In this document: piece by piece, positions 1 to 64,000 of the stretch
How positions within the stretch are numbered: the stretch's first letter is position 1
Layout: the number at the start of each line of letters is the position of its first letter
From: Owenia fusiformis
Lineage: Eukaryota
NCBI GenBank assembly: GCA_903813345.2
Contig: CAIIXF020000001.1
Location: forward strand, 12,958,001-13,022,000
DNA length: 64,000 nucleotides
Reading direction: 5' to 3'
The notes under the pieces: model-generated
Seen by the model: the letters and a program-made list of their open reading frames with translations, nothing else
What the model was told of the DNA's origin: nothing
Databases searched by the model: none
Position numbers and translations under genes: made by a program

Positions 1-719
1 TCCAGACGATGTTTAGTTAATTGGTATTACACGAAAGCTTGAAATGGAGTTTAATTCCGAGTTTACATTTTTATTTTTCTGAAGTGAAACTGAAAATGTC
101 ACGGTTCTTCAAGAACCGCGGTTTTCAAGATTGTGTGCGAGCTAACCGTCGTGGAGGTATGAACCGCGGTAACCGCAAGCCACGGTTAACCGTGTGACCC
201 CTAGTATAAATGGATTTTCAGGTGGGTGCAGAAGACTCACAAGATTGAACGGCATTTTCCCCACAATTTTGGAATGAAATACTTCCCTGGGATTTAATAT
301 ACCAATGATGTTCACCAAAAGTATACGTACTATTAGAGAACTACTACTTAGATTGTATATATATTAAGCATTTGATCTTCTAATTTACCTGGCGTTTCAA
401 ATTATAAATTACTATGGACATTATGCTTATTGACATGATTCACGTCAATTGACAGGCAAAATGGCAATCTCCTTGTCATACATCTAATGGGGTTATCCTC
501 TCCACTGTTGTACAACAATATAAAACTGAACCATTTTTATGAAAGCACTCAAGGGTATTTTCTGAACTGGATTTAACATACAGTACCATCAACAAACATT
601 CTTTATTTTTGTTCAGGAAAAATGACTGAAGGGTGGTTCTTATGAACTGACTGGTTTATAAATGCCATTTCATGTTCTTGAGAACTATTTATGATATACC
701 ATGCATTTTAGAACTTTAA

Positions 720-1317
720 AGGAACATTCCTGGCCAAACCTTTTCTATCCTGATGTGATAGCTATAATCATATATATACTTTCCATATTTAGCAAAACAC
801 CAGGAAATGTTTAATATAGTCAATATTGATAATTTAAAAATGTAGTGCTCATTTCCAGTAAGCTGCCATCTTTTAAGATTTTACTCAGGAAGTGATGTCA
901 TCGACTTTCAACTTCCATGACCTTGCATATAACAGTATAGGGAAGTAGCACAAAATCACTTCTAGACAAGTGGTTCTTACTTTAAGTGCAAAAATATTTT
1001 CAGAGTTTGTCAGCTTAGAATAATAGAAGAGACTTATAGAAGGATTAAATCATAGACAAAATTGAAAAAGAATGCACAGCTGGTTTTTGTAATTCTTAAT
1101 AGCTCCTTATAATGTTATGCAAAGTTGAGAGTCGATGACATCACTTCCTGTGTGAAATACTAAAAGATGGCAGCCTACTGGAATTCAGCACTACATTTTC
1201 AAGTGATCAATATTGACTATATTAAAACATTTTTCCCTGTTTTGCTAAATATGGAAAGTATATATATGGTTATAGCTACCATATTAGGAGAGAAATGGTC
1301 TGGCCAGGAATGTTCCT
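720..1317. mobile_element. Palindromic MITE, Kolobok-like (copy 1)
   Basis: TTAA|AGGAACATTCCTGGCCA...TGGCCAGGAATGTTCCT|TTAA; long inverted arms; second copy at 10550-11156. Confidence 0.85.
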
Positions 1318-2289
1318 TTAAATTATTCCCCAGTTATTATTTACAATACAATATATATATATCTTACATATTATCCAAAACAAGATGTAACATGCAACCC
1401 AGTTTTGGTCTGAATCCTATACAAATTTTGAAATTGATTGAGGATGTGTTACCTTTCTCAGTCATAAGCCCAGATTTCTTTGGGGTGTGGAAAGTATAGA
1501 GGTCTCCACCTGCCAACCCTTCACTCTGCCCTGATAAAACTGAAAGGCAAATACAATGTTAAAAACATAAATATATAAAATCTGAAAAGTAAACAAACAA
1601 ATATTGTCATGTCATGATTATAAACAAGAGCAACTTCCTAAAAAATTCTCACAATTTAGCAATTAAATAAATTATTTTTCTCATAATATTCTTTCATTTC
1701 CAATTGTTAATGCTTCTGATGATTTTTACAAGACAATTATTGGAATGAATTTGTACTCAAGGGGCGAGGAGGAAAATTCTCAATAAATGGTGTATAGTTG
1801 GTTTGGCAGCATTTTCAGTTAGGGGAGAGTCTTGGATGAAACTTCCACCTAGGTGATAGCTTCACAGAGTGGTAGGAAGTTCTTTTTTTTGAGGAGTTAG
1901 CCCCCCACCCCCCAAAAACACCCCACCCGGGGAAAAAAATTGTTCACAGTAAATAACCTTAGATATTTTGATGTTTGTAAGTGACATACATAGATATTAT
2001 ATATATGAATCATTTGCAGTATAATTGATGCTGATTGCTCCTAAGGAAATTGAATATTAGTACAAAGTGTGTACCCCAGGGGGCAAATTCGTGACTCATT
2101 TTCTTACTATTATGATCCTTACTTTTCAATTAGACACTGTAAGAGGTTGAAAAAATTCATGGGAAATGCCCAATAGCAGGGTTAGTAAACCTGAAAGATG
2201 GAAAGCCATTGAAAAGGTAGGAGCTGAGAAAAAAATTGTTGATTTTTTGAAAAATTTGACATTTTTGACAGTTGGATTTTGTGTATGAC

Positions 2290-3020
2290 TATAGCTGACC
2301 CCTATAGTTTCTAGATCCATCCCTCTATAATGATATTTATGGTTTTATAGTGTGAAACTAAGATGTAAAACATAATTTAGATGGGTTTTAAGGAAGTTAA
2401 AGGTTTTAAACAAGTCCAAAATTTGAAAAATTGTAAATATAAAGTCTCAAATATACATATTCCAGGTATAGCCATGGCTGACCCCTATAGTTTCTAGATC
2501 CATCCCTCTATGATGATATTTATGGTTTTGCCATGTGGAACTAATATGTAAAACACAATTTAGATGGGTTTTAAGAAAGTTTAAGGTTTTAAACAATTCC
2601 AAAATTTGAAAAATTCTGAATATAAGGTTTTAAATTTACGAATTTCAGGTATAGCCACGGCTGACCCTTATGGTTTTTACATCCATACCTCTATGATTAA
2701 ATATACAGTTTTAGAGTGTTGGACTAAGATTTAACATATCCAAAATGAATTTGAAGTCCGAAATTTGAAAAATTGTAAATGTAAGTTTCAAATTTATGAA
2801 TTTCAGGTATAGCCAAAGATGACCCTTATGATTTTTACATCTATACCTCAGGGATGAAATATATAGTTTTAAGAGTATTTAACTAAAATGTAAAAGATAC
2901 CTAAGATGAGTTTGAAGGAAGTTCAAGGTTTTAAACAAGTGCAAAATTTGAAAAATTGATCTCAAAATTGGTCTCAAATTCACATTATTCAGGTACAGCC
3001 TTGAATGAGCCCTGATAATT
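2290..3020 (+). repeat. ~180-bp tandem repeat array (left arm of foldback element, ~4 progressively degenerate copies)
   Basis: GCTGACCCCTATAGTTTCTAGATCCATCCCTCTAT recurs at ~2293, ~2478, ~2660 and ~2820. Confidence 0.8.
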
Positions 3021-3300
3021 GAAGGTTATGAGCATAATAGTATCAACTATGATATCATAGCTTAGAGACCAGGTGTAGAATATATACCTGTTGCAGTAGT
3101 TAGTCTGCTGCATATAGATGGAGTGAAAAGTCGTGAACTACAGTAAAATCTCTCTAATCTGAATGCTACTGGTATTTGGACCAGCTTAAAGCATTCTAAT
3201 TAGGAGTGTTTGAATCTTGAGGTTTTTACATCTACAATACAAGTTCTGGATTTTGAAGAAATATGAATGCATTCTCAATGAAAAATATTAATAATATTTA

Positions 3301-4852
3301 TTCACCTTTCCCCAAAGTCAGCTCATGAATATTATAATTAGGAAATCTGAAATCTCTGACGTCAGAGTAGGGCAAATTTTCGCGGGAAAATCTTAACACA
3401 TTAGAAGTCAATGTGAATCGTGACGGAAACGGGTTAATTTTATTGTCAAATTATGTTGAGTAGTAATAATATTTATGATAAATGTCATTAAAGGATAGGT
3501 ATCGATATGGAGAACTGAATTCAACAATGTTTTTCTCTTAAACCAATCATTGAAAACATTCTGTGAAAAAACATGGTATTTTATATAATGTTGACTGATT
3601 GACAACAATTTAAAGTGAAAATTATTTAGAAATATTTTATATAACTGTTTTTGTTAACATTTTTTGTTTTTTTAGTGCAATTGTTTTTGCTCCTTCCTCA
3701 ATTCTTGAGAATGAAATAAAATGTCTTTCCGAACCTTGTTGGAACAAAATAGCATACAACATGTTTTTAGACTTCTCAATATTAAAGTTATACAAAGGAA
3801 TTTTTGGTTGATTTTAAAAAAGTATTCAAAAAATTAAAACAAAATCCCTCCAAAATAGATAAAAATCAAGAAAAACCTTTTATTTCATTAACAATATACT
3901 TTTTTAAAATGAACCAAAATTTCCTTTGTACAATTACAATATTGAGAGACCTAAACATGTTGTGTTTATGTCGTTTTGTTCCAATGAGGTTCGGAAAGAT
4001 GTTTCATTTCGCTCTGGAAACATGAAACCAAGAACAAAACAAGTGTTTGATGTGTTTTTTAAAACAATATAGATGAAAGTATGTATATCTATTTCAAATT
4101 ATATTGTTACCATTCAAAAGATGGCCATTAAATTGACAATTTGTAAGATTTTCAGAAATTTTTGATGACTGGTTTAAGAGAAGCGTGTGTTCAAAAAGTT
4201 TGCCATATCGATACCCATTCTTTAATTAATTATACTCCGTCTATATTCTCCCTTCTTTATATTGTTCTGGGGAATCAAATGAATAGAGAAATATTAATGT
4301 GAAGAGTCCAATGTTTCCAGTACATTTTCAAATTATGCCTACGGTACAAAACCGCATGTTTAGTTCTTGACTGTCAAAATGTCAACATCCCATGGTAATA
4401 TTAAAGTCGTGTAATATTTTCTCATGGGATGAAGAAGGGGATACGGGCCAAGAAAAAGTATTCGACTCACAAATCTGGGCCAACGGTGCGTTATTTTCAC
4501 TTATGTTCAGCCACCTATTATACCACATGACAAAGTTACTTTTATGTCTGCCAAAGAAGTTTGAGCAGTTGGATTCACTTTGTTAAAAGATGTGCACTCG
4601 TATCACAATTATTTCTATGGTTTGATTTACAGGATGGTGTTTTAAGACGCAACTTAAGACAAATTAGTCAGAAAAATATATTTCACTTAGTTTTGTTATC
4701 ATTTTATATTGAGATCTATTTCACTCATTCGGCGATCTAATAGTAATTGAAGTTTTGGCGCGAAATGTGCCCTGCTTTGACGTCATTGATTTTCATCGAC
4801 CAATCAGCGCAGCGGTCAAATGAGTGCACTTTGGACTTTGGGGAAAGGTGAA
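3301..4852. mobile_element. TIR MITE nested in the foldback element
   Basis: TA|TTCACCTTTCCCCAAAGTC ... GACTTTGGGGAAAGGTGAA|TA (19-bp perfect TIR). Confidence 0.75.
3492..4221. mobile_element. Kolobok-like palindromic MITE nested in the 3301-4852 element
   Basis: TTAA|AGGATAGGTATCGATATGG ... CCATATCGATACCCATTCT|TTAA; related fragments at ~19960-20602 and from ~22345. Confidence 0.75.
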
Positions 4853-5904
4853 TACTGACCACATAAAAAGCTCAATAGCATTCCAAAATCCAATTCAAAA
4901 GTTTTGATATCAAAACAATTCAGTGTTAAACTGACAATATTTGTGCAATTTTGTAAGAAATATGTGATATTTGGTAAAAAAAATAAATATCATCAAATAA
5001 TAATTAATTAGTTATAATCCATTTAATCAATCTATTACTTCACTGTATACAATATCCCTAAGAGCAGTTACACTCTAGGGGGGGATTTATTAACCTCTCA
5101 CCCCTTAGGAACTCTAGGGTAAGGTCCTCAACTCTAATGATTTTTCTTTTAACAATACTTGTAACATGGATCAAACTTGACCACAATATTTTCAACATCT
5201 ACAACATTCAAAAAGAGAGGCATCCAAGGCAATACCTGAAATCGTAAAGGAGGACTGAAAGTATCGCAACAGATTTAGGACAGTCACATGTTGGATTTTT
5301 GCTATTTTCTGAGGATTTGAGGAGGTGCATATGTTAGGCCAATGCATTTCCTCCAGGAAAAGCACTCATAGAGATGATAAAATAATTTCTATTTGAGACA
5401 GGGTGCAAACAACCCACCCACATGCATCAATATGTTGTGTTTTGACACACAGTTAACCCCTTTAAAAAAATAATGCATTCCATCAGGGGTTTAAAAGATA
5501 TCAAATATGGGTGACCAAAATTAAGCTGAAAGTAATGGAGCACATGAGTTTTCCCTATGGGAAAATAACAGGGAAATATTGTTTTCTGCTTTGTCTAAAA
5601 GAAATTTATTATTCCTTTTTATGGGTTAACTATGTCTCAAAACGCAATATATTGATGCAACAAAAATTGAAAAAGCAGGGGTAAAAGGGCTTGAAAATCA
5701 GGACAACATTTCCGAAAAAACATGTGGGTGGATTGTTTGCACCTTCGCTGTCTCAAAGTCCAAACTATTTTATCATCTCTAAGAGTTCTTTTCCCGTAGG
5801 TAATGCAATGGCCTATCATATGCACCTGCTTAAATCCTCAGGAAACAGACAAAATCTAACATATGACTGTCTGAAATATGTTGCGATACTTTCAGTGCTC
5901 CTTT

Positions 5905-6905
5905 GAGACCTGATATTTCTCAATTTTTCAAACATTGCACTTGTTAAAATTCTTAAACTTCCTTAAAATTCATCTTCGGTATGTTTTACTTCTTAGTTTC
6001 ACACTCTAAAAATATATGTTTCATCATAGAGGTATGGATGATTTTGGACTTGTTTAAAATCTTTAACTTCCTTAAAACCCATCTAAATTAGTATGGAACT
6101 AAAGATGTAGAACATAATTTACAAAACCATAAATATCACCAAAGAGGGATAGATTTAGAAACAATAGGGGTCAGCCATGGCTATACCTGGAATTCGTAAA
6201 TTTGAAACCTTATATTTACAATTTTTCAAATTTTGGACTTGTTTAAAACCTTTAACTTCCTTAAAACCCATCTAAACTATGTTTTACATCTTAGTTCCAC
6301 ACTATAAAACCATAAATATCATCATAGAGGGATGGATCTAGAAACTAAAGGGGTCAGCCATGGTTACACCTGGAATTCGTAAATTTGAAACCTTATATTT
6401 ATAATTTTTCAAATTTTGGACTTGTTTAAAACCTTTAACTTCCTTAAAACCCATCTAAATTATGTTTTACATCTTAGTTCCATACTATAAAACCATAAAT
6501 ATCATCATAGAGGGATGGATCTAGAACCTATAGGGGTCAGCCATGGTTATACCTGGAATTCGTAAATTTGAAACCTTATATTTACAATTTTTCAAATTTT
6601 AGACTTGTTTAAAACCATTAACTTCCTTAAAACCCATCTAAATTATTTTTTACATCTTAGTTCCACACTATAAAACCATAAATATCATCATAGAGGGATG
6701 GATCTAGAAACTATAGGGGTCAGCCATGGCTATACCTGGAATTCGTAAATTTGAAACCTTATATTTACAATTTTTTAAATTTTGGACTTGTTTAAAACCT
6801 TTAACTTCCTTAAAATCCATCTAAATTATGTTTTACATCTTAGTTTCACACTATAAAACCATAAATATCATTATAGAGGGATGGATCTAGAAATTATAAG
6901 GGTCA
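5905..6905 (-). repeat. ~180-bp tandem repeat array (right arm of foldback element, ~5 copies)
   Basis: Near-identical units with period ~180 (GGGGTCAGCCATGG at ~6167, 6350, 6533, 6716); reverse complement of the 2290-3020 array. Confidence 0.9.
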
Positions 6906-8427
6906 GCTATAGTCATACACAAAATCCAGCTGTCAAAAATGTCAAATTTATCGAAAAATGAACAATTTTTTTCTCAGCTCCTACCTCTTCAATGGCTTTG
7001 CATCTTTCAGGGTTACTAACCCTGCTATTGGGCACTTCACATGAATTTTTCCAACCTCTTACAGTGTCTAATTGAAAAGTTAGAATCAAAATAGTAAGAA
7101 AATGAGTCACGAATTTGCCCCCTGGGGTACATACTTCGTACTAATTTTCAAATTCTTTAGGAGTTATCAGCATCAATTATACTGCAAATGATTCATATAT
7201 ATAATATCTATGTATGTCACTTACAAACATCAAAATATCTAAGGTTATTTAGTGTGAACAATTTTTTCCCCAGGGTGGGGTGTTTTTGGGGGGGTGGGGG
7301 GCTAACTCCTCAAAAAAAAGAACTTCCTACCACTCTGTGAAGCTATCACCTAGGTGGAAGTTTCATCCAAGACTCTCCTCTGACAGAAAATGCTGCCAAA
7401 CCAACTATACACCATTTATTGAGAATTTTCCTCCCCGCCCCTAGAGTATTGGACATTATTGCATTTAACCAAACTATTTTGTGATTTTGCACAGCAAATT
7501 GTTATGTAAATATTGTTTGATTGTTTATGCTAAATGTTGCCGAATTGTTTGTTCATTGATGCTCATTTTATTTGTTCAGGTATTTTATTTATTATAACTT
7601 TACTTTCTGATGGTCTGTACACTTCTTTGTCTTCATCATCATCTGTGTCATCATGGTCACTGTCAGATGGTATCTTGTATGTAACCTTTTTAGCTTTAGC
7701 TTTACGACCCTGTTTGCCATCTGAAACAAGACATTCATCAATGAGCCTGGATGCTCTAGACTTTTACACTGAGGCAAAATATCACTTTGGCTTCTACTCT
7801 ATTTTGCCTCACACATATTATCATAGCTTTTCAGCAACTTTTAGAGTACAGTGGTTTCATTAGCAGCAGGCAATTTTCGATAGTTGTTTTAAAAAAATCA
7901 CCTTTTGTTTTCCATGTAAAATTTATGATTTTTATTAATTTTGACTGTTGTTTTCATTTATTTAGCCTGTTATGACAAATTCTTGTGAAACCCCTGAGAG
8001 TATATGGCTACAATTAAATAACACTACATAGGGCCAGACAAAGGTTTTGAGTTTTCCACCCCAAAATATAGGGCCAGATAAAATTTTTGAGTTTTCCCAA
8101 AAGATACTGGGGTAAGTCAATTTTGGTCCAAAATGGCCAAAATCGAACCCAAAACCATCACCCTCTACCTGAATACAAGCCTGTGGTGACTGGTCAATCT
8201 ATTTATTTAGCATATTTCAATTTTAATAATTATATACCGTTAATAATTACTTTATGACACACCTCTGGCGATTTTAGATAATTGCTATAGATAAATATTT
8301 AATTGATTTAAAATGAAGGGTCATTTAAACAAGTATATAGTTACATGGATTGTACTCAAAAGCCTCTCTCAACAGAACATTTTAAACATATACCCAGGAA
8401 TAAATTGCCCAAGAATAAATTGAAGGA

Positions 8428-9996
8428 ATGAAGCTACCAATTTTTTACGGAATAATATTCACGAATGGTGTTTTGACACTTATACTTTGGTTGTATTTAA
8501 AAAAACATTTCAGGGCAGAAAAATCAGAGGCCACAACTGAAGCGTTTACATGCAGGAGTATTCACCAATATAGAGATATGAAACAATCAACTAATAGCAC
8601 CAGGAATGAGAAGAGGACTTCAACGCCAAAACAGTTCTTCGCTGCTAAACTTGTCAATGCTCATTTTGATGATTATACATTTGTACAAAATCCAGTGATA
8701 AAGGATACTGGGAAACAGACTGAATCAGAAAATGTGATTTTAGTTCTTGTTATGTCTGACTCAAACGGTAAGTAAAACTGTGTAGTACAAATTAATAATA
8801 TAGAACTCATGGGTACCTGTGTTAACAAAATAATTAGGGTTTCTTAACAAAATATGACTTGTGAAAAGAACGAGAGAACTTGGGCAATTTTAATTTGTGC
8901 GTATGATTTGTTCAACCAATGGAAGACCAATGGAAGGATGGACATACCAACAGATGATTGAGCTTCTATCAAATCCCAGAGGTCAAAAATAAGAATTCAT
9001 GAATTCATAATTACAAAGTCACCAGATAGAAGTTATACATTTAAGCATCTCCTTTAACAAGCAATGCTAAGGCCTAGCTTCTCTTTTTTGACCATTACAC
9101 ATGTATCTTTTGATTCCATATACATGAATATACTTGTACCTTTATAAGTTTTCAATACAACTAAATTAGTTATGTGATGTCACAATGTAAAAATGTTTGA
9201 TGTGTGCCATACTGTAATAATAGGGGTTTTAACTGTTTTTTCAGTGGTTTCAAAATCGTTCAGGACTGTCTTACGCGATGCAATTGGAAATGTTAGCATC
9301 GTGAAGAAATGGAGACTCAAAATATTGTTTCTCATAGGTACAAATCCTACTGAGAGTAGTAACATGATGAGAGTTAAGGAGGAAAGTAGACAGTTTGGAG
9401 ATATCATACTTGGAGACTTTCCTGATGATTATCTTAGTTTTACAATAAAGACAGCTATGGCGTACAGATGGGTGCTTCAATATTACGCCAAGGTCAAGTA
9501 TATATTACGTATCACACAAGACGTTATAATTAACCCATATAACTTGGTCAATCTGGTTGAAAGTATTAAAACAAAGAATCCTGAAAAGGATTCAATAATT
9601 ATGGGTCTAGTGATAACAGGAGCCAAGCCTACCTTTAACCACCCACGTTGGGCATACAAATCCACCATACCTTGGCCCCCTGGTGTTCCGTACCCACCCT
9701 ACCCAGCAGGACCTGCAGTGCTCAGCAGCATCGCAGCAACCATGGCAATTAACACTGCAATTTGTGATACACCTGTCATATTTCCAGACGACTGCTACCT
9801 TGGAATAATTGCTGAGAAAACAGAAATCAATCCAATAGGTCTGGAACATTTCTTATGGAGTCAGGGTGAGCTATTTCTCACAATTAATGAAAAAATACGC
9901 AGGCGCAAGGTTGCTATACATTGCAGGGGAAGTCCTGATATCATGGCCAAAGCATGGAAATATATTCAAAAAATAAACAGGACAAATAAAAATTGA
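8428..9996 (+). CDS. GT31 beta-1,3-galactosyltransferase-family type II membrane protein, 363 aa; exons 8428-8767 and 9245-9996
   Basis: N-terminal TM segment (IFYGIIFTNGVLTLILWLYL). Phase-1 intron with donor G|GTAAGT at 8768 and acceptor TTTCAG at 9244. GT31-like blocks: ILVLVMS, LFLIG, EESRQFGDIILGDFPDDY..FTIKT, RW, YPPYPAG, DDCYLG. Confidence 0.9.
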
Positions 9997-10171
9997 TGCA
10001 TTGTTACATACATATATTACAACTTGCAATATATGATAGTAAATAAATTTTTCCCATAAAGCCTCTGTCACTGGAGATTTGGAAAGGATTAACAATTAGT
10101 GGTTTTTAGAAAATACAAGTTAGTCATTCTGGACAAAGCAAATATAAGTGAAAAGCAGAAAGGAGCTCCTG

Positions 10172-10526
10172 TACCCTACACGCAGAGTCTAGTAAGTTAT
10201 AAACTACCCTCTGCCTAGTATAGAGCATATAACAGTTTAGCAGCCCCCCCCAAAGATTGGTGCTTGTGACAGCCGGGTAATAATTCATTTCAAATCTACC
10301 ACGCTGGCCCTTTTTCAACCAGTCAGTGAAGTGGAAGGAACATGTGCTTAATACGTACTCTTTAATTATGCGATGATGTCACAGGAAATGACCATGTAGA
10401 AAGTCATCCATATTTCGATGACAAACTCTGATTGGCTCGGTGAGATAGAGATTTATTGTAAACTGAAAGAGTCAAGATAGACGAAGCTCTCTTTCAAGAA
10501 GTGAAGTCGAACGAATGCAATGGGTA
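10172..10526. mobile_element. Longest copy of the TACCCT..AGGGTA short-TIR family (9-bp TSD)
   Basis: Flanked by GAGCTCCTG / GAGCTATTG; both ends match the 72-78-bp copies at 19025 and 40383. Confidence 0.7.
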
Positions 10527-10549
10527 GAGCTATTGCAATATGACCTTAA

Positions 10550-11156
10550 AGGAATATTCCTTGCCAGACCCTTTCTCTCTTGATATGGTAGCTATAATCA
10601 TATATATAGTTTCCATATTTAGCAAAACATGGGAAAATGTTTTAATATGGTCAATATTGATCATTTAAAAATCTAGTGCTTATTTCCAGTGAGCTGCCAT
10701 CTTTTAAGATTTCTTGCAGGAAGTGATGTCATCAACTCTCAACTTCTATAACCTTGCCCATAACAGTATAGGAAAGTAGCACAAAATCACTTCTAGACAA
10801 GTGATCATTACTTTCTGTGCAAAAATATTTTCAGGGCTTGTCAACTTAGAATAAAAGAAGAGATTTTCAGAAGGATTAAATAAGATAAAAAGTTAAAAAA
10901 GAATATTTAGCTGGTTTTGTAATTCTTAATAGCTCCTCACCTAATGCTATATGCAAAGTTGAGAGTCGATGACATCACTTCCTGTGTGAAATTTTAAAAG
11001 ATGGCAGCTTACTGGAATTGAGCATCACATTTCTAAGTGATCAAATTTGACAATATCAAAACATTTTTGCGTGTTTTGCTAAACATGGCAAGCATATAAT
11101 ATATATGGTTATAGCTACCATATCAGGAGAGAGATGGTTTGGCAAGGAATATTCCT
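10550..11156. mobile_element. Palindromic MITE, Kolobok-like (copy 2)
   Basis: TTAA|AGGAATATTCCTTGCCA...TGGCAAGGAATATTCCT|TTAA; colinear with 720-1317. Confidence 0.85.
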
Positions 11157-11522
11157 TTAACATCAGTGGTTATTGGAGAAACGTTTTCCATGATTCTTAT
11201 AAAGTCCCCATTAGCTAAAAGCAAAACATCATGTAATACTATGGTTCATGAAACTCGTTCACTTCTATTAATAAATATGTCATAAAATTGTGCACATTGT
11301 ATATCTTTATTCCTTATCTATATAATATGACACATAATCCTACACTTAGTCTTGCAGATAGACTTGCAAAAAGACTTCTAGCATCATAAACATGTTTAAC
11401 ATGAGGAATTGGATCTCAAACTAAAGATATCCAATTAGTTTATTTAAGATATTTTTTCTTGAATTAATAATATTACAACTGGGTAACACTAGTTGTTAAT
11501 TTTTGAACAATTTTAGTGGTAT

Positions 11523-11690
11523 TGTAATGACCCGAAGCCCCTATGTGGAGCTGTAGCGTAACAAGACAGATACAATATACTGGACTTGAAAGCGAGTGTG
11601 CTAAATTTGATGCCCGTGCAGGAATCTAATGCAAGACCTCCCATTAAAGAGTCGGATGCCCTATCTATTGAGAAATCATCAACTATTACA
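11523..11690 (-). mobile_element. 168-bp solo LTR containing a tRNA-like sequence (Helenus-type TRIM candidate)
   Basis: GTAT|TGTAAT...ATTACA|GTAT (4-bp TSD). The minus strand carries a degenerate tRNA-Lys-like stretch (GATAGGGCATCCGACTCTTTAATGGGAGGTC...CGGGC). Confidence 0.7.
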
Positions 11691-13969
11691 GTATTTCACT
11701 GCGTTGCAGAGAATCTGAAAGATCGCAATCAAACAAAATGAGCCCTTATAATGTCACAAGCTAGTGATGTACTTTTGATAGCTTGAATGACACAAATGAT
11801 GGCCTTTGACTTTGAAAAAGTAAAGTCGACTCAGATAAAGATAGATCCCAATTTAGATCTACTGAACACAGCTGGCTCAAAAGAAATCTAGTATGTATCC
11901 AACAGACTGACTAGAAGTCAGAAATGTACTACTTTCCTGTGGAAATTGCAATGAAATTTTTTGCACAAAATTATCAATTAGAGGAACCATTTCTTCAATA
12001 AAATAAACATTACAAAATTTCGATTAAGTAGTATAGTAAGGTACAATTAAAGGTTCAATAAAGACCATAGAAGAAATTTGGGAATCATTTTACCTTTCCC
12101 GAGCTATAAGTGCAACGTTTGGCCTAATGTCTTCTTCGCCATACCTATTTTCTTAAAATGTATGCACTTGTCGACGAATACCACCATTCAGACTTGCAAA
12201 TAGACTTCTAAATAAATAAGCAATTGAAAGGATGTCCCGCATTTTCTTTTTTGAAACATTTCTGAATCTCCGCCATTTAAAACAATTAATTGAGAAAAAT
12301 ATATAATATAAAAAATATTTTTCTCAATTAATTGTTTAATTGTAACATCAATGAAGTTTTCTATAGTAACGGTTGCTATTTGTCTCATTGTTATGTAATA
12401 ATTAATTATTTCAGTTTGATTCAAATATAATTTTATTTCTGAAGAAGTAGGATGGACATCCTACGAAACGTCAAAAATAAAAATAAATATCTCTGAGAAA
12501 GAAAATCAACAACTTTGGACTTTTTTCTTGTGTCGGAATTTTGAAATTGATTTTACAGGTATATATGACAGTTCAAAGCTACTAATTTGTTTTGAATATT
12601 CAAGAAACTAAATGCATCTTGTTTTAAAATAGTTTTTAGTGTATCATATTACTTCATTCTTGAAATACACATGCTCTTCGGAAAAGACATTTGCGTGTCG
12701 GAAAATCAGTTACTTATTTTGAGAGCCAATATCTCAGGAACCGCTACATCCTTTTCTATAATTTTTTTATTGACAGAATTCTAACATTCAGTACTTTTGA
12801 TATCATCTTAAAAAAACAGTAAGCAAACATTGGAAAATATGTTGAAAAATTCTGTCTTTTTTAACATAAAATTTACAATGAAATGTTACACCAACGGTTG
12901 TGTGCTACAAGCGGTTATCAAAACTCTATTCACTATTATGGACACACTTGTTGCATATCATTTTAAAACAAATTCCTTAATCTTTCCAATGCAGTCAAAT
13001 TACTTGAACTTATTCTCTTCAAGTACATGCTTGAAGTATATTTGTAAATGTGGATTTTTTTGGGGGAATTTGTTACATAGAGAATAAGGCATATTTTGAT
13101 ACATGAAAATTTATAAAAAAATTATCATTCATCTTTCAAGAAAATGATATCTTCCTCAGACATATAGTGGATATACCTAATAAATAAGACTGATTTCCCA
13201 TCTGTATCTTAAGCCTTGCATTTTTTCTGGGTGCCAATATGAAGGTGCCAGGAAATAAATATAAAGCTAGTTGAAGTAGCAAATGTTCAAATTAATTTTA
13301 CCCAATCGGCCATTTTGAAGAGCACTTCCTATGTAAACAAATATTTAGAATTACCAAACTTTAACATAGGTAGTCTGAATATACGAGTAATTCAGACTAA
13401 ATAGGATATAGCAGGCCTGTCAACTGTCCCCAATTTGCGTATTTGTCACACATTTCCTGAAGAATTTGGAGTCATGGCAGTTTTTTTGCGTGACAGAAAA
13501 TGTCACGCAAATACGCATTTTACTTGGTAATTGTCAAGCAAAAATATTTCTGTAGAAAATTTCTAAATAGTTCGCCGATACAGCAAAGATACGAACGGCG
13601 AAAAAAATGTATGCATTCCGTTCGGACTTTTCGCGCGAATCACGTATGTGTCACCCATTCCGTCCAAAATTTTTCGTACCTACCTCTCCCCCCCTGTTGA
13701 TGAACTGTTTAAACGCGAGTGTAGCGAGCGCGAAAAATTTGAGGTGTTCAAAATTTGGCAAGATGCAATAAAATACCAAGCTGTTCAAAATTTGGATCAA
13801 GGTGTTCAGATTTGGACCAAGGTGTCCACATTTTGAGTTCAGGGGAGGTGGTGTTCAACATTTCCAAGTCACTCATGTTAGCCTAGATGTTCCTTATCTC
13901 GCGCGTTCCAAGACTATCTCTACGTTCTAGTCTTGCGAACGTCTTATTCTTTTGTCTGTACGATTACAA

Positions 13970-14385
13970 CATGGGAGAATTTTCTACGCTACTTACACTT
14001 AAGATACCTATTTCAATAGATTCCTTGGTATTTTAGCATTCTTTTTGTGTAGTTGAATCCACAATTGTGTGGGTTTATCGGCAGAACGAAGATATTTTCG
14101 TTTTTGAAAGCAATATTTGCGTGTAATATTTAACTTATTTCAACCGTCAAAATTCCTCCATTCAGTTCCCAGCATGCACCAGTCATAAGGGAAATCCCTG
14201 GGGAATTCCCCTTCCGACATTTTGAAAATTGCTGATATATTTCCAATGTAAAAACTAAAATCTCTTCGTTCTGCCGATAAACCCATACAATTGGCGATCT
14301 AACAACATAAAAAGAATTCTAAAATACTAAGGAATGTATCGAGGTAGGTCATTTAGGTGTGCAATGCGTAGTATTTTCTCCAACT
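13970..14385. mobile_element. Palindromic MITE-like element (approximate ends)
   Basis: Inverted arms, e.g. GGGTTTATCGGCAGAACGAAGA at ~14071 versus TCTTCGTTCTGCCGATAAACCC at ~14263. Confidence 0.6.
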
Positions 14386-14478
14386 TTGTAAAAACATTGA
14401 CTGACCAATTATACGCGCGTACGACCACAATCTAAAGGGGTCGTAGGATGCGATAAGGTGTTCCCAAGTTGACAGGCC

Positions 14479-14977
14479 GGCTTTGTATAAAAAACCTCCT
14501 ACCTCATACCCACCTACCCACGTACGTTGGACATGATACAGTCTTTGAAGGGTTCAATTTTAAAGTTCTTAGTTTATTAAATCTTAGTTTATGATGAATT
14601 ATAGATGCATTTGTAACGACCCTTGATAGCAAGTTGCTACTACATCCCAGCTGGGTTCAATTCCCACTGGGGGCATCGAATCTAGCACACTTTCTTTCAA
14701 TTTCTTTATCTGGCTCGTTGGAGCTATGCTCGCAGTCGTTAGTTAGTTATTTCCCTGGGGTGCCCTCGGGTCATTACACATTACAATGCACCCATATGCC
14801 TTTATTTATGGATCTGTCATCCGTCAAGTCATAAAATAAAGCCGGAATTGTAGAAATGTTAATAATTCGAGCTTTTTGAGATTTAAAAATCTTTAAAATT
14901 GAACCCTTCAATGACTGTATCATGTCCCACGTAGGTGGGTAGGTGGGTATGAGGTAGGAGGTTTTTTATACAAAGCC
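14479..14977. mobile_element. Mutator-like MITE with 9-bp TSD
   Basis: TGACAGGCC|GGCTTTGTATAAAAAACCTCC...GGAGGTTTTTTATACAAAGCC|TGACAGGCC; TIR ~90 bp. Confidence 0.85.
14612..14778 (+). mobile_element. 167-bp solo LTR with tRNA B-box (Helenus-type TRIM candidate), nested in the MITE
   Basis: CATT|TGTAACGACCC...GGGTCATTACA|CATT; contains GGTTCAATTCCC; similar to the reverse complement of 11523-11690. Confidence 0.75.
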
Positions 14978-15748
14978 TGACAGGCCTGATATTGCCTAAA
15001 AAGAAATCCCAATAGATGTGCTATAACACACATGCATTAAGTACGGCGTGATGATAGTTGTAATCTGATATGCAATATATAATAAGATACTTTGCTATGT
15101 ATTATTTGTAGTATACATTGAAAAAACATAAAATTTCTGGATTTTTTGCAAAAATGACCCGGAAGTAAGGCTTTGGCATACACATTTATTTTTTAGATAA
15201 CAATTACGCTAAATTTAGTGATCAAAAATACGATATGTTCTAATAAAGGGAAGATAATTGTGTGATCTTACGTTTAGAACTGTCCTTAATGTGAATAATA
15301 TGCTCTACCACCTCATCGTCGCACACAAACTTCACTTTTACTTTTTTCTTCGGTTCCATTTTCCCGCCACCAGGTGGTGTATTGCGTTACTTTTGCGAAC
15401 GATAATAAACCGAACGGATGAACGTTTATATTCATGTGTGTTAAAAGTCCGAACATTCTACATGTTACTATAAATATCAGCAAAATGGAGCAAAATAGTG
15501 CACATTTCGTATATCGAAGTACTTATCACTTTGAAATCGAATTATTCTTATCAAATGCATCAAAATTACAGAGTGGGCCGAAAAGTTTCCATATTTTTTC
15601 TGTAGGCTAACCATGGGCATGGGCTAACTTTTCAATCAAACAGTTCGAAATGTACAAATCTTGCTCTCGTGTTGATTTAGTTGCCGAGTTTCATTACACA
15701 GAAATATTTGTAAGCAACATTAAATTTTTATTTGTTCACCAATAATCC

Positions 15749-18700
15749 CTAGTTTACACATTTAATTTCACATGACTCGACAATTTTCGTAGATTGGCCA
15801 GATAACCATGATGAAAATTTTAATGTAAATGTTCCGGTCTTTGAACATATGAATTTCGATTTGTACGAATCGCCATTTGGCATATTTGTAGCTGTCCCAG
15901 GTCGGTTAGTTGTCGCTTTTGGTACTGTCGCCAATTTGGTTTCAACTAAACCCCTACCCGGGCCGTCCACACTGTAATGCATAAATTTAATGTCATTACT
16001 ATTTTGACGATCGGTAACATTTTTGCAAATGCCCCTCCAAAATCCTGGAAAACGAACTTATTGACTTCAAAAATTATTTTCCACAAATGTATAAAATAAA
16101 CCACTGTGACAAAATCATGACTCTTTGGACTTCAGCGCTGTAAAACGAACCCGAATGAGGGATGACACGGTCAAACAATTTTCGTTACTCATACCCACAA
16201 AAACTCATACTTTTCCATCATCAATTATTCCTTGTTCTATTGATATTATATTTTGGAAGTTCTTATCTCGATAGACCATCTGTCCTCAATCGGTTGGAAC
16301 GAGGTAACCATTTCCCCTTTGCTTATAAAGGGCCGATTGGCTTCATATCTATTCAGACAGTGGCCTATGCATGGTTACAGCATATTTCGAGCACAATACG
16401 GTAAAAATGATAAGAACTTACAGGACATGATAGATCGCATCCACGGTTTTCAATTTGTTCGGATTATTAAATGTATATTTTAGGGTGACTTCCATAGCAG
16501 CATCTTGGCCTATTTTCACGGTTGGATTTCCGTTTTGATCTCCACATAGTTTCGTCTGTGCATTGAATTCTACTCCAAGAGCACCAGCTATAAATACAGA
16601 AGATGTTTAAAATTTTACCACCACCTTCCTACGATCAAACAAATTGACAATTTACACTTAACATGTATTGCATGGATCTAGGATGAAGATCATCCTAGCA
16701 TGGATTCACTTGTGGTTCTGCTTTTACATTGGTTAATTTCTTAGCTATTTTCACATCTGATATTGATCAAGTAGCTTTTCTTAATTATTTGCAGTGTATT
16801 TTCTTCAGAAAAGATGTATTGTTTTAGAATCAAATTGTCACCTTTTACACAACCAGGCGCACTACCGCTCCACATCCCATCTCTACCACACGTCCTTAGC
16901 TTGGTACCAACCAGAACATATCCCGTATCACATGCGTACGTAGCTTTTGTTCCTGATTTGCTTGTACCAGCTGTTGTTGCGGTAGGCGTTATAGATCCGT
17001 GTACTGGTGAATTGAGTTGCGGGCACATAAATGCTACAACAACATACGTTTGAGTACAAGTATGATTTAGGTCTTCCTGAAACAAAAGCTATTATGTGTA
17101 TCAGGGAAAACTGGTAAAAATTGGCAATTTCTACCATTTCTGAAAAATCTAGATTTTGTACTCACTGCATCCAGTTAGTCGATCACATGTGTTCCCACGC
17201 TTTTTTAAAACACAGGTCTTCTCGTCCTCGTGGTCTGCAACGAATAAAGTCCATTATGTGTAAGTTTTAAGGAAAACAATTGTTCTTTAAAGGGGCAACA
17301 AGGACTGTAGAGAGAAAATTCCAAACTTTTCACTTTTTCTGAGCTACCAGGGTAACATTTGGCTTAACATCTTCATTGACATACCTATTTTCTTAAAATG
17401 TATGGATAAACTATCAATTTCAGCATTAAGAATTAGTGTTAATTCAGTTCAAAGCTTCTATAAAGGGAGTCCCAATATATAATAATAATAAAAATATATG
17501 TTAGTCTTGATGAAGTATCCAAACTTCAATCTATTTTGACACTGGTCGGTGATCGTTGAATCTGTACTAATTCACGCCCGGTGATCGTGAATATGGGACG
17601 GAGGGGGGAGCAGGCAATTTCTGCTAGGAAATTCTACAAATCTGGAAGATTTATTTTTTCAAGAAAAAGTTTTCTATTGAATTGCTAAATGGATAGGCGC
17701 ACGGTATGGTAGAATATGTTAGGTTTTCTGGGATTTTTTCTGAAACGATACGCATCTAAGGTATGAGATCTATTAAAAAAGGCGCAAGGCCATCAACAGG
17801 CACAAATCAACGTTTTTGCTATAAATCAAGCAACAATGGTCTGGACGACCTGTAATAAATACTTGTAAGTGATGTTATCATAAATAAATTAATGTCATTG
17901 CTGAATTTATAAAATAAGTTTCCATATGTGAAATAAAAAAATCGAAAATAATGAATTTGGGACGGAGGGGGGGGGGAGGGGACGGAGGGGGAGCAATATG
18001 TATATAAGACATGATTAGAGATGTTTCGCGACTTTAAGTCCTTTTACTCCAAATGTCCCCATTTTTCAGTCTCCAGGGGTATATCATCCAGTTCTTACTA
18101 AGTTAATGAGTTCATTTTTCAAATACAAGAATTCGTGTGAAGTTGTTTCACTTTATAGAATTATTACTCCCCCTCCGTCCCCTCCCCCCCCTCCGTCCCA
18201 TTTTAATTATTTTCGATTATTTTTTATTTTACGTATGGAAACTTATTTTATAAATTCAGCAATGACATTAATTTAGTTATGATAACATCACTTACAAGTA
18301 TTTATTACAGGTCGTGTAGTCCATTGTTGCTTGATTTATAGCAAACACTTTGACTTTTGCACGTTGGTTGCGTTGCGCCTTTTTTAATAGATCTTATATC
18401 TTAAAAGAGTATCGGTTGAAAAATAATCCTAGAATACCTAACATATTTTATCATACCGTGCGCTTATTCAATTTGCAATTCAATCGTAAACTCTGTCTTG
18501 AAAAAATAATTTTACCAGATTTGTTGAATTTTCTAGCGGAAATTGCCTGCTCCCCCCCCTCCGTCCCATTTTCACGATCACCGGGCGTGTAATTGTTGCA
18601 CCTTTAAATGATACGGTTACTATAACAGTGTACAATCTACCTGGTCCAACTGGATCACAAAAACGTGAAGAACCTTCACATGATCTTGTACTTTTGCATT

Positions 18701-21700
18701 TGGCTTTTGCAGGCCCACTTAGTGTAAAGCATGTGTCACATGAGTATGTAGCCGTGCATGTACCTCTCAAGCATCTCTTTAGCATGCCTCCATTTTTTGG
18801 TCTTGTCGGTACGTGATCCTTAGTTTCTAGAACAAACAAGGCCAGGATGTTTTAACGTTTACGCATAACCATAACTGAGCCCCAGTTGTTATGGGATAGT
18901 TAGTTCTGGACATAATGTTGGAAATATGTTTATCTCCCTCGGGAAAGCTCCCTATACATAGTACTATATAAACTTTATCAATGCAATATTTAAGAAAAAT
19001 ATTTTGAAGTTGCACGTAAAGGACTACCCTGCGTGCAGAGTCTAGTTAAACTAGAGACGAAGCTCTCTTTTAAGAAGTGGAGTCAAACGAATGCAAAGGG
19101 TAGTAAAGGACAAAATACGGTGACGCGTTTATGAATTTCTTTGCAAGGAAATGAAGGTGTATTTACCCGAGATAAAGATAAACCCCATGGTAGTGGTAAA
19201 TGTACCACTCATTTATAAAGAGATGAAACATGTGCCACTCATTTCTAAAGAGTTGCAAACACATTCACTCAATTAATGTTGGAATTACAGACAAAGTAAA
19301 TTTACTTAATGCCTCAGTCACATTTGATCTACGGCAACCGTACGGCGGCCGTGGCTTCCCAAAACCGAAAGAAACATACAGCATAAAATAGGGATAAGTA
19401 GTACAATGTAGATTTTCTACATCGATTTTGTGAAGCTACGGCCGTCATAGAGCAAATGTGACTGAGGCTTGAAGACAAGTCTGGCTACAAGCCTCTGTGA
19501 ACCCCCTCTACTTGACTACACACCTTTGTTGTACTACTACTACTACTACTAATACTGCTACATAGAATACTTTAAGACCACACGACCCTCGTGAATGATA
19601 TGTAATAATGCATTTGTTTCACCTGGTCTTGGTGTGGTTGTCGTAGTTGTTGTTGTGGTGATTTTCGGTTTCAGTCGATGGACTCGTTGAGCGAATTGCC
19701 CAATGTAGTTGCCAGGTGGCGTGTACTGACAACAGACGGTATACGTGTTCCACATTCCCTTCTTTCCGCTAGCTAAACCACAACCAACCGATTCAGTGTT
19801 ATCCCAGACTAACTAAGAAGTCAGATTCACAATCTTTATTAAATAATTCGGAATCGGCATTTCTTTGAATTGCAAACACAAATGCGTAGCGAGGACCAAA
19901 AATAGGCGATGCGGCAAAACCAAGGAGGACACAATACTTCATAATTTTCGGTTTCAAACTGAAAATGTCTACCTGTTTCTCTTAAACCAGTCATCAAAAG
20001 ATTCTGAAAATTTTACATATAGTCAATCTAATGATCATCTTTTGAATGAAAAAAAAATTAATTGAAAAGATATAATCAGATACGTCTTTTGTTCTTGGTA
20101 TATTCGGGATGAAACGAAACATCTATCTGGACCTCATTGGAACAAAACGTCTTTAGGTCTCTCAATATTGTTGTACAAAGGAAAGTTTAGTTGATTTTTA
20201 AAAAAAAGTCTCTTGTTAGTGAAATAAAAGGTTTACATTATTTTTATCTATCTTTTTAAAAAAAAATTGAATACTTTTTGTTAAATCAACCAAATTTTCC
20301 TTTGTATTACTATAATATTGAGAAGTCTATGAAAAGGTTGTATGCTATTCTGTTCCAACAAGGTTTGGAAACATCTTTTATTTCATTCCCAAGAATTGGT
20401 AGAATGGAACAAAAACAATTGGACTAAAAATCAAAAAATGTTAACAAAAACGGTTAGAAAAAATATATTTAAACATTTTTTGCCTTTGTCAATTAGTGAC
20501 CATTACATAAAGGGCCATGCTTTTTTACAGAATGTTTACAATAATTGTATTTTAGAGAAAATCAATGTTGAATTCAGTTCGCCATATCGATACCAATCCT
20601 TTTAGTTTTACAGTTAGCAGTATATTATTATGTAGGTCAATATTAGAATAAAATGTGTATACTTACTTGTGTGAAGTGACCAGTCTTTGTGCCGAAGACA
20701 GGTTTTTTGTAATCGTAATACTTGATCTCATCATACCTAATGAATATAATCACAGGATAAGCAAATCGTAGACCTAGTTTTATCTATTGGGATGTGTTTT
20801 ATTACCCTTCGAATTCGTTTGACCAAGCTTCTTAAAGATAGCATCGTCTACACGAGGGAAACTGACAAAGCCAAGCAGAGCTTGTCAACATGTTGTTGTT
20901 GGATTCAAAGGATGCAGTGCATGCTTTTCTGTTTTGAATACTACATTGTATGCTAATTAGAATCTATATTATGTGACTAAAAGACTGTCGGCATTTCGGC
21001 TGACTATTTCTACTTGTAAAGTAATCTCTCGGGAAGAAACGGAATCCACGTCTGCATTAGAATTCGATTGTTTTGGCTAATTTATGAATTTAATGGTGCT
21101 CACCAATCTTGAGCAGCCTTAATCCCAAAACTGTCTAGATGATTTGGTTGCGCCTTGATGGTGGATGACATTCTCCAAAGATTCTCACCAGCATGGGGAT
21201 TCTTGCGTGATGCACTCGAGGAGTGGGCAAACCTAAAACAGTTCCGGTGTAAAAGAAATTATGGTCGCCTGGGGATTATGGTCCCCTTTCCTTACGGCCC
21301 TTACTGGCCCCGAGTGTGTGTAAATAATAAGGTAAATAATTGTAATTAGGTCACCATATAAATCAATAGAGAGTATGACCAAAATTTGATAGGACCACCT
21401 ACCCTTTTACACCGTACTACAGAAGAAAAACTATATTTGATATTATTTTGAACTAGGATTTTTGTTAATATATTGACGTTCCATCTCAATTTTGTAACTT
21501 TGTAGATGGAGACCGTGTTGGAATGCTGATTTTGATTTTAAATATTCGTTTTCAAGAGTTATTATATTTTGAATTATATTATGGAACAAATTGGTTAGTT
21601 TCTTTACCACTTGCACCTCTTCTATGATCAATATTACTTACTCGAGTCTCTAGCCAATACTTGGCCACGATACAATGGCCTTAGAAGAAGGTAAAATATT

Positions 21701-21938
21701 ACAGCTTTGATTAACATACAGTTACTTACCTTCCGGTACGCGCCAGCGATCTGCAGTAATTCAGGGCACGCGTTGCCATCGACTTATGCCATTTCAAAGG
21801 AGGTGTATTTTCATGAAGAGCTCTCAGTTCATTATGTCTTTTGAGGATGTTCTTCTCAAATACTGTCGTTTGAGAATACCCAAATCCAATCTGTTCCAGA
21901 ATCAAAATAGAGGAACAATATAGAAGTAATATCCCCAT
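15749..21938 (-). CDS. Gene A: secreted CAP/SCP - Thr linker - sushi-like - sushi - unknown C-terminal domain protein, 477 aa. Exons 21938-21730, 21232-21104, 20736-20667, 19812-19623, 18826-18641, 17234-17166, 17033-16842, 16587-16422, 15971-15749
   Basis: All introns GT-AG, phases consistent, 1434-nt open CDS. Signal peptide MGILLLYCSSILIL; CAP motifs HNELRALH..PPLKW, FAHS, GENLW, WYDE, GHFTQLVW, VGCG, VCCQY.PPGN; sushi CPQL..P.HG...ATYAC..GY.LVG..LRTC...G.WSG.AP.C. AATAAA just after the stop. Confidence 0.9.
17573..18589. mobile_element. Transib-like palindromic MITE in gene A intron 5
   Basis: TAATT|CACGCCCGGTGATCGTGAA...TTCACGATCACCGGGCGTG|TAATT: CAC..GTG termini, 5-bp TSD, ~420-bp arms. 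Confidence 0.85.
19025..19102. mobile_element. 78-bp mini element with 9-bp TSD
   Basis: GTAAAGGAC|TACCCTGC...GCAAAGGGTA|GTAAAGGAC. Confidence 0.85.
19310..19469. mobile_element. PIF/Harbinger-like MITE
   Basis: TIR GCCTCAGTCACATTTG / CAAATGTGACTGAGGC; shares the GTCACATTTG core with 40644-40783 and 62824-63597. Confidence 0.7.
21245..21414. mobile_element. ~170-bp MITE in gene A intron 1
   Basis: TIR CGGTGTAAAAG / CTTTTACACCG; inverted second copy at 48710-48878. Confidence 0.75.
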
Positions 21939-21997
21939 CACAGTTCACTTTGTTTGAGAGACGCTATAAACGTTCTATGGGTATTAACGCATTGCTT

Positions 21998-22003
21998 TTT
22001 ATA
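21998..22003 (-). promoter_or_regulatory. Putative TATA box of gene A
   Basis: TATAAA on the minus strand ~60 bp upstream of ATG 21938; gene B has one at a similar position. Confidence 0.5.
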
Positions 22004-23225
22004 TTCCAGGTGACGTAATCTGGTTTCGTAAGGTGTTTATGACGAAGTTATCCAAGCGTGACCGAGAATAATATATTTGTTTAAAGAAGAGTTTACTATT
22101 AGATTAGCATGGGTTGGGTACAATAAAAAGTTTAAATGTTTTTATGTTTTAAAGTACATTTTGCAAATACTCTGATTGGTATTAAGTCTCGCTGAGCAAA
22201 CGAGAGCTTCAAATTACACTCCTCAATGGAAAATAAATAACGCAATTTAGGTTATTTGAAAAATAACAAATTGCCATGATTTCAATCTCTACTAAAACTA
22301 ATTGAGTGTCAAACTAATTTTGTATGTAAAAAGTATACATTTAAAAGGATGGGTATCGATATGGTGAACTTTTTTAACACACGTTTCTCTTAAACCAGTC
22401 ATCAAAAAAATTCTAAAAAATTTACACAATTTTACACATCGTCAATTTAATGGTCATCTTTTGAATGGTAACAATATAATTTGAAATAATAAACAAATAC
22501 TGGATGATCAGGAGCTGGATATGGCAGAATACCTATTCGAGAAAAAATATTGGGCGAGGCGGCACCTCCCAATCAAAGTTAAGTGGAGTACTTACTGGAG
22601 TACAGGCTTAAACTGTCGTTCAGTTGACATTATTTTGACAGTATTTATTTTTTCTTTCAAAACTCAGACGACTTCCGGCCAGTTTATTCGCTACGCTGGA
22701 CGAAAATATTTGCCCCGGGAATTTAATTTTTATTTATTCGAGACGTTCTTGCAGAATTATATGTAACTTTTGAATGATAAGGGTAATAACCCAGATGCGA
22801 GTAGAAATAATCTTGATTTACGTCATTAAAAATTCAAAACTCAGTCAAAGTAATGTCATATTTAAAATCTACATGTAAAATTACATCTAGAAATGTTGTT
22901 TTAAAAAGTGTTTATCAACTTTGCTATAAAATTACAAAAAATGAAATATCTTTTCTTTTAGTGGACAGATAATATTTTGCTTTACTGGACATATTTTCAT
23001 TAGTATAAGTATCAGACACATAAGGGTTATATTAAAATTAAGCCACTTAAATTGATAATATTCAAGTTCAAGGGAACTTTCTTATATACCTGCCATGTTA
23101 ATTGACCCGAATCAGCCACCTGGTGGTGAAACTGGTAACTACCTACTCGCATTTGGGTAATTGTGATTGATTAAGTGCATTTTTTCTTCTATTTTCCGCC
23201 AGTTTCAGATGTAAGCTTTAAGTAG

Positions 23226-26200
23226 CACTGTGCAAAATGTGCGATATCTCCTGTTTTATTTCAGGAGATTTGCATAAATAGTATGCAAATCTCCTTAGAA
23301 TCCCCTAAAATATAGTCAGATATCAAATGTTTAATACGGACAAATGTGAGTATCATACCACCTATATCAAATTATTTGATGATGGTATATCAAAGAATAG
23401 GTCCCAAATTATACTAATCTAAATGGAAATATGATCAGGAGATTTGCTATCTATATTAAATATCTTCTGTCTATACTCTTAAAAACTGACTTTATCTTAC
23501 TATTCATACAGTACTGGATATACACGAATGGAGATATGCAGCCCATTCTGTGCTAGAGACAGCTTATTTCAGCTTATATCAGGAGATACTCCCAAATCAG
23601 ACCCCCAAAACAGGAGATACTCTCACTATACGAAATGACGTCATCAGGTCTTATTGCTTGCAGCGCTAATAAAGTAAAATCACTTATCTAGCTTATTAAC
23701 AACAACTTAAATATTTAAGCTATTAGATAAACAAATTGGAGAAGCTTATCCCTTCTCTGTTGTCTATTAATAAAGTGATTTGTCATTAAGATAAATAACT
23801 TTGTGAATTTAACACTTGGTGAGGTAAAATGTATGTACAAAAGTTAATAAGTATTAGTTACATTCCATTGTTCAAAATTGTTTTCTATAATTTTATATCA
23901 TAGTACCCCACACAAGTACCATTAGATTAATTCATAAATTATAACAAACGGATTAATGTAAACTTGTCATGAGGATTTCTAAATAGAAACTACTTTATCA
24001 AAGGGACTATAATCTGGTGGTTTTTCAGATTTTATAAACACATTGTTTGGGATAACTTAATTGTTTTTTTACACTTATAATACAGCAGATATAATAGATA
24101 ACAGAAAACATTAATTGTGAAATAAAAGGGAATACACGTTGTTTAACAAAGGGCATACAGATTGTAGGTTGTATCTGTGTAAAATGGAGCCTCTGTTCTC
24201 TAATGTAAACTCAATCTGAAGGTGAAACAATGTAGTAAAACCGAGAGGAAAACTCATTCATTAAAATAGTATCTTTCCACAGAATTGATGGATTTAATTC
24301 AAAATTTGACACAATGTTTATCATAGTGTTGGGGACATTATGCCATCAAATTTATTTAAAATAATTCATTTGTAAATTATATTTATTGGAACTTAGAACC
24401 TTCAGTTGTATATATATTAATCCAAATAATATCAATAAACGGATTAGTTTTCAAAACTCATTACACTGAAATTTAATAATTAGGGATTAAACATTTATGT
24501 TTAACTTAGCATTTTGCTCTGACATGTCTCAAGATGTTATTTACATCATTTCCCAATACTACTCAATATTACAGAATATATGACATTTACAATGGTGTGC
24601 ATCATTATACAATAATATGCATTGATTCAATATCCCGAATCCCAATTACTGCTAGCTCAATATTCAGTGTAATTTGACATTTACAATGGTACAATGTATG
24701 CATCATTTCAACAATAGTATGCTTTGATTGAATATCCCAATTATTACTCAATATTATTGTATAAAATGAATTTTAATGGTATGCATCACTCTACGATAGT
24801 TTACATCAATTGTATTTCCCAATTACTGCTCAATATTACAGTATAAAATGACATTTACGATGGTATACATTTCTACAATAGTATGCATTAATGGAATACC
24901 CCAATTACTGATCAATATTACAGTTTAAAATAGAAACAAATGTATTACTGAGACCAATCTTATGTTTATCTCAGATAAGCTAGATAACATAGAACATGAA
25001 TTATGAAGTATTATGTTTCATGCGCTTGTTCTTGTATCTCTAAATGTGATCATGACATTACAGATTAATGCATAAACTCTAACAAATGGATTAATATACT
25101 CAATGTGAAAGAGAAACAATGTAGTACACGTAAAACCGAGAGAAAAACTTATTAAAATTAAAACAGTAACTTTCCACAGAGTTGATGGATTTATTTCAAA
25201 ATTTAACACAATGTTTATCATAGCGTTGGGGACATTATGCCATCAAATTTATTTTAAAGAATTCATTTGCAAATTATTTTTATTGGAACTTAGAACCGTC
25301 AGTTGTAGAAATTAATCCATTAACTTTAGTAAACGGATTAGTTTTCAAAACTCATTCCACTGAATTGAATAATTAGAGATTAAACATTTTAGCATTTTGC
25401 TCTGACATGTCTCAAGATGTTATTTACATCATTTCCTGATTACTACTCAATATTACAGAATATATGACATTTACAATGGTATGCATCATTCTACAATAGT
25501 ATGCATTGATTCAATATCCCGAATCCCGATTATTGCTCAATATTCAGTGTAACTTGACATTTACAATGGTGTGCATCATTTCAACAATAGTATGCATTGA
25601 TTGAATATCCCAATTATTACTCAATATCATTGTATAAAATGACATTTTAATGGTATGCATCATTCTACAATAGTTTGCATTAATTGATTTTCCCAATTAC
25701 TGCTCAATATTACAGTATAAATGACATTTACAATAGTATGCATCATTCTACAATAATACGCATTAATGGAATTTCCCAATTACTGATCAATATCACAGTG
25801 TAAAATAGAAACAAATGTATTACTGAGACCAATCTGATGTTTATTTCAGATAATCTAGATAACATAGAACATGAATTATGAAGCATTAAGTTCCATGCTA
25901 TTTACTTGCATCTCTAAATGCACCAATGAGATGTGTTATAAACTCTAACAAACGGATTAATTATCAATGTAAATTTGTCATGGTGAAATTCTAAATAGAA
26001 ACAGCTTAATCTCTGATATTTTAAACAAATTGTTTGAGTTTACTTAACTGTTTTTAACATTAAATAGCTTTTCTTGTCAGGTGTAAACAATCTGCAGAGT
26101 AAAACCGATCGAGAGAAAAACTCAATAATTAAAAAAATAACTTTCCATGGAGTTGATCAATTAAATTCAAAATTTAACACAAATTTATCATAGCATTAGG

Positions 26201-26734
26201 GACATTATACAATTAAATGTATATAAAAAAAATGTACTCAAAAATTATTTTTGAGTAAATAAGAACCCTCGGTTGTAGAAAATTAATCCATTCACTCTAA
26301 CAAACGGATTAATTATCAATGTAAACAAGTCATCAATCATTAATAAGCCAGATAAGTTACAGAAATAAGATGTGATGACGTCATTTCGTATAGTTAGCGT
26401 ATCTCTTGTTTTTGGAGCTCTGATTTAATAGTATATCCTGGTATATGCTAGAAGAAGCTGTTGTTCATAGAATCGGCTAGTATATCCTTTCTGTAGATCT
26501 GAAAGAGTAGTAGACAAACTATATGTTAGCCTTGATATATAACACAGCTTATATTAGTTCATATTTAGTAGAGTAGCAAATAGTATCAACTATACTAGTT
26601 GTCCGCCAAATATCTGGATATAGCATGTGTCTATACAACACGGGAGATACGGGAGATATTTCACACTATGACAGTTGATATTAGGGCACAGTTAATAGGA
26701 TATTCTATTACTATATAGCCTTTTTTGCACAGTG
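23226..26734. mobile_element. Non-autonomous CACTA/CMC-like DNA transposon with internal ~0.9-kb tandem duplication
   Basis: TAG|CACTGTGCAAAA...TTTTGCACAGTG|TAG (3-bp TSD). Subterminal inverted motif TATACGAAATGACGTCATCA (~23628/~26373); direct repeat ~24235-25020 versus ~25130-25900. Confidence 0.8.
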
Positions 26735-27470
26735 TAGTACTCCAGTTATTAAGAAATAAAACTCTGAAGTGGGAATGTTGCAAGAACATTGAAAAAAATA
26801 TCCGACCATTTTTCTCGAAAGGGTCAGATATTAAAAATATATCCGGCAGTTTTCAGAAAAGAGCAGAGTATTGCCAAATTACAAGCAACTAAGAACCAAT
26901 CAGATTTGAGTATTTTAATGAGGTGCATAATAAACATAATATACTTTTCTCTATATTGTTTTAGAAAACACACTAGATTCTTCTTTTGTTCTTGGTATCA
27001 TATGCTCGGAAATGAAATGAAACCGAACCTCATTCACGGTCCACATCCCACTCCGTATGATATGGTCCGTTCGTGTGCACAAGATCCGACCATACCGTCT
27101 CTATAGGGAAATTCGGAGGTGAGTTGCATTATTAGAGTATTCTTTGATTTTACATTTATACTGCGCTATTTAAATTGATAAATATATGAATATTAAATTG
27201 AAAAAAGTTGTCTAAGTATGTGAATGCTCAAAAACATTGGATTTATTTGTGGTGACGACATACATGCGGAGAGAGTGAGTTTCTACTTCCTTATCGTCAT
27301 TAACAAGTTGGTCGGATCCTAGCTATGGTAGGGTCGGATCCTTCTATTCGAGATTTAAACCACATTTTCATGTACTTTTGTGATGTAATACGTTATGTTT
27401 GTTTATCAGTCGCACGCATTAATGCATGTACTTTATAAATTGCACGAAATTAGATATGTATACGGTAATA

Positions 27471-28442
27471 CAGGGCGTATCAAAAAAAGCAACAATTAGT
27501 TATCTCGTAAAATCACAAAACTACTGATGACTACATCAATTTCATTTAACGTACCATAAAGCCACATCTCTCCTCTTTGCAATGATATGTCATTCATTCA
27601 CATGTGGTAATGGTTGGGTGAGAAATCCTTCCATTTGCACAGTTGGTCAAAATCGGCTCTGCACCAAGTTTTAGATATTGAAAACACCAGTGCAAGGGCT
27701 AAGTGCTAATGGAAGTTCCCCTGACTTGAATTGTTGTGACTTTTTTCTTTTGGAGCTATCTCAGGAGCATCTGTGCTCACAATTCCTCCACCAGATATTG
27801 CAAAACCTCGAGAAAGATTTGCCCATGGGCTGCTTATGATTCAGGGCTGAACCATGCATGACGTGGACAGATGAGCGCATCTTTATGCGCAAGGAAGTGG
27901 TGGCAATTTGGAGGGGTATAGGATGTTTTCTTGCAAGAGTATGAGTATGAACACTTTACTGTCTATGCCATACCTGTCACACCTTCTTCCAATAGCCCCA
28001 ATGCCCCTTATACTGACTTTTGCAATGTTTTAAACTTGGGTCCGAGCTGAAATTTGCCCCACTTTGCAAAATTAATGATCATTCGGCCAGAGATGACTCC
28101 ATGTGAATGAATAATATTCCATTACAAAGAGGAGTAATTTGGTTTTTGGTACATTGAATCAAAAGGATGCAGTCAGCATTGGTTTTATGTTTTCATCCAA
28201 TATTGCATCGGGCTCCGTACATTGACTTTTGCAATGTTTATAACTTGGCCGAAGCTAATTTTGGCCCACTTTGCAAATGGAATGATTACTCGCCCAACCA
28301 TGACCAAATATCAATGAATGATATATCATTGTAAAGAGGAGACACATGGCTTTATGGTGCATTGAATGAAATCAATGCTGTTATCACTGGTTTTGTGCTT
28401 TTCCAAGATAACAATCTGTTGCGTTTTTTTTGATACGCATTG
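27471..28442 (+). mobile_element. Deleted Tc1/mariner element with transposase C-terminal remnant
   Basis: TA|CAGGGCGTATCAAAAAAA...TTTTTTTGATACGCATTG|TA with ~220-bp imperfect TIRs. Frameshifted SPDLNCCDFFL/WSYL at ~27717-27775 resembles the Tc1/mariner SPDLNP.DFFLWGYLK motif. Confidence 0.8.
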
Positions 28443-29881
28443 TATAAAAGAATTGCAATTGAAGTGTATTCTGTCCTGAAAAGTCTATTGCTCGACCTAT
28501 TTTGAAAATACCCTCATTGGAACAAAATGACCGAGAGGGTGCTTTAATGTAAGAAGAAGGTTGTGAGTTTTGTTGTAAAATTTTTCAGTCTATGTTGATT
28601 GACATTGTTCCATAGATTATCTCTTCCATACCTTAGTTCATGGAATTAAGTAATTACTGAACGTGAGACAGAGATGCTAAGAAAAAATGGGCCTAGTTTA
28701 TTCTGATACTAGGGTCTATTCCATTATATTGGTTTTGAAGTCTTGATTTGAACCGATCAGTATTCAGTTCTCCATTCTCCTCGATAAGTTTGAAATACTC
28801 CAAAAGAACTACGTGAATAATACCTGATTATTTTTTACTGTAAGGTGAGAAAATGCATTGGTATTCCCTTCACTATTGTTTTATTTGGATTTCCATTGTA
28901 ACGGGATGAGTTGACTACTTCCTGAAATTCATGAATTTCCAATTCCTGAATTAATAGTATACATTTAGTCTCGTGTAGAAGTCAAGTTAAAGAAACGTAA
29001 GAGAAAAAAATATGCGTATCATAATGCAGAGATAGTCTGAAGAAAATTTAACTTGAAAGATTAATATAAGATAAAAAGTGGATAGGGCTTCAGCTCTATG
29101 CATTGAGCATATGCATGAACATTTAACATTGGTTCTGTTTTGATCCATCAAAACCTGGAACTCGGTCGTGCAACATCATAAACACAATTCCAAGGTATAT
29201 GTGAGTCAAGGCTCATTCCAGGTCAGAGTAAACTAACGTGACTAACTTGCGGATGTTATTTACAAGAGGATTATTATGAAGGAAAATATATTGTGCCATT
29301 ACTAATGATAACAATTTATTTAACCACAACGTAGTCTTATGAAGTGAAGCTGAACAGAATACATTAACTTTATTTGAACTATTTAAATATAATTTCTCAT
29401 TTATTATCATTACCTGAACGTATAATTGAATCAACAGATCTCGAGTTCTCATGATCAAGGCCTGGGCGAGAGTACACCTCGATATTAGATATTGATAAAA
29501 TTCAAAACAAATACCAAGAATATAAGAATATCGCAATAAAATGGAAGAGAATTAGAATTATCCCCAGGCTTAGTCACAGTTGGTAAAATATATGGGCATT
29601 TCACAAAATCAGTATATTGTTTTTACTTTAAAAATGATAAAAGGTTTAATTGCATGAAAGTATGCCTTTATAAGAGTACACGCTCTTTTACCAAAATATT
29701 ATCCAAGATTTCAATGGATTCTGACGAATTAATTCCCGTGAAATGGAAAATGTGGAAAATATTTGAAAAATTTCCGTTCATTTAAACTTTAGAGGGCATT
29801 GGAAACAAGGAAATTGATGATTAATTGTTTTCGTGATTACTTTGTTATGCAATCTTATGTAACTCAATGTAAGCTTCTTTT

Positions 29882-30808
29882 TATCGCACTTTGAAAAAGT
29901 GCTATATTGTCGTCGTCTTGTGCTGTTGGGCGGGCGTGCGGGCGTGCGGATGTGCGGGCGTGCGGGCGTGCGGATGTGCGGGCGTGCGGGCGTGCGGATG
30001 TGCGGGCGTGCGGGCGTGCGGATGTGCGGGCGTGCGGGCGTGCGGGCGGCACATAAACCAAATCTTGTCATCAAATTTCCAGTATAACTGCTTACCTGTT
30101 CAACTTGAAATTTTTACAGATGCAAGAGCAGACTAGTGCCAAGATCTGATTAGGTTAAGGGCATGCTGGGTAAACTATGTGGCGGCCATTTTGAATTTTT
30201 CAACAAATCTTGTCATCAAAATTCCAGGAAAACCACTTATCCGTTCAACTTGAAATTTTTACAGAAGCAAGAGCAGACTATTGCCGAGATCTGATTAGGT
30301 TTTGGGTATGCTGGCTGAATTACATGGTGGCCATTTTGAATTTTTCAATTTGGCGGCCATTTTGAATTTTTCAACTTGCTCCAAATTGACGAAATTTTTT
30401 TTTTAAAAACATCTACAAGTTCTCAGAAGTTCAAATCTGACCTTAGATTTCAGATTTGACCTTTCGTTGACCTTCAGTGACCTTGAAAGGTCAAAAATTT
30501 GATTTTCTAAATTGATATTTTGGATTTAAATTTAGGTCAGCTTAATTACTAAACACCTACTGAGGTCTGAAAAAGTGAAATTTTCAAGGTCGAAGGTCAT
30601 CAAATTAGGTCACAAACAATGTTATCTAAATTTTCCCAAAGTTCAAGACTACAAATAAATTCTTGTCATCAAAATTGCAGGAAAACCGCTAATCTTGTCA
30701 ACTTGAAATGTTTACAGATGCAAGAGCAGACTAGTGCCAAGGTCTGATTAGGTTTTGGCCATGCTGGGTAAATTGCATGGTGGCCAGTTTGCTCTTCAAA
30801 GTGCGATA
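29882..30808 (+). mobile_element. Helentron-associated (DINE-1/HINE-like) element
   Basis: T-run target; 5' subTIR/hairpin TATCGCACTTTGAAAAAGTGCTATA; GC-rich microsatellite; three ~140-bp core repeats (~30061, 30206, 30658); 3' subTIR TTCAAAGTGCGATA. Confidence 0.65.
29928..30047 (+). repeat. GC-rich minisatellite: 8-bp monomers in a 24-bp unit GCGGGCGTGCGGGCGTGCGGATGT
   Basis: Four full 24-mers plus a partial one; source of four spurious repetitive ORFs. Confidence 0.95.
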
Positions 30809-31499
30809 TTTATCACTGTGTGTCTTGTTTTATTCAACATAACGCAGTACTATACAAAATACTTTATGCAACTCTAAACACATTTCTTGTTGTTTCACAT
30901 TATTTAGGTTAGTGAGAAATTGCTCACAAGGGTAGCTATCGTTCTTAGAGTAAAGCATTTTATTTTTTATTTTTAGTTCTGATTGAAAAAAGTACCCTGC
31001 GCACATAGTCTAGTTATAAACTACAAAGACGAAAGTATCTTTTAAGAAGTGAAGTCTAACGAACGCAATACTTAACAAGTCGAACAATGTTATTGAAGGT
31101 AAATTAATATCATTGAAGGCAATTATTATATATAGATGGCAGAAAAAATGATTTTTGCAAAGAATTTGCCATCTGCGACCTTAAAACCAGTATTAATTCT
31201 TGGGATCACAAAATTTTAAAGATGCTCTTCACGCGATATGGATGTTTGGTAGGGAAAACAGTTTCATTGATTAAAGTCGTAATGGGTTACAAACAGCACC
31301 AACAATCTATACTAAGATATATCGAAGAAAAGTTAGTAAAATTTTGCACTATGTTTTACTTTAGTTGGTGGTTGTTGGTGAAAAATGTAGGTTTGTTTTT
31401 CATATTCCAGATATTTCCTTATTGAAAAACAGGAAGATTTATGAGTGCAATTTAGGTAAAACAATGTGCGTCAACTAATTTTTATTAACTAAAATGTTA

Positions 31500-34400
31500 T
31501 TAAACACATTCAATTTCACATGTCTGAACGATCTTAGTAGTTTGGTCAGACAACCATGCTGAAAATTCCAAAGTGAATTTTCCTCTCTTTGAGCATATAA
31601 ATTTGGTTTCGTATGGCACGCCATTAGGTTTATCTGAAGTTATGCCAAGTCTGGTAGTTGTCGATTTTGGAATCTTCACCTTCTTGGTATCAGTTAAGCC
31701 CCTGCACGGACCATCGATCCTGTAAATTGAGAATATCAAAATTGAAATCTACATATGACCGTAGGCTAAAACGTGTAGAAGAGATTATAGAGTGTTAGGA
31801 ATGTTTGTAGCAATCAAAGGCACGTCATTCTGTAAAAGGAATTGAAATATCTCATTAAAAACAAAAGTTACTGAAGATTAGAATAAAGAAATGTCCAAAT
31901 TCATCAGAATTAAAAAGGGACGTCAACTTTCTCATTTTTGCCAAATATATACAGAATATCAAATTATTTTGAGTGATATTATTTTCATCGACGAGTTGAT
32001 ATTAAATATCAACACGAGTGGGCGAACGTGAATGCGTGTTGATATTCGATATCTACGGGGCGATATGATATCACGAGAAATGATCTGATTGGTTATCATG
32101 ACTTTGGATTTATCTCATGTTACATGGTTCTGGCGCGAAATTCAAATTCGTTTATCATACGGATATCCCAACTCCCCTTTTTACTTTTACAATGTTAGAA
32201 TATATGAGTTTAAAATATATCTCTATACTATTTTAAATAAACTTACAAAACATGGTACACGACTTCAGTTGTTTTTGATTTGCTTGGATTAATAAAGGCA
32301 TGTTTTAGAATGACCTCTATGAACGCATCCTGGCCTATTTTCACGGTATTAGTTTTGCTGTTTCTAGCTCCACAGACTTTCATCTCGGCAGCAAACTGAG
32401 CAACAACTACATTAGCTGTAAAATAGGAATTATTATCTTACCATTCCGACGAAAGATCATAGAAGAATAACCAAGGAGGATTGGCTCCCAGAGTGCAACA
32501 TCGATATTTTTGCCATATATGGACATGCCGTGATTACTAAATTCGAATTCAAACAACCGCCATTTTGTTCACTTCAACATCTGAATCCTTTTTTCCAAAC
32601 GAAAAATTCCAAAACTCACTAGAAATGATCAAGATATTGGTTCTGATATTTTGGACTGTTTATTTTGAATTTAAAGACGGTTAAAATTTCAGATATTAAC
32701 GACATTTTGACGTTTTCATTGTTGGAAAATACCGCGTTTCGATCCTGGGAGCCAATCCTCCTTGGAGAATAACCTATCGTACCATGGAAATATGAACTTC
32801 TATATTATTGGTCTATGACTGACGTCAACCACGCCATATCATCATCGCTGATTGGTCGAAAAACATTATTGGACAGAAATAAAATGAATGATTCAACATT
32901 TTGAAAACAAATATAATGACTTGTTATTGAACACCTAGATATAAAAGACGCAAGAAATATGTTTTCGCAATTAAACATCACACCGCGATGTTTAGTTTAA
33001 AGCCCCCAAAGTTTAAACCACTTTGGCTTGTATTGAAGTTTTACCGAATGTTACCGAAGAAACCCTTTTCAAAAAATTGTTTTTGAAAGACTCTTTGTTC
33101 GAAAAATCGTGAATAATAATAATAAGCGATAATAATAACTTTTACAGTCATAATAACAAATAGTAAATGAATAATGAACACATATTTTCAAACTTAAAAT
33201 GGGGACTTGACTCAGTATGTGGACTGATTCATTATTCAAAAAGGTATTATTTCAACATTTGCACTAGATGCACAGCATCGAGTGGAACGTTTACGAAATA
33301 ATGCCCGAGTGGAATGAATCAGCCACAATGCATTAAGTCTTGGGGTTAAATTCTTTTCACACATTGCAAAATATTTTCTTCGAAATCACCTAAAAGATAA
33401 GAAATCACTAAAACAACATATTTTCAGGGTCAAGTTGGCAAAGCATCAATTTCAATTTGTAGGGTCAAATTGTCACCTTGACAACCATTCTTATTGTTCT
33501 CATCTCAAAATAACCTATGGAGGTCAATATAATGTTTGTTATTTTCTTAAGTAAATAGCTGAAAATCAAAAGCAGTGCTGCCTTCTTTTATTCAGATTTT
33601 TTCTTGGGCCAGACTTTCATTGACTTCCATATTAAGATCTTTATTTCATGATTTATCAAGTGTTGGTTGAATCTGTTTAAAACTTGATTGATATATCATG
33701 AACCTTTTAACATCCTTATTGTGATCAAATTTGGGTTGTCAAACTAATAAACCAAGGTTTTTAGACAATTTAAACATTGCATCAATGGAGATTTGGCCCA
33801 AGTTTTTTTAAAAGTCATGAAAAATGTTTTAAATAACATAACTGTATAAATCAAAGTTGTTCCTGGGGACAGTTCACTGAATTCAAATATGAAAAGAAGG
33901 CAAAGTAAGTAATATAGAGGTCTAATATGCAAATCTCTTAAAATCTCACGAAAAACGAGATTTAGTGAGATTTCAAAAGCTATATGGAAACTGTACTTTA
34001 AAGTCACCTTTAACGCAACTTGGCCTGCTACCAATCCATATCCCATCGCTACTACATGTCCTGTACTTACTACCCACAAGGGTAAATCCTGTATCACATA
34101 CATACGTAGCTCTTGTTCGTGGTTTGCTAGACAACATTGAAGTCATGAATGGAGTTACGTACCCATTTTCTGGTGATTTCAGTTGTGGGCACCTAAATGC
34201 TGAAAAATGCACATACATGTTCATGAATAATCTATCAAAATGCAAATCATGATGCAGTTGTGGAGTTGTAAGATGGCTAAAAACTACTTTCAATTGCAGT
34301 TATTCCCCTTCATCGGGTACATCGTGCCCATCTAGTAACGTAAACCATGGTCTCTACATCAAAGCATCCAGTCGTCTAATTCTAAATCCTGGCTACGGCC

Positions 34401-37400
34401 CTGGTAGTCATTTTAATATTCTGGGTGAATTCACTTTTCCATATTATGGGCGTTAACATATGTCAAGATGTTCAATAACTTCCACATATTGCAAGTCCCT
34501 ATTAACTTACCACATCCGAATATTTTATCACATGTATTCCCAGCCCTTTTTTGGGCGCACGTATTCTCGTCTTTGTGGTCTGAAATAAAAGCAAGCATCT
34601 TAGTTGTAGCCTGAGCATACATGTATGTATCGTACATAAATTGCAGATTTTTTTAAATTAAAATCAATGTAACATATTTACAGGTTGTAGTGGCTATAAT
34701 AATAATTATATTGAATAGAAATTTAGTCTAATAAAAAGCATGAATTCTGCCGAGCACTTTACATTTTATAGCTTACTAAAAAATGGCGTAAGATAACTAA
34801 GGCAAAAACCAAGTAACCTATTCCGACTGGATCACAAAATCGTAGAGACCCATCACACAATTTTGAACTTTGGCAAGATGCGCTCTCAGGCCCACTAAGT
34901 TTGAAGCAGGTATCACAGGTGTATTTCACCGTACAGACACCGCTTCGCGGACAATCCACTGTCATGTCACCATTTCTCGGCTTCGACGGCACATGTGTTC
35001 TAGTCACTGAAACAAAAAGTGATGTAAATCTGTTAAACGCCCAATGAAGTGTTTCACAACTTTGGCTCGTAGTACCATTGTTTTATTCAATGTAATAGTA
35101 TAGTTTCCATATAGCTTTTGAAATCTCGCTAAATCTCGTTTTTCGTGAGATTTTAAGAGACTTGCATATTAGACCTCTAATGACTTACATTACCTTCTTT
35201 TAAATGGTATATTTGAATTCAGTGGAATGTTTTCTCCTAAAATAGCTTTGATTTACACAGTTATGTAATTTGAATAATTTTCTATGACAATTTAAAAAAA
35301 GTTGGGCCAAATGTCCATAGATGCAATGCTAAAATTCTTTAAAACCGTGGATTATTTGTATGTCAATCAACATTAGCATGTTTAATCACAACATGTTCAT
35401 AAACAGGGTCATCATGTGGTATATCATTCAAGTTTTATACAGATTCAACAAACACACTTTGATAAATCATGAAATTTAGCCACTTTTCCAAGATTTTAGC
35501 ATGTAAGTGAATGGAGCTCTAGCCAGAGTTAAAAGCTGAATAAAAGATGGCAGCACGAGATTTCATTGATTTTTCTGCTATTTAGAAACTATCCTATTAA
35601 GGTGTGATATGAACAATGGCTATGCTGATTTATGCTTAGCTACTCTAGTTTCAGAGTTAATAAGTAAGTAAATGTTATCATCGGAGCGTCACAGGAAATA
35701 ACAGGAACTTTAAACCTGATCTCTCGGAAACTACTGATTTGTCTTGCTATTGTCCTGAAAACCACGGACCTGATGAAAACATTATATGACGTGTACAGAT
35801 TTAGATTTAGATTTATGAACTTTATTACACATTCATACCCATAAAAGGTTAAGTGTACACAAAGTAAACACTAATTTTACAATATATCAATACAACAGAA
35901 AACAGTATATATAACAACACACAAAATTAACACTTCATAATAAATAAATAAGTACATGACGTAACGTATAAATATGTCACCTGGCCTCATCGTGGTTGTC
36001 GTTGTAGTAGTTGTAGTGGTTCTCTCGATTTTCAGAGGATGCACTCTATCTGCGAACTGTTTTAAGTAGTTACCATGTGGCGAGTACTGACAACAAACGG
36101 TATAAGAGTGCCAATTTCCTCGTTTTCCACTTGCTAGACCACAACCAAGGTACTTAGTGTTATCCCACACTATCTGAAAAGTAAGACAGGAATTAGGCTA
36201 GCGACTCTCATTTTAGAACAATTCGCGCTTTGCAATTTTGCAATAATTTTTCAAATTAATTATATTGATTTTACAGAATATTTCGCACGTGGTGTTTAGT
36301 TTTTTTACATTACTTTCGAAGGCGATGCTCTATATATTATTTGTATCGTAGTTTCTAAAAAGGACAATTTACTCACTTGTGTGAAGTGACCAGTCTTTGA
36401 GCTAAAGCCAGGATTTTTGAAATCGTAATACTTGATCTCATTATACCTAACAAACACACCATGTACATTACGTGCGTATTTAGCGTGTTTGGTCGTGGGC
36501 CAACCGACCAAGCAGTTTGCAAACTGACAGCATTTTGGATTCGCGCATGTACGAAAGTTGACACAAGAGGTAGAGGAATAAATAATCAGTTTAATCATAC
36601 CCAGCTAAATACCCAACAAAATTAACAGAAATGGTTTGCAAAATATTGTTTGTTTTGGGCAAAGCGAATATGGTAATGGCATTTATGCTCACCAATCCTG
36701 TGGTGCTTTTTTCCCCATGTAGTTGTTCATTAGATTTGCTTGTGACCGGACAGAAATGGACCTCCAAAGATTCTCTCCGGCGTGGGGATCCTGACGTGAT
36801 GAAGATGGTGAATGGGCAAACCTGGATAAAAGAAGTTCCATACAATTGAAAATTGAAGTTTAGAACAACTTGAGAAATAGATATTTCAAGATCATAAAGA
36901 ATATTCATATGTCAAAAAAGTCAAAAAAGTAGACATTACAAAAACTACAGAAGCTAATTAGTATCGTTTTGAATCTCCAACCTATTCAAAAGCCTCCACG
37001 AACTGAAATGATATTACTTTGAAAGTCGTCAATTGTTCCATAAATGGCGTCTCTAAAGTTCGCCTTGTTTGAAAATGGCAGTTATTTCTAGTGCTGAAAA
37101 ATCAGTTTTCAGCTCGTTGATCATAAGATCAATTTACTTAAAACAATGTCTAAAAGTTTCTGCGAAGCAAGTCGCAAAGATTCAAAATGGCCGCCACTTT
37201 TATCATAGAAAAATCAGTTTACAGCTTATTTTGGTCATACCTCCACAAGCATTCCATCAATTTGCTTGAAATTGTCATAACTCCACAAATATTCCATCAT
37301 TTTGCTTGAAATCATACAGGTATCTTATTTTCTAGGTTATCAACAATGTCTACAAGTTTAACAGTAAAATATGTTATGTTGCAAAGATTCGAAATGAGGG

Positions 37401-38281
37401 CCATTTTTATTATAGAAAAACCAGGTTCTTTTGGTCATAACTCCACAAGTATTCAATCAGTTTTCTTGAAATTGTACAGGTACCTTAAAGGCCGGTTTTA
37501 AAGTTGCTAGCAACTCCCATTAAAATATCAGGTTACATCCACACTTTAACATAGTACAGAAAGTCAGGATTAGTAAGTAATTAACAGCATTGCTTAATAC
37601 TTGATTCTGATTGGTTAAGTTTGAGGACTAAATTTGAAAAATGTTATTTCTGTTTTTAAATGTCTTATCACAACCCAATAAAAGGATGAAGTTAAAATCT
37701 AAATGCAGAATATGAACATCAATACATTGAAAGATATACATAACAAAATTGGAAGCAATACATTTTCTCAATCAATATGAAATTTGAGAAAATTGACCAG
37801 TTTTGTGAAAATATCAAAAATCCACTTATTTTGGCTGTTCCATTATTTTGCCTCCTGTTTATACCCCATGTCCCTCTTTAATTATGGATAAATAAACAAT
37901 TTGCAAAAAGAATACCCAATTTGGAAGGGGCCTAACCTGATTATTTCTTGCAACTCCAAACCTTTGACTTTCCTAAGATTGATCAAAGTATATCGCACCA
38001 AGCATCAAACATAGCTTCACAAATTGTAACGAAAGCCCTTTTGAGGAAACATCTCGTATACTACGACTAGTTACTTACCTACCGGTACTCTCCAAACTTT
38101 TGCAGTGTTTCAGGGCACGAGCTGCAAGTATTCGATGCCATTTAAAAGGAGGTGTATTTTCATGAAGAGCTCTAAGATCATTGTGACTTTGTAATATGAT
38201 CCTTTCAAACGGAGTTCTCTGAGCATGTCCAAGTCCAACCAAGATCACAAGAGACAAACTCAACACTACCAATGAGATCAT
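31500..38281 (-). CDS. Gene B: paralog of gene A, 477 aa. Exons 38281-38079, 36821-36693, 36446-36377, 36173-35981, 35006-34818, 34579-34511, 34199-34008, 32415-32247, 31719-31500
   Basis: Same nine exons and phases, GT-AG introns, 1434-nt open CDS. Signal peptide MISLVVLSLSLVILVGLGHA; HNDLRALH, FAHS, GENLW, WYNE, GHFTQIVW, LGCG, VCCQYSPHGN, T10 linker, sushi domain, C-terminal domain ending CEIECV*. Confidence 0.9.
32471..32765. mobile_element. 295-bp MITE with 7-bp TSD (possibly P superfamily) in gene B intron 7
   Basis: AGAATAA|CCAAGGAGGATTGGCTCCCAG...CTGGGAGCCAATCCTCCTTGG|AGAATAA. Confidence 0.8.
33553..33996 (-). repeat. Interspersed repeat, inverted partner of 35099-35585
   Basis: Ends ...GAGATTTCAAAAGCTATATGGAAACTGTA, the reverse complement of the start of the 35099 copy. 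Confidence 0.8.
35099..35585 (+). repeat. Interspersed repeat, inverted partner of 33553-33996
   Basis: Starts TATAGTTTCCATATAGCTTTTGAAATCTCG; alignable over ~450 bp. Confidence 0.8.
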
Positions 38282-38366
38282 CTCGTTTGCAAGAAACACC
38301 GAGGATAACTGACTGGATGTTTCATGCACACGATTGCTCAAGATGTGTTTTGCTTGCTTTAGACCG

Positions 38367-38373
38367 TTTTATA
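38367..38373 (-). promoter_or_regulatory. Putative TATA box of gene B
   Basis: TATAAAA on the minus strand ~86 bp upstream of ATG 38281. Confidence 0.5.
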
Positions 38374-39293
38374 GTAATGGTCTGATATGATAATTAAATC
38401 TATGTGCCTTTGTGATTTACATGCGGTCATAAACTGTTTGTTGATGAGCAAAACTTATTGTCTCGTGTTGAAACATTGTACGATCTAAAATCAGCATAAT
38501 GCAATACAGCAAATTAAAGGATTCCTAATTTTATTCTCTCCTTCGCAGATTGAGAATCAAAATGTACGTGTCAACTGGTGGCTGTGGAAAGAGGGTAATA
38601 CAGTCATCATGATAGCATGGCCTTCTATCATGGCCTTCACACTAGTATTTCTGGTTGAAGACAGAAAAATGTGATGAGTATTATCAGAATGTAGTACAGA
38701 AAGCATATGTACAATTGACCTACCAAGGTATTCGTTACCTTCTGATCATGAAATGTATTTGATCCTATATTTGAATGGAATGACTATCATGTTATGGGCA
38801 CCAATATCATTGGGAGAAATGCTCGAGATTTCTTCTTCGAATATATCTAGGTTCTTTTCTTCATCCTAGGAATATATGGCTTTATGTAGACTGAAATAAG
38901 TGATTTATTCATGATATGGGGTCACGGGATATTTTGAAACACTCGTTTTTGACAATTCGAGAATAAGCTGTGACAGATCGTCTATATATTTTGCAAACTT
39001 GATGTTGATTCCCTAGAATTACTCAGTAAACAATTTTGTTCATCTATTGCTGAGGGCCGACAAAAGCGGTTCACTTTTTGGGACAAATAATACACTGTAT
39101 ATCAGTTTTGGCGGGGATATGAAAAGTGCAACCACTTGCAACCTCGGCCGGGAGACTAAATGAGATGTTGGATCCTGAAATCGCTCAGTGAATTATTCAC
39201 TTGGGTATTCTGATTTACCATTACAAATTTACGATACCAGCCACATTTTCAATTCTTCTTATCAACAATCATTTTACTCTTTTAATTGGTAAT

Positions 39294-42200
39294 TTACATT
39301 TCAACACATTCAATATCACATGTCTGGACAGTTTTTGCAGATTGACCTGATATCCACACGGAAAACTTGAAAATAAATGTTCCTGGCCTTGTGCATATGC
39401 ATCTTATTTTGTACCGGTCGCCATTTGGCTCATTCGAAGTTGTTCCAGGTCGGGTGGTTGTCGCTCTTGGTACCGTCGCCAATTTAGTATTCGATAAAAT
39501 CCTACATGGCCCCTCCATCCTGTTATTTATGAATGGCAATAATAACTTAATGGGCGTCAGTAGATCTCGGTGTGGATAGTTTATAAAATTTATATAATAA
39601 AAAATACATTATCAACAATAAATTATTTCAAAATCGATTTTGCTTAGGGAACAAAGCTAATTGACATTATATCATTTAATTTATGAAACAATGGTAAGTC
39701 AATTCGCATCAAACCAATAAGCAAAAAATAAATACACTTAAGTATGAGTAATTGTAATTGTACATGATGGAAAAAACTTACAAGACATGATATGTTAAAT
39801 CCTTTGCGTTCTCCCTGTTTGTATTTGTAAATGTGTATTTTAATAAAACCTCCATGAAGGCATCTTGACCTATTTTTAGTGTTGTCCTTTTACCACTTTT
39901 GTCTCCGCATAATGTCATCTTCCCATCAAATTCAACATCAATATCACCTACTGTAAATTTTAGAAAAACAGAAAAGTTCTAAGAGCGTAGAAGAAAATGA
40001 ATAGGAAAAAATGTTGCACGCCCTTTTTATTCTGCTGTAAAATGAAAGAGAATTTAGAATCAAGATTAAATTTTTTAAATTATTTTCACCTTTTACACAA
40101 CTTGGTGCGCTATCACCGCTCCATATTCCTTCTCTACTGCACGTCCTAAGTTTGTTACCAACGAGCGTATATCCTGTTTTACACGCATACGTGGCCCTTG
40201 TTCCTGCTTTGCTGGATCCTGTTACAGTTGTGGTGGGAGTAATAGATCCATGTTCTGGGGACTTAAGTTGCGGGCATCTAAATGCTAAAACAATATTTTC
40301 CCAATGTAAAAATATTTAATAGATAGGCCCCAGTGCAAAGAATATTTTATATCTTGCTCAAATATCAAAATATCGTGATTGGTACCCTGCGTGCAGAGTC
40401 TAGTTAAACTACAGCTCTCTTTTAAGAAGTGAAGTCAAACGAATGCAAAGGGTACGTGATTGGTTGGGAGACCGTTAATATATATCAGCAAGTACCTCCT
40501 GTTATCATTCATATTTAAACGAGTTGGACATAATATAACGGTCATATCGTCAGCCAACAGTTGAATTTGCTAATGCTAGTTTAGTAAAACAATTCAACCA
40601 AGACTAAAAACTATAAATCTAGGTTGCTTATAGCCGAGCTTTATGCCTTGGTCACATTTGCTCCGATCCATCGGCCGGCGCCCTGCCGATTGAGTGTTTT
40701 GTTCAATATTGTATTCAATTTTGAAAAAAATACTCAATCGGCCGGGCGCCGTAGTGAAAATCAGAGCAAATGTGACCAAGGCATTATGGGAATACTTTTT
40801 AAAGTTTTCCATTCTGATATTATACTGTTACTGTTTGTTATAATTCATTCACACATAGCTAGGCAAAGTGTGTCCGATTCCAGCCAATCTGAACAAAGTA
40901 TTTCATTTAACTGCAGTTGCATTATATAACCAATCACCGCACCCAAGGTCATTCTTGAATGGTGTCAAGCTGATTGAAATTGATGATTAAGAAGGTTTAA
41001 TTGAAAATATGTTCTTTTAGTGATTTCGTATCTTTTAGGTGATTTTGTGGGAGGAATTTAAGCCCAAGAGTTGACGATTCATTCCACACAGGCGTTGTTT
41101 GGATTCCCGCTGCGTGGTCGTGAAAAGATTTGATAACAACACCTTGAGGTATGATTCAGTCCACAATGAACTGAGGCTTAAATCTCTAAATAATGTAAAA
41201 TTCATAGAATACAACTATTAGACAAGGTGCATTTTCATCTAGAGGAAATGTGGTAGGCGTTTAGTGTTAAAAGTTTTCTGACAAGTGTTTCTTATGTAAC
41301 TTTTTATGCTGAATCCAAAAAACCATGTTGGCAAGCTGAAATATGATTATTTAACCCTTAAAATACCATGTTAGTCCCCCTACCCCCAAAATTCACCCCT
41401 ACCAGGGGGAAAAAATTCTTCAACCTAAAATAACTTTGAATTTATGGTTTTTGTAAGTGAAATACATGGTCATTGTATAAAATAAACATTTAAAGTATGA
41501 ATGATACGGATTACACTTAGGAAATTTGAATAAAAGCAAAAAGTATGTACCCCAGGGGGCAAATTTATGACCCATTTTTTACTTTTCGTGTCATAACCTT
41601 TTTATTAGACAATGGTGGATGCTAAAAAATCCATGTAAAAGGCTTAATACCTGGTCTACTAATCCTGCAAGAATCAAAGTAATTCCTTCTGATAATTGCC
41701 TTGAAAAAAATTAGTGAATTTAAGAAAAAATGACTTTTTAGCTGGGACTGATTTTATGTGTGACTATAACTGACCCCTATTGCTTTAACATTTATCCCTC
41801 TGTGTTCATATATTTGGCATTTTAGAATAAATCTAAATATAAAACTTATTTTAGCTAAGTTTTGGGAAGATTTAAGCTTTCTAGCATGTTCAAATATTAA
41901 AAATTCATGAAATATGATGTCTAAAATTGATAAGTTATAGGTATACCCTTGGAAGACCCCTATAATTTCTTATTTATGAACATATTTGTACCAATATTAA
42001 TTTTCTAGCTTAGACAAATAATGTATGATATATCCAGGCTTGGCTTTCTGGTGGTTTGAACAATCTTAGGTGTTATCATTGAAAATTCATTCTTAAATCA
42101 TAGGTCTGCAATCGATTAAATTCATGTATACCATTAGCCTAGTATCATTCTACTGGTACAGGGTGTCCAAAAAACAGGACCGAAGAAAAGTTAGTTAACT

Positions 42201-45200
42201 TTGTCAATCCTGCATATTCTGCCTCAAAACTTCAGAATTATTCAGTTCATTCAATATGAATTTTGTTGTGAAAGTTTCATGATAATCTGCCTGTGGAGTC
42301 AAAAACTACAGCACTTTACAACCAATGTGGCCACTTCTCCTCTACATGCACAATCAAATCTGGCGAAGGAAGTTGTTCAATTGTCCATGGCGTGACTAAA
42401 ATCTATCTAGAGAAGTAAAACTAGTGTCAGACAAATTCTCAGATGTTCTTCAATTTTAAGTGGATAGCTTCATCAGAAGCTTTGCAATCCATGTTGGTAT
42501 GTGTAGGAGAGTCATCAACAGCTTCGTTGGCTGGAGTGGTGGCCACATGGGGCATGTGTTGTAAAATGCTGTAGTTTTTTACTTTATAAGCAGATTATCA
42601 TTAAATGTTCACAACAAAATCCACATTAAATGAAGTAAATCATTCTGAAATATTAAAGCAAAATATGCAAGATTGCCCAAAATAATTAACATGAACAAGC
42701 TATGATTTCATAGATTAGTTTGATGTATGACATATTCCGAGCTGACTCTCTGTTTATTTAAACCATCTAAGAGGCTTAATCATTGAAAATCATTACAAAT
42801 AAAGGTCTAAACAGACAGTATTGAGGTACACTATTAGAATACCCTTATTATTTCCAGGCTTAGAGTTTATTGGTACCTACTACTATTTCATAGCTCAGAG
42901 GTTTAATATATGATATATCCTGACTAGTTTTTCTGCAGATTTGAACCACCTAACAGGTCTAATCATTGATTATACTTCATATACTAGGTCTAAAATTGAA
43001 GTATTCAATAGAACCCTCTATGAAAATTCAAAAAAAGATTCAAAATGACATTAACCTCAACATTAGATCTGAATAAGGATTAAAATCCTTCATAGAGCTG
43101 AACAGGGAAGACAAGGCTAACTTCATTCTGGTGTTGATACATGGACCTGGTCCAAATTTTGCTATACTTCATCCAAGCCCAAAGAAAGGGAAATTAGGAG
43201 CTTCATCTCAATGCATTTCAATGCATGATCCCTTATTTCATGACCACCAAAATTATGGAAGGTGTGGCACAGTAAACTTAGAGGAAATGCACTAACTATT
43301 AGAATATAGTATCTGCTGCAGTTGAGCGAGGATTCTTGCATTGAACTATGTGGTAAAAGGCTCTACAAATTCAATCAACCAAGTTGATTGACCCCTATGC
43401 CAGTATGCTATTGGTTAGAAGGGTGGCAGAATTGTAGGCATAACACAAAGACAATATCTGCATTGAACAGATGGGCACCGGGGTATAATCTTAGGTCACA
43501 CATGGGGAGTCCAAACAAGAATGATGTTTGGACTTGCGTTTTGAGATTCCATAGAGGGGGGGGGGGGGTGGTAATTTGCAAATCAAAACAAGAATCTATG
43601 GATATATAAGCACAAATGCCAAAGGGAAGGGTGACTAAAAACATTAAAGAAACCCAACAAGAAAAGCAAACCGCAAGTGCAAATCTGTCATAAGAAAAGT
43701 AGACCCTATATATCCCAAAACCATAATCTAACGTGAAAAGAAACAATGTCTAACATCCCCCTCCCCCCTCCAATCGAGAACCAATATCACAATCCAGGAC
43801 CAGAACACCAAGGGACATTTCATTCATACTGAAGTCATTACAATACATGTTGAAGAAAAATTGAAAAAATTGATAGCCAATACTCATAACATCAAAAATA
43901 GTTGTAGATACTAGTACTCATAAAAGATAGAGTATTCAGTCTCTGGAAGAAGATAAAATATGTGACATGCTGCTGAAGTTTGGCATGGTTTCAGAAGATC
44001 CATTACTTAATCTCCAAAGTATATGTACAAAAGATGTACTCACAGAAACAATCAACAGGCTCGACAGTTTGGCCAACAACAACTGGATGTCTTTGTGTCT
44101 TAGAGGTTGATACCAACCGGGTCAAATGAAAGACACAACATTTCTTGATCTACTGAGCAAGCACCAACATTTTTTAAACTATATGCCTAATCCCAATATA
44201 AATGAGCAGAAAGTTGTTAAGGCAGACAGGAATGTTTTGCAGAATCTTATCACTGCATATGAAGCTAACCACAGACCCGTGGGCATCAATGAAATAATGA
44301 AACATGAGCTGATGTCTTTTCCAATAGCCCTCTCATTGACGAATGAAACATTCAAGCCAACTCAAATGTACTCTACTCCTTAACTGTTTAACAAATGGTA
44401 TTGAAATGCCAACCGTAATATTTCCAATATATGATCCTTCTTACAAATTAGCATCAATTGCATCTACATCTGAGGATTTGGCTACAGTCTTCAAGGAAGC
44501 AAAACTTCAGCAGTGAAGTGTACTGTGCCCCATCTTGCATACTTTTGGTGGTCATATCTCATGAAAAAGGGGATCATGCATTGAAGTACATTGAGATGAA
44601 GCTCCCAATTTCCCTTTCTTTGGGCTATGGTGAAGCGTATCAAGATTTGGACCATGCCCATGTATTACTGCCAGAATGAAAAGTAATCCTTGTCTTCCTT
44701 GTTCAGCTCTATGAAGGATTGTAATTCTGATTTACAAGAGTCATCCGAGATCACATCAATCAGTTGCTTTATTTGATTTCCAGATCCAATGTTATGGTTA
44801 ATGTCATTCTGAATCATTTTTGAATTTCCCATATATGGTCCCATTGGATTTAAATTTCAAAAATTGCTACTCTGCAAAAACTCTCATTAACTGAAACATC
44901 CCACTAATTCAAAATGTTGTCAAAGTGAGTATACGCCATTTGTCAAGAATTTGCCAAGAGTAACACAGAAAGGTTAATGGGGACAGTGGGGGGGGGGGGG
45001 ATTTTTTAATATGACTTAACATTGTTCAGGGAAGAAAACTCCATAAAAAAAGAAGATTTGTATGAATCATTGGTCCTTTTGCTCTCACGTCATGCAATTG
45101 TCAGGCTGCTTAGAATGAAATTAGCCTTGTCTTCCTAGTTCAGCTCTATGAAGAATTGTAATTCTGATTCACATCCAGTGTTGAGGTTAATGTCATTCTG

Positions 45201-48200
45201 AATCTTTTTTGAATTTATCATAGAGGGTTCTATTGAATACTTCAATTTTAGACCTAGTATATTAAGTATATTCAATGATTAGACCTGTTAGGTGGTTCAA
45301 ATCTGCAGAAAAACTAGTCAGAATATGTCATATATCAAACCTCCGAGCTACGAGACAGTAGTAGGTACCAATATACTCTAAGCCTGGAATTAATAAGGGT
45401 GTTCTAATAGTCTACCTTAATACTGTCCGTTTAGGCCTTTATTTGTAATGGTTTTCAATGATTAAGCCTCTTAGATGGTTAAAATCACCAGAAAGTCAGC
45501 TTGGAATATGTCATGCATCAAACAACTAATCTATGAAATCATAGCTAGTTCAATTATGCTCATACCAGTAGAATGATACTAATGGTATACATGAATTTAA
45601 TCGATTGCAGACCTATGATTTAAGAATGAATTTTCAATGATAACACCTAAGATTGTTCAAACCACCAGAAAGCCAAGCCTGGATATATCATACATTATTT
45701 GTCTAAGCTAGAAAATTAATATTGGTACAAATATGTTCATAAATAAGAAATTATAGGGGTCTTCCAAGGGTATACCTATAACTTATCAATTTTAGACATC
45801 ATATTTCATGAATTTTTAATATTTGAACATGCTAGAAAGCTTAAATCTTCCCAAAACTTAGCTAAAATAAGTTTTATATTTTAGATTTATTCTAAAATGC
45901 CAAATATATGAACACAGAGGGATAAATGTTAAAGCAATAGGGGTCAGTTATAGTCACACATAAAATCAGTCCCAGCTAAAATGTCATTTTTTCTTAAATT
46001 CACTAATTTTTTTCAAGGCAATTATCAAAGGAATTACTTTGATTCTTGCAGGATTAGTAGACCAGGTATTATGCCTTTTACATGGATTTTTTTAGCATCC
46101 ATCATTGTCTAATAAAAAAGTTATGACACGAAAAGTAAAAAATGGGTCATAAATTTGCCCCCTGGGGTACATACTTTTTGCTTTTATTCAAATTTCTTAA
46201 GGGTAATCCGTATCATTCCTACTTCAAATGTTTATTTTATACAATGTCCATGTATTTCACTTACAAAAACCATAAAATCAAAGTTATTTTAGGTTGAAGA
46301 ATTTTTTCCCCCTGATAGGGGTGAATTTTGGGGGTAGGGGGACTAACATGGTATTTTAAGGGTTAAATAATCATATTTCAGCTTGCCAACATGGTTTTTT
46401 GGATTCAGCATAAAAAGTTACATAAGAAACACTTGTCAGAACACTTTTAACACTAAACGCCTACCACATTTTACAGAGAGACCTTTTGCAGAAAAGCACC
46501 CGGTCTATATACTGTCCAAATCAATTGTATGTTAGAACTAAATAGGAACACTATTGACCAGATATTCAAAGAGTTGAATGCTATGAATTCAAAGGTCAGA
46601 CTTTAAATAGTGAAATTCCTCAGTGCCATGTTCACCAGACAGACTTTCTGTAAGTTCGTGCTTAAATTCAAAAGGACGCCAAAGAGCTCACGTAACAACA
46701 GGTTGCTACAAGAACTACAATCTAATGTACTAACCACATCCAAGTTGTTTATCACAAGTGTTCCCAGTCCCTTTTCTGACACAGGCGTTCTCATCCTTGT
46801 GCTCTGAAACGGAGACAGAACAAAACGTTAATTTGTCTTACTGGAGACTTTAAACTAGCGATGTTTTTATAACGTAAACGCGAACGCAAAGTAAATGAAT
46901 CAATACAGTAATGTATATAGCGCGCATACAAAACAAGCGTTACTTAGGCTACTTCAGGGTTTCGTGTTTAGAACGCTATGCAACTTCACGTTGGTGTCAA
47001 CGGGAATCAGTATACTCATGCCTATTGAATACTATGCTTTCAATATTGATTTCGATGCGCAGTATAATGTCTGAAGAAAATGATGTATGTTAACTCATTC
47101 GCTACGAATGACGTGATATGACGTCATAAAGCACATACGTTGACTACGAATGACGTGATATCACGTCCAAGCACAAACCCAAAGTATTTTTTGGAATCTT
47201 GTAACCATGACAACCTATAAAATGGGACTTAAAAACTTATTGATTCTGATAGAGTATATCATATGCTTTAAAATGATATATAACAATACATAGTACCCCA
47301 CACACAATTTTGTCGCCTACTTTGATGTATTGTAGAAAAATATCCAAAAAGAGTTTGCTTATAAAATTTGGTATACTTTAACTTGAAACATTTTGTGACA
47401 CTCAAATTTTTTTATTTGGAAATTTAAGTAATATTGACGAAAAACAAGCAGTTTTAAAATATTCATGTTTTAACAAAATTCGACGAAAATTTCCAGTTTT
47501 GCAGTTTTAAAGAGAGTTTAAATCATTTTGATTACATTTTGATTACAAACCTATTGCATTACATATGGTTTGTCTGTTATCTTAAGATACTGTTACTATA
47601 TGTTGGAGATGTTTAACTCCTGAATAGGAATATTGTAAGTGTGGTTTCATTATTGTTTAAGAGTGAAAACCCCTTTTAATACTTTCAATACATGGACAGG
47701 TGCATGTGTCATATGATTTGTTGGCTTTAAGTCTAAAAAGGTTCATCAGGGCACTGAAAGACATTCCTGCTTGGATTTCTATCCCATCCTACCCCTACCT
47801 CTACTGTCTCACTTGATCACTTGAAAAAATCCTTTCCAATAGTTCGCATCTCATAAAATTTCGAGAAAATGGTTGTATTTTGTTTAAGTCAATTGAGCCA
47901 TTATTAACAGTGAGCTTGCACTCAATTTTTCATTGGCCTACGATCGGGAGGCCATATTCACCAAATACCTCACAGATGGCCACCGACGGCTTACCTTTTG
48001 TTGGAAATGATTCACATGGATTTAACATGTGAACTTTCAGGGGTAACATCATAACATTATAACAGTCACTCCTGCTTGATTCAGTTTTTCTTTTACCAGT
48101 GAATTATAATGGTGTTACAAAGGATAGGATTGACCAGAATATTCAAATTGTTTTTGTTATCAATTTGTTACAAATTGTTTCAAAATTTAGCTTGATTTAG

Positions 48201-51200
48201 GTCAAATCTGTAAATGCGTAGCAATTTAGAAACCGAAGTCAAATTGTGGTGAAGTCATATTACCCCAAACAAAAAAATTTCAGTGTCACAAATTGTTTCA
48301 ATTTAATGTATGCCAAATTTCATGAGAAAACTCTTATTGGATATTTTTCTACAACACATCAAAGTAGGCGACAAAATTGTGTGTGGGGTACTATGTATGC
48401 CCATTTATATACTTTATATATTATCTCAGAGGTACCATATAATAATTTTCAAAAATTCTTCAGTATTTTAGTGCTTTGTTTTAGCTCCAAATATCTTACT
48501 AAACGAGCTTGTTTAAAATATGTACCAGCTAAATCACTATCAATGGCATATTACACGATGATGTGTAGTCTAAGTAACGGACTAAGTAAACACTGTAACC
48601 GAACGATTGTTTTTGTGAGAAAACTACATGCATTTAGGGTATTCATACGTTCAGGTTGCCGTTTCGATTTTATATGCATTGCTTAAAGTCGCCACTGTTT
48701 TGGTGAAGCCGGTGTAAAAGGGTAGGTGGTCCTATCAAATTTTGGTCCTACCCTCTATTGATTTATATGGTGACCTAATTGCAATTATTTTACTTATTAT
48801 TTATACACAGTCAGGGCTAGTAAGGGCCATAAGGAAAGGACACCGTAATCCCCAAAGGACCATAATTTCTTTTACACCTGGAATATTGTTGCTATAGTTC
48901 AACGTCTGATAAGAAATGTTACTAAACTTGTATTCGCGAATGCAACTATCGGCTTCCGCCTTCCGGATCTACATACTATTTTATGGGCAACCCATTTAAA
49001 TATGAATAGTACCTGCCATTATTATATACCTCAAATGTATTCTAGATGCTCATTGGCTTATTCATGGTCACATGACATGGAATAGATGAACTAATTCCCT
49101 GGAAAGTCCTAAATCCCTGCTTTCAGGGAAGATGAATTGTACTAATCACTAGTTAGGTCATGTGACCAGTCAATAGTACGTTTTATCTTCCCCCAAATCT
49201 GAGATTATAGGAGTTGAAAGGTAATATGCCTTTAAATGCCAATAAGAACCTGTGAACATTTGATATTGAAATGAAAAGACTTCTCATTTTGTTTTTGTTT
49301 ACAGTCAGTACTTATCAGGTATATAATAAAACAAATAGTGACTGCCACATTTTCGGGAAATAGTGTAAAAATTTTCCTCTCGGGAATATCCTGTCCACTG
49401 ACTTGTTCCCTCGGCCTGCAGCCTCGGGAACATGTCAGTGGACAGGATATTCCCTTGAGGAAAATATTTTGCACTATTTCCCTCAATGGCAGTCACTATT
49501 TGTACACTATTCCATTCATATTTAAATGAGTTGGTCATAAAATAGTAGGTTAATCCGGTAGCCGACAGCCTATATTTGCATTCGCGAATACAAGCTATGT
49601 AATTTAGCTTGAAACTCACAATTCAGTCGTGAATTCACAAAAAATCAACAAAGTGAAGAAGATTTCCTCTTAGTGGAGAAATTTTGCGTGTTCTGTTGAT
49701 AATAGGGTTGTCATTCGACCGGAAGTCGCGTCATCTTGACTAAGAAGCAAGAAAATGTATATGTATCGGTATTTGATGTTGTACGAGGAAACCGAATCGA
49801 AGCAGTTTTGCCGACAAAAATTACTTAAATTCAGGTCGATCGACGAAAGTCGGAGGAGAATCTTTGTTAACGTATACATAAAAATATTGGGTGAGACTTG
49901 AGATAATAAATGCGGCGCCAGTCAAAATTGAAACTTCTGATTGGGTTCGAAGCCGAGATGCCCGGATATGTCCCAGCAAAAGCCGGAATTCATGTGAAGA
50001 AGGGGCGGAGTTTAAGCGAGATTCATCGAGACTTCTTCGTGTCAATCGTGTCAATCCCTGCATTGCTTATTGTTAACTCCACCTTTTTGCCCATATATGG
50101 AGATGGAGATGCCACTTGCGAGCGTGAACAGTTCAGTCTAGAAATTTCTTAAGTGATGTCTTTCTTCGATTTTTCTACACGTTATCTCGATAATTAGTGG
50201 ACATATTTGTACCATTCTTTCGTCAAAATGAGGGTATCGCTGGAATACATATTTCCAATCTGTTGGTCAATAGATTTATTCATTGATACTGGCAGGAATA
50301 AGATCGTAATAAACATGCTAAAATTGTAAAACTTGGAACGTTTGACAGTAATCTCCGAGTAATGTATGAATTGCATCAGGAGAAAGCAGGAGAAAAGCTG
50401 GGACAGTCTGTTGTGTGGAGTTTGCAAAGCAATCCCGGATATAAATGACGTCATCTTAGCAGTTTACATGGTTTCGAAAAGTTTTAGTACTGGGTTTATT
50501 TTTGAACGATTCCTCGATTTAATCAAAGATATTGTGGGAATTTTTAATTCCCCCTGAGTAGTACTAGGGCCTGTGAAACGTTTATTTTACAGGATTTTAT
50601 GTTATTTCATGTTTATTCAATGTTCCGTCCCTGTGATTTGGATGTTTACTTGATCAGCAAGCTGGGTTGGAATAAATTTGCATAATTAGGCACCCAGCAA
50701 CAGAGCTCAGCCAATCAGATGTCTTTATTTGAATTTACCGCCAATGTAAGTTGTAGTTTTCCCATGATGCATTCTGAGATGACTGGGATTAGAGTGTGAG
50801 AAAGTGACCTGTAAATCAGAGTAAACCAAGACTTTGCAGAGGAAACACCTCGTCAGTTTATATCATTTTATGTGGGAGCGTGTTCGATGTGAATTGAGAA
50901 CTATATTAGACTATATTACAGGTTATTTGGATTATTTGCTGTCATTATTGCTGCAGTTTTGCATTCGTTTTGCATTCGTTTTTGACTGTGCGAGAAACAA
51001 GAAGATAACAGCCAGTTTTGGGTGAGTTGGCAATTTGATTATTGAGTTTGACGCCATATTGCTGTCCGCCATTTTGATTTCTTCTTCCCAGAATTCCAAG
51101 CGGTCAGCCATCTTTGTTTTGACGGAAGTGACGTCATTTTAAGAAGTAATTCCTCCTCCGAGTAATTAAGGCTCTTGTCTAATCTCAGTTGTGATTGATA

Positions 51201-54200
51201 TTCGAGAGTTGTATCTGCTCCGAGGATTGCCAGCTCCGAGTGATTACTCTTCCGATTATTTAAGTGTTATATCTCCTCAGAGTTATATTTGATCCGAGTA
51301 GTTACAGCTCTGTCTAATCTCAGTTGTGATTGATATTCGAGAGTTGTATCTGCTCCGAGGACTCACTGCTCCGAGTGCTTACTCCTCAATCTATTCTAGA
51401 GTGGAATCTGCTCCGAGGGTTGAGGATACAGCTCCGTCTAATCTCAGTTTAATGATCGATATTCGTGAGTTGCTCCTTCTCCTCCTCCGAGTTATTGATG
51501 ATCCGAAATTGATACAAGTTGCTGAACTTGACGCATCCTCCGAGGTTATTTGACTCCTCCAGAAGTTAGGTACTGAGGTTACACTACCGGAACCAAAGTA
51601 TCCCTGGGTTGCAAGGTTTACTCTCATTGGAGCCAAGGTTACACTCCCGGAACTGAGGTACTCCACGATCGAGAAGTGGCAGCTCTGGTCTAATCTCACC
51701 ATTTGATTGACATTCCAGAGTTGTTATTTCTCTGTAGAAGCTGTAGTGGTCTCTCTTGTGAAGTGGTGACTCCTTGAGCAGAAGTTACTCCAGAGCCTGG
51801 ACTCCTTCCAAGAGACAGTGTGAGTAGAGGTTGAGAAGAGATTACTGTGGTGACGAGGTTACTATAGAGACGAGAAGACTCCCGGTGCGGAAGGTACTCC
51901 CAAGAGCCAGGGTTGCGTTCAGGAGCAGAGGTTTCCCCTGAGACGAGACAACTCCTGGAGTGGAAGGTACTCCAATAGCTAGGGTCTTGTACAAAAGAAG
52001 AGGTTTCTCCTGTGAAGTGGCGACTCCCCAAGCAGAAGATACTCCTGGAGCCTGGACCCCTTCCATGAGACAGTTTTATAGAGACAAAATAACTCCTTGA
52101 ACCAAGGTTACACTTCCGGAACCAAAACTCCTGGAGCCCTGATTCCTCCGAGGTGACACGACCTAGAGGGACAGCGCAGTGAAGATTATTTGGAGCATTT
52201 ATAACTTGGGTCTAATCTCAGTTTTGATTGACGTTCCTGAGTTATTCCTCCTCCATAGATATCACATTGAAGCCGTGATATAGACGAGACGATACCTAGA
52301 GCAGAAGGAACTCCCCCGAGGTTAAATTCCAGTTTAGAGGTGAAGAAAGCTGCAGAGGAGCAGATCCTCCTCAGGCCATTTTACCAGTTGGAGCAGAAGG
52401 ACCTCCTAGAGGGTGAAGATAGTTCAGAGGAGCAGATCCTCCTCCTCTTACAATTATTCAAGAAGGAACAATTACAGAGACATTCAAGCTCTATATAGAC
52501 ATTTTTGAAATTATTTGTAGTATTATTTTACGTTGGAATAGATTATAAAATCCCTGTATACCATTGTTATATTGCCATCTTTGAAAGGTAACTGCCGTAC
52601 CACCAAACCAGGTTGGCACCCGTGTATAACACCTCCAAGATCCCTTATATCGTCCCTGGCCTTTCCTGAAGTTTGCATACAGGGTACTCCTGGGAATCGG
52701 CCCGGCGCGACATTGGTGGCAGCGGTGGGATCTGTTGCCTTAGAAGATGTCTGAGATGTCACAGAAGTGCGAGCGTTCGCCAGAGACGATGGAGCAAGAG
52801 GGCTCCAGACGAGATGATGTGAGAACTGGCGGAATTGTGCGATTGGTTCCAAAGATGGGGTTGAAGCATCTTGAGACTCCTCAAAGGGATAGATGTCCAG
52901 AAGAGCATTCTGGTTCGGAGGGAACATCACTTCCGAGAGATGAGGAGAAATTGTTCCCAAGCGAGGAGGAGAGTCTTGGTGTTCCACTTATGACAGTAGA
53001 TGACACTCTACCAGAGGACTTAGATGATAGAGCCAGAGCGACTCTAGTCCGAGGAGAGCCTAGAGTTATTTCCCCAGATATGACGATGAAGATACTTCCT
53101 GATGTAGAGAAGGAAGATACTGGATACCATGCTGAATCCAGGCTAAGACGAGATGTTCCAGCTTCCGCTTTGAGAAGAGACCATTGGGCTCGGGGGAAGA
53201 GAGAATTCGACTCCACCAAGTCCAGGCTGATGTCTTTAGAAGGGAGCTTGGGAACTCTGAGAGTAGATGTCCTTAAGATGCGAGATTGTTTACTGAGCAG
53301 GCAACGGTCAAGCTCGCAGAGAAAGCGATGGAAATGTGTGGAAAAGCCTTGGACTCAGTACAGCAGGGAAGAAAAACTAAAATCAAGATAACCCAGTTGT
53401 TCGATGGGAAGACTCCATGGCTGGACTATAAGGCACACTTCCAGAACTGTGTAGAGAGCAACCAATGGACTGATGAGGAGAAGAGACAGAACCTGACCAA
53501 TCAGTTGCGAGGAGATGCCCAGCAGCTAGTACAAGAGCTGGAAGAAGGGCATACTTATGATGAGCTAAAAGAAGCCCTTACCAAAAGATTTGGGCCAGGT
53601 GAGAAAGCCTCATTGTATGAAGCTCAGCTGAATACAAGGGTTAGACAATCAAAAGAGTCATTACAGAGCTTGGGCCAGAGCATAAGGAGATTGGCCTCAT
53701 TAGCCTACCCTGAGATGTCTCGTTCCTCCCAAGACAGACTTGCTCGGCGAAGCTTCGAGAAAGCTATTACTGATGATGATGTCCGAGCTGCAGTGCATCG
53801 CCGAGCCCCAAAGTCTCTTGATGAAGCCATAGAGGAAGCCCAGAAGGAGGAAGCTTACCAAGAGTCGGAACGTATCCGAAGGGGACTCAAGCCAAAACAA
53901 TTGGATCCTCACATCTCAATTGTGACGAGCGACCCTGTGGAGGAAAAGCTCCTCAAGATGATGGAGGATATGAAGACAGAGATGATGAAGGAGATGGATG
54001 AGGCGTTAAAGCTCTTCAAAGAGCAAAGAGAACTCCGAGCTCCTCGATCTATTATTTGTAGAAGATGTGGAGAGGAAGGGCACATTGTGAGAAGATGTCC
54101 TCTAGTAACCTGCTTCAATTGTTCGGAGCGGGGGCACCTCTCCATTGATTGTCCCAAATCCAAGAAGAGTAGAGATGCTCGAGGGGTCCATCCAGTTTGT

Positions 54201-57200
54201 TGCATTGATGTCAGAGATCAAGCAGTGGTAGATCCTAAGAGAGTTGAATCTGCTCGGAAGATAGAGGCTGTTGTTGAACTGTGTGGAGCTCCTGTTAAGT
54301 GCCTAGTAGATACAGGATCAGTGGTGTCTTTGATGAGCCTAGACAGCTTCAACCGAATCAACTACCGGAAGAGACCAAAACTGAAACCAGCCAAAGATGT
54401 CTTGGTGCAAGCCAATGGATCCCCTATAGCAATCTATGGCACGTGCTCTGTGGAACTTAAGCGAGATGGGAGGAAGACCCCTTTGGAGATGGTGGTTGCT
54501 GAAATTAGCCTGGATGGAATCCTAGGGACAGACTACCTGTTGGCTAGCAAGGCTGAGATCCATTACGGCTCCTTACAGATGAGGTCCCGAGAAGAGAGGT
54601 CCAAGGAGCCAAGAACCTTTGTTACTCCCTTCCAGAACAGAAGGAAGAGACGAAGAAGAAAGCAGAAGAAGGAGGATCCAACAAATGATGAGGCTGGAGA
54701 TACCATGAGGCTCCGGAAGAGGAGCAAAGTTGACTCTCCTGAAGTGAAGAGCTGGGATGCCTCTAAAAGACCTGATGTACCTACAATCCTTACTGAGGGA
54801 AGGTCAAGTAGCGGGGCAAGACGGTCGTGTGTTAGCGAGTTGAAAGGAGAGGCTTCTCTTCCTTTTACAAGTCGAGCCAACAAATCCAAAGGGTCATCAA
54901 AGGAGCAGTCAGAAGAAAGTTTACCATGCAGGGCGAGACCAAGGCATCAAAGAAGACAACCAGCGTTTGTTGTAAGAGACAAGATGAACTGGAGAGAGAT
55001 GGACTCCTCACTGACGTTCGAGCATGCAGAGGCAGGGCGAACTGAGGAGCCACGGAGCTTCATCCCAGTGGTGCAAGAGGAGCAATGACAGAGGAGCCCA
55101 AATGGCTCCTTCCCTAAATATGACAATCTTAAGTTAAGATAGTTAGTTGAATGAGCAATTACTGATCATGATCATGTGATTTTTTGAGAGGAGATAAGTT
55201 AGCTCTTTACTAATATTTATTGTTGTAAGAGGTGCTCGAGCTCTCTATATATTTTTGTAGAAGTTAAGTTTACATTGTGTGATCGTGGGCGATCAAGCTT
55301 AGTAGGGGGGAGTGTGGGAATTTTTAATTCCCCCTGAGTAGTACTAGGGCCTGTGAAACGTTTATTTTACAGGATTTTATGTTATTTCATGTTTATTCAA
55401 TGTTCCGTCCCTGTAATTTGGATGTTTACTTGATCAGCAAGCTGGGTTGGAATAAATTTGCATAATTAGGCACCCAGCAACAGAGCTCAGCCAATCAGAT
55501 GTCTTTATTTGAATTTACCGCCAATGTAAGTTGTAGTTTTCCCATGATGCATTCTGAGATGACTGGGATTAGAGTGTGAGAAAGTGACCTGTAAATCAGA
55601 GTAAACCAAGACTTTGCAGAGGAAACACCTCGTCAGTTTGTATCATTTTATGTGGGAGCGTGTTCGATGTGAATTGAGAACTATATTAGACTATATTACA
55701 GGTTATTTGGATTATTTGCTGTCATTATTGCTGCAGTTTTGCATTCGTTTTGCATTCGTTTTTGACTGTGCGAGAAACAAGAAGATAACAGCCAGTTTTG
55801 GGTGAGTTGGCAATTTGATTATTGAGTTTGACGCCATATTGCTGTCCGCCATTTTGATTTCTTCTTCCCAGAATTCCAAGCGGTCAGCCATCTTTGTTTT
55901 GACGGAAGTGACGTCATTTTAAGAAGTAATTCCTCCTCCGAGTAATTAAGGCTCTTGTCTAATCTCAGTTGTGATTGATATTCGAGAGTTGTATCTGCTC
56001 CGAGGATTGCCAGCTCCGAGTGATTACTCTTCCGATTATTTAAGTGTTATATCTCCTCAGAGTTATATTTGGTCCGAGTAGTTACAGCTCTGTCTAATCT
56101 CAGTTGTGATTGATATTCGAGAGTTGTATCTGCTCCGAGGACTCACTGCTCCGAGTGCTTACTCCTCAATCTATTCTAGAGTGGAATCTGCTCCGAGGGT
56201 TGAGGATACAGCTCCGTCTAATCTCAGTTTAATGATCGATATTCGTGAGTTGCTCCTTCTCCTCCTCCGAGTTATTGATGATCCGAAATTGATACAAGTT
56301 GCTGAACTTGACGCATCCTCCGAGGTTATTTGACTCCTCCAGAAGTTAGGTACTGAGGTTACACTACCGGAACCAAAGTATCCCTGGGTTGCAAGGTTTA
56401 CTCTCATTGGAGCCAAGGTTACACTCCCGGAACTGAGGTACTCCACGATCGAGAAGTGGCAGCTCTGGTCTAATCTCACCATTTGATTGACATTCCAGAG
56501 TTGTTATTTCTCTGTAGAAGCTGTAGTGGTCTCTCTTGTGAAGTGGTGACTCCTTGAGCAGAAGTTACTCCAGAGCCTGGACTCCTTCCAAGAGACAGTG
56601 TGAGTAGAGGTTGAGAAGAGATTACTGTGGTGACGAGGTTACTATAGAGACGAGAAGACTCCCGGTGCGGAAGGTACTCCCAAGAGCCAGGGTTGCGTTC
56701 AGGAGCAGAGGTTTCCCCTGAGACGAGACAACTCCTGGAGTGGAAGGTACTCCAATAGCTAGGGTCTTGTACAAAAGAAGAGGTTTCTCCTGTGAAGTGG
56801 CGACTCCCCAAGCAGAAGATACTCCTGGAGCCTGGACCCCTTCCATGAGACAGTTTTATAGAGACAAAATAACTCCTTGAACCAAGGTTACACTTCCGGA
56901 ACCAAAACTCCTGGAGCCCTGATTCCTCCGAGGTGACACGACCTAGAGGGACAGCGCAGTGAAGATTATTTGGAGCATTTATAACTTGGGTCTAATCTCA
57001 GTTTTGATTGACGTTCCTGAGTTATTCCTCCTCCATAGATATCACATTGAAGCCGTGATATAGACGAGACGATACCTAGAGCAGAAGGAACTCCCCCGAG
57101 GTTAAATTCCAGTTTAGAGGTGAAGAAAGCTGCAGAGGAGCAGATCCTCCTCAGGCCATTTTACCAGTTGGAGCAGAAGGACCTCCTAGAGGGTGAAGAT

Positions 57201-60200
57201 AGTTCAGAGGAGCAGATCCTCCTCCTCTTACAATTATTCAAGAAGGAACAATTACAGAGACATTCAAGCTCTATATAGACATTTTTGAAATTATTTGTAG
57301 TATTATTTTACGTTGGAATAGATTATAAAATCCCTGTATACCATTGTTATATTGCCATCTTTGAAAGGTAACTGCCGTACCACCAAACCAGGTCGGCACC
57401 CGTGTATAACACCTCCAAGATCCCTTATATCGTCCCTGGCCTTTCCTGAAGTTTGCATACAGGGTACTCCTGGGAATCGGCCCGGCGCGACAATATGTTT
57501 ACATTTAACTTAAAGGACAAGTTTGACTTAAGATAACATGGATACCGATTCCCGAGACCTATCGGTGAGTGACAAATATCAGTAAATCGGTCGAAAAATT
57601 GTTTTGAATTGTATATTTTTTCCAAAATTCCACCAACCGTTCTCGAAAATTATTTTTTCAAATTGAACAACATTCAATTTAGCTATAGTCTACCAGCCTA
57701 CCTACTGAGTAATTGAATTTGTATTCTTTCGTCACACAGTTTCATGTGTATTGCACTGTTTAATCTTCACATTGATCTATATCTATAATATCCTGTACCA
57801 GGACTATAACAGATAATCGTGGATTGAATATTAGTTTCGGGACAAATGAACTCTTCTAATCTATCAAGTCGGTCTGATTCTTAACAGCCATTTGATAGTT
57901 TTGATTTTTTGTCAGCCCAATCATGCATCAATATAGTCTATGTTCAATATGCTTGAGCAATTTTCTGAAAGAATGACGGAATGTATTGCAACAGGTTCAG
58001 TGGCTTTGGGGACAAATGAACTCTTCTATCAAGTCGGTCTGATTCTTAACAGCCATTTGAAGTTTTGATTTTTTGTCAGCCCAATCATGCATCAATATAG
58101 TCTATGTTCAATATGCTTGAGCAATTTTCTGAAAGAATGACGGTTTGTATTGCAACAGGTTCAGTGGCGTAGCGTGGGTATTCTATGAGTGTACTCGACG
58201 AGTGAGTGAAGCGAACGAGCTTTGAGGGGGTGGGGGTTCTTTCCCCCAAGGGAACTTGAAAAAATTAGATTGCATTTGAAGTGTCTGGTGCGTTTTAAAA
58301 TACGAAATTCCGACTACGAAAAAATAATATGGATTAATAAAATGTTAGGTATTACTTCAGAATATCAAACGTGGGTTTTTTCGTTCGATTATTTTGATTT
58401 TCATTCTATCTTCTTCGTCCTGCGGGACTATACTAGGCATAGGCCCGGAACATGTATAACATTGAGTCAAATTCACTTATAGAACATGCTGTAAGCTTTA
58501 TTTCTTTACATTTTTACGGGCCTATGCCTGGGCTATGACTCTAGACCTAGACTACTAGATCTATAGGACTTAGACTAGCCTAAAGCTACAGCCTTAGATC
58601 TAGCTCTTTCAGAGGCTGTGACTGATATGTTAAAACAGTCTTTAGAGCCCCCTATCAACCGCTTCAAAATTGTGTTAGTGTCCTCGAAAAAAATTAAAAG
58701 GTGCTTCTGTGCCGAACAGCAAATTCTCATTATACATTGAGAAGATACTCTTTACCAAGAAACCAAAAATGGAAGTTTTGACGGAAAGACATGACGTACA
58801 AGTCAAAATCTCTGAATCTTGCTAGGTACATGACAGATAAAGAGAATTTAAATCCTGATCGGCAAAGAAACGGCTAATAACTTACATATTTTCTAAACAA
58901 AAAGCACTGATGTAGCTCACATTGGGAGATAGTAGTAAGCACTTTATTGAAGTTGATTTCAGTAGATCAGTTACACCTTTCATGATTTCAAGGAAAGACG
59001 CAAAGTATCCGTCAAAAGAGAAAAGCTTACATAAATGCGAGCAAAATCTGCAGATTTATTATAGCTATTGACTTCTCGAATATGTTGAACGCACAACTCT
59101 AAACAATACTTGAAATTGAATAAAATTGACAAAATATGAGAAGACAGTCTAAAACCTAACTGGGAGAGCTGCCAGATTGTTTGCCCGGAAATCTTCAGAG
59201 ATTTTGACTGGTACTTTGTGTCTTTCCATCAAAATTGCCATTTTGGTTTCTCGCTGGGTAATTCAGTTATTCACAGATGAAGAGAAATCTTGATTGACAA
59301 AAATGCAGCTGATAGCTAACAGCTTTTCTTAAACAGAAGATAAAGGAAGATATAAAGGAACCTGTTATGATTTTGAAGCGGGTGATAGCCGATAGCGGGC
59401 ATGTTAAGGCTGTAAGTAGAGGGTGTAGCAATAAATCTAACCCAAATAGAGTTTAACACATCTCAGTAAAGGCAAAATTAAAATTCATTAAAGTTTCATT
59501 ACTTTAGCATGTGTACATTTGCTGGCCTTCTAATATTTTGCCAATAGATTTGTTAGGCTTGATTGCAAATTCTTATGAAATATATGAGTGTATGGTTTCA
59601 ATGTGCTGTACTCCCGATATTTTTCGCATGCAATTTAGTTTCGTGCTTTTCGCGATTGTGTAAAAATCACGAAAATTAATAGTCGCGAATATCGCCAATT
59701 AAAGGCTGAGGTGCAACATGCCATTGACTAAGATCTAGAGATTGTAAATCTTATCCAAAGTATATGATATTGGGTAGGTGTAATTACTGTAGATAAGGTA
59801 AATTAATTTTGAGGATTCAGAGAATAATGGAAGTTAAACCTTTGATATCCGCAAAATTTAATGGCCGCAAAATTGGTATTTCTCAAAATATTCATGAAAT
59901 TTAAACTCGCAAATTAACCGGTAGTACAGTATTTGCATGTGGAATAATTATGATATTGAGAGCATTGATGAAACAAATGCAATGAACTGATTTGATTGGC
60001 CAAGGGAGCATTGGAATTTTGACCTGAAGTTCACATGATTGTTGCTATAGGCCTTATGATTTTTTGGAATTCCAGTAATACTATTAATGCCTATTATACT
60101 TATACAGTAAAACCTGTCTAATCCAAATGCCACCGCTACCAATTAAAAACATTCAGATTTAAACGTCTGATTTCGAGGTTTTTGCATCCGAAAGATTCTT

Positions 60201-63200
60201 GATTTTGAAAAAATATTAATGCATTTTCACTTAATATTACTAGCATTGTAGACGTTATGATTTTTTGGAATTCCAGTAATACTATTATACTTATACAGTA
60301 ATATCTGTCTAATCCAAATGCCACCATGACCAGTTAAAACACCATGACCAGTTAAAATACAACATTCAGATGTGGAGGTGATCGGATTTCGAGGTTTTTG
60401 CATTCACAAGATTCTGCATTTTAAAAATATAAATGCATTTTCACTAAAACGTATTAAGATTACTTTTGACCGCATAGCTTTATGACATTCATGAATCCAA
60501 ATCGAATGCTTGAAAGGTAGATTCTAAAACAGAAGTGTGCAATCAGAGATGATAGATACTATCGCATGAGTATATGAAGGCCATGTGTCAACTCTTCGAT
60601 TGATAATACGCCTCGAAATAAACACCCACTGGCTTGGGAAAGCTATTTTCCCTCTTAATAAATGCCTGTCCCCTTGGAAAAATGTTTTCAATTTCCCTTT
60701 TAGTTAATAAAAGCCAATGGCATTTATTTTGAGTTCTTTCTAATAAAGGCCCTGTGCAAAATTAATGCTCAGTGGGCCTATATGTTCGTTGAATTTAAAA
60801 TTACCCCTTCTACTCAATTTTTATAAATGTTTTATGCATCAGTATGTTGCATTTGGAGATGGGGTCTTTGCACCTTCCCTGTCTCAATGTCCATTTTTTT
60901 TATCATCTCTATGAGTACTTTTCCTTCAGATAATGCATTGGCCTAACATACACACCTTACATTTTCAGAAAATTTCTGCAAATTTCTGTACATATGACCG
61001 TCTAAATTCTGTTGCGAAACCTTTAGTATTCTTTCAAGCAATTTCCTGCTTACATGAAAGTCTTTTACATTCTGTTTTTTTTAATGTAACATAATGGCTG
61101 ATATCAATATTGTTCAAAGTTGTATATGTTTACACTATGGAACTAATCATTCTTTGAATTGAGTTCGATTCCTGAACAACTTGATATTTGACTAAACATT
61201 CATTGGATTTGATTTGGTTTGATGAAGAGAAATCTTGACTGACAAAAATGCAGCTGATAACTAACAGATTTTCCCAAACAGAAAATATAAACAAAATTTA
61301 AAGTGAGCACTTGATTTCAATAGTTTAGTTTCACCTATGCTTTTGAAGCGGGTGATAGCTGATAGGTGTCATGTAAAGGCTTTGAGTACATGGTATAGCA
61401 ATAATTAAAGGTCAGAAGGTACTGTTTCATTCATATTTCTTGGTTTTAAAAACATTTAATCAAATAAGCTGGAAATTTTTCTGAGAAATGATATGATGGT
61501 GAAAGAAATAGATACAAAATTATAAAAAATTCATAATTAGCGAAAATTGATATCCGCAAAATTTCAAAATTGCAAAATTGTGAAAGATAACAGCATCAAA
61601 TATTAGTGGCAGTACAGTATTTGCATGTGAAATAATTATGATATATTAATATAATAATATAATAATTGATGAAACAATTGCAATGAACTGTTTTGATTAG
61701 CCAAGGCCAGAGCATTGGAATTTGAACTAAAGTTGAGTATAATGTTATTGTATAAATTAAAAAAATAATTATGGAGACTTCTTACAAAGTTGGTCTTCAT
61801 TTCAAATAGCTGAGAATATTTTCCAAAATAGATTGACTAGGCCTTCAGATTTTTTTGATGTTCAGTATTACTATTACTTATACAGTAAAACCTGTCTAAT
61901 CCAAATGCCACCGTGCAGTTAAAAGCATTCAGATTGGGAGGTGTTCGTTATCACAATAGATTATAATCATATCATTGATAATTTAGAGTTATTCAAAGAT
62001 GGCAGCAGCATTCTCAGAACCTGACAATCAGAATCTCATTAATCTTTTGTTCACGTTAGTTATTTAAACTTTATATTCATATATAGATGGCAGTTCTTAA
62101 ATATATGATAGACACCAATAATTCAACATCATAATTTAACCTTTTCCATTAAATATACCCTGTATCAAGCACAAAAACGTATTTACACCCTTTACTAAAA
62201 TGGCAACCCCTGTATCACGCACTTGTTTAGTAAAAAAATAATGGTTATCATAAAATAAACTGATTACCAATTCCAACGGGATCACAAAAGCGTAAAGACC
62301 CATCACATAGGTTTATACTCTGGCAATTTGCTTTCTTTGGTCCACTTAGTCCAAAACATGTGTCACATTTGTATATAGCTTTACATACACCATTTGGTCT
62401 ACAACCGACTTCCACCTCACCATTCATAGGGTCCGAAGGTACATGGTCACTCGTTTCTGAAGAAATAGAGGTACTGTTGATGCTTTTTATTGTTTGTTTT
62501 ACTGGTCATTAATCATTATCAGGACAAGGAAGCGACATTTACATTCTCTTTCAAAATGATGGACAGTAATGGTCAATTACGATATTTTTGATTTTCATCC
62601 GATTAAATATTTTTTATTTTCATTAAATTAAAGCACATTGCCGTGTACATTTGGCTTGACAACCACACTTTGCTTGTATGACATAGAAACTCATCAACTC
62701 ATTAGTCGCGTGTGGACGCCATGATTCAACTATATCATCTACCACTTGAGGCTTATTGAATACCATGCCTAAGGCCTACTGCTAAAGGGCAGGGTGGCAA
62801 ATCGACAACTTGGGTGACAGTAACACCACAGTCACATTTGTCGCACGGCGGCCGTACGAAATGGCTTGAGTCTGACGTAGTGTTTTGATGGGTTATGTAT
62901 CTTTGGAAACAGTTTTTCAGGTCAGGTTTGCTGTCATATCTTTGCTGTGAACACAGCGCAATAGGTATACTGTTGTGTAAGGTCACCGATGCACAACAAC
63001 TTATATTGCAAAAGATTAACACCCCAGTCAAATGTGTCGTACGGCGACCGTACGTCGACCGCAGATCAATAAAATCAGTGAATTTCTACGCCGAGCGTAA
63101 GAAAACTACGCTCGTCTTGCGGTCTCCGTACGGTATATCCAGTTTTTTACACGCCGCAGGGTAGCCGTAGAAATTATAACTCGGAGTTATAATATTTGTC

Positions 63201-63985
63201 CATTTCTGCGGTCCCCGTAGGAATTAACAGACCGTTACCAGACCGCACAACGGTCCCATGGTGGACGTACTCCGGGGTTACGTTGACTTGCGTCTGCCGT
63301 AGTGTTTTGATGAGTAATGCACCTTTGGAAATTGTTTAAAAAAGTTTAAGTTACTATTGGTCAATGTATCACTTAACACTTTTTATTTGATATAACATTC
63401 ATAAATTGAACTGATTTGAATTAGATAAAAATAAAAAGGTACGTTATCACCAGAAATTCTAAATTCGCCGTGCGGCTGCCGTAGGAAATGTGACTGCAAA
63501 AGTCTCCGACCGCAGAAATTCTATGGCGAGCGTAGAAATGTTACTGACCGCAGAAATGGTAGACTGTGCGGTCGTCGTAGGAAATGTGACTGGGGTGTTA
63601 CGTGAATTCTTTGTTTGCCAGGCGGAGTTTTTTTACAGTTTTTGGCTAACAAATCATGCGGAAAGAGCTCAAAATTGTGAAAAACTGCATGATTTTAAAA
63701 TAATGTCTGGACGGGGGAGGAGGGGGGGGGGACTTTCGTCCCCCCTTTGGCTATAGTTACGCGCCTGGTATGTGCATCATACACAAATGTGTCACCTGGT
63801 CTTGGTGTGGTTGTCGTAGTTGTTGTTGTGGTGGTTTTCGGTTTCAGTGGATGGACTCGTTGAGCGAATTGTCCCCTGTAGTTGCCAGGCGGCGAGTATT
63901 GGCAGCAGACCGTATAGGAGAACCACATTCCATGTTTTCCCTCAGCTATACCACAGCCAAGAAATTCAGAGTTATCCCAAACAAG
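39294..63985 (-). CDS. Gene C: third paralog, 5'-partial (exons 1-3 outside window). Exons 63985-63796, 62456-62268, 46803-46735, 40284-40090, 39950-39782, 39519-39294
   Basis: All six visible exons are open, GT-AG and in the same phases as A/B: LVWDNSEFLGCG..VCCQYSPPGN..T10PRP; SDHVPSDPMNG..CDGSLRFCDPVG; HKDENACVRKGTGNTCDKQLGC; FRCPQLKSPEHG..WSGDSAPSC; KIGQDAFMEV; ..CDIECVEM*. Introns 5 and 6 are expanded to ~15.5 and ~6.5 kb. Confidence 0.85.
40383..40454. mobile_element. 72-bp mini element with 9-bp TSD
   Basis: CGTGATTGG|TACCCTGC...GCAAAGGGTA|CGTGATTGG. Confidence 0.85.
40644..40783. mobile_element. PIF/Harbinger-like MITE
   Basis: TTA|TGCCTTGGTCACATTTGCTC...GAGCAAATGTGACCAAGGCA|TTA. 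Confidence 0.85.
42159..42691. mobile_element. Truncated Tc1/mariner-type MITE inserted in the left arm of the foldback element
   Basis: Begins TA|CAGGGTGTCCAAAAAA, internally palindromic, absent from the corresponding position of the right arm. Confidence 0.7.
43920..44440 (+). pseudogene. Degenerate coding remnant, probable transposase fragment
   Basis: Interrupted frames: RIQSLEEDKICDMLLKFGMVSEDPLLNLQSICTKDVLTETI / GQQQLDVFVS*RL / KVVKADRNVLQNLITAYEANHRPVGINEIMKHELMSFPIALS; lies centrally between long TIRs. Family resemblance is from memory, not a search. Confidence 0.55.
47200..48500. mobile_element. Inverted-repeat element (approximate ends)
   Basis: CATAGTACCCCACACACAATTTTGTCGCCTACTTTGATG (~47288) is inverted at ~48357-48395. 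Confidence 0.6.
48710..48878. mobile_element. ~170-bp MITE, inverted copy of 21245-21414
   Basis: GGTGTAAAAG...CTTTTACACC; body is the reverse complement of the 21245 copy. Confidence 0.75.
48927..49593. mobile_element. Inverted-repeat element enclosing a palindromic insert (~49335-49500)
   Basis: CTTGTATTCGCGAATGCAA / TTGCATTCGCGAATACAAG termini; inner palindrome centred on CCTCGGCCTGCAGCCTCGGG. Confidence 0.6.
50533..52712 (+). repeat. 5' LTR (2180 bp)
   Basis: TGTGGGAA...GCGCGACA; direct repeat of 55313-57492 at offset 4780. Confidence 0.97.
52714..52731 (+). promoter_or_regulatory. Primer-binding site complementary to the tRNA-Leu(AAG/TAG) 3' end
   Basis: TGGTGGCAGCGGTGGGAT one base after the LTR is the reverse complement of ...ATCCCACCGCTGCCA-CCA. 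Confidence 0.85.
52747..53391 (+). CDS. Upstream ORF of the LTR element (214 aa), probable N-terminal/coiled-coil part of Gag
   Basis: ATG just after the PBS; acidic then heptad-like segment; overlaps the gag ORF, which lies in the -1 frame. Confidence 0.55.
   Translation: MSEMSQKCERSPETMEQEGSRRDDVRTGGIVRLVPKMGLKHLETPQRDRCPEEHSGSEGTSLPRDEEKLFPSEEESLGVPLMTVDDTLPEDLDDRARATLVRGEPRVISPDMTMKILPDVEKEDTGYHAESRLRRDVPASALRRDHWARGKREFDSTKSRLMSLEGSLGTLRVDVLKMRDCLLSRQRSSSQRKRWKCVEKPWTQYSREEKLKSR
53286..55088 (+). CDS. gag: Gag (capsid, two CCHC zinc knuckles) - aspartic protease polyprotein with basic tail
   Basis: FDGKTPWLDYKAHF capsid start; CRRCGEEGHIVRRC and CFNCSERGHLSIDC; protease LVDTGS and GILGTD. 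True start uncertain (track start is TTG). Confidence 0.92.
   Translation: MFTEQATVKLAEKAMEMCGKALDSVQQGRKTKIKITQLFDGKTPWLDYKAHFQNCVESNQWTDEEKRQNLTNQLRGDAQQLVQELEEGHTYDELKEALTKRFGPGEKASLYEAQLNTRVRQSKESLQSLGQSIRRLASLAYPEMSRSSQDRLARRSFEKAITDDDVRAAVHRRAPKSLDEAIEEAQKEEAYQESERIRRGLKPKQLDPHISIVTSDPVEEKLLKMMEDMKTEMMKEMDEALKLFKEQRELRAPRSIICRRCGEEGHIVRRCPLVTCFNCSERGHLSIDCPKSKKSRDARGVHPVCCIDVRDQAVVDPKRVESARKIEAVVELCGAPVKCLVDTGSVVSLMSLDSFNRINYRKRPKLKPAKDVLVQANGSPIAIYGTCSVELKRDGRKTPLEMVVAEISLDGILGTDYLLASKAEIHYGSLQMRSREERSKEPRTFVTPFQNRRKRRRRKQKKEDPTNDEAGDTMRLRKRSKVDSPEVKSWDASKRPDVPTILTEGRSSSGARRSCVSELKGEASLPFTSRANKSKGSSKEQSEESLPCRARPRHQRRQPAFVVRDKMNWREMDSSLTFEHAEAGRTEEPRSFIPVVQEEQ
55301..55312 (+). promoter_or_regulatory. 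Polypurine tract
   Basis: AGTAGGGGGGAG immediately before the 3' LTR. Confidence 0.9.
55313..57492 (+). repeat. 3' LTR (2180 bp)
   Basis: Near-identical to the 5' LTR; four substitutions found by eye. Confidence 0.97.
57839..58168 (+). repeat. Tandem duplication, 2 x ~170 bp
   Basis: GGGACAAATGAACTCTTCTA...GCAACAGGTTCAGTGGC at 57839 and 58009. Confidence 0.9.
58640..59400. mobile_element. Degenerate inverted-repeat element (approximate ends)
   Basis: CTATCAACCGCTTCAAAAT versus ATTTTGAAGCGGGTGATAG; GTCAAAATCTCTGAA versus TTCAGAGATTTTGAC. Confidence 0.55.
62824..63597. mobile_element. PIF/Harbinger-like MITE in gene C intron 4
   Basis: TAA|CACCACAGTCACATTT...AAATGTGACTGGGGTG|TTA, with CG-rich TACGG/CCGTA subterminal motifs. 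Confidence 0.7.
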
Positions 63986-64000
63986 CTATAAATTAAGTCA

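What the first reader, a model, noticed from the sequence alone, without database searches (positions are those of the whole stretch)
15749..63985. Tandem family of secreted CAP - Thr linker - sushi-like - sushi - unknown-domain proteins
Seen: three head-to-tail paralogs with identical exon structure and phases; A and B are intact 477-aa ORFs with signal peptides and TATA boxes, and C is intact in all six visible exons despite ~22 kb in two TE-filled introns. Known: CAP/SCP domains occur in venoms, secretions, fertilisation and immunity, and sushi/CCP domains mediate extracellular binding. The His/Glu/Glu/His cavity residues (FAHS, GENL, WY.E, GHFTQ) are retained in A and B. Inference: I do not recognise this architecture from any characterised CAP subfamily (CRISP, GLIPR, GAPR-1, CRISPLD, antigen 5), so it may be an undescribed lineage-specific, diversifying secreted effector family (mucus, toxin, adhesive or defence). 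The ORF track hides it because the exons are short.
Basis: partly seen in the sequence, partly recalled or inferred. Interest (0 to 1): 0.8.

Follow-up and report, generated by a model that had tools for sequence, protein, structure and literature searches.

The report
Owenia secreted CAP–sushi gene cluster
Three neighbouring genes of the tube worm Owenia fusiformis encode secreted proteins that join a common CAP domain to two sushi-type modules and an unnamed beta-sandwich domain, a combination so far found only in this worm and of unknown function.

Summary
On the minus strand lie three head-to-tail paralogs with the same nine-exon plan and intron phases: A (15749-21938, 477 aa), B (31500-38281, 477 aa) and C (39294-63985, exons 4-9 only; exons 1-3 lie beyond the window). 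All visible introns are GT-AG. My model of A is letter-identical to a public 477-aa "unnamed protein product" of the annelid Owenia fusiformis. Spliced cDNA-like contigs confirm four junctions of A, including CAP exon 4 to exon 5, and two exon boundaries of B.

Architecture: signal peptide, GAPR-1/Pry1-type CAP domain with an intact His/Glu/Glu/His tetrad, Thr-rich linker, degenerate CCP module, a 23-residue connector with three cysteines, a canonical sushi module, and a ~128-aa Ig-like beta-sandwich with no Pfam family.

Only two other proteins share the full architecture, and both are Owenia proteins on the same chromosome.

The "diversifying" part is not supported: pairwise dN/dS is 0.18-0.33 overall and similar in each domain.

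Best reading: a lineage-restricted, constrained family of secreted extracellular binding proteins. Interest is modest.

The parts
15749..21938 (-). Gene A, complete CDS of 9 exons (477 aa): 21938-21730, 21232-21104, 20736-20667, 19812-19623, 18826-18641, 17234-17166, 17033-16842, 16587-16422, 15971-15749 (stop included).
   Evidence: Splice-site model. Letter-identical to the public Owenia protein P0001. Junctions e2-e3, e3-e4, e4-e5 and e5-e6 are seen in cDNA-like contigs.
21996..22003 (-). TATAAAAA motif 58-65 nt upstream of the ATG of gene A.
   Evidence: Read from the sequence. It is only a motif; the start of transcription was not mapped.
19623..21938 (-). Gene A exons 1-4: signal peptide (aa 1-~23), CAP domain (aa ~24-186) and Thr-rich linker (aa 187-199).
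   Evidence: Pfam CAP, residues 32-165, E 1.3e-16. Pry1 CAP domain E 4.7e-26 and GAPR-1 E 7.1e-22, with the tetrad residues aligned.
17166..18826 (-). Gene A exons 5 and 6 (both phase 1-1): degenerate CCP-like module with 7 Cys (aa 200-261) and a 23-aa connector with 3 Cys (aa 262-284).
   Evidence: hhalign against the family's own sushi exon: probability 64%, E 6.5e-5, 30 columns. No Pfam hit. In the second model this part aligns as the first of two tandem CCPs.
16842..17033 (-). Gene A exon 7 (phase 1-1): canonical sushi/CCP module (aa 285-348).
   Evidence: Pfam Sushi E 2.3e-11 on the exon alone. VIA Z 10.8, rmsd 0.9 A over 62 residues to an E-selectin SCR.
15749..16587 (-). Gene A exons 8 and 9: C-terminal all-beta domain (aa 349-477, 4 conserved Cys) with no named family.
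   Evidence: pLDDT 65-91 per block of ten residues. Generic Ig-like sandwich, tied at Z 7.6-8.8. No consistent Pfam hit.
31500..38281 (-). Gene B, complete CDS of 9 exons (477 aa): 38281-38079, 36821-36693, 36446-36377, 36173-35981, 35006-34818, 34579-34511, 34199-34008, 32415-32247, 31719-31500.
   Evidence: Model; 60% identical to A. One cDNA-like contig piece ends exactly at exon 7 (34008-34199). Another covers 38077-38331, which is exon 1 plus the 5' UTR.
38367..38373 (-). TATAAAA motif upstream of gene B.
   Evidence: Read from the sequence. It lies 36-42 nt upstream of the contig end at 38331.
39294..63985 (-). Gene C, exons 4-9 only: 63985-63796, 62456-62268, 46803-46735, 40284-40090, 39950-39782, 39519-39294. 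Exons 1-3 lie beyond the window.
   Evidence: Model. Open frame of 345 aa; dN/dS 0.33 against A and 0.18 against B.
50533..57492 (+). LTR retrotransposon inside intron 5 of gene C. Two 2.18-kb LTRs (50533-52712 and 55313-57492, 99.8% identical) flank a gag, zinc-knuckle and aspartyl-protease ORF (53277-55088). No reverse transcriptase was seen.
41246..46471 (.). Repeat element inside intron 6 of gene C, bounded by inverted repeats of 915 nt (97.8% identical). An inner inverted pair lies at 42692-43129 and 45112-45552.
   Evidence: Self-blastn of the window. It was not classified further.

Best explanation
This is part of a tandem array of paralogous genes in the annelid Owenia fusiformis. At least three genes lie in the window and at least five on the chromosome. 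The genes are expressed and selectively constrained.

Shown:
- The gene models and the splicing of the CAP exons to the downstream exons.
- The domain order: signal-peptide-like N-terminus, GAPR-1/Pry1-type CAP domain, a run of 9-10 Thr flanked by Pro, a degenerate CCP module, a 23-residue connector with three cysteines, a canonical CCP/sushi module, and a ~128-residue Ig-like beta-sandwich without a named family.
- Conservation of all 22 cysteines of the mature protein, of the CAP His/Glu/Glu/His tetrad and of the aromatic loop.
- Purifying selection in every domain.

Inferred:
- The proteins are secreted and soluble, since there is no transmembrane segment or hydrophobic tail.
- The Thr run acts as an O-glycosylated spacer.
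- The CAP head binds a divalent cation and probably a sterol or lipid, as in yeast Pry1.
- The CCP and beta-sandwich modules hold the protein on an extracellular partner such as matrix, mucus or tube lining, or a cell or microbial surface.
- The array grew by old tandem duplications (dS about 0.7-1.4). The 1-1 phase exons fit assembly of the architecture by exon shuffling.
For: Gene models:
- Canonical splice sites and identical phases in all three copies.
- Model A is identical to public protein P0001 of Owenia fusiformis.

Splicing (cDNA-like contigs of runs X7 and X8, two studies):
- Joints 20734>21102, 19809>20667 and 18826>19623.
- A loose end at 18641 whose 30 letters are unique in the window at 17205-17234, which is exon 6 of A.
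- Pieces that end exactly at B exon 7 and that cover B exon 1.

Domains:
- Pfam CAP E 1.3e-16 and Sushi E 6.1e-10.
- The CAP domain is closest to Pry1 (E 4.7e-26) and GAPR-1 (E 7.1e-22), with tetrad residues H73, E86, E116 and H133 aligned.
- The tetrad and the Y-x-[YF]-x4-F loop are kept in 4 of 4 members that cover them. All 22 mature cysteines are kept in every member that covers them.
- Pry1's tetrad binds Mg2+, and its CAP domain binds cholesterol (PMC4921858, passages read). Sterol binding needs the aromatic caveolin-binding loop (PMC7340583, passages read).
- Sushi fold: Z 10.8, rmsd 0.9 A over 62 residues.
- C-terminal beta-sandwich: pLDDT 65-91 per block.
- In the second model the CCP-like module aligns as a tandem CCP pair: 4c16_A covers residues 202-348 with 118 aligned. 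The Foldseek E-value for that chain improves from 6.4e-5 to 7.1e-7.

Selection: dN/dS 0.18-0.33 overall.

Distribution:
- Of the best 150 of 14,773 HMMER hits, only P0002 and P0029 match end to end.
- Of 26 profile hits, only the three Owenia proteins cover more than 49% of the query.
Against: - No function was tested, and no signal-peptide or glycosylation predictor was available.
- The CAP domain stayed below pLDDT 50 in both models, so its fold and cavity rest on sequence alignment only.
- The tandem-CCP alignment has rmsd 6.8 A, and its Z (10.8) is no higher than for the sushi module alone. The fold of exon 5 is therefore suggested, not shown.
- Two raw RNA-seq runs of the same species label (X13, X14) gave almost no depth on the exons of A and B and only one junction read. 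Expression is therefore restricted or low in those samples.
- Runs X7 and X8 are labelled RNA only as a guess. Their spliced contigs are what argues for cDNA.
- The restriction to Owenia rests on truncated or word-filtered searches. About 154 HMMER hits between E 1e-43 and 1e-30 were not listed. No eukaryote genome could be searched.
Confidence: 0.6

Rival explanations
1. One reading: a rapidly diversifying secreted effector family, such as a toxin or an arms-race defence protein, evolving under positive selection.
For: The genes are tandemly duplicated, lineage-restricted, secreted and cysteine-rich. CAP domains also occur in venoms; snake CRISPs and wasp antigen 5 appear among the weaker PDB sequence hits. 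The 23-codon exon 6 gives dN/dS 0.77 in one pair, A-C.
Against: Pairwise dN/dS is 0.29, 0.33 and 0.18 overall, and 0.12-0.34 in every domain of 50 codons or more. All 22 mature cysteines and the CAP tetrad are conserved. The duplicates are old (dS 0.7-1.4). The CAP domain is of the GAPR-1/Pry1 type and lacks the CRISP hinge/ICR that carries channel-blocking activity in venom CRISPs; Pfam finds only CAP and Sushi. Pairwise averages cannot exclude a few positively selected sites.
Confidence: 0.1
2. A structural or adhesive component of the worm's mucus or tube lining.
For: The proteins look secreted and carry a mucin-like Thr run. From general knowledge, Owenia builds a tube of sand grains on a secreted lining. 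A GAPR-1-type CAP domain joined to two TSP1 domains is reported in the skeletal organic matrix of red coral (PMC7853314, passages read).
Against: The Thr run is only 9-10 residues. There are no long low-complexity or repeat regions typical of cements and mucins (protein; the tandem-repeat scan of 15000-64000 found none in the exons). No proteomic or tissue data were available. Literature searches for Owenia with CAP or secreted proteins found nothing relevant.
Confidence: 0.15
3. A humoral recognition or complement-regulator-like immune factor that uses its CCP modules and a macroglobulin-like sandwich to bind targets.
For: There is one canonical and one degenerate CCP module. The best structural matches are complement regulators. 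The C-terminal sandwich matches C3 MG domains at Z 8.8.
Against: The C3 MG match is tied with HAP2 domain III, transglutaminase barrels, RbmA, PKD and CARDB domains at Z 7.6-8.8, which is a common fold. CCP modules occur in many proteins unrelated to immunity. There are no expression or induction data.
Confidence: 0.12
4. Decaying pseudogenes or gene-prediction artefacts.
For: Gene C carries 21.9 kb of repeat-rich introns and its 5' end is not visible. B and C did not appear as database proteins in the length-limited search. Two raw RNA runs show almost no depth.
Against: All frames are open and all visible splice sites are canonical. dN/dS is well below 1 for all three pairs. Spliced contigs exist for A and B. 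All cysteines are conserved.
Confidence: 0.03

Closest known systems
GAPR-1 (GLIPR2) and the yeast Pry1 CAP domain
   Same: These are the best sequence matches to the CAP domain: 5ete E 4.7e-26 and 1smb E 7.1e-22. Both are short CAP domains without a hinge or cysteine-rich extension. The His/Glu/Glu/His tetrad and the aromatic loop before GHFTQ are aligned.
   Different: From general knowledge, GAPR-1 is a single-domain protein of about 154 aa with no signal peptide. Pry1 carries its CAP domain at the C-terminus, residues 157-296 of the 298-residue 5jys chain. The Owenia proteins add a signal peptide, a loop about 12 residues longer after GENL, and about 290 residues of CCP and beta-sandwich modules.
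CRISP, antigen 5, GLIPR1, CRISPLD and PI15/PI16 subfamilies of the CAP superfamily
   Same: Secreted CAP-domain proteins. They appear as weaker PDB sequence matches at E 1e-13 to 1e-5.
   Different: Pfam finds no CRISP hinge/ICR domain and no LCCL domain, only CAP and Sushi. None of these subfamilies is known to me to carry CCP modules; that is recalled, not tested.
Other mosaic extracellular proteins with a GAPR-1-type CAP domain: Owenia P0087 (CAP + trypsin) and red coral CR_3-4 (CAP + 2 TSP1)
   Same: A GAPR-1-type CAP head is fused to extracellular modules. P0087 is 46% identical to A over residues 1-234. CR_3-4 is described in PMC7853314 (passages read).
   Different: The partner modules differ: a trypsin protease or TSP1 repeats instead of CCP plus beta-sandwich. 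P0087 lies on another chromosome-sized contig.
Complement-control-protein (sushi) module proteins such as CD46, DAF, factor H and the selectins
   Same: Exon 7 encodes a canonical CCP: Pfam E 2.3e-11 on the exon alone, and Z 10.8 at rmsd 0.9 A. Phase 1-1 exons are typical of shuffled extracellular modules (general knowledge).
   Different: There is only one canonical module plus one degenerate one. The degenerate module has 7 cysteines, lacks the first canonical Cys and the Trp, and has no Pfam hit. No regulator-of-complement architecture is present.

Membership tests
CAP superfamily (Pfam PF00188) | Match to the CAP profile above the curated cut-off | tested here: met
   P0001 (= gene A) scores 61.9 bits against a cut-off of 21.1, E 1.3e-16, residues 32-165. 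P0002 and P0029 also pass.
CAP superfamily (Pfam PF00188) | Cavity tetrad His/Glu/Glu/His in the four CAP motifs | tested here: met
   H73, E86, E116 and H133 align with the corresponding residues of Pry1 and GAPR-1. They are kept in A, B, P0002 and P0029, 4 of 4. C cannot be judged because its exons 1-3 lie outside the window.
CAP superfamily (Pfam PF00188) | Alpha-beta-alpha sandwich fold | tested here: inconclusive
   Both AlphaFold2 models have pLDDT below 50 over most of residues 24-200. The alignments were shallow, 3 and 18 rows, the latter mostly exon fragments.
CRISP subfamily | Hinge plus ion-channel-regulator (cysteine-rich) domain after the CAP domain | tested here: not met
   Pfam at E up to 1 finds only CAP and Sushi in P0001. 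A Thr linker and a CCP-like module follow the CAP domain.
CRISPLD subfamily | LCCL domains after the CAP domain | tested here: not met
   No LCCL hit in P0001, P0002 or P0029.
GAPR-1 / GLIPR2 orthologs | Single CAP domain of about 150 aa with no signal peptide | tested here: not met
   The proteins are 477 aa with a hydrophobic N-terminus and four further modules. The CAP domain is GAPR-1-like in sequence only.
Sushi / CCP module (Pfam PF00084), exon 7 | Profile match, four cysteines and a conserved Trp, CCP fold | tested here: met
   44.3 bits against a cut-off of 20.7 on the exon alone. C288, C319, C333 and C346 are kept in 5 of 5 members, and W339 is invariant in the three full-length proteins aligned. 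Z 10.8, rmsd 0.9 A over 62 residues.
Sushi / CCP module, exon 5 (the 'sushi-like' part) | Profile match and CCP fold | tested here: inconclusive
   No Pfam hit at E up to 10 in 3 of 3 copies. hhalign against the family's own sushi gives probability 64%, E 6.5e-5, over 30 columns. The second model (pLDDT 67-80 for residues 211-250) aligns as the first of two tandem CCPs in 4 of 50 VIA rows (4c16, 5o32, 1upn, 5jpm), with rmsd 6.8-7.3 A. Foldseek E-values improve about 100-fold.
Any named family for the C-terminal domain (aa 349-477) | Profile or specific structural match | tested here: inconclusive
   Pfam gives only DUF7223 at E 0.073 in 1 of 3 exon-8 copies, and one unrelated hit at E 0.13. 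VIA ties at Z 7.6-8.8 among unrelated Ig-like sandwiches. Atlas gives TM 0.57-0.67 to CARDB, DUF11 and NPCBM_assoc clusters, with feature scores of 0.78 or less.

The most novel reading that the evidence does not exclude
An Oweniidae-specific class of humoral proteins has evolved. In it a cation- and sterol/lipid-binding CAP head sits on a glycosylated stalk. It is aimed at a specific extracellular target by a CCP pair and by a sequence-orphan beta-sandwich domain. That domain would be a new domain family whose ligand defines the function, for example recognition of microbes or of the tube lining.
Probability: 0.15. Interest if true: 0.5.

Novelty: new variant of a known kind. Interest (0 to 1): 0.3.

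Why it matters
CAP-domain proteins are widespread, yet their mode of action is still described as elusive (abstracts of PMC8857485 and PMC11599453, seen in the search listing). A family that ties a GAPR-1/Pry1-type CAP head to defined binding modules offers a natural experiment. The partner of the CCP and beta-sandwich end would say where, and on what, the CAP head acts.

The locus also shows exon shuffling and tandem duplication building a lineage-restricted secreted protein family in an early-branching annelid. It adds one sequence-orphan beta-sandwich domain. Beyond that it is an ordinary, uncharacterised gene family.

Tried and rejected
Tools that gave no answer:
- No whole genome is held for this window, so the array could not be extended to the right. 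The positions of P0002 and P0029 on the chromosome could not be found.

Expression:
- The look-up of sequencing runs listed no holder on record as RNA.
- Raw RNA runs X13 and X14 gave almost no depth over the exons of A and B and a single junction read. This says nothing firm about expression.

Searches with limited reach:
- The exon-9 search among longer proteins found only P0001, among 19 candidates. The region 196-477 search found P0001, P0002 and two sushi-only proteins. Both searches missed P0029, so the word filter is insensitive here.
- About 154 HMMER hits between E 1e-43 and 1e-30 were not listed.

Negative or unspecific results:
- Pfam on single exons gave nothing for exons 2, 3, 5, 6 and 9 of A. 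It gave no consistent hit for exons 8 and 9 of A, B and C.
- Atlas feature search for residues 349-477 scored at most 0.78, which is not informative.
- Rfam on the whole window found nothing.
- The tandem-repeat scan of 15000-64000 found nothing in the exons.

Literature searches found no description of a CAP + sushi architecture or of these Owenia proteins. Subscription journals are not covered.

I considered an ML/NPC2-like lipid-binding sandwich for the C-terminal domain. No such chain appeared among the 50 rows shown by either VIA search, so it remains untested rather than excluded.

MAFFT misplaced part of B exon 2 and the first residues of the exon-9 rows in alignment A4, which adds some noise to the second model.
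Full report

Yes. The window is AT-rich eukaryotic DNA, about 34% G+C, and no whole genome is held for it. All three genes lie on the minus strand.

A tblastn of seven ORF pieces from the first copy found each of them once more at 31.5-38.2 kb. It found four of them at 39.3-64.0 kb, with E-values of 1e-12 to 1e-32. A finer scan with all short ORFs of copy A showed two more conserved short exons in all three copies.

I then set exon borders by splice site, phase and similarity.
- Gene A has nine exons between 21938 and 15749, giving 1434 nt and 477 aa.
- Gene B has nine exons between 38281 and 31500, also 1434 nt and 477 aa.
- Gene C shows exons 4-9 between 63985 and 39294, with an open frame of 345 aa. 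Its exon 4 starts at 63985, right behind an AG, so exons 1-3 lie outside the window.
- Incoming phases are 0,2,2,0,1,1,1,1,2 in every copy. Exon lengths differ only by multiples of three.
- Introns are GT..AG in 8 of 8, 8 of 8 and 5 of 5 cases.

Introns 5 and 6 of C measure 15464 and 6450 nt.
- Intron 5 holds an LTR retrotransposon with two 2.18-kb LTRs that are 99.8% identical. Its internal ORF encodes gag, two zinc knuckles and an aspartyl protease.
- Intron 6 holds a roughly 5.2-kb element bounded by 915-nt inverted repeats.

TATAAAA motifs lie upstream of A and B.

**2. Organism and public annotation**

A search with exon 9 found a 477-aa "unnamed protein product" of Owenia fusiformis, P0001, on a 62.2-Mb contig. 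It is letter-identical to my model of A. Owenia is an oweniid annelid. The gene is therefore already predicted in public data, but it has no name and no description.

**3. Transcript evidence**

I laid four runs on 18400-38399. Contig runs X7 and X8 come from two studies and are labelled RNA only as a guess. They carry these features:
- Joints 20734>21102 (cut +2), 19809>20667 and 18826>19623. These are junctions e2-e3, e3-e4 and e4-e5 of A.
- A loose end at 18641 whose 30 letters occur once in the window, at 17205-17234, which is the start of exon 6.
- A 653-nt contig with a piece that ends exactly at 34008 and 34199, the borders of B exon 7.
- A contig that covers 38077-38331, which is B exon 1 plus its 5' UTR.

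Most of their reads fall on repeats.

**4. What the proteins are**

Pfam finds CAP (residues 32-165, E 1.3e-16) and Sushi (288-346, E 6.1e-10) and nothing else.

*CAP domain.*
- Its closest solved relatives are the yeast Pry1 CAP domain (E 4.7e-26) and human GAPR-1 (E 7.1e-22). Venom CRISPs and antigen 5 are far weaker.
- In those alignments H73, E86, E116 and H133 sit on the tetrad residues.
- The tetrad and the aromatic loop Y-x-[YF]-x4-F before GHFTQ are kept in all four members that cover them.
- In Pry1 the tetrad binds Mg2+ and the CAP domain binds cholesterol (PMC4921858, passages read). Sterol binding needs the aromatic caveolin-binding loop (PMC7340583, passages read). The exact motif consensus is recalled, not taken from a call.

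*Linker.* After the CAP domain comes a run of 9-10 Thr flanked by Pro.

*Exons 5 and 6 (both phase 1-1).*
- Exon 5 encodes a 62-residue module with seven conserved cysteines. Its core, Y-x-C-D-T-C-F-x-L-S-G-x5-C, resembles a CCP.
- hhalign against the family's own sushi exon gives probability 64% and E 6.5e-5 over 30 columns. Pfam gives nothing.
- Exon 6 adds 23 residues with three cysteines, so exons 5 and 6 together hold ten.

*Exon 7 (phase 1-1).* This is a canonical sushi module.

*Exons 8 and 9.* They encode about 128 residues with four conserved cysteines and no consistent Pfam match.

**5. Structure prediction**

- Mean pLDDT was 50.5, and only residues 287-477 were confident.
- The sushi module matches an E-selectin SCR at Z 10.8, rmsd 0.9 A over 62 residues.
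- The C-terminal domain is an all-beta sandwich. It ties at Z 7.6-8.8 with HAP2 domain III, C3 MG domains, transglutaminase barrels, RbmA, PKD and CARDB domains.
- The Atlas gives TM 0.57-0.67 to CARDB, DUF11 and NPCBM_assoc clusters and no informative feature hit.
- This is a common Ig-like fold with an orphan sequence, not a new fold.

The second model added single-exon rows from B and C (alignment A4).
- Residues 211-250 rose to pLDDT 67-80.
- Tandem-CCP structures then aligned across residues 202-348. For 4c16_A, 118 residues aligned at rmsd 6.8 A with Z 10.8. Chains 5o32, 1upn and 5jpm behaved alike.
- The Foldseek E-value for 4c16_A improved from 6.4e-5 to 7.1e-7.
- This suggests that exon 5 encodes a CCP-fold module, but it does not prove it.

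The CAP part stayed below pLDDT 50 in both models.

**6. Distribution**

- HMMER against 1.84 billion representatives gave 14,773 hits at E up to 0.001. Among the 150 listed, only P0002 (63% identity, residues 15-476) and P0029 (43%, residues 22-476) match end to end.
- I scanned 22 of the 150 with Pfam: P0002 and P0029, which match end to end, and the 20 others whose best stretch lay in the CAP part. Two are CAP + Sushi (P0002, P0029), one is CAP + Trypsin (P0087), and 19 are proteins with 2-8 CAP repeats.
- The other 128 have their best stretch in the sushi part, with up to 73 stretches. I take them for multi-sushi proteins without having scanned them.
- A profile search with the three full-length proteins gave 26 hits. 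Only the three Owenia proteins, all on the 62.2-Mb contig, cover more than 49% of the query. The rest are CAP-only proteins of Trichoplax, a soft coral, a rotifer, fungi and unnamed sources, or a sushi-only protein.
- P0002 and P0029 differ from B and C, so the family has at least five genes on this chromosome.
- B and C did not turn up as database proteins within the length range searched.
- Limits: about 154 HMMER hits were not listed, and no eukaryote genome could be searched.

**7. Selection**

- Nei-Gojobori dN/dS is 0.29 (A-B, 473 codons), 0.33 (A-C, 341) and 0.18 (B-C, 340).
- By domain it is 0.12-0.34.
- The exceptions are short segments: exon 6 in the A-C pair (0.77, 23 codons) and the signal peptide (0.57, 21 codons).
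- dS is 0.5-1.8 by domain.
- All 22 cysteines of the mature protein are conserved.

The genes are old duplicates under purifying selection. The word "diversifying" is not supported, although a few selected sites cannot be excluded with three sequences.

The sushi modules of C and P0002 are 91% identical, against 52-66% for the other parts. This hints at gene conversion.

**8. How it most likely works**

Shown: the genes, their splicing, the domain order, and conservation of the residues that define the CAP cavity and loop.

Inferred:
- The proteins are secreted and soluble.
- The Thr run is an O-glycosylated spacer.
- The CAP head binds a divalent cation and probably a sterol or lipid.
- The CCP pair and the beta-sandwich hold the protein on an extracellular partner.

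I put about 0.6 on this general reading. I put much less on any particular role in tube or mucus, immunity or toxin, and I list those roles as rivals.

**9. Comparison and verdict**

- The CAP domain is a member of the CAP superfamily and is GAPR-1/Pry1-like in sequence.
- The proteins are not GAPR-1 orthologs, CRISPs or CRISPLDs, because defining features were tested and not met.
- Other mosaics with a GAPR-1-type CAP head exist: P0087 in Owenia, and a CAP + TSP1 protein in red coral skeleton (PMC7853314, passages read).
- I found no description of CAP + CCP + this C-terminal domain.
- This is a new domain arrangement of known parts plus one orphan domain, in one lineage. Interest is modest.

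Noticed in passing
window 8419-9996 (+): A beta-1,3-galactosyltransferase-like gene lies upstream of the array. ORF 9178-9996 matches Pfam Galactosyl_T at E 4.8e-30. ORF 8419-8775 carries a hydrophobic N-terminal stretch that could be its membrane anchor.
   Followed up: partly
window 50533-57492 (+): This LTR retrotransposon has unusually long LTRs (2.18 kb, 99.8% identical) and encodes only gag, zinc knuckles and an aspartyl protease. It looks like a recent, probably non-autonomous insertion in intron 5 of gene C.
   Followed up: partly
window 29739-31072: Depth here is high and strand-biased in the two raw RNA runs, about 200-250 on one strand. Many positions differ from the window in nearly all reads, so the reads probably come from other copies of a repeat. 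The stretch holds a 24-nt tandem array at 29930-30045 and a 145-nt repeat at 30059-30348.
   Followed up: no
window 19055-19102, 22785-23162, 32472-32508: Short stretches in an intron of A, in the A-B spacer and in an intron of B each have 190 to about 550 RNA reads per run that run on into unlike sequence. They look like dispersed, expressed repeats.
   Followed up: no
P0002 residues about 262-279 (not in the window): The public model P0002 has 18 extra residues between exons 5 and 6. They begin like the read-through of the conserved donor site seen in gene C (GIGNQFIL). This is probably a mis-called splice donor in the annotation.
   Followed up: partly
window 17569-18007 versus 18153-18594: An inverted duplication of about 440 nt, 87% identical, lies within intron 5 of gene A.
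   Followed up: no
P0087 (Owenia, another contig): A 628-aa Owenia protein has a closely related signal peptide and CAP head, 46% identical over residues 1-234. This head is fused to a trypsin-like protease with WxxW-type motifs on either side. The same CAP module has therefore been shuffled into another secreted mosaic.
   Followed up: partly
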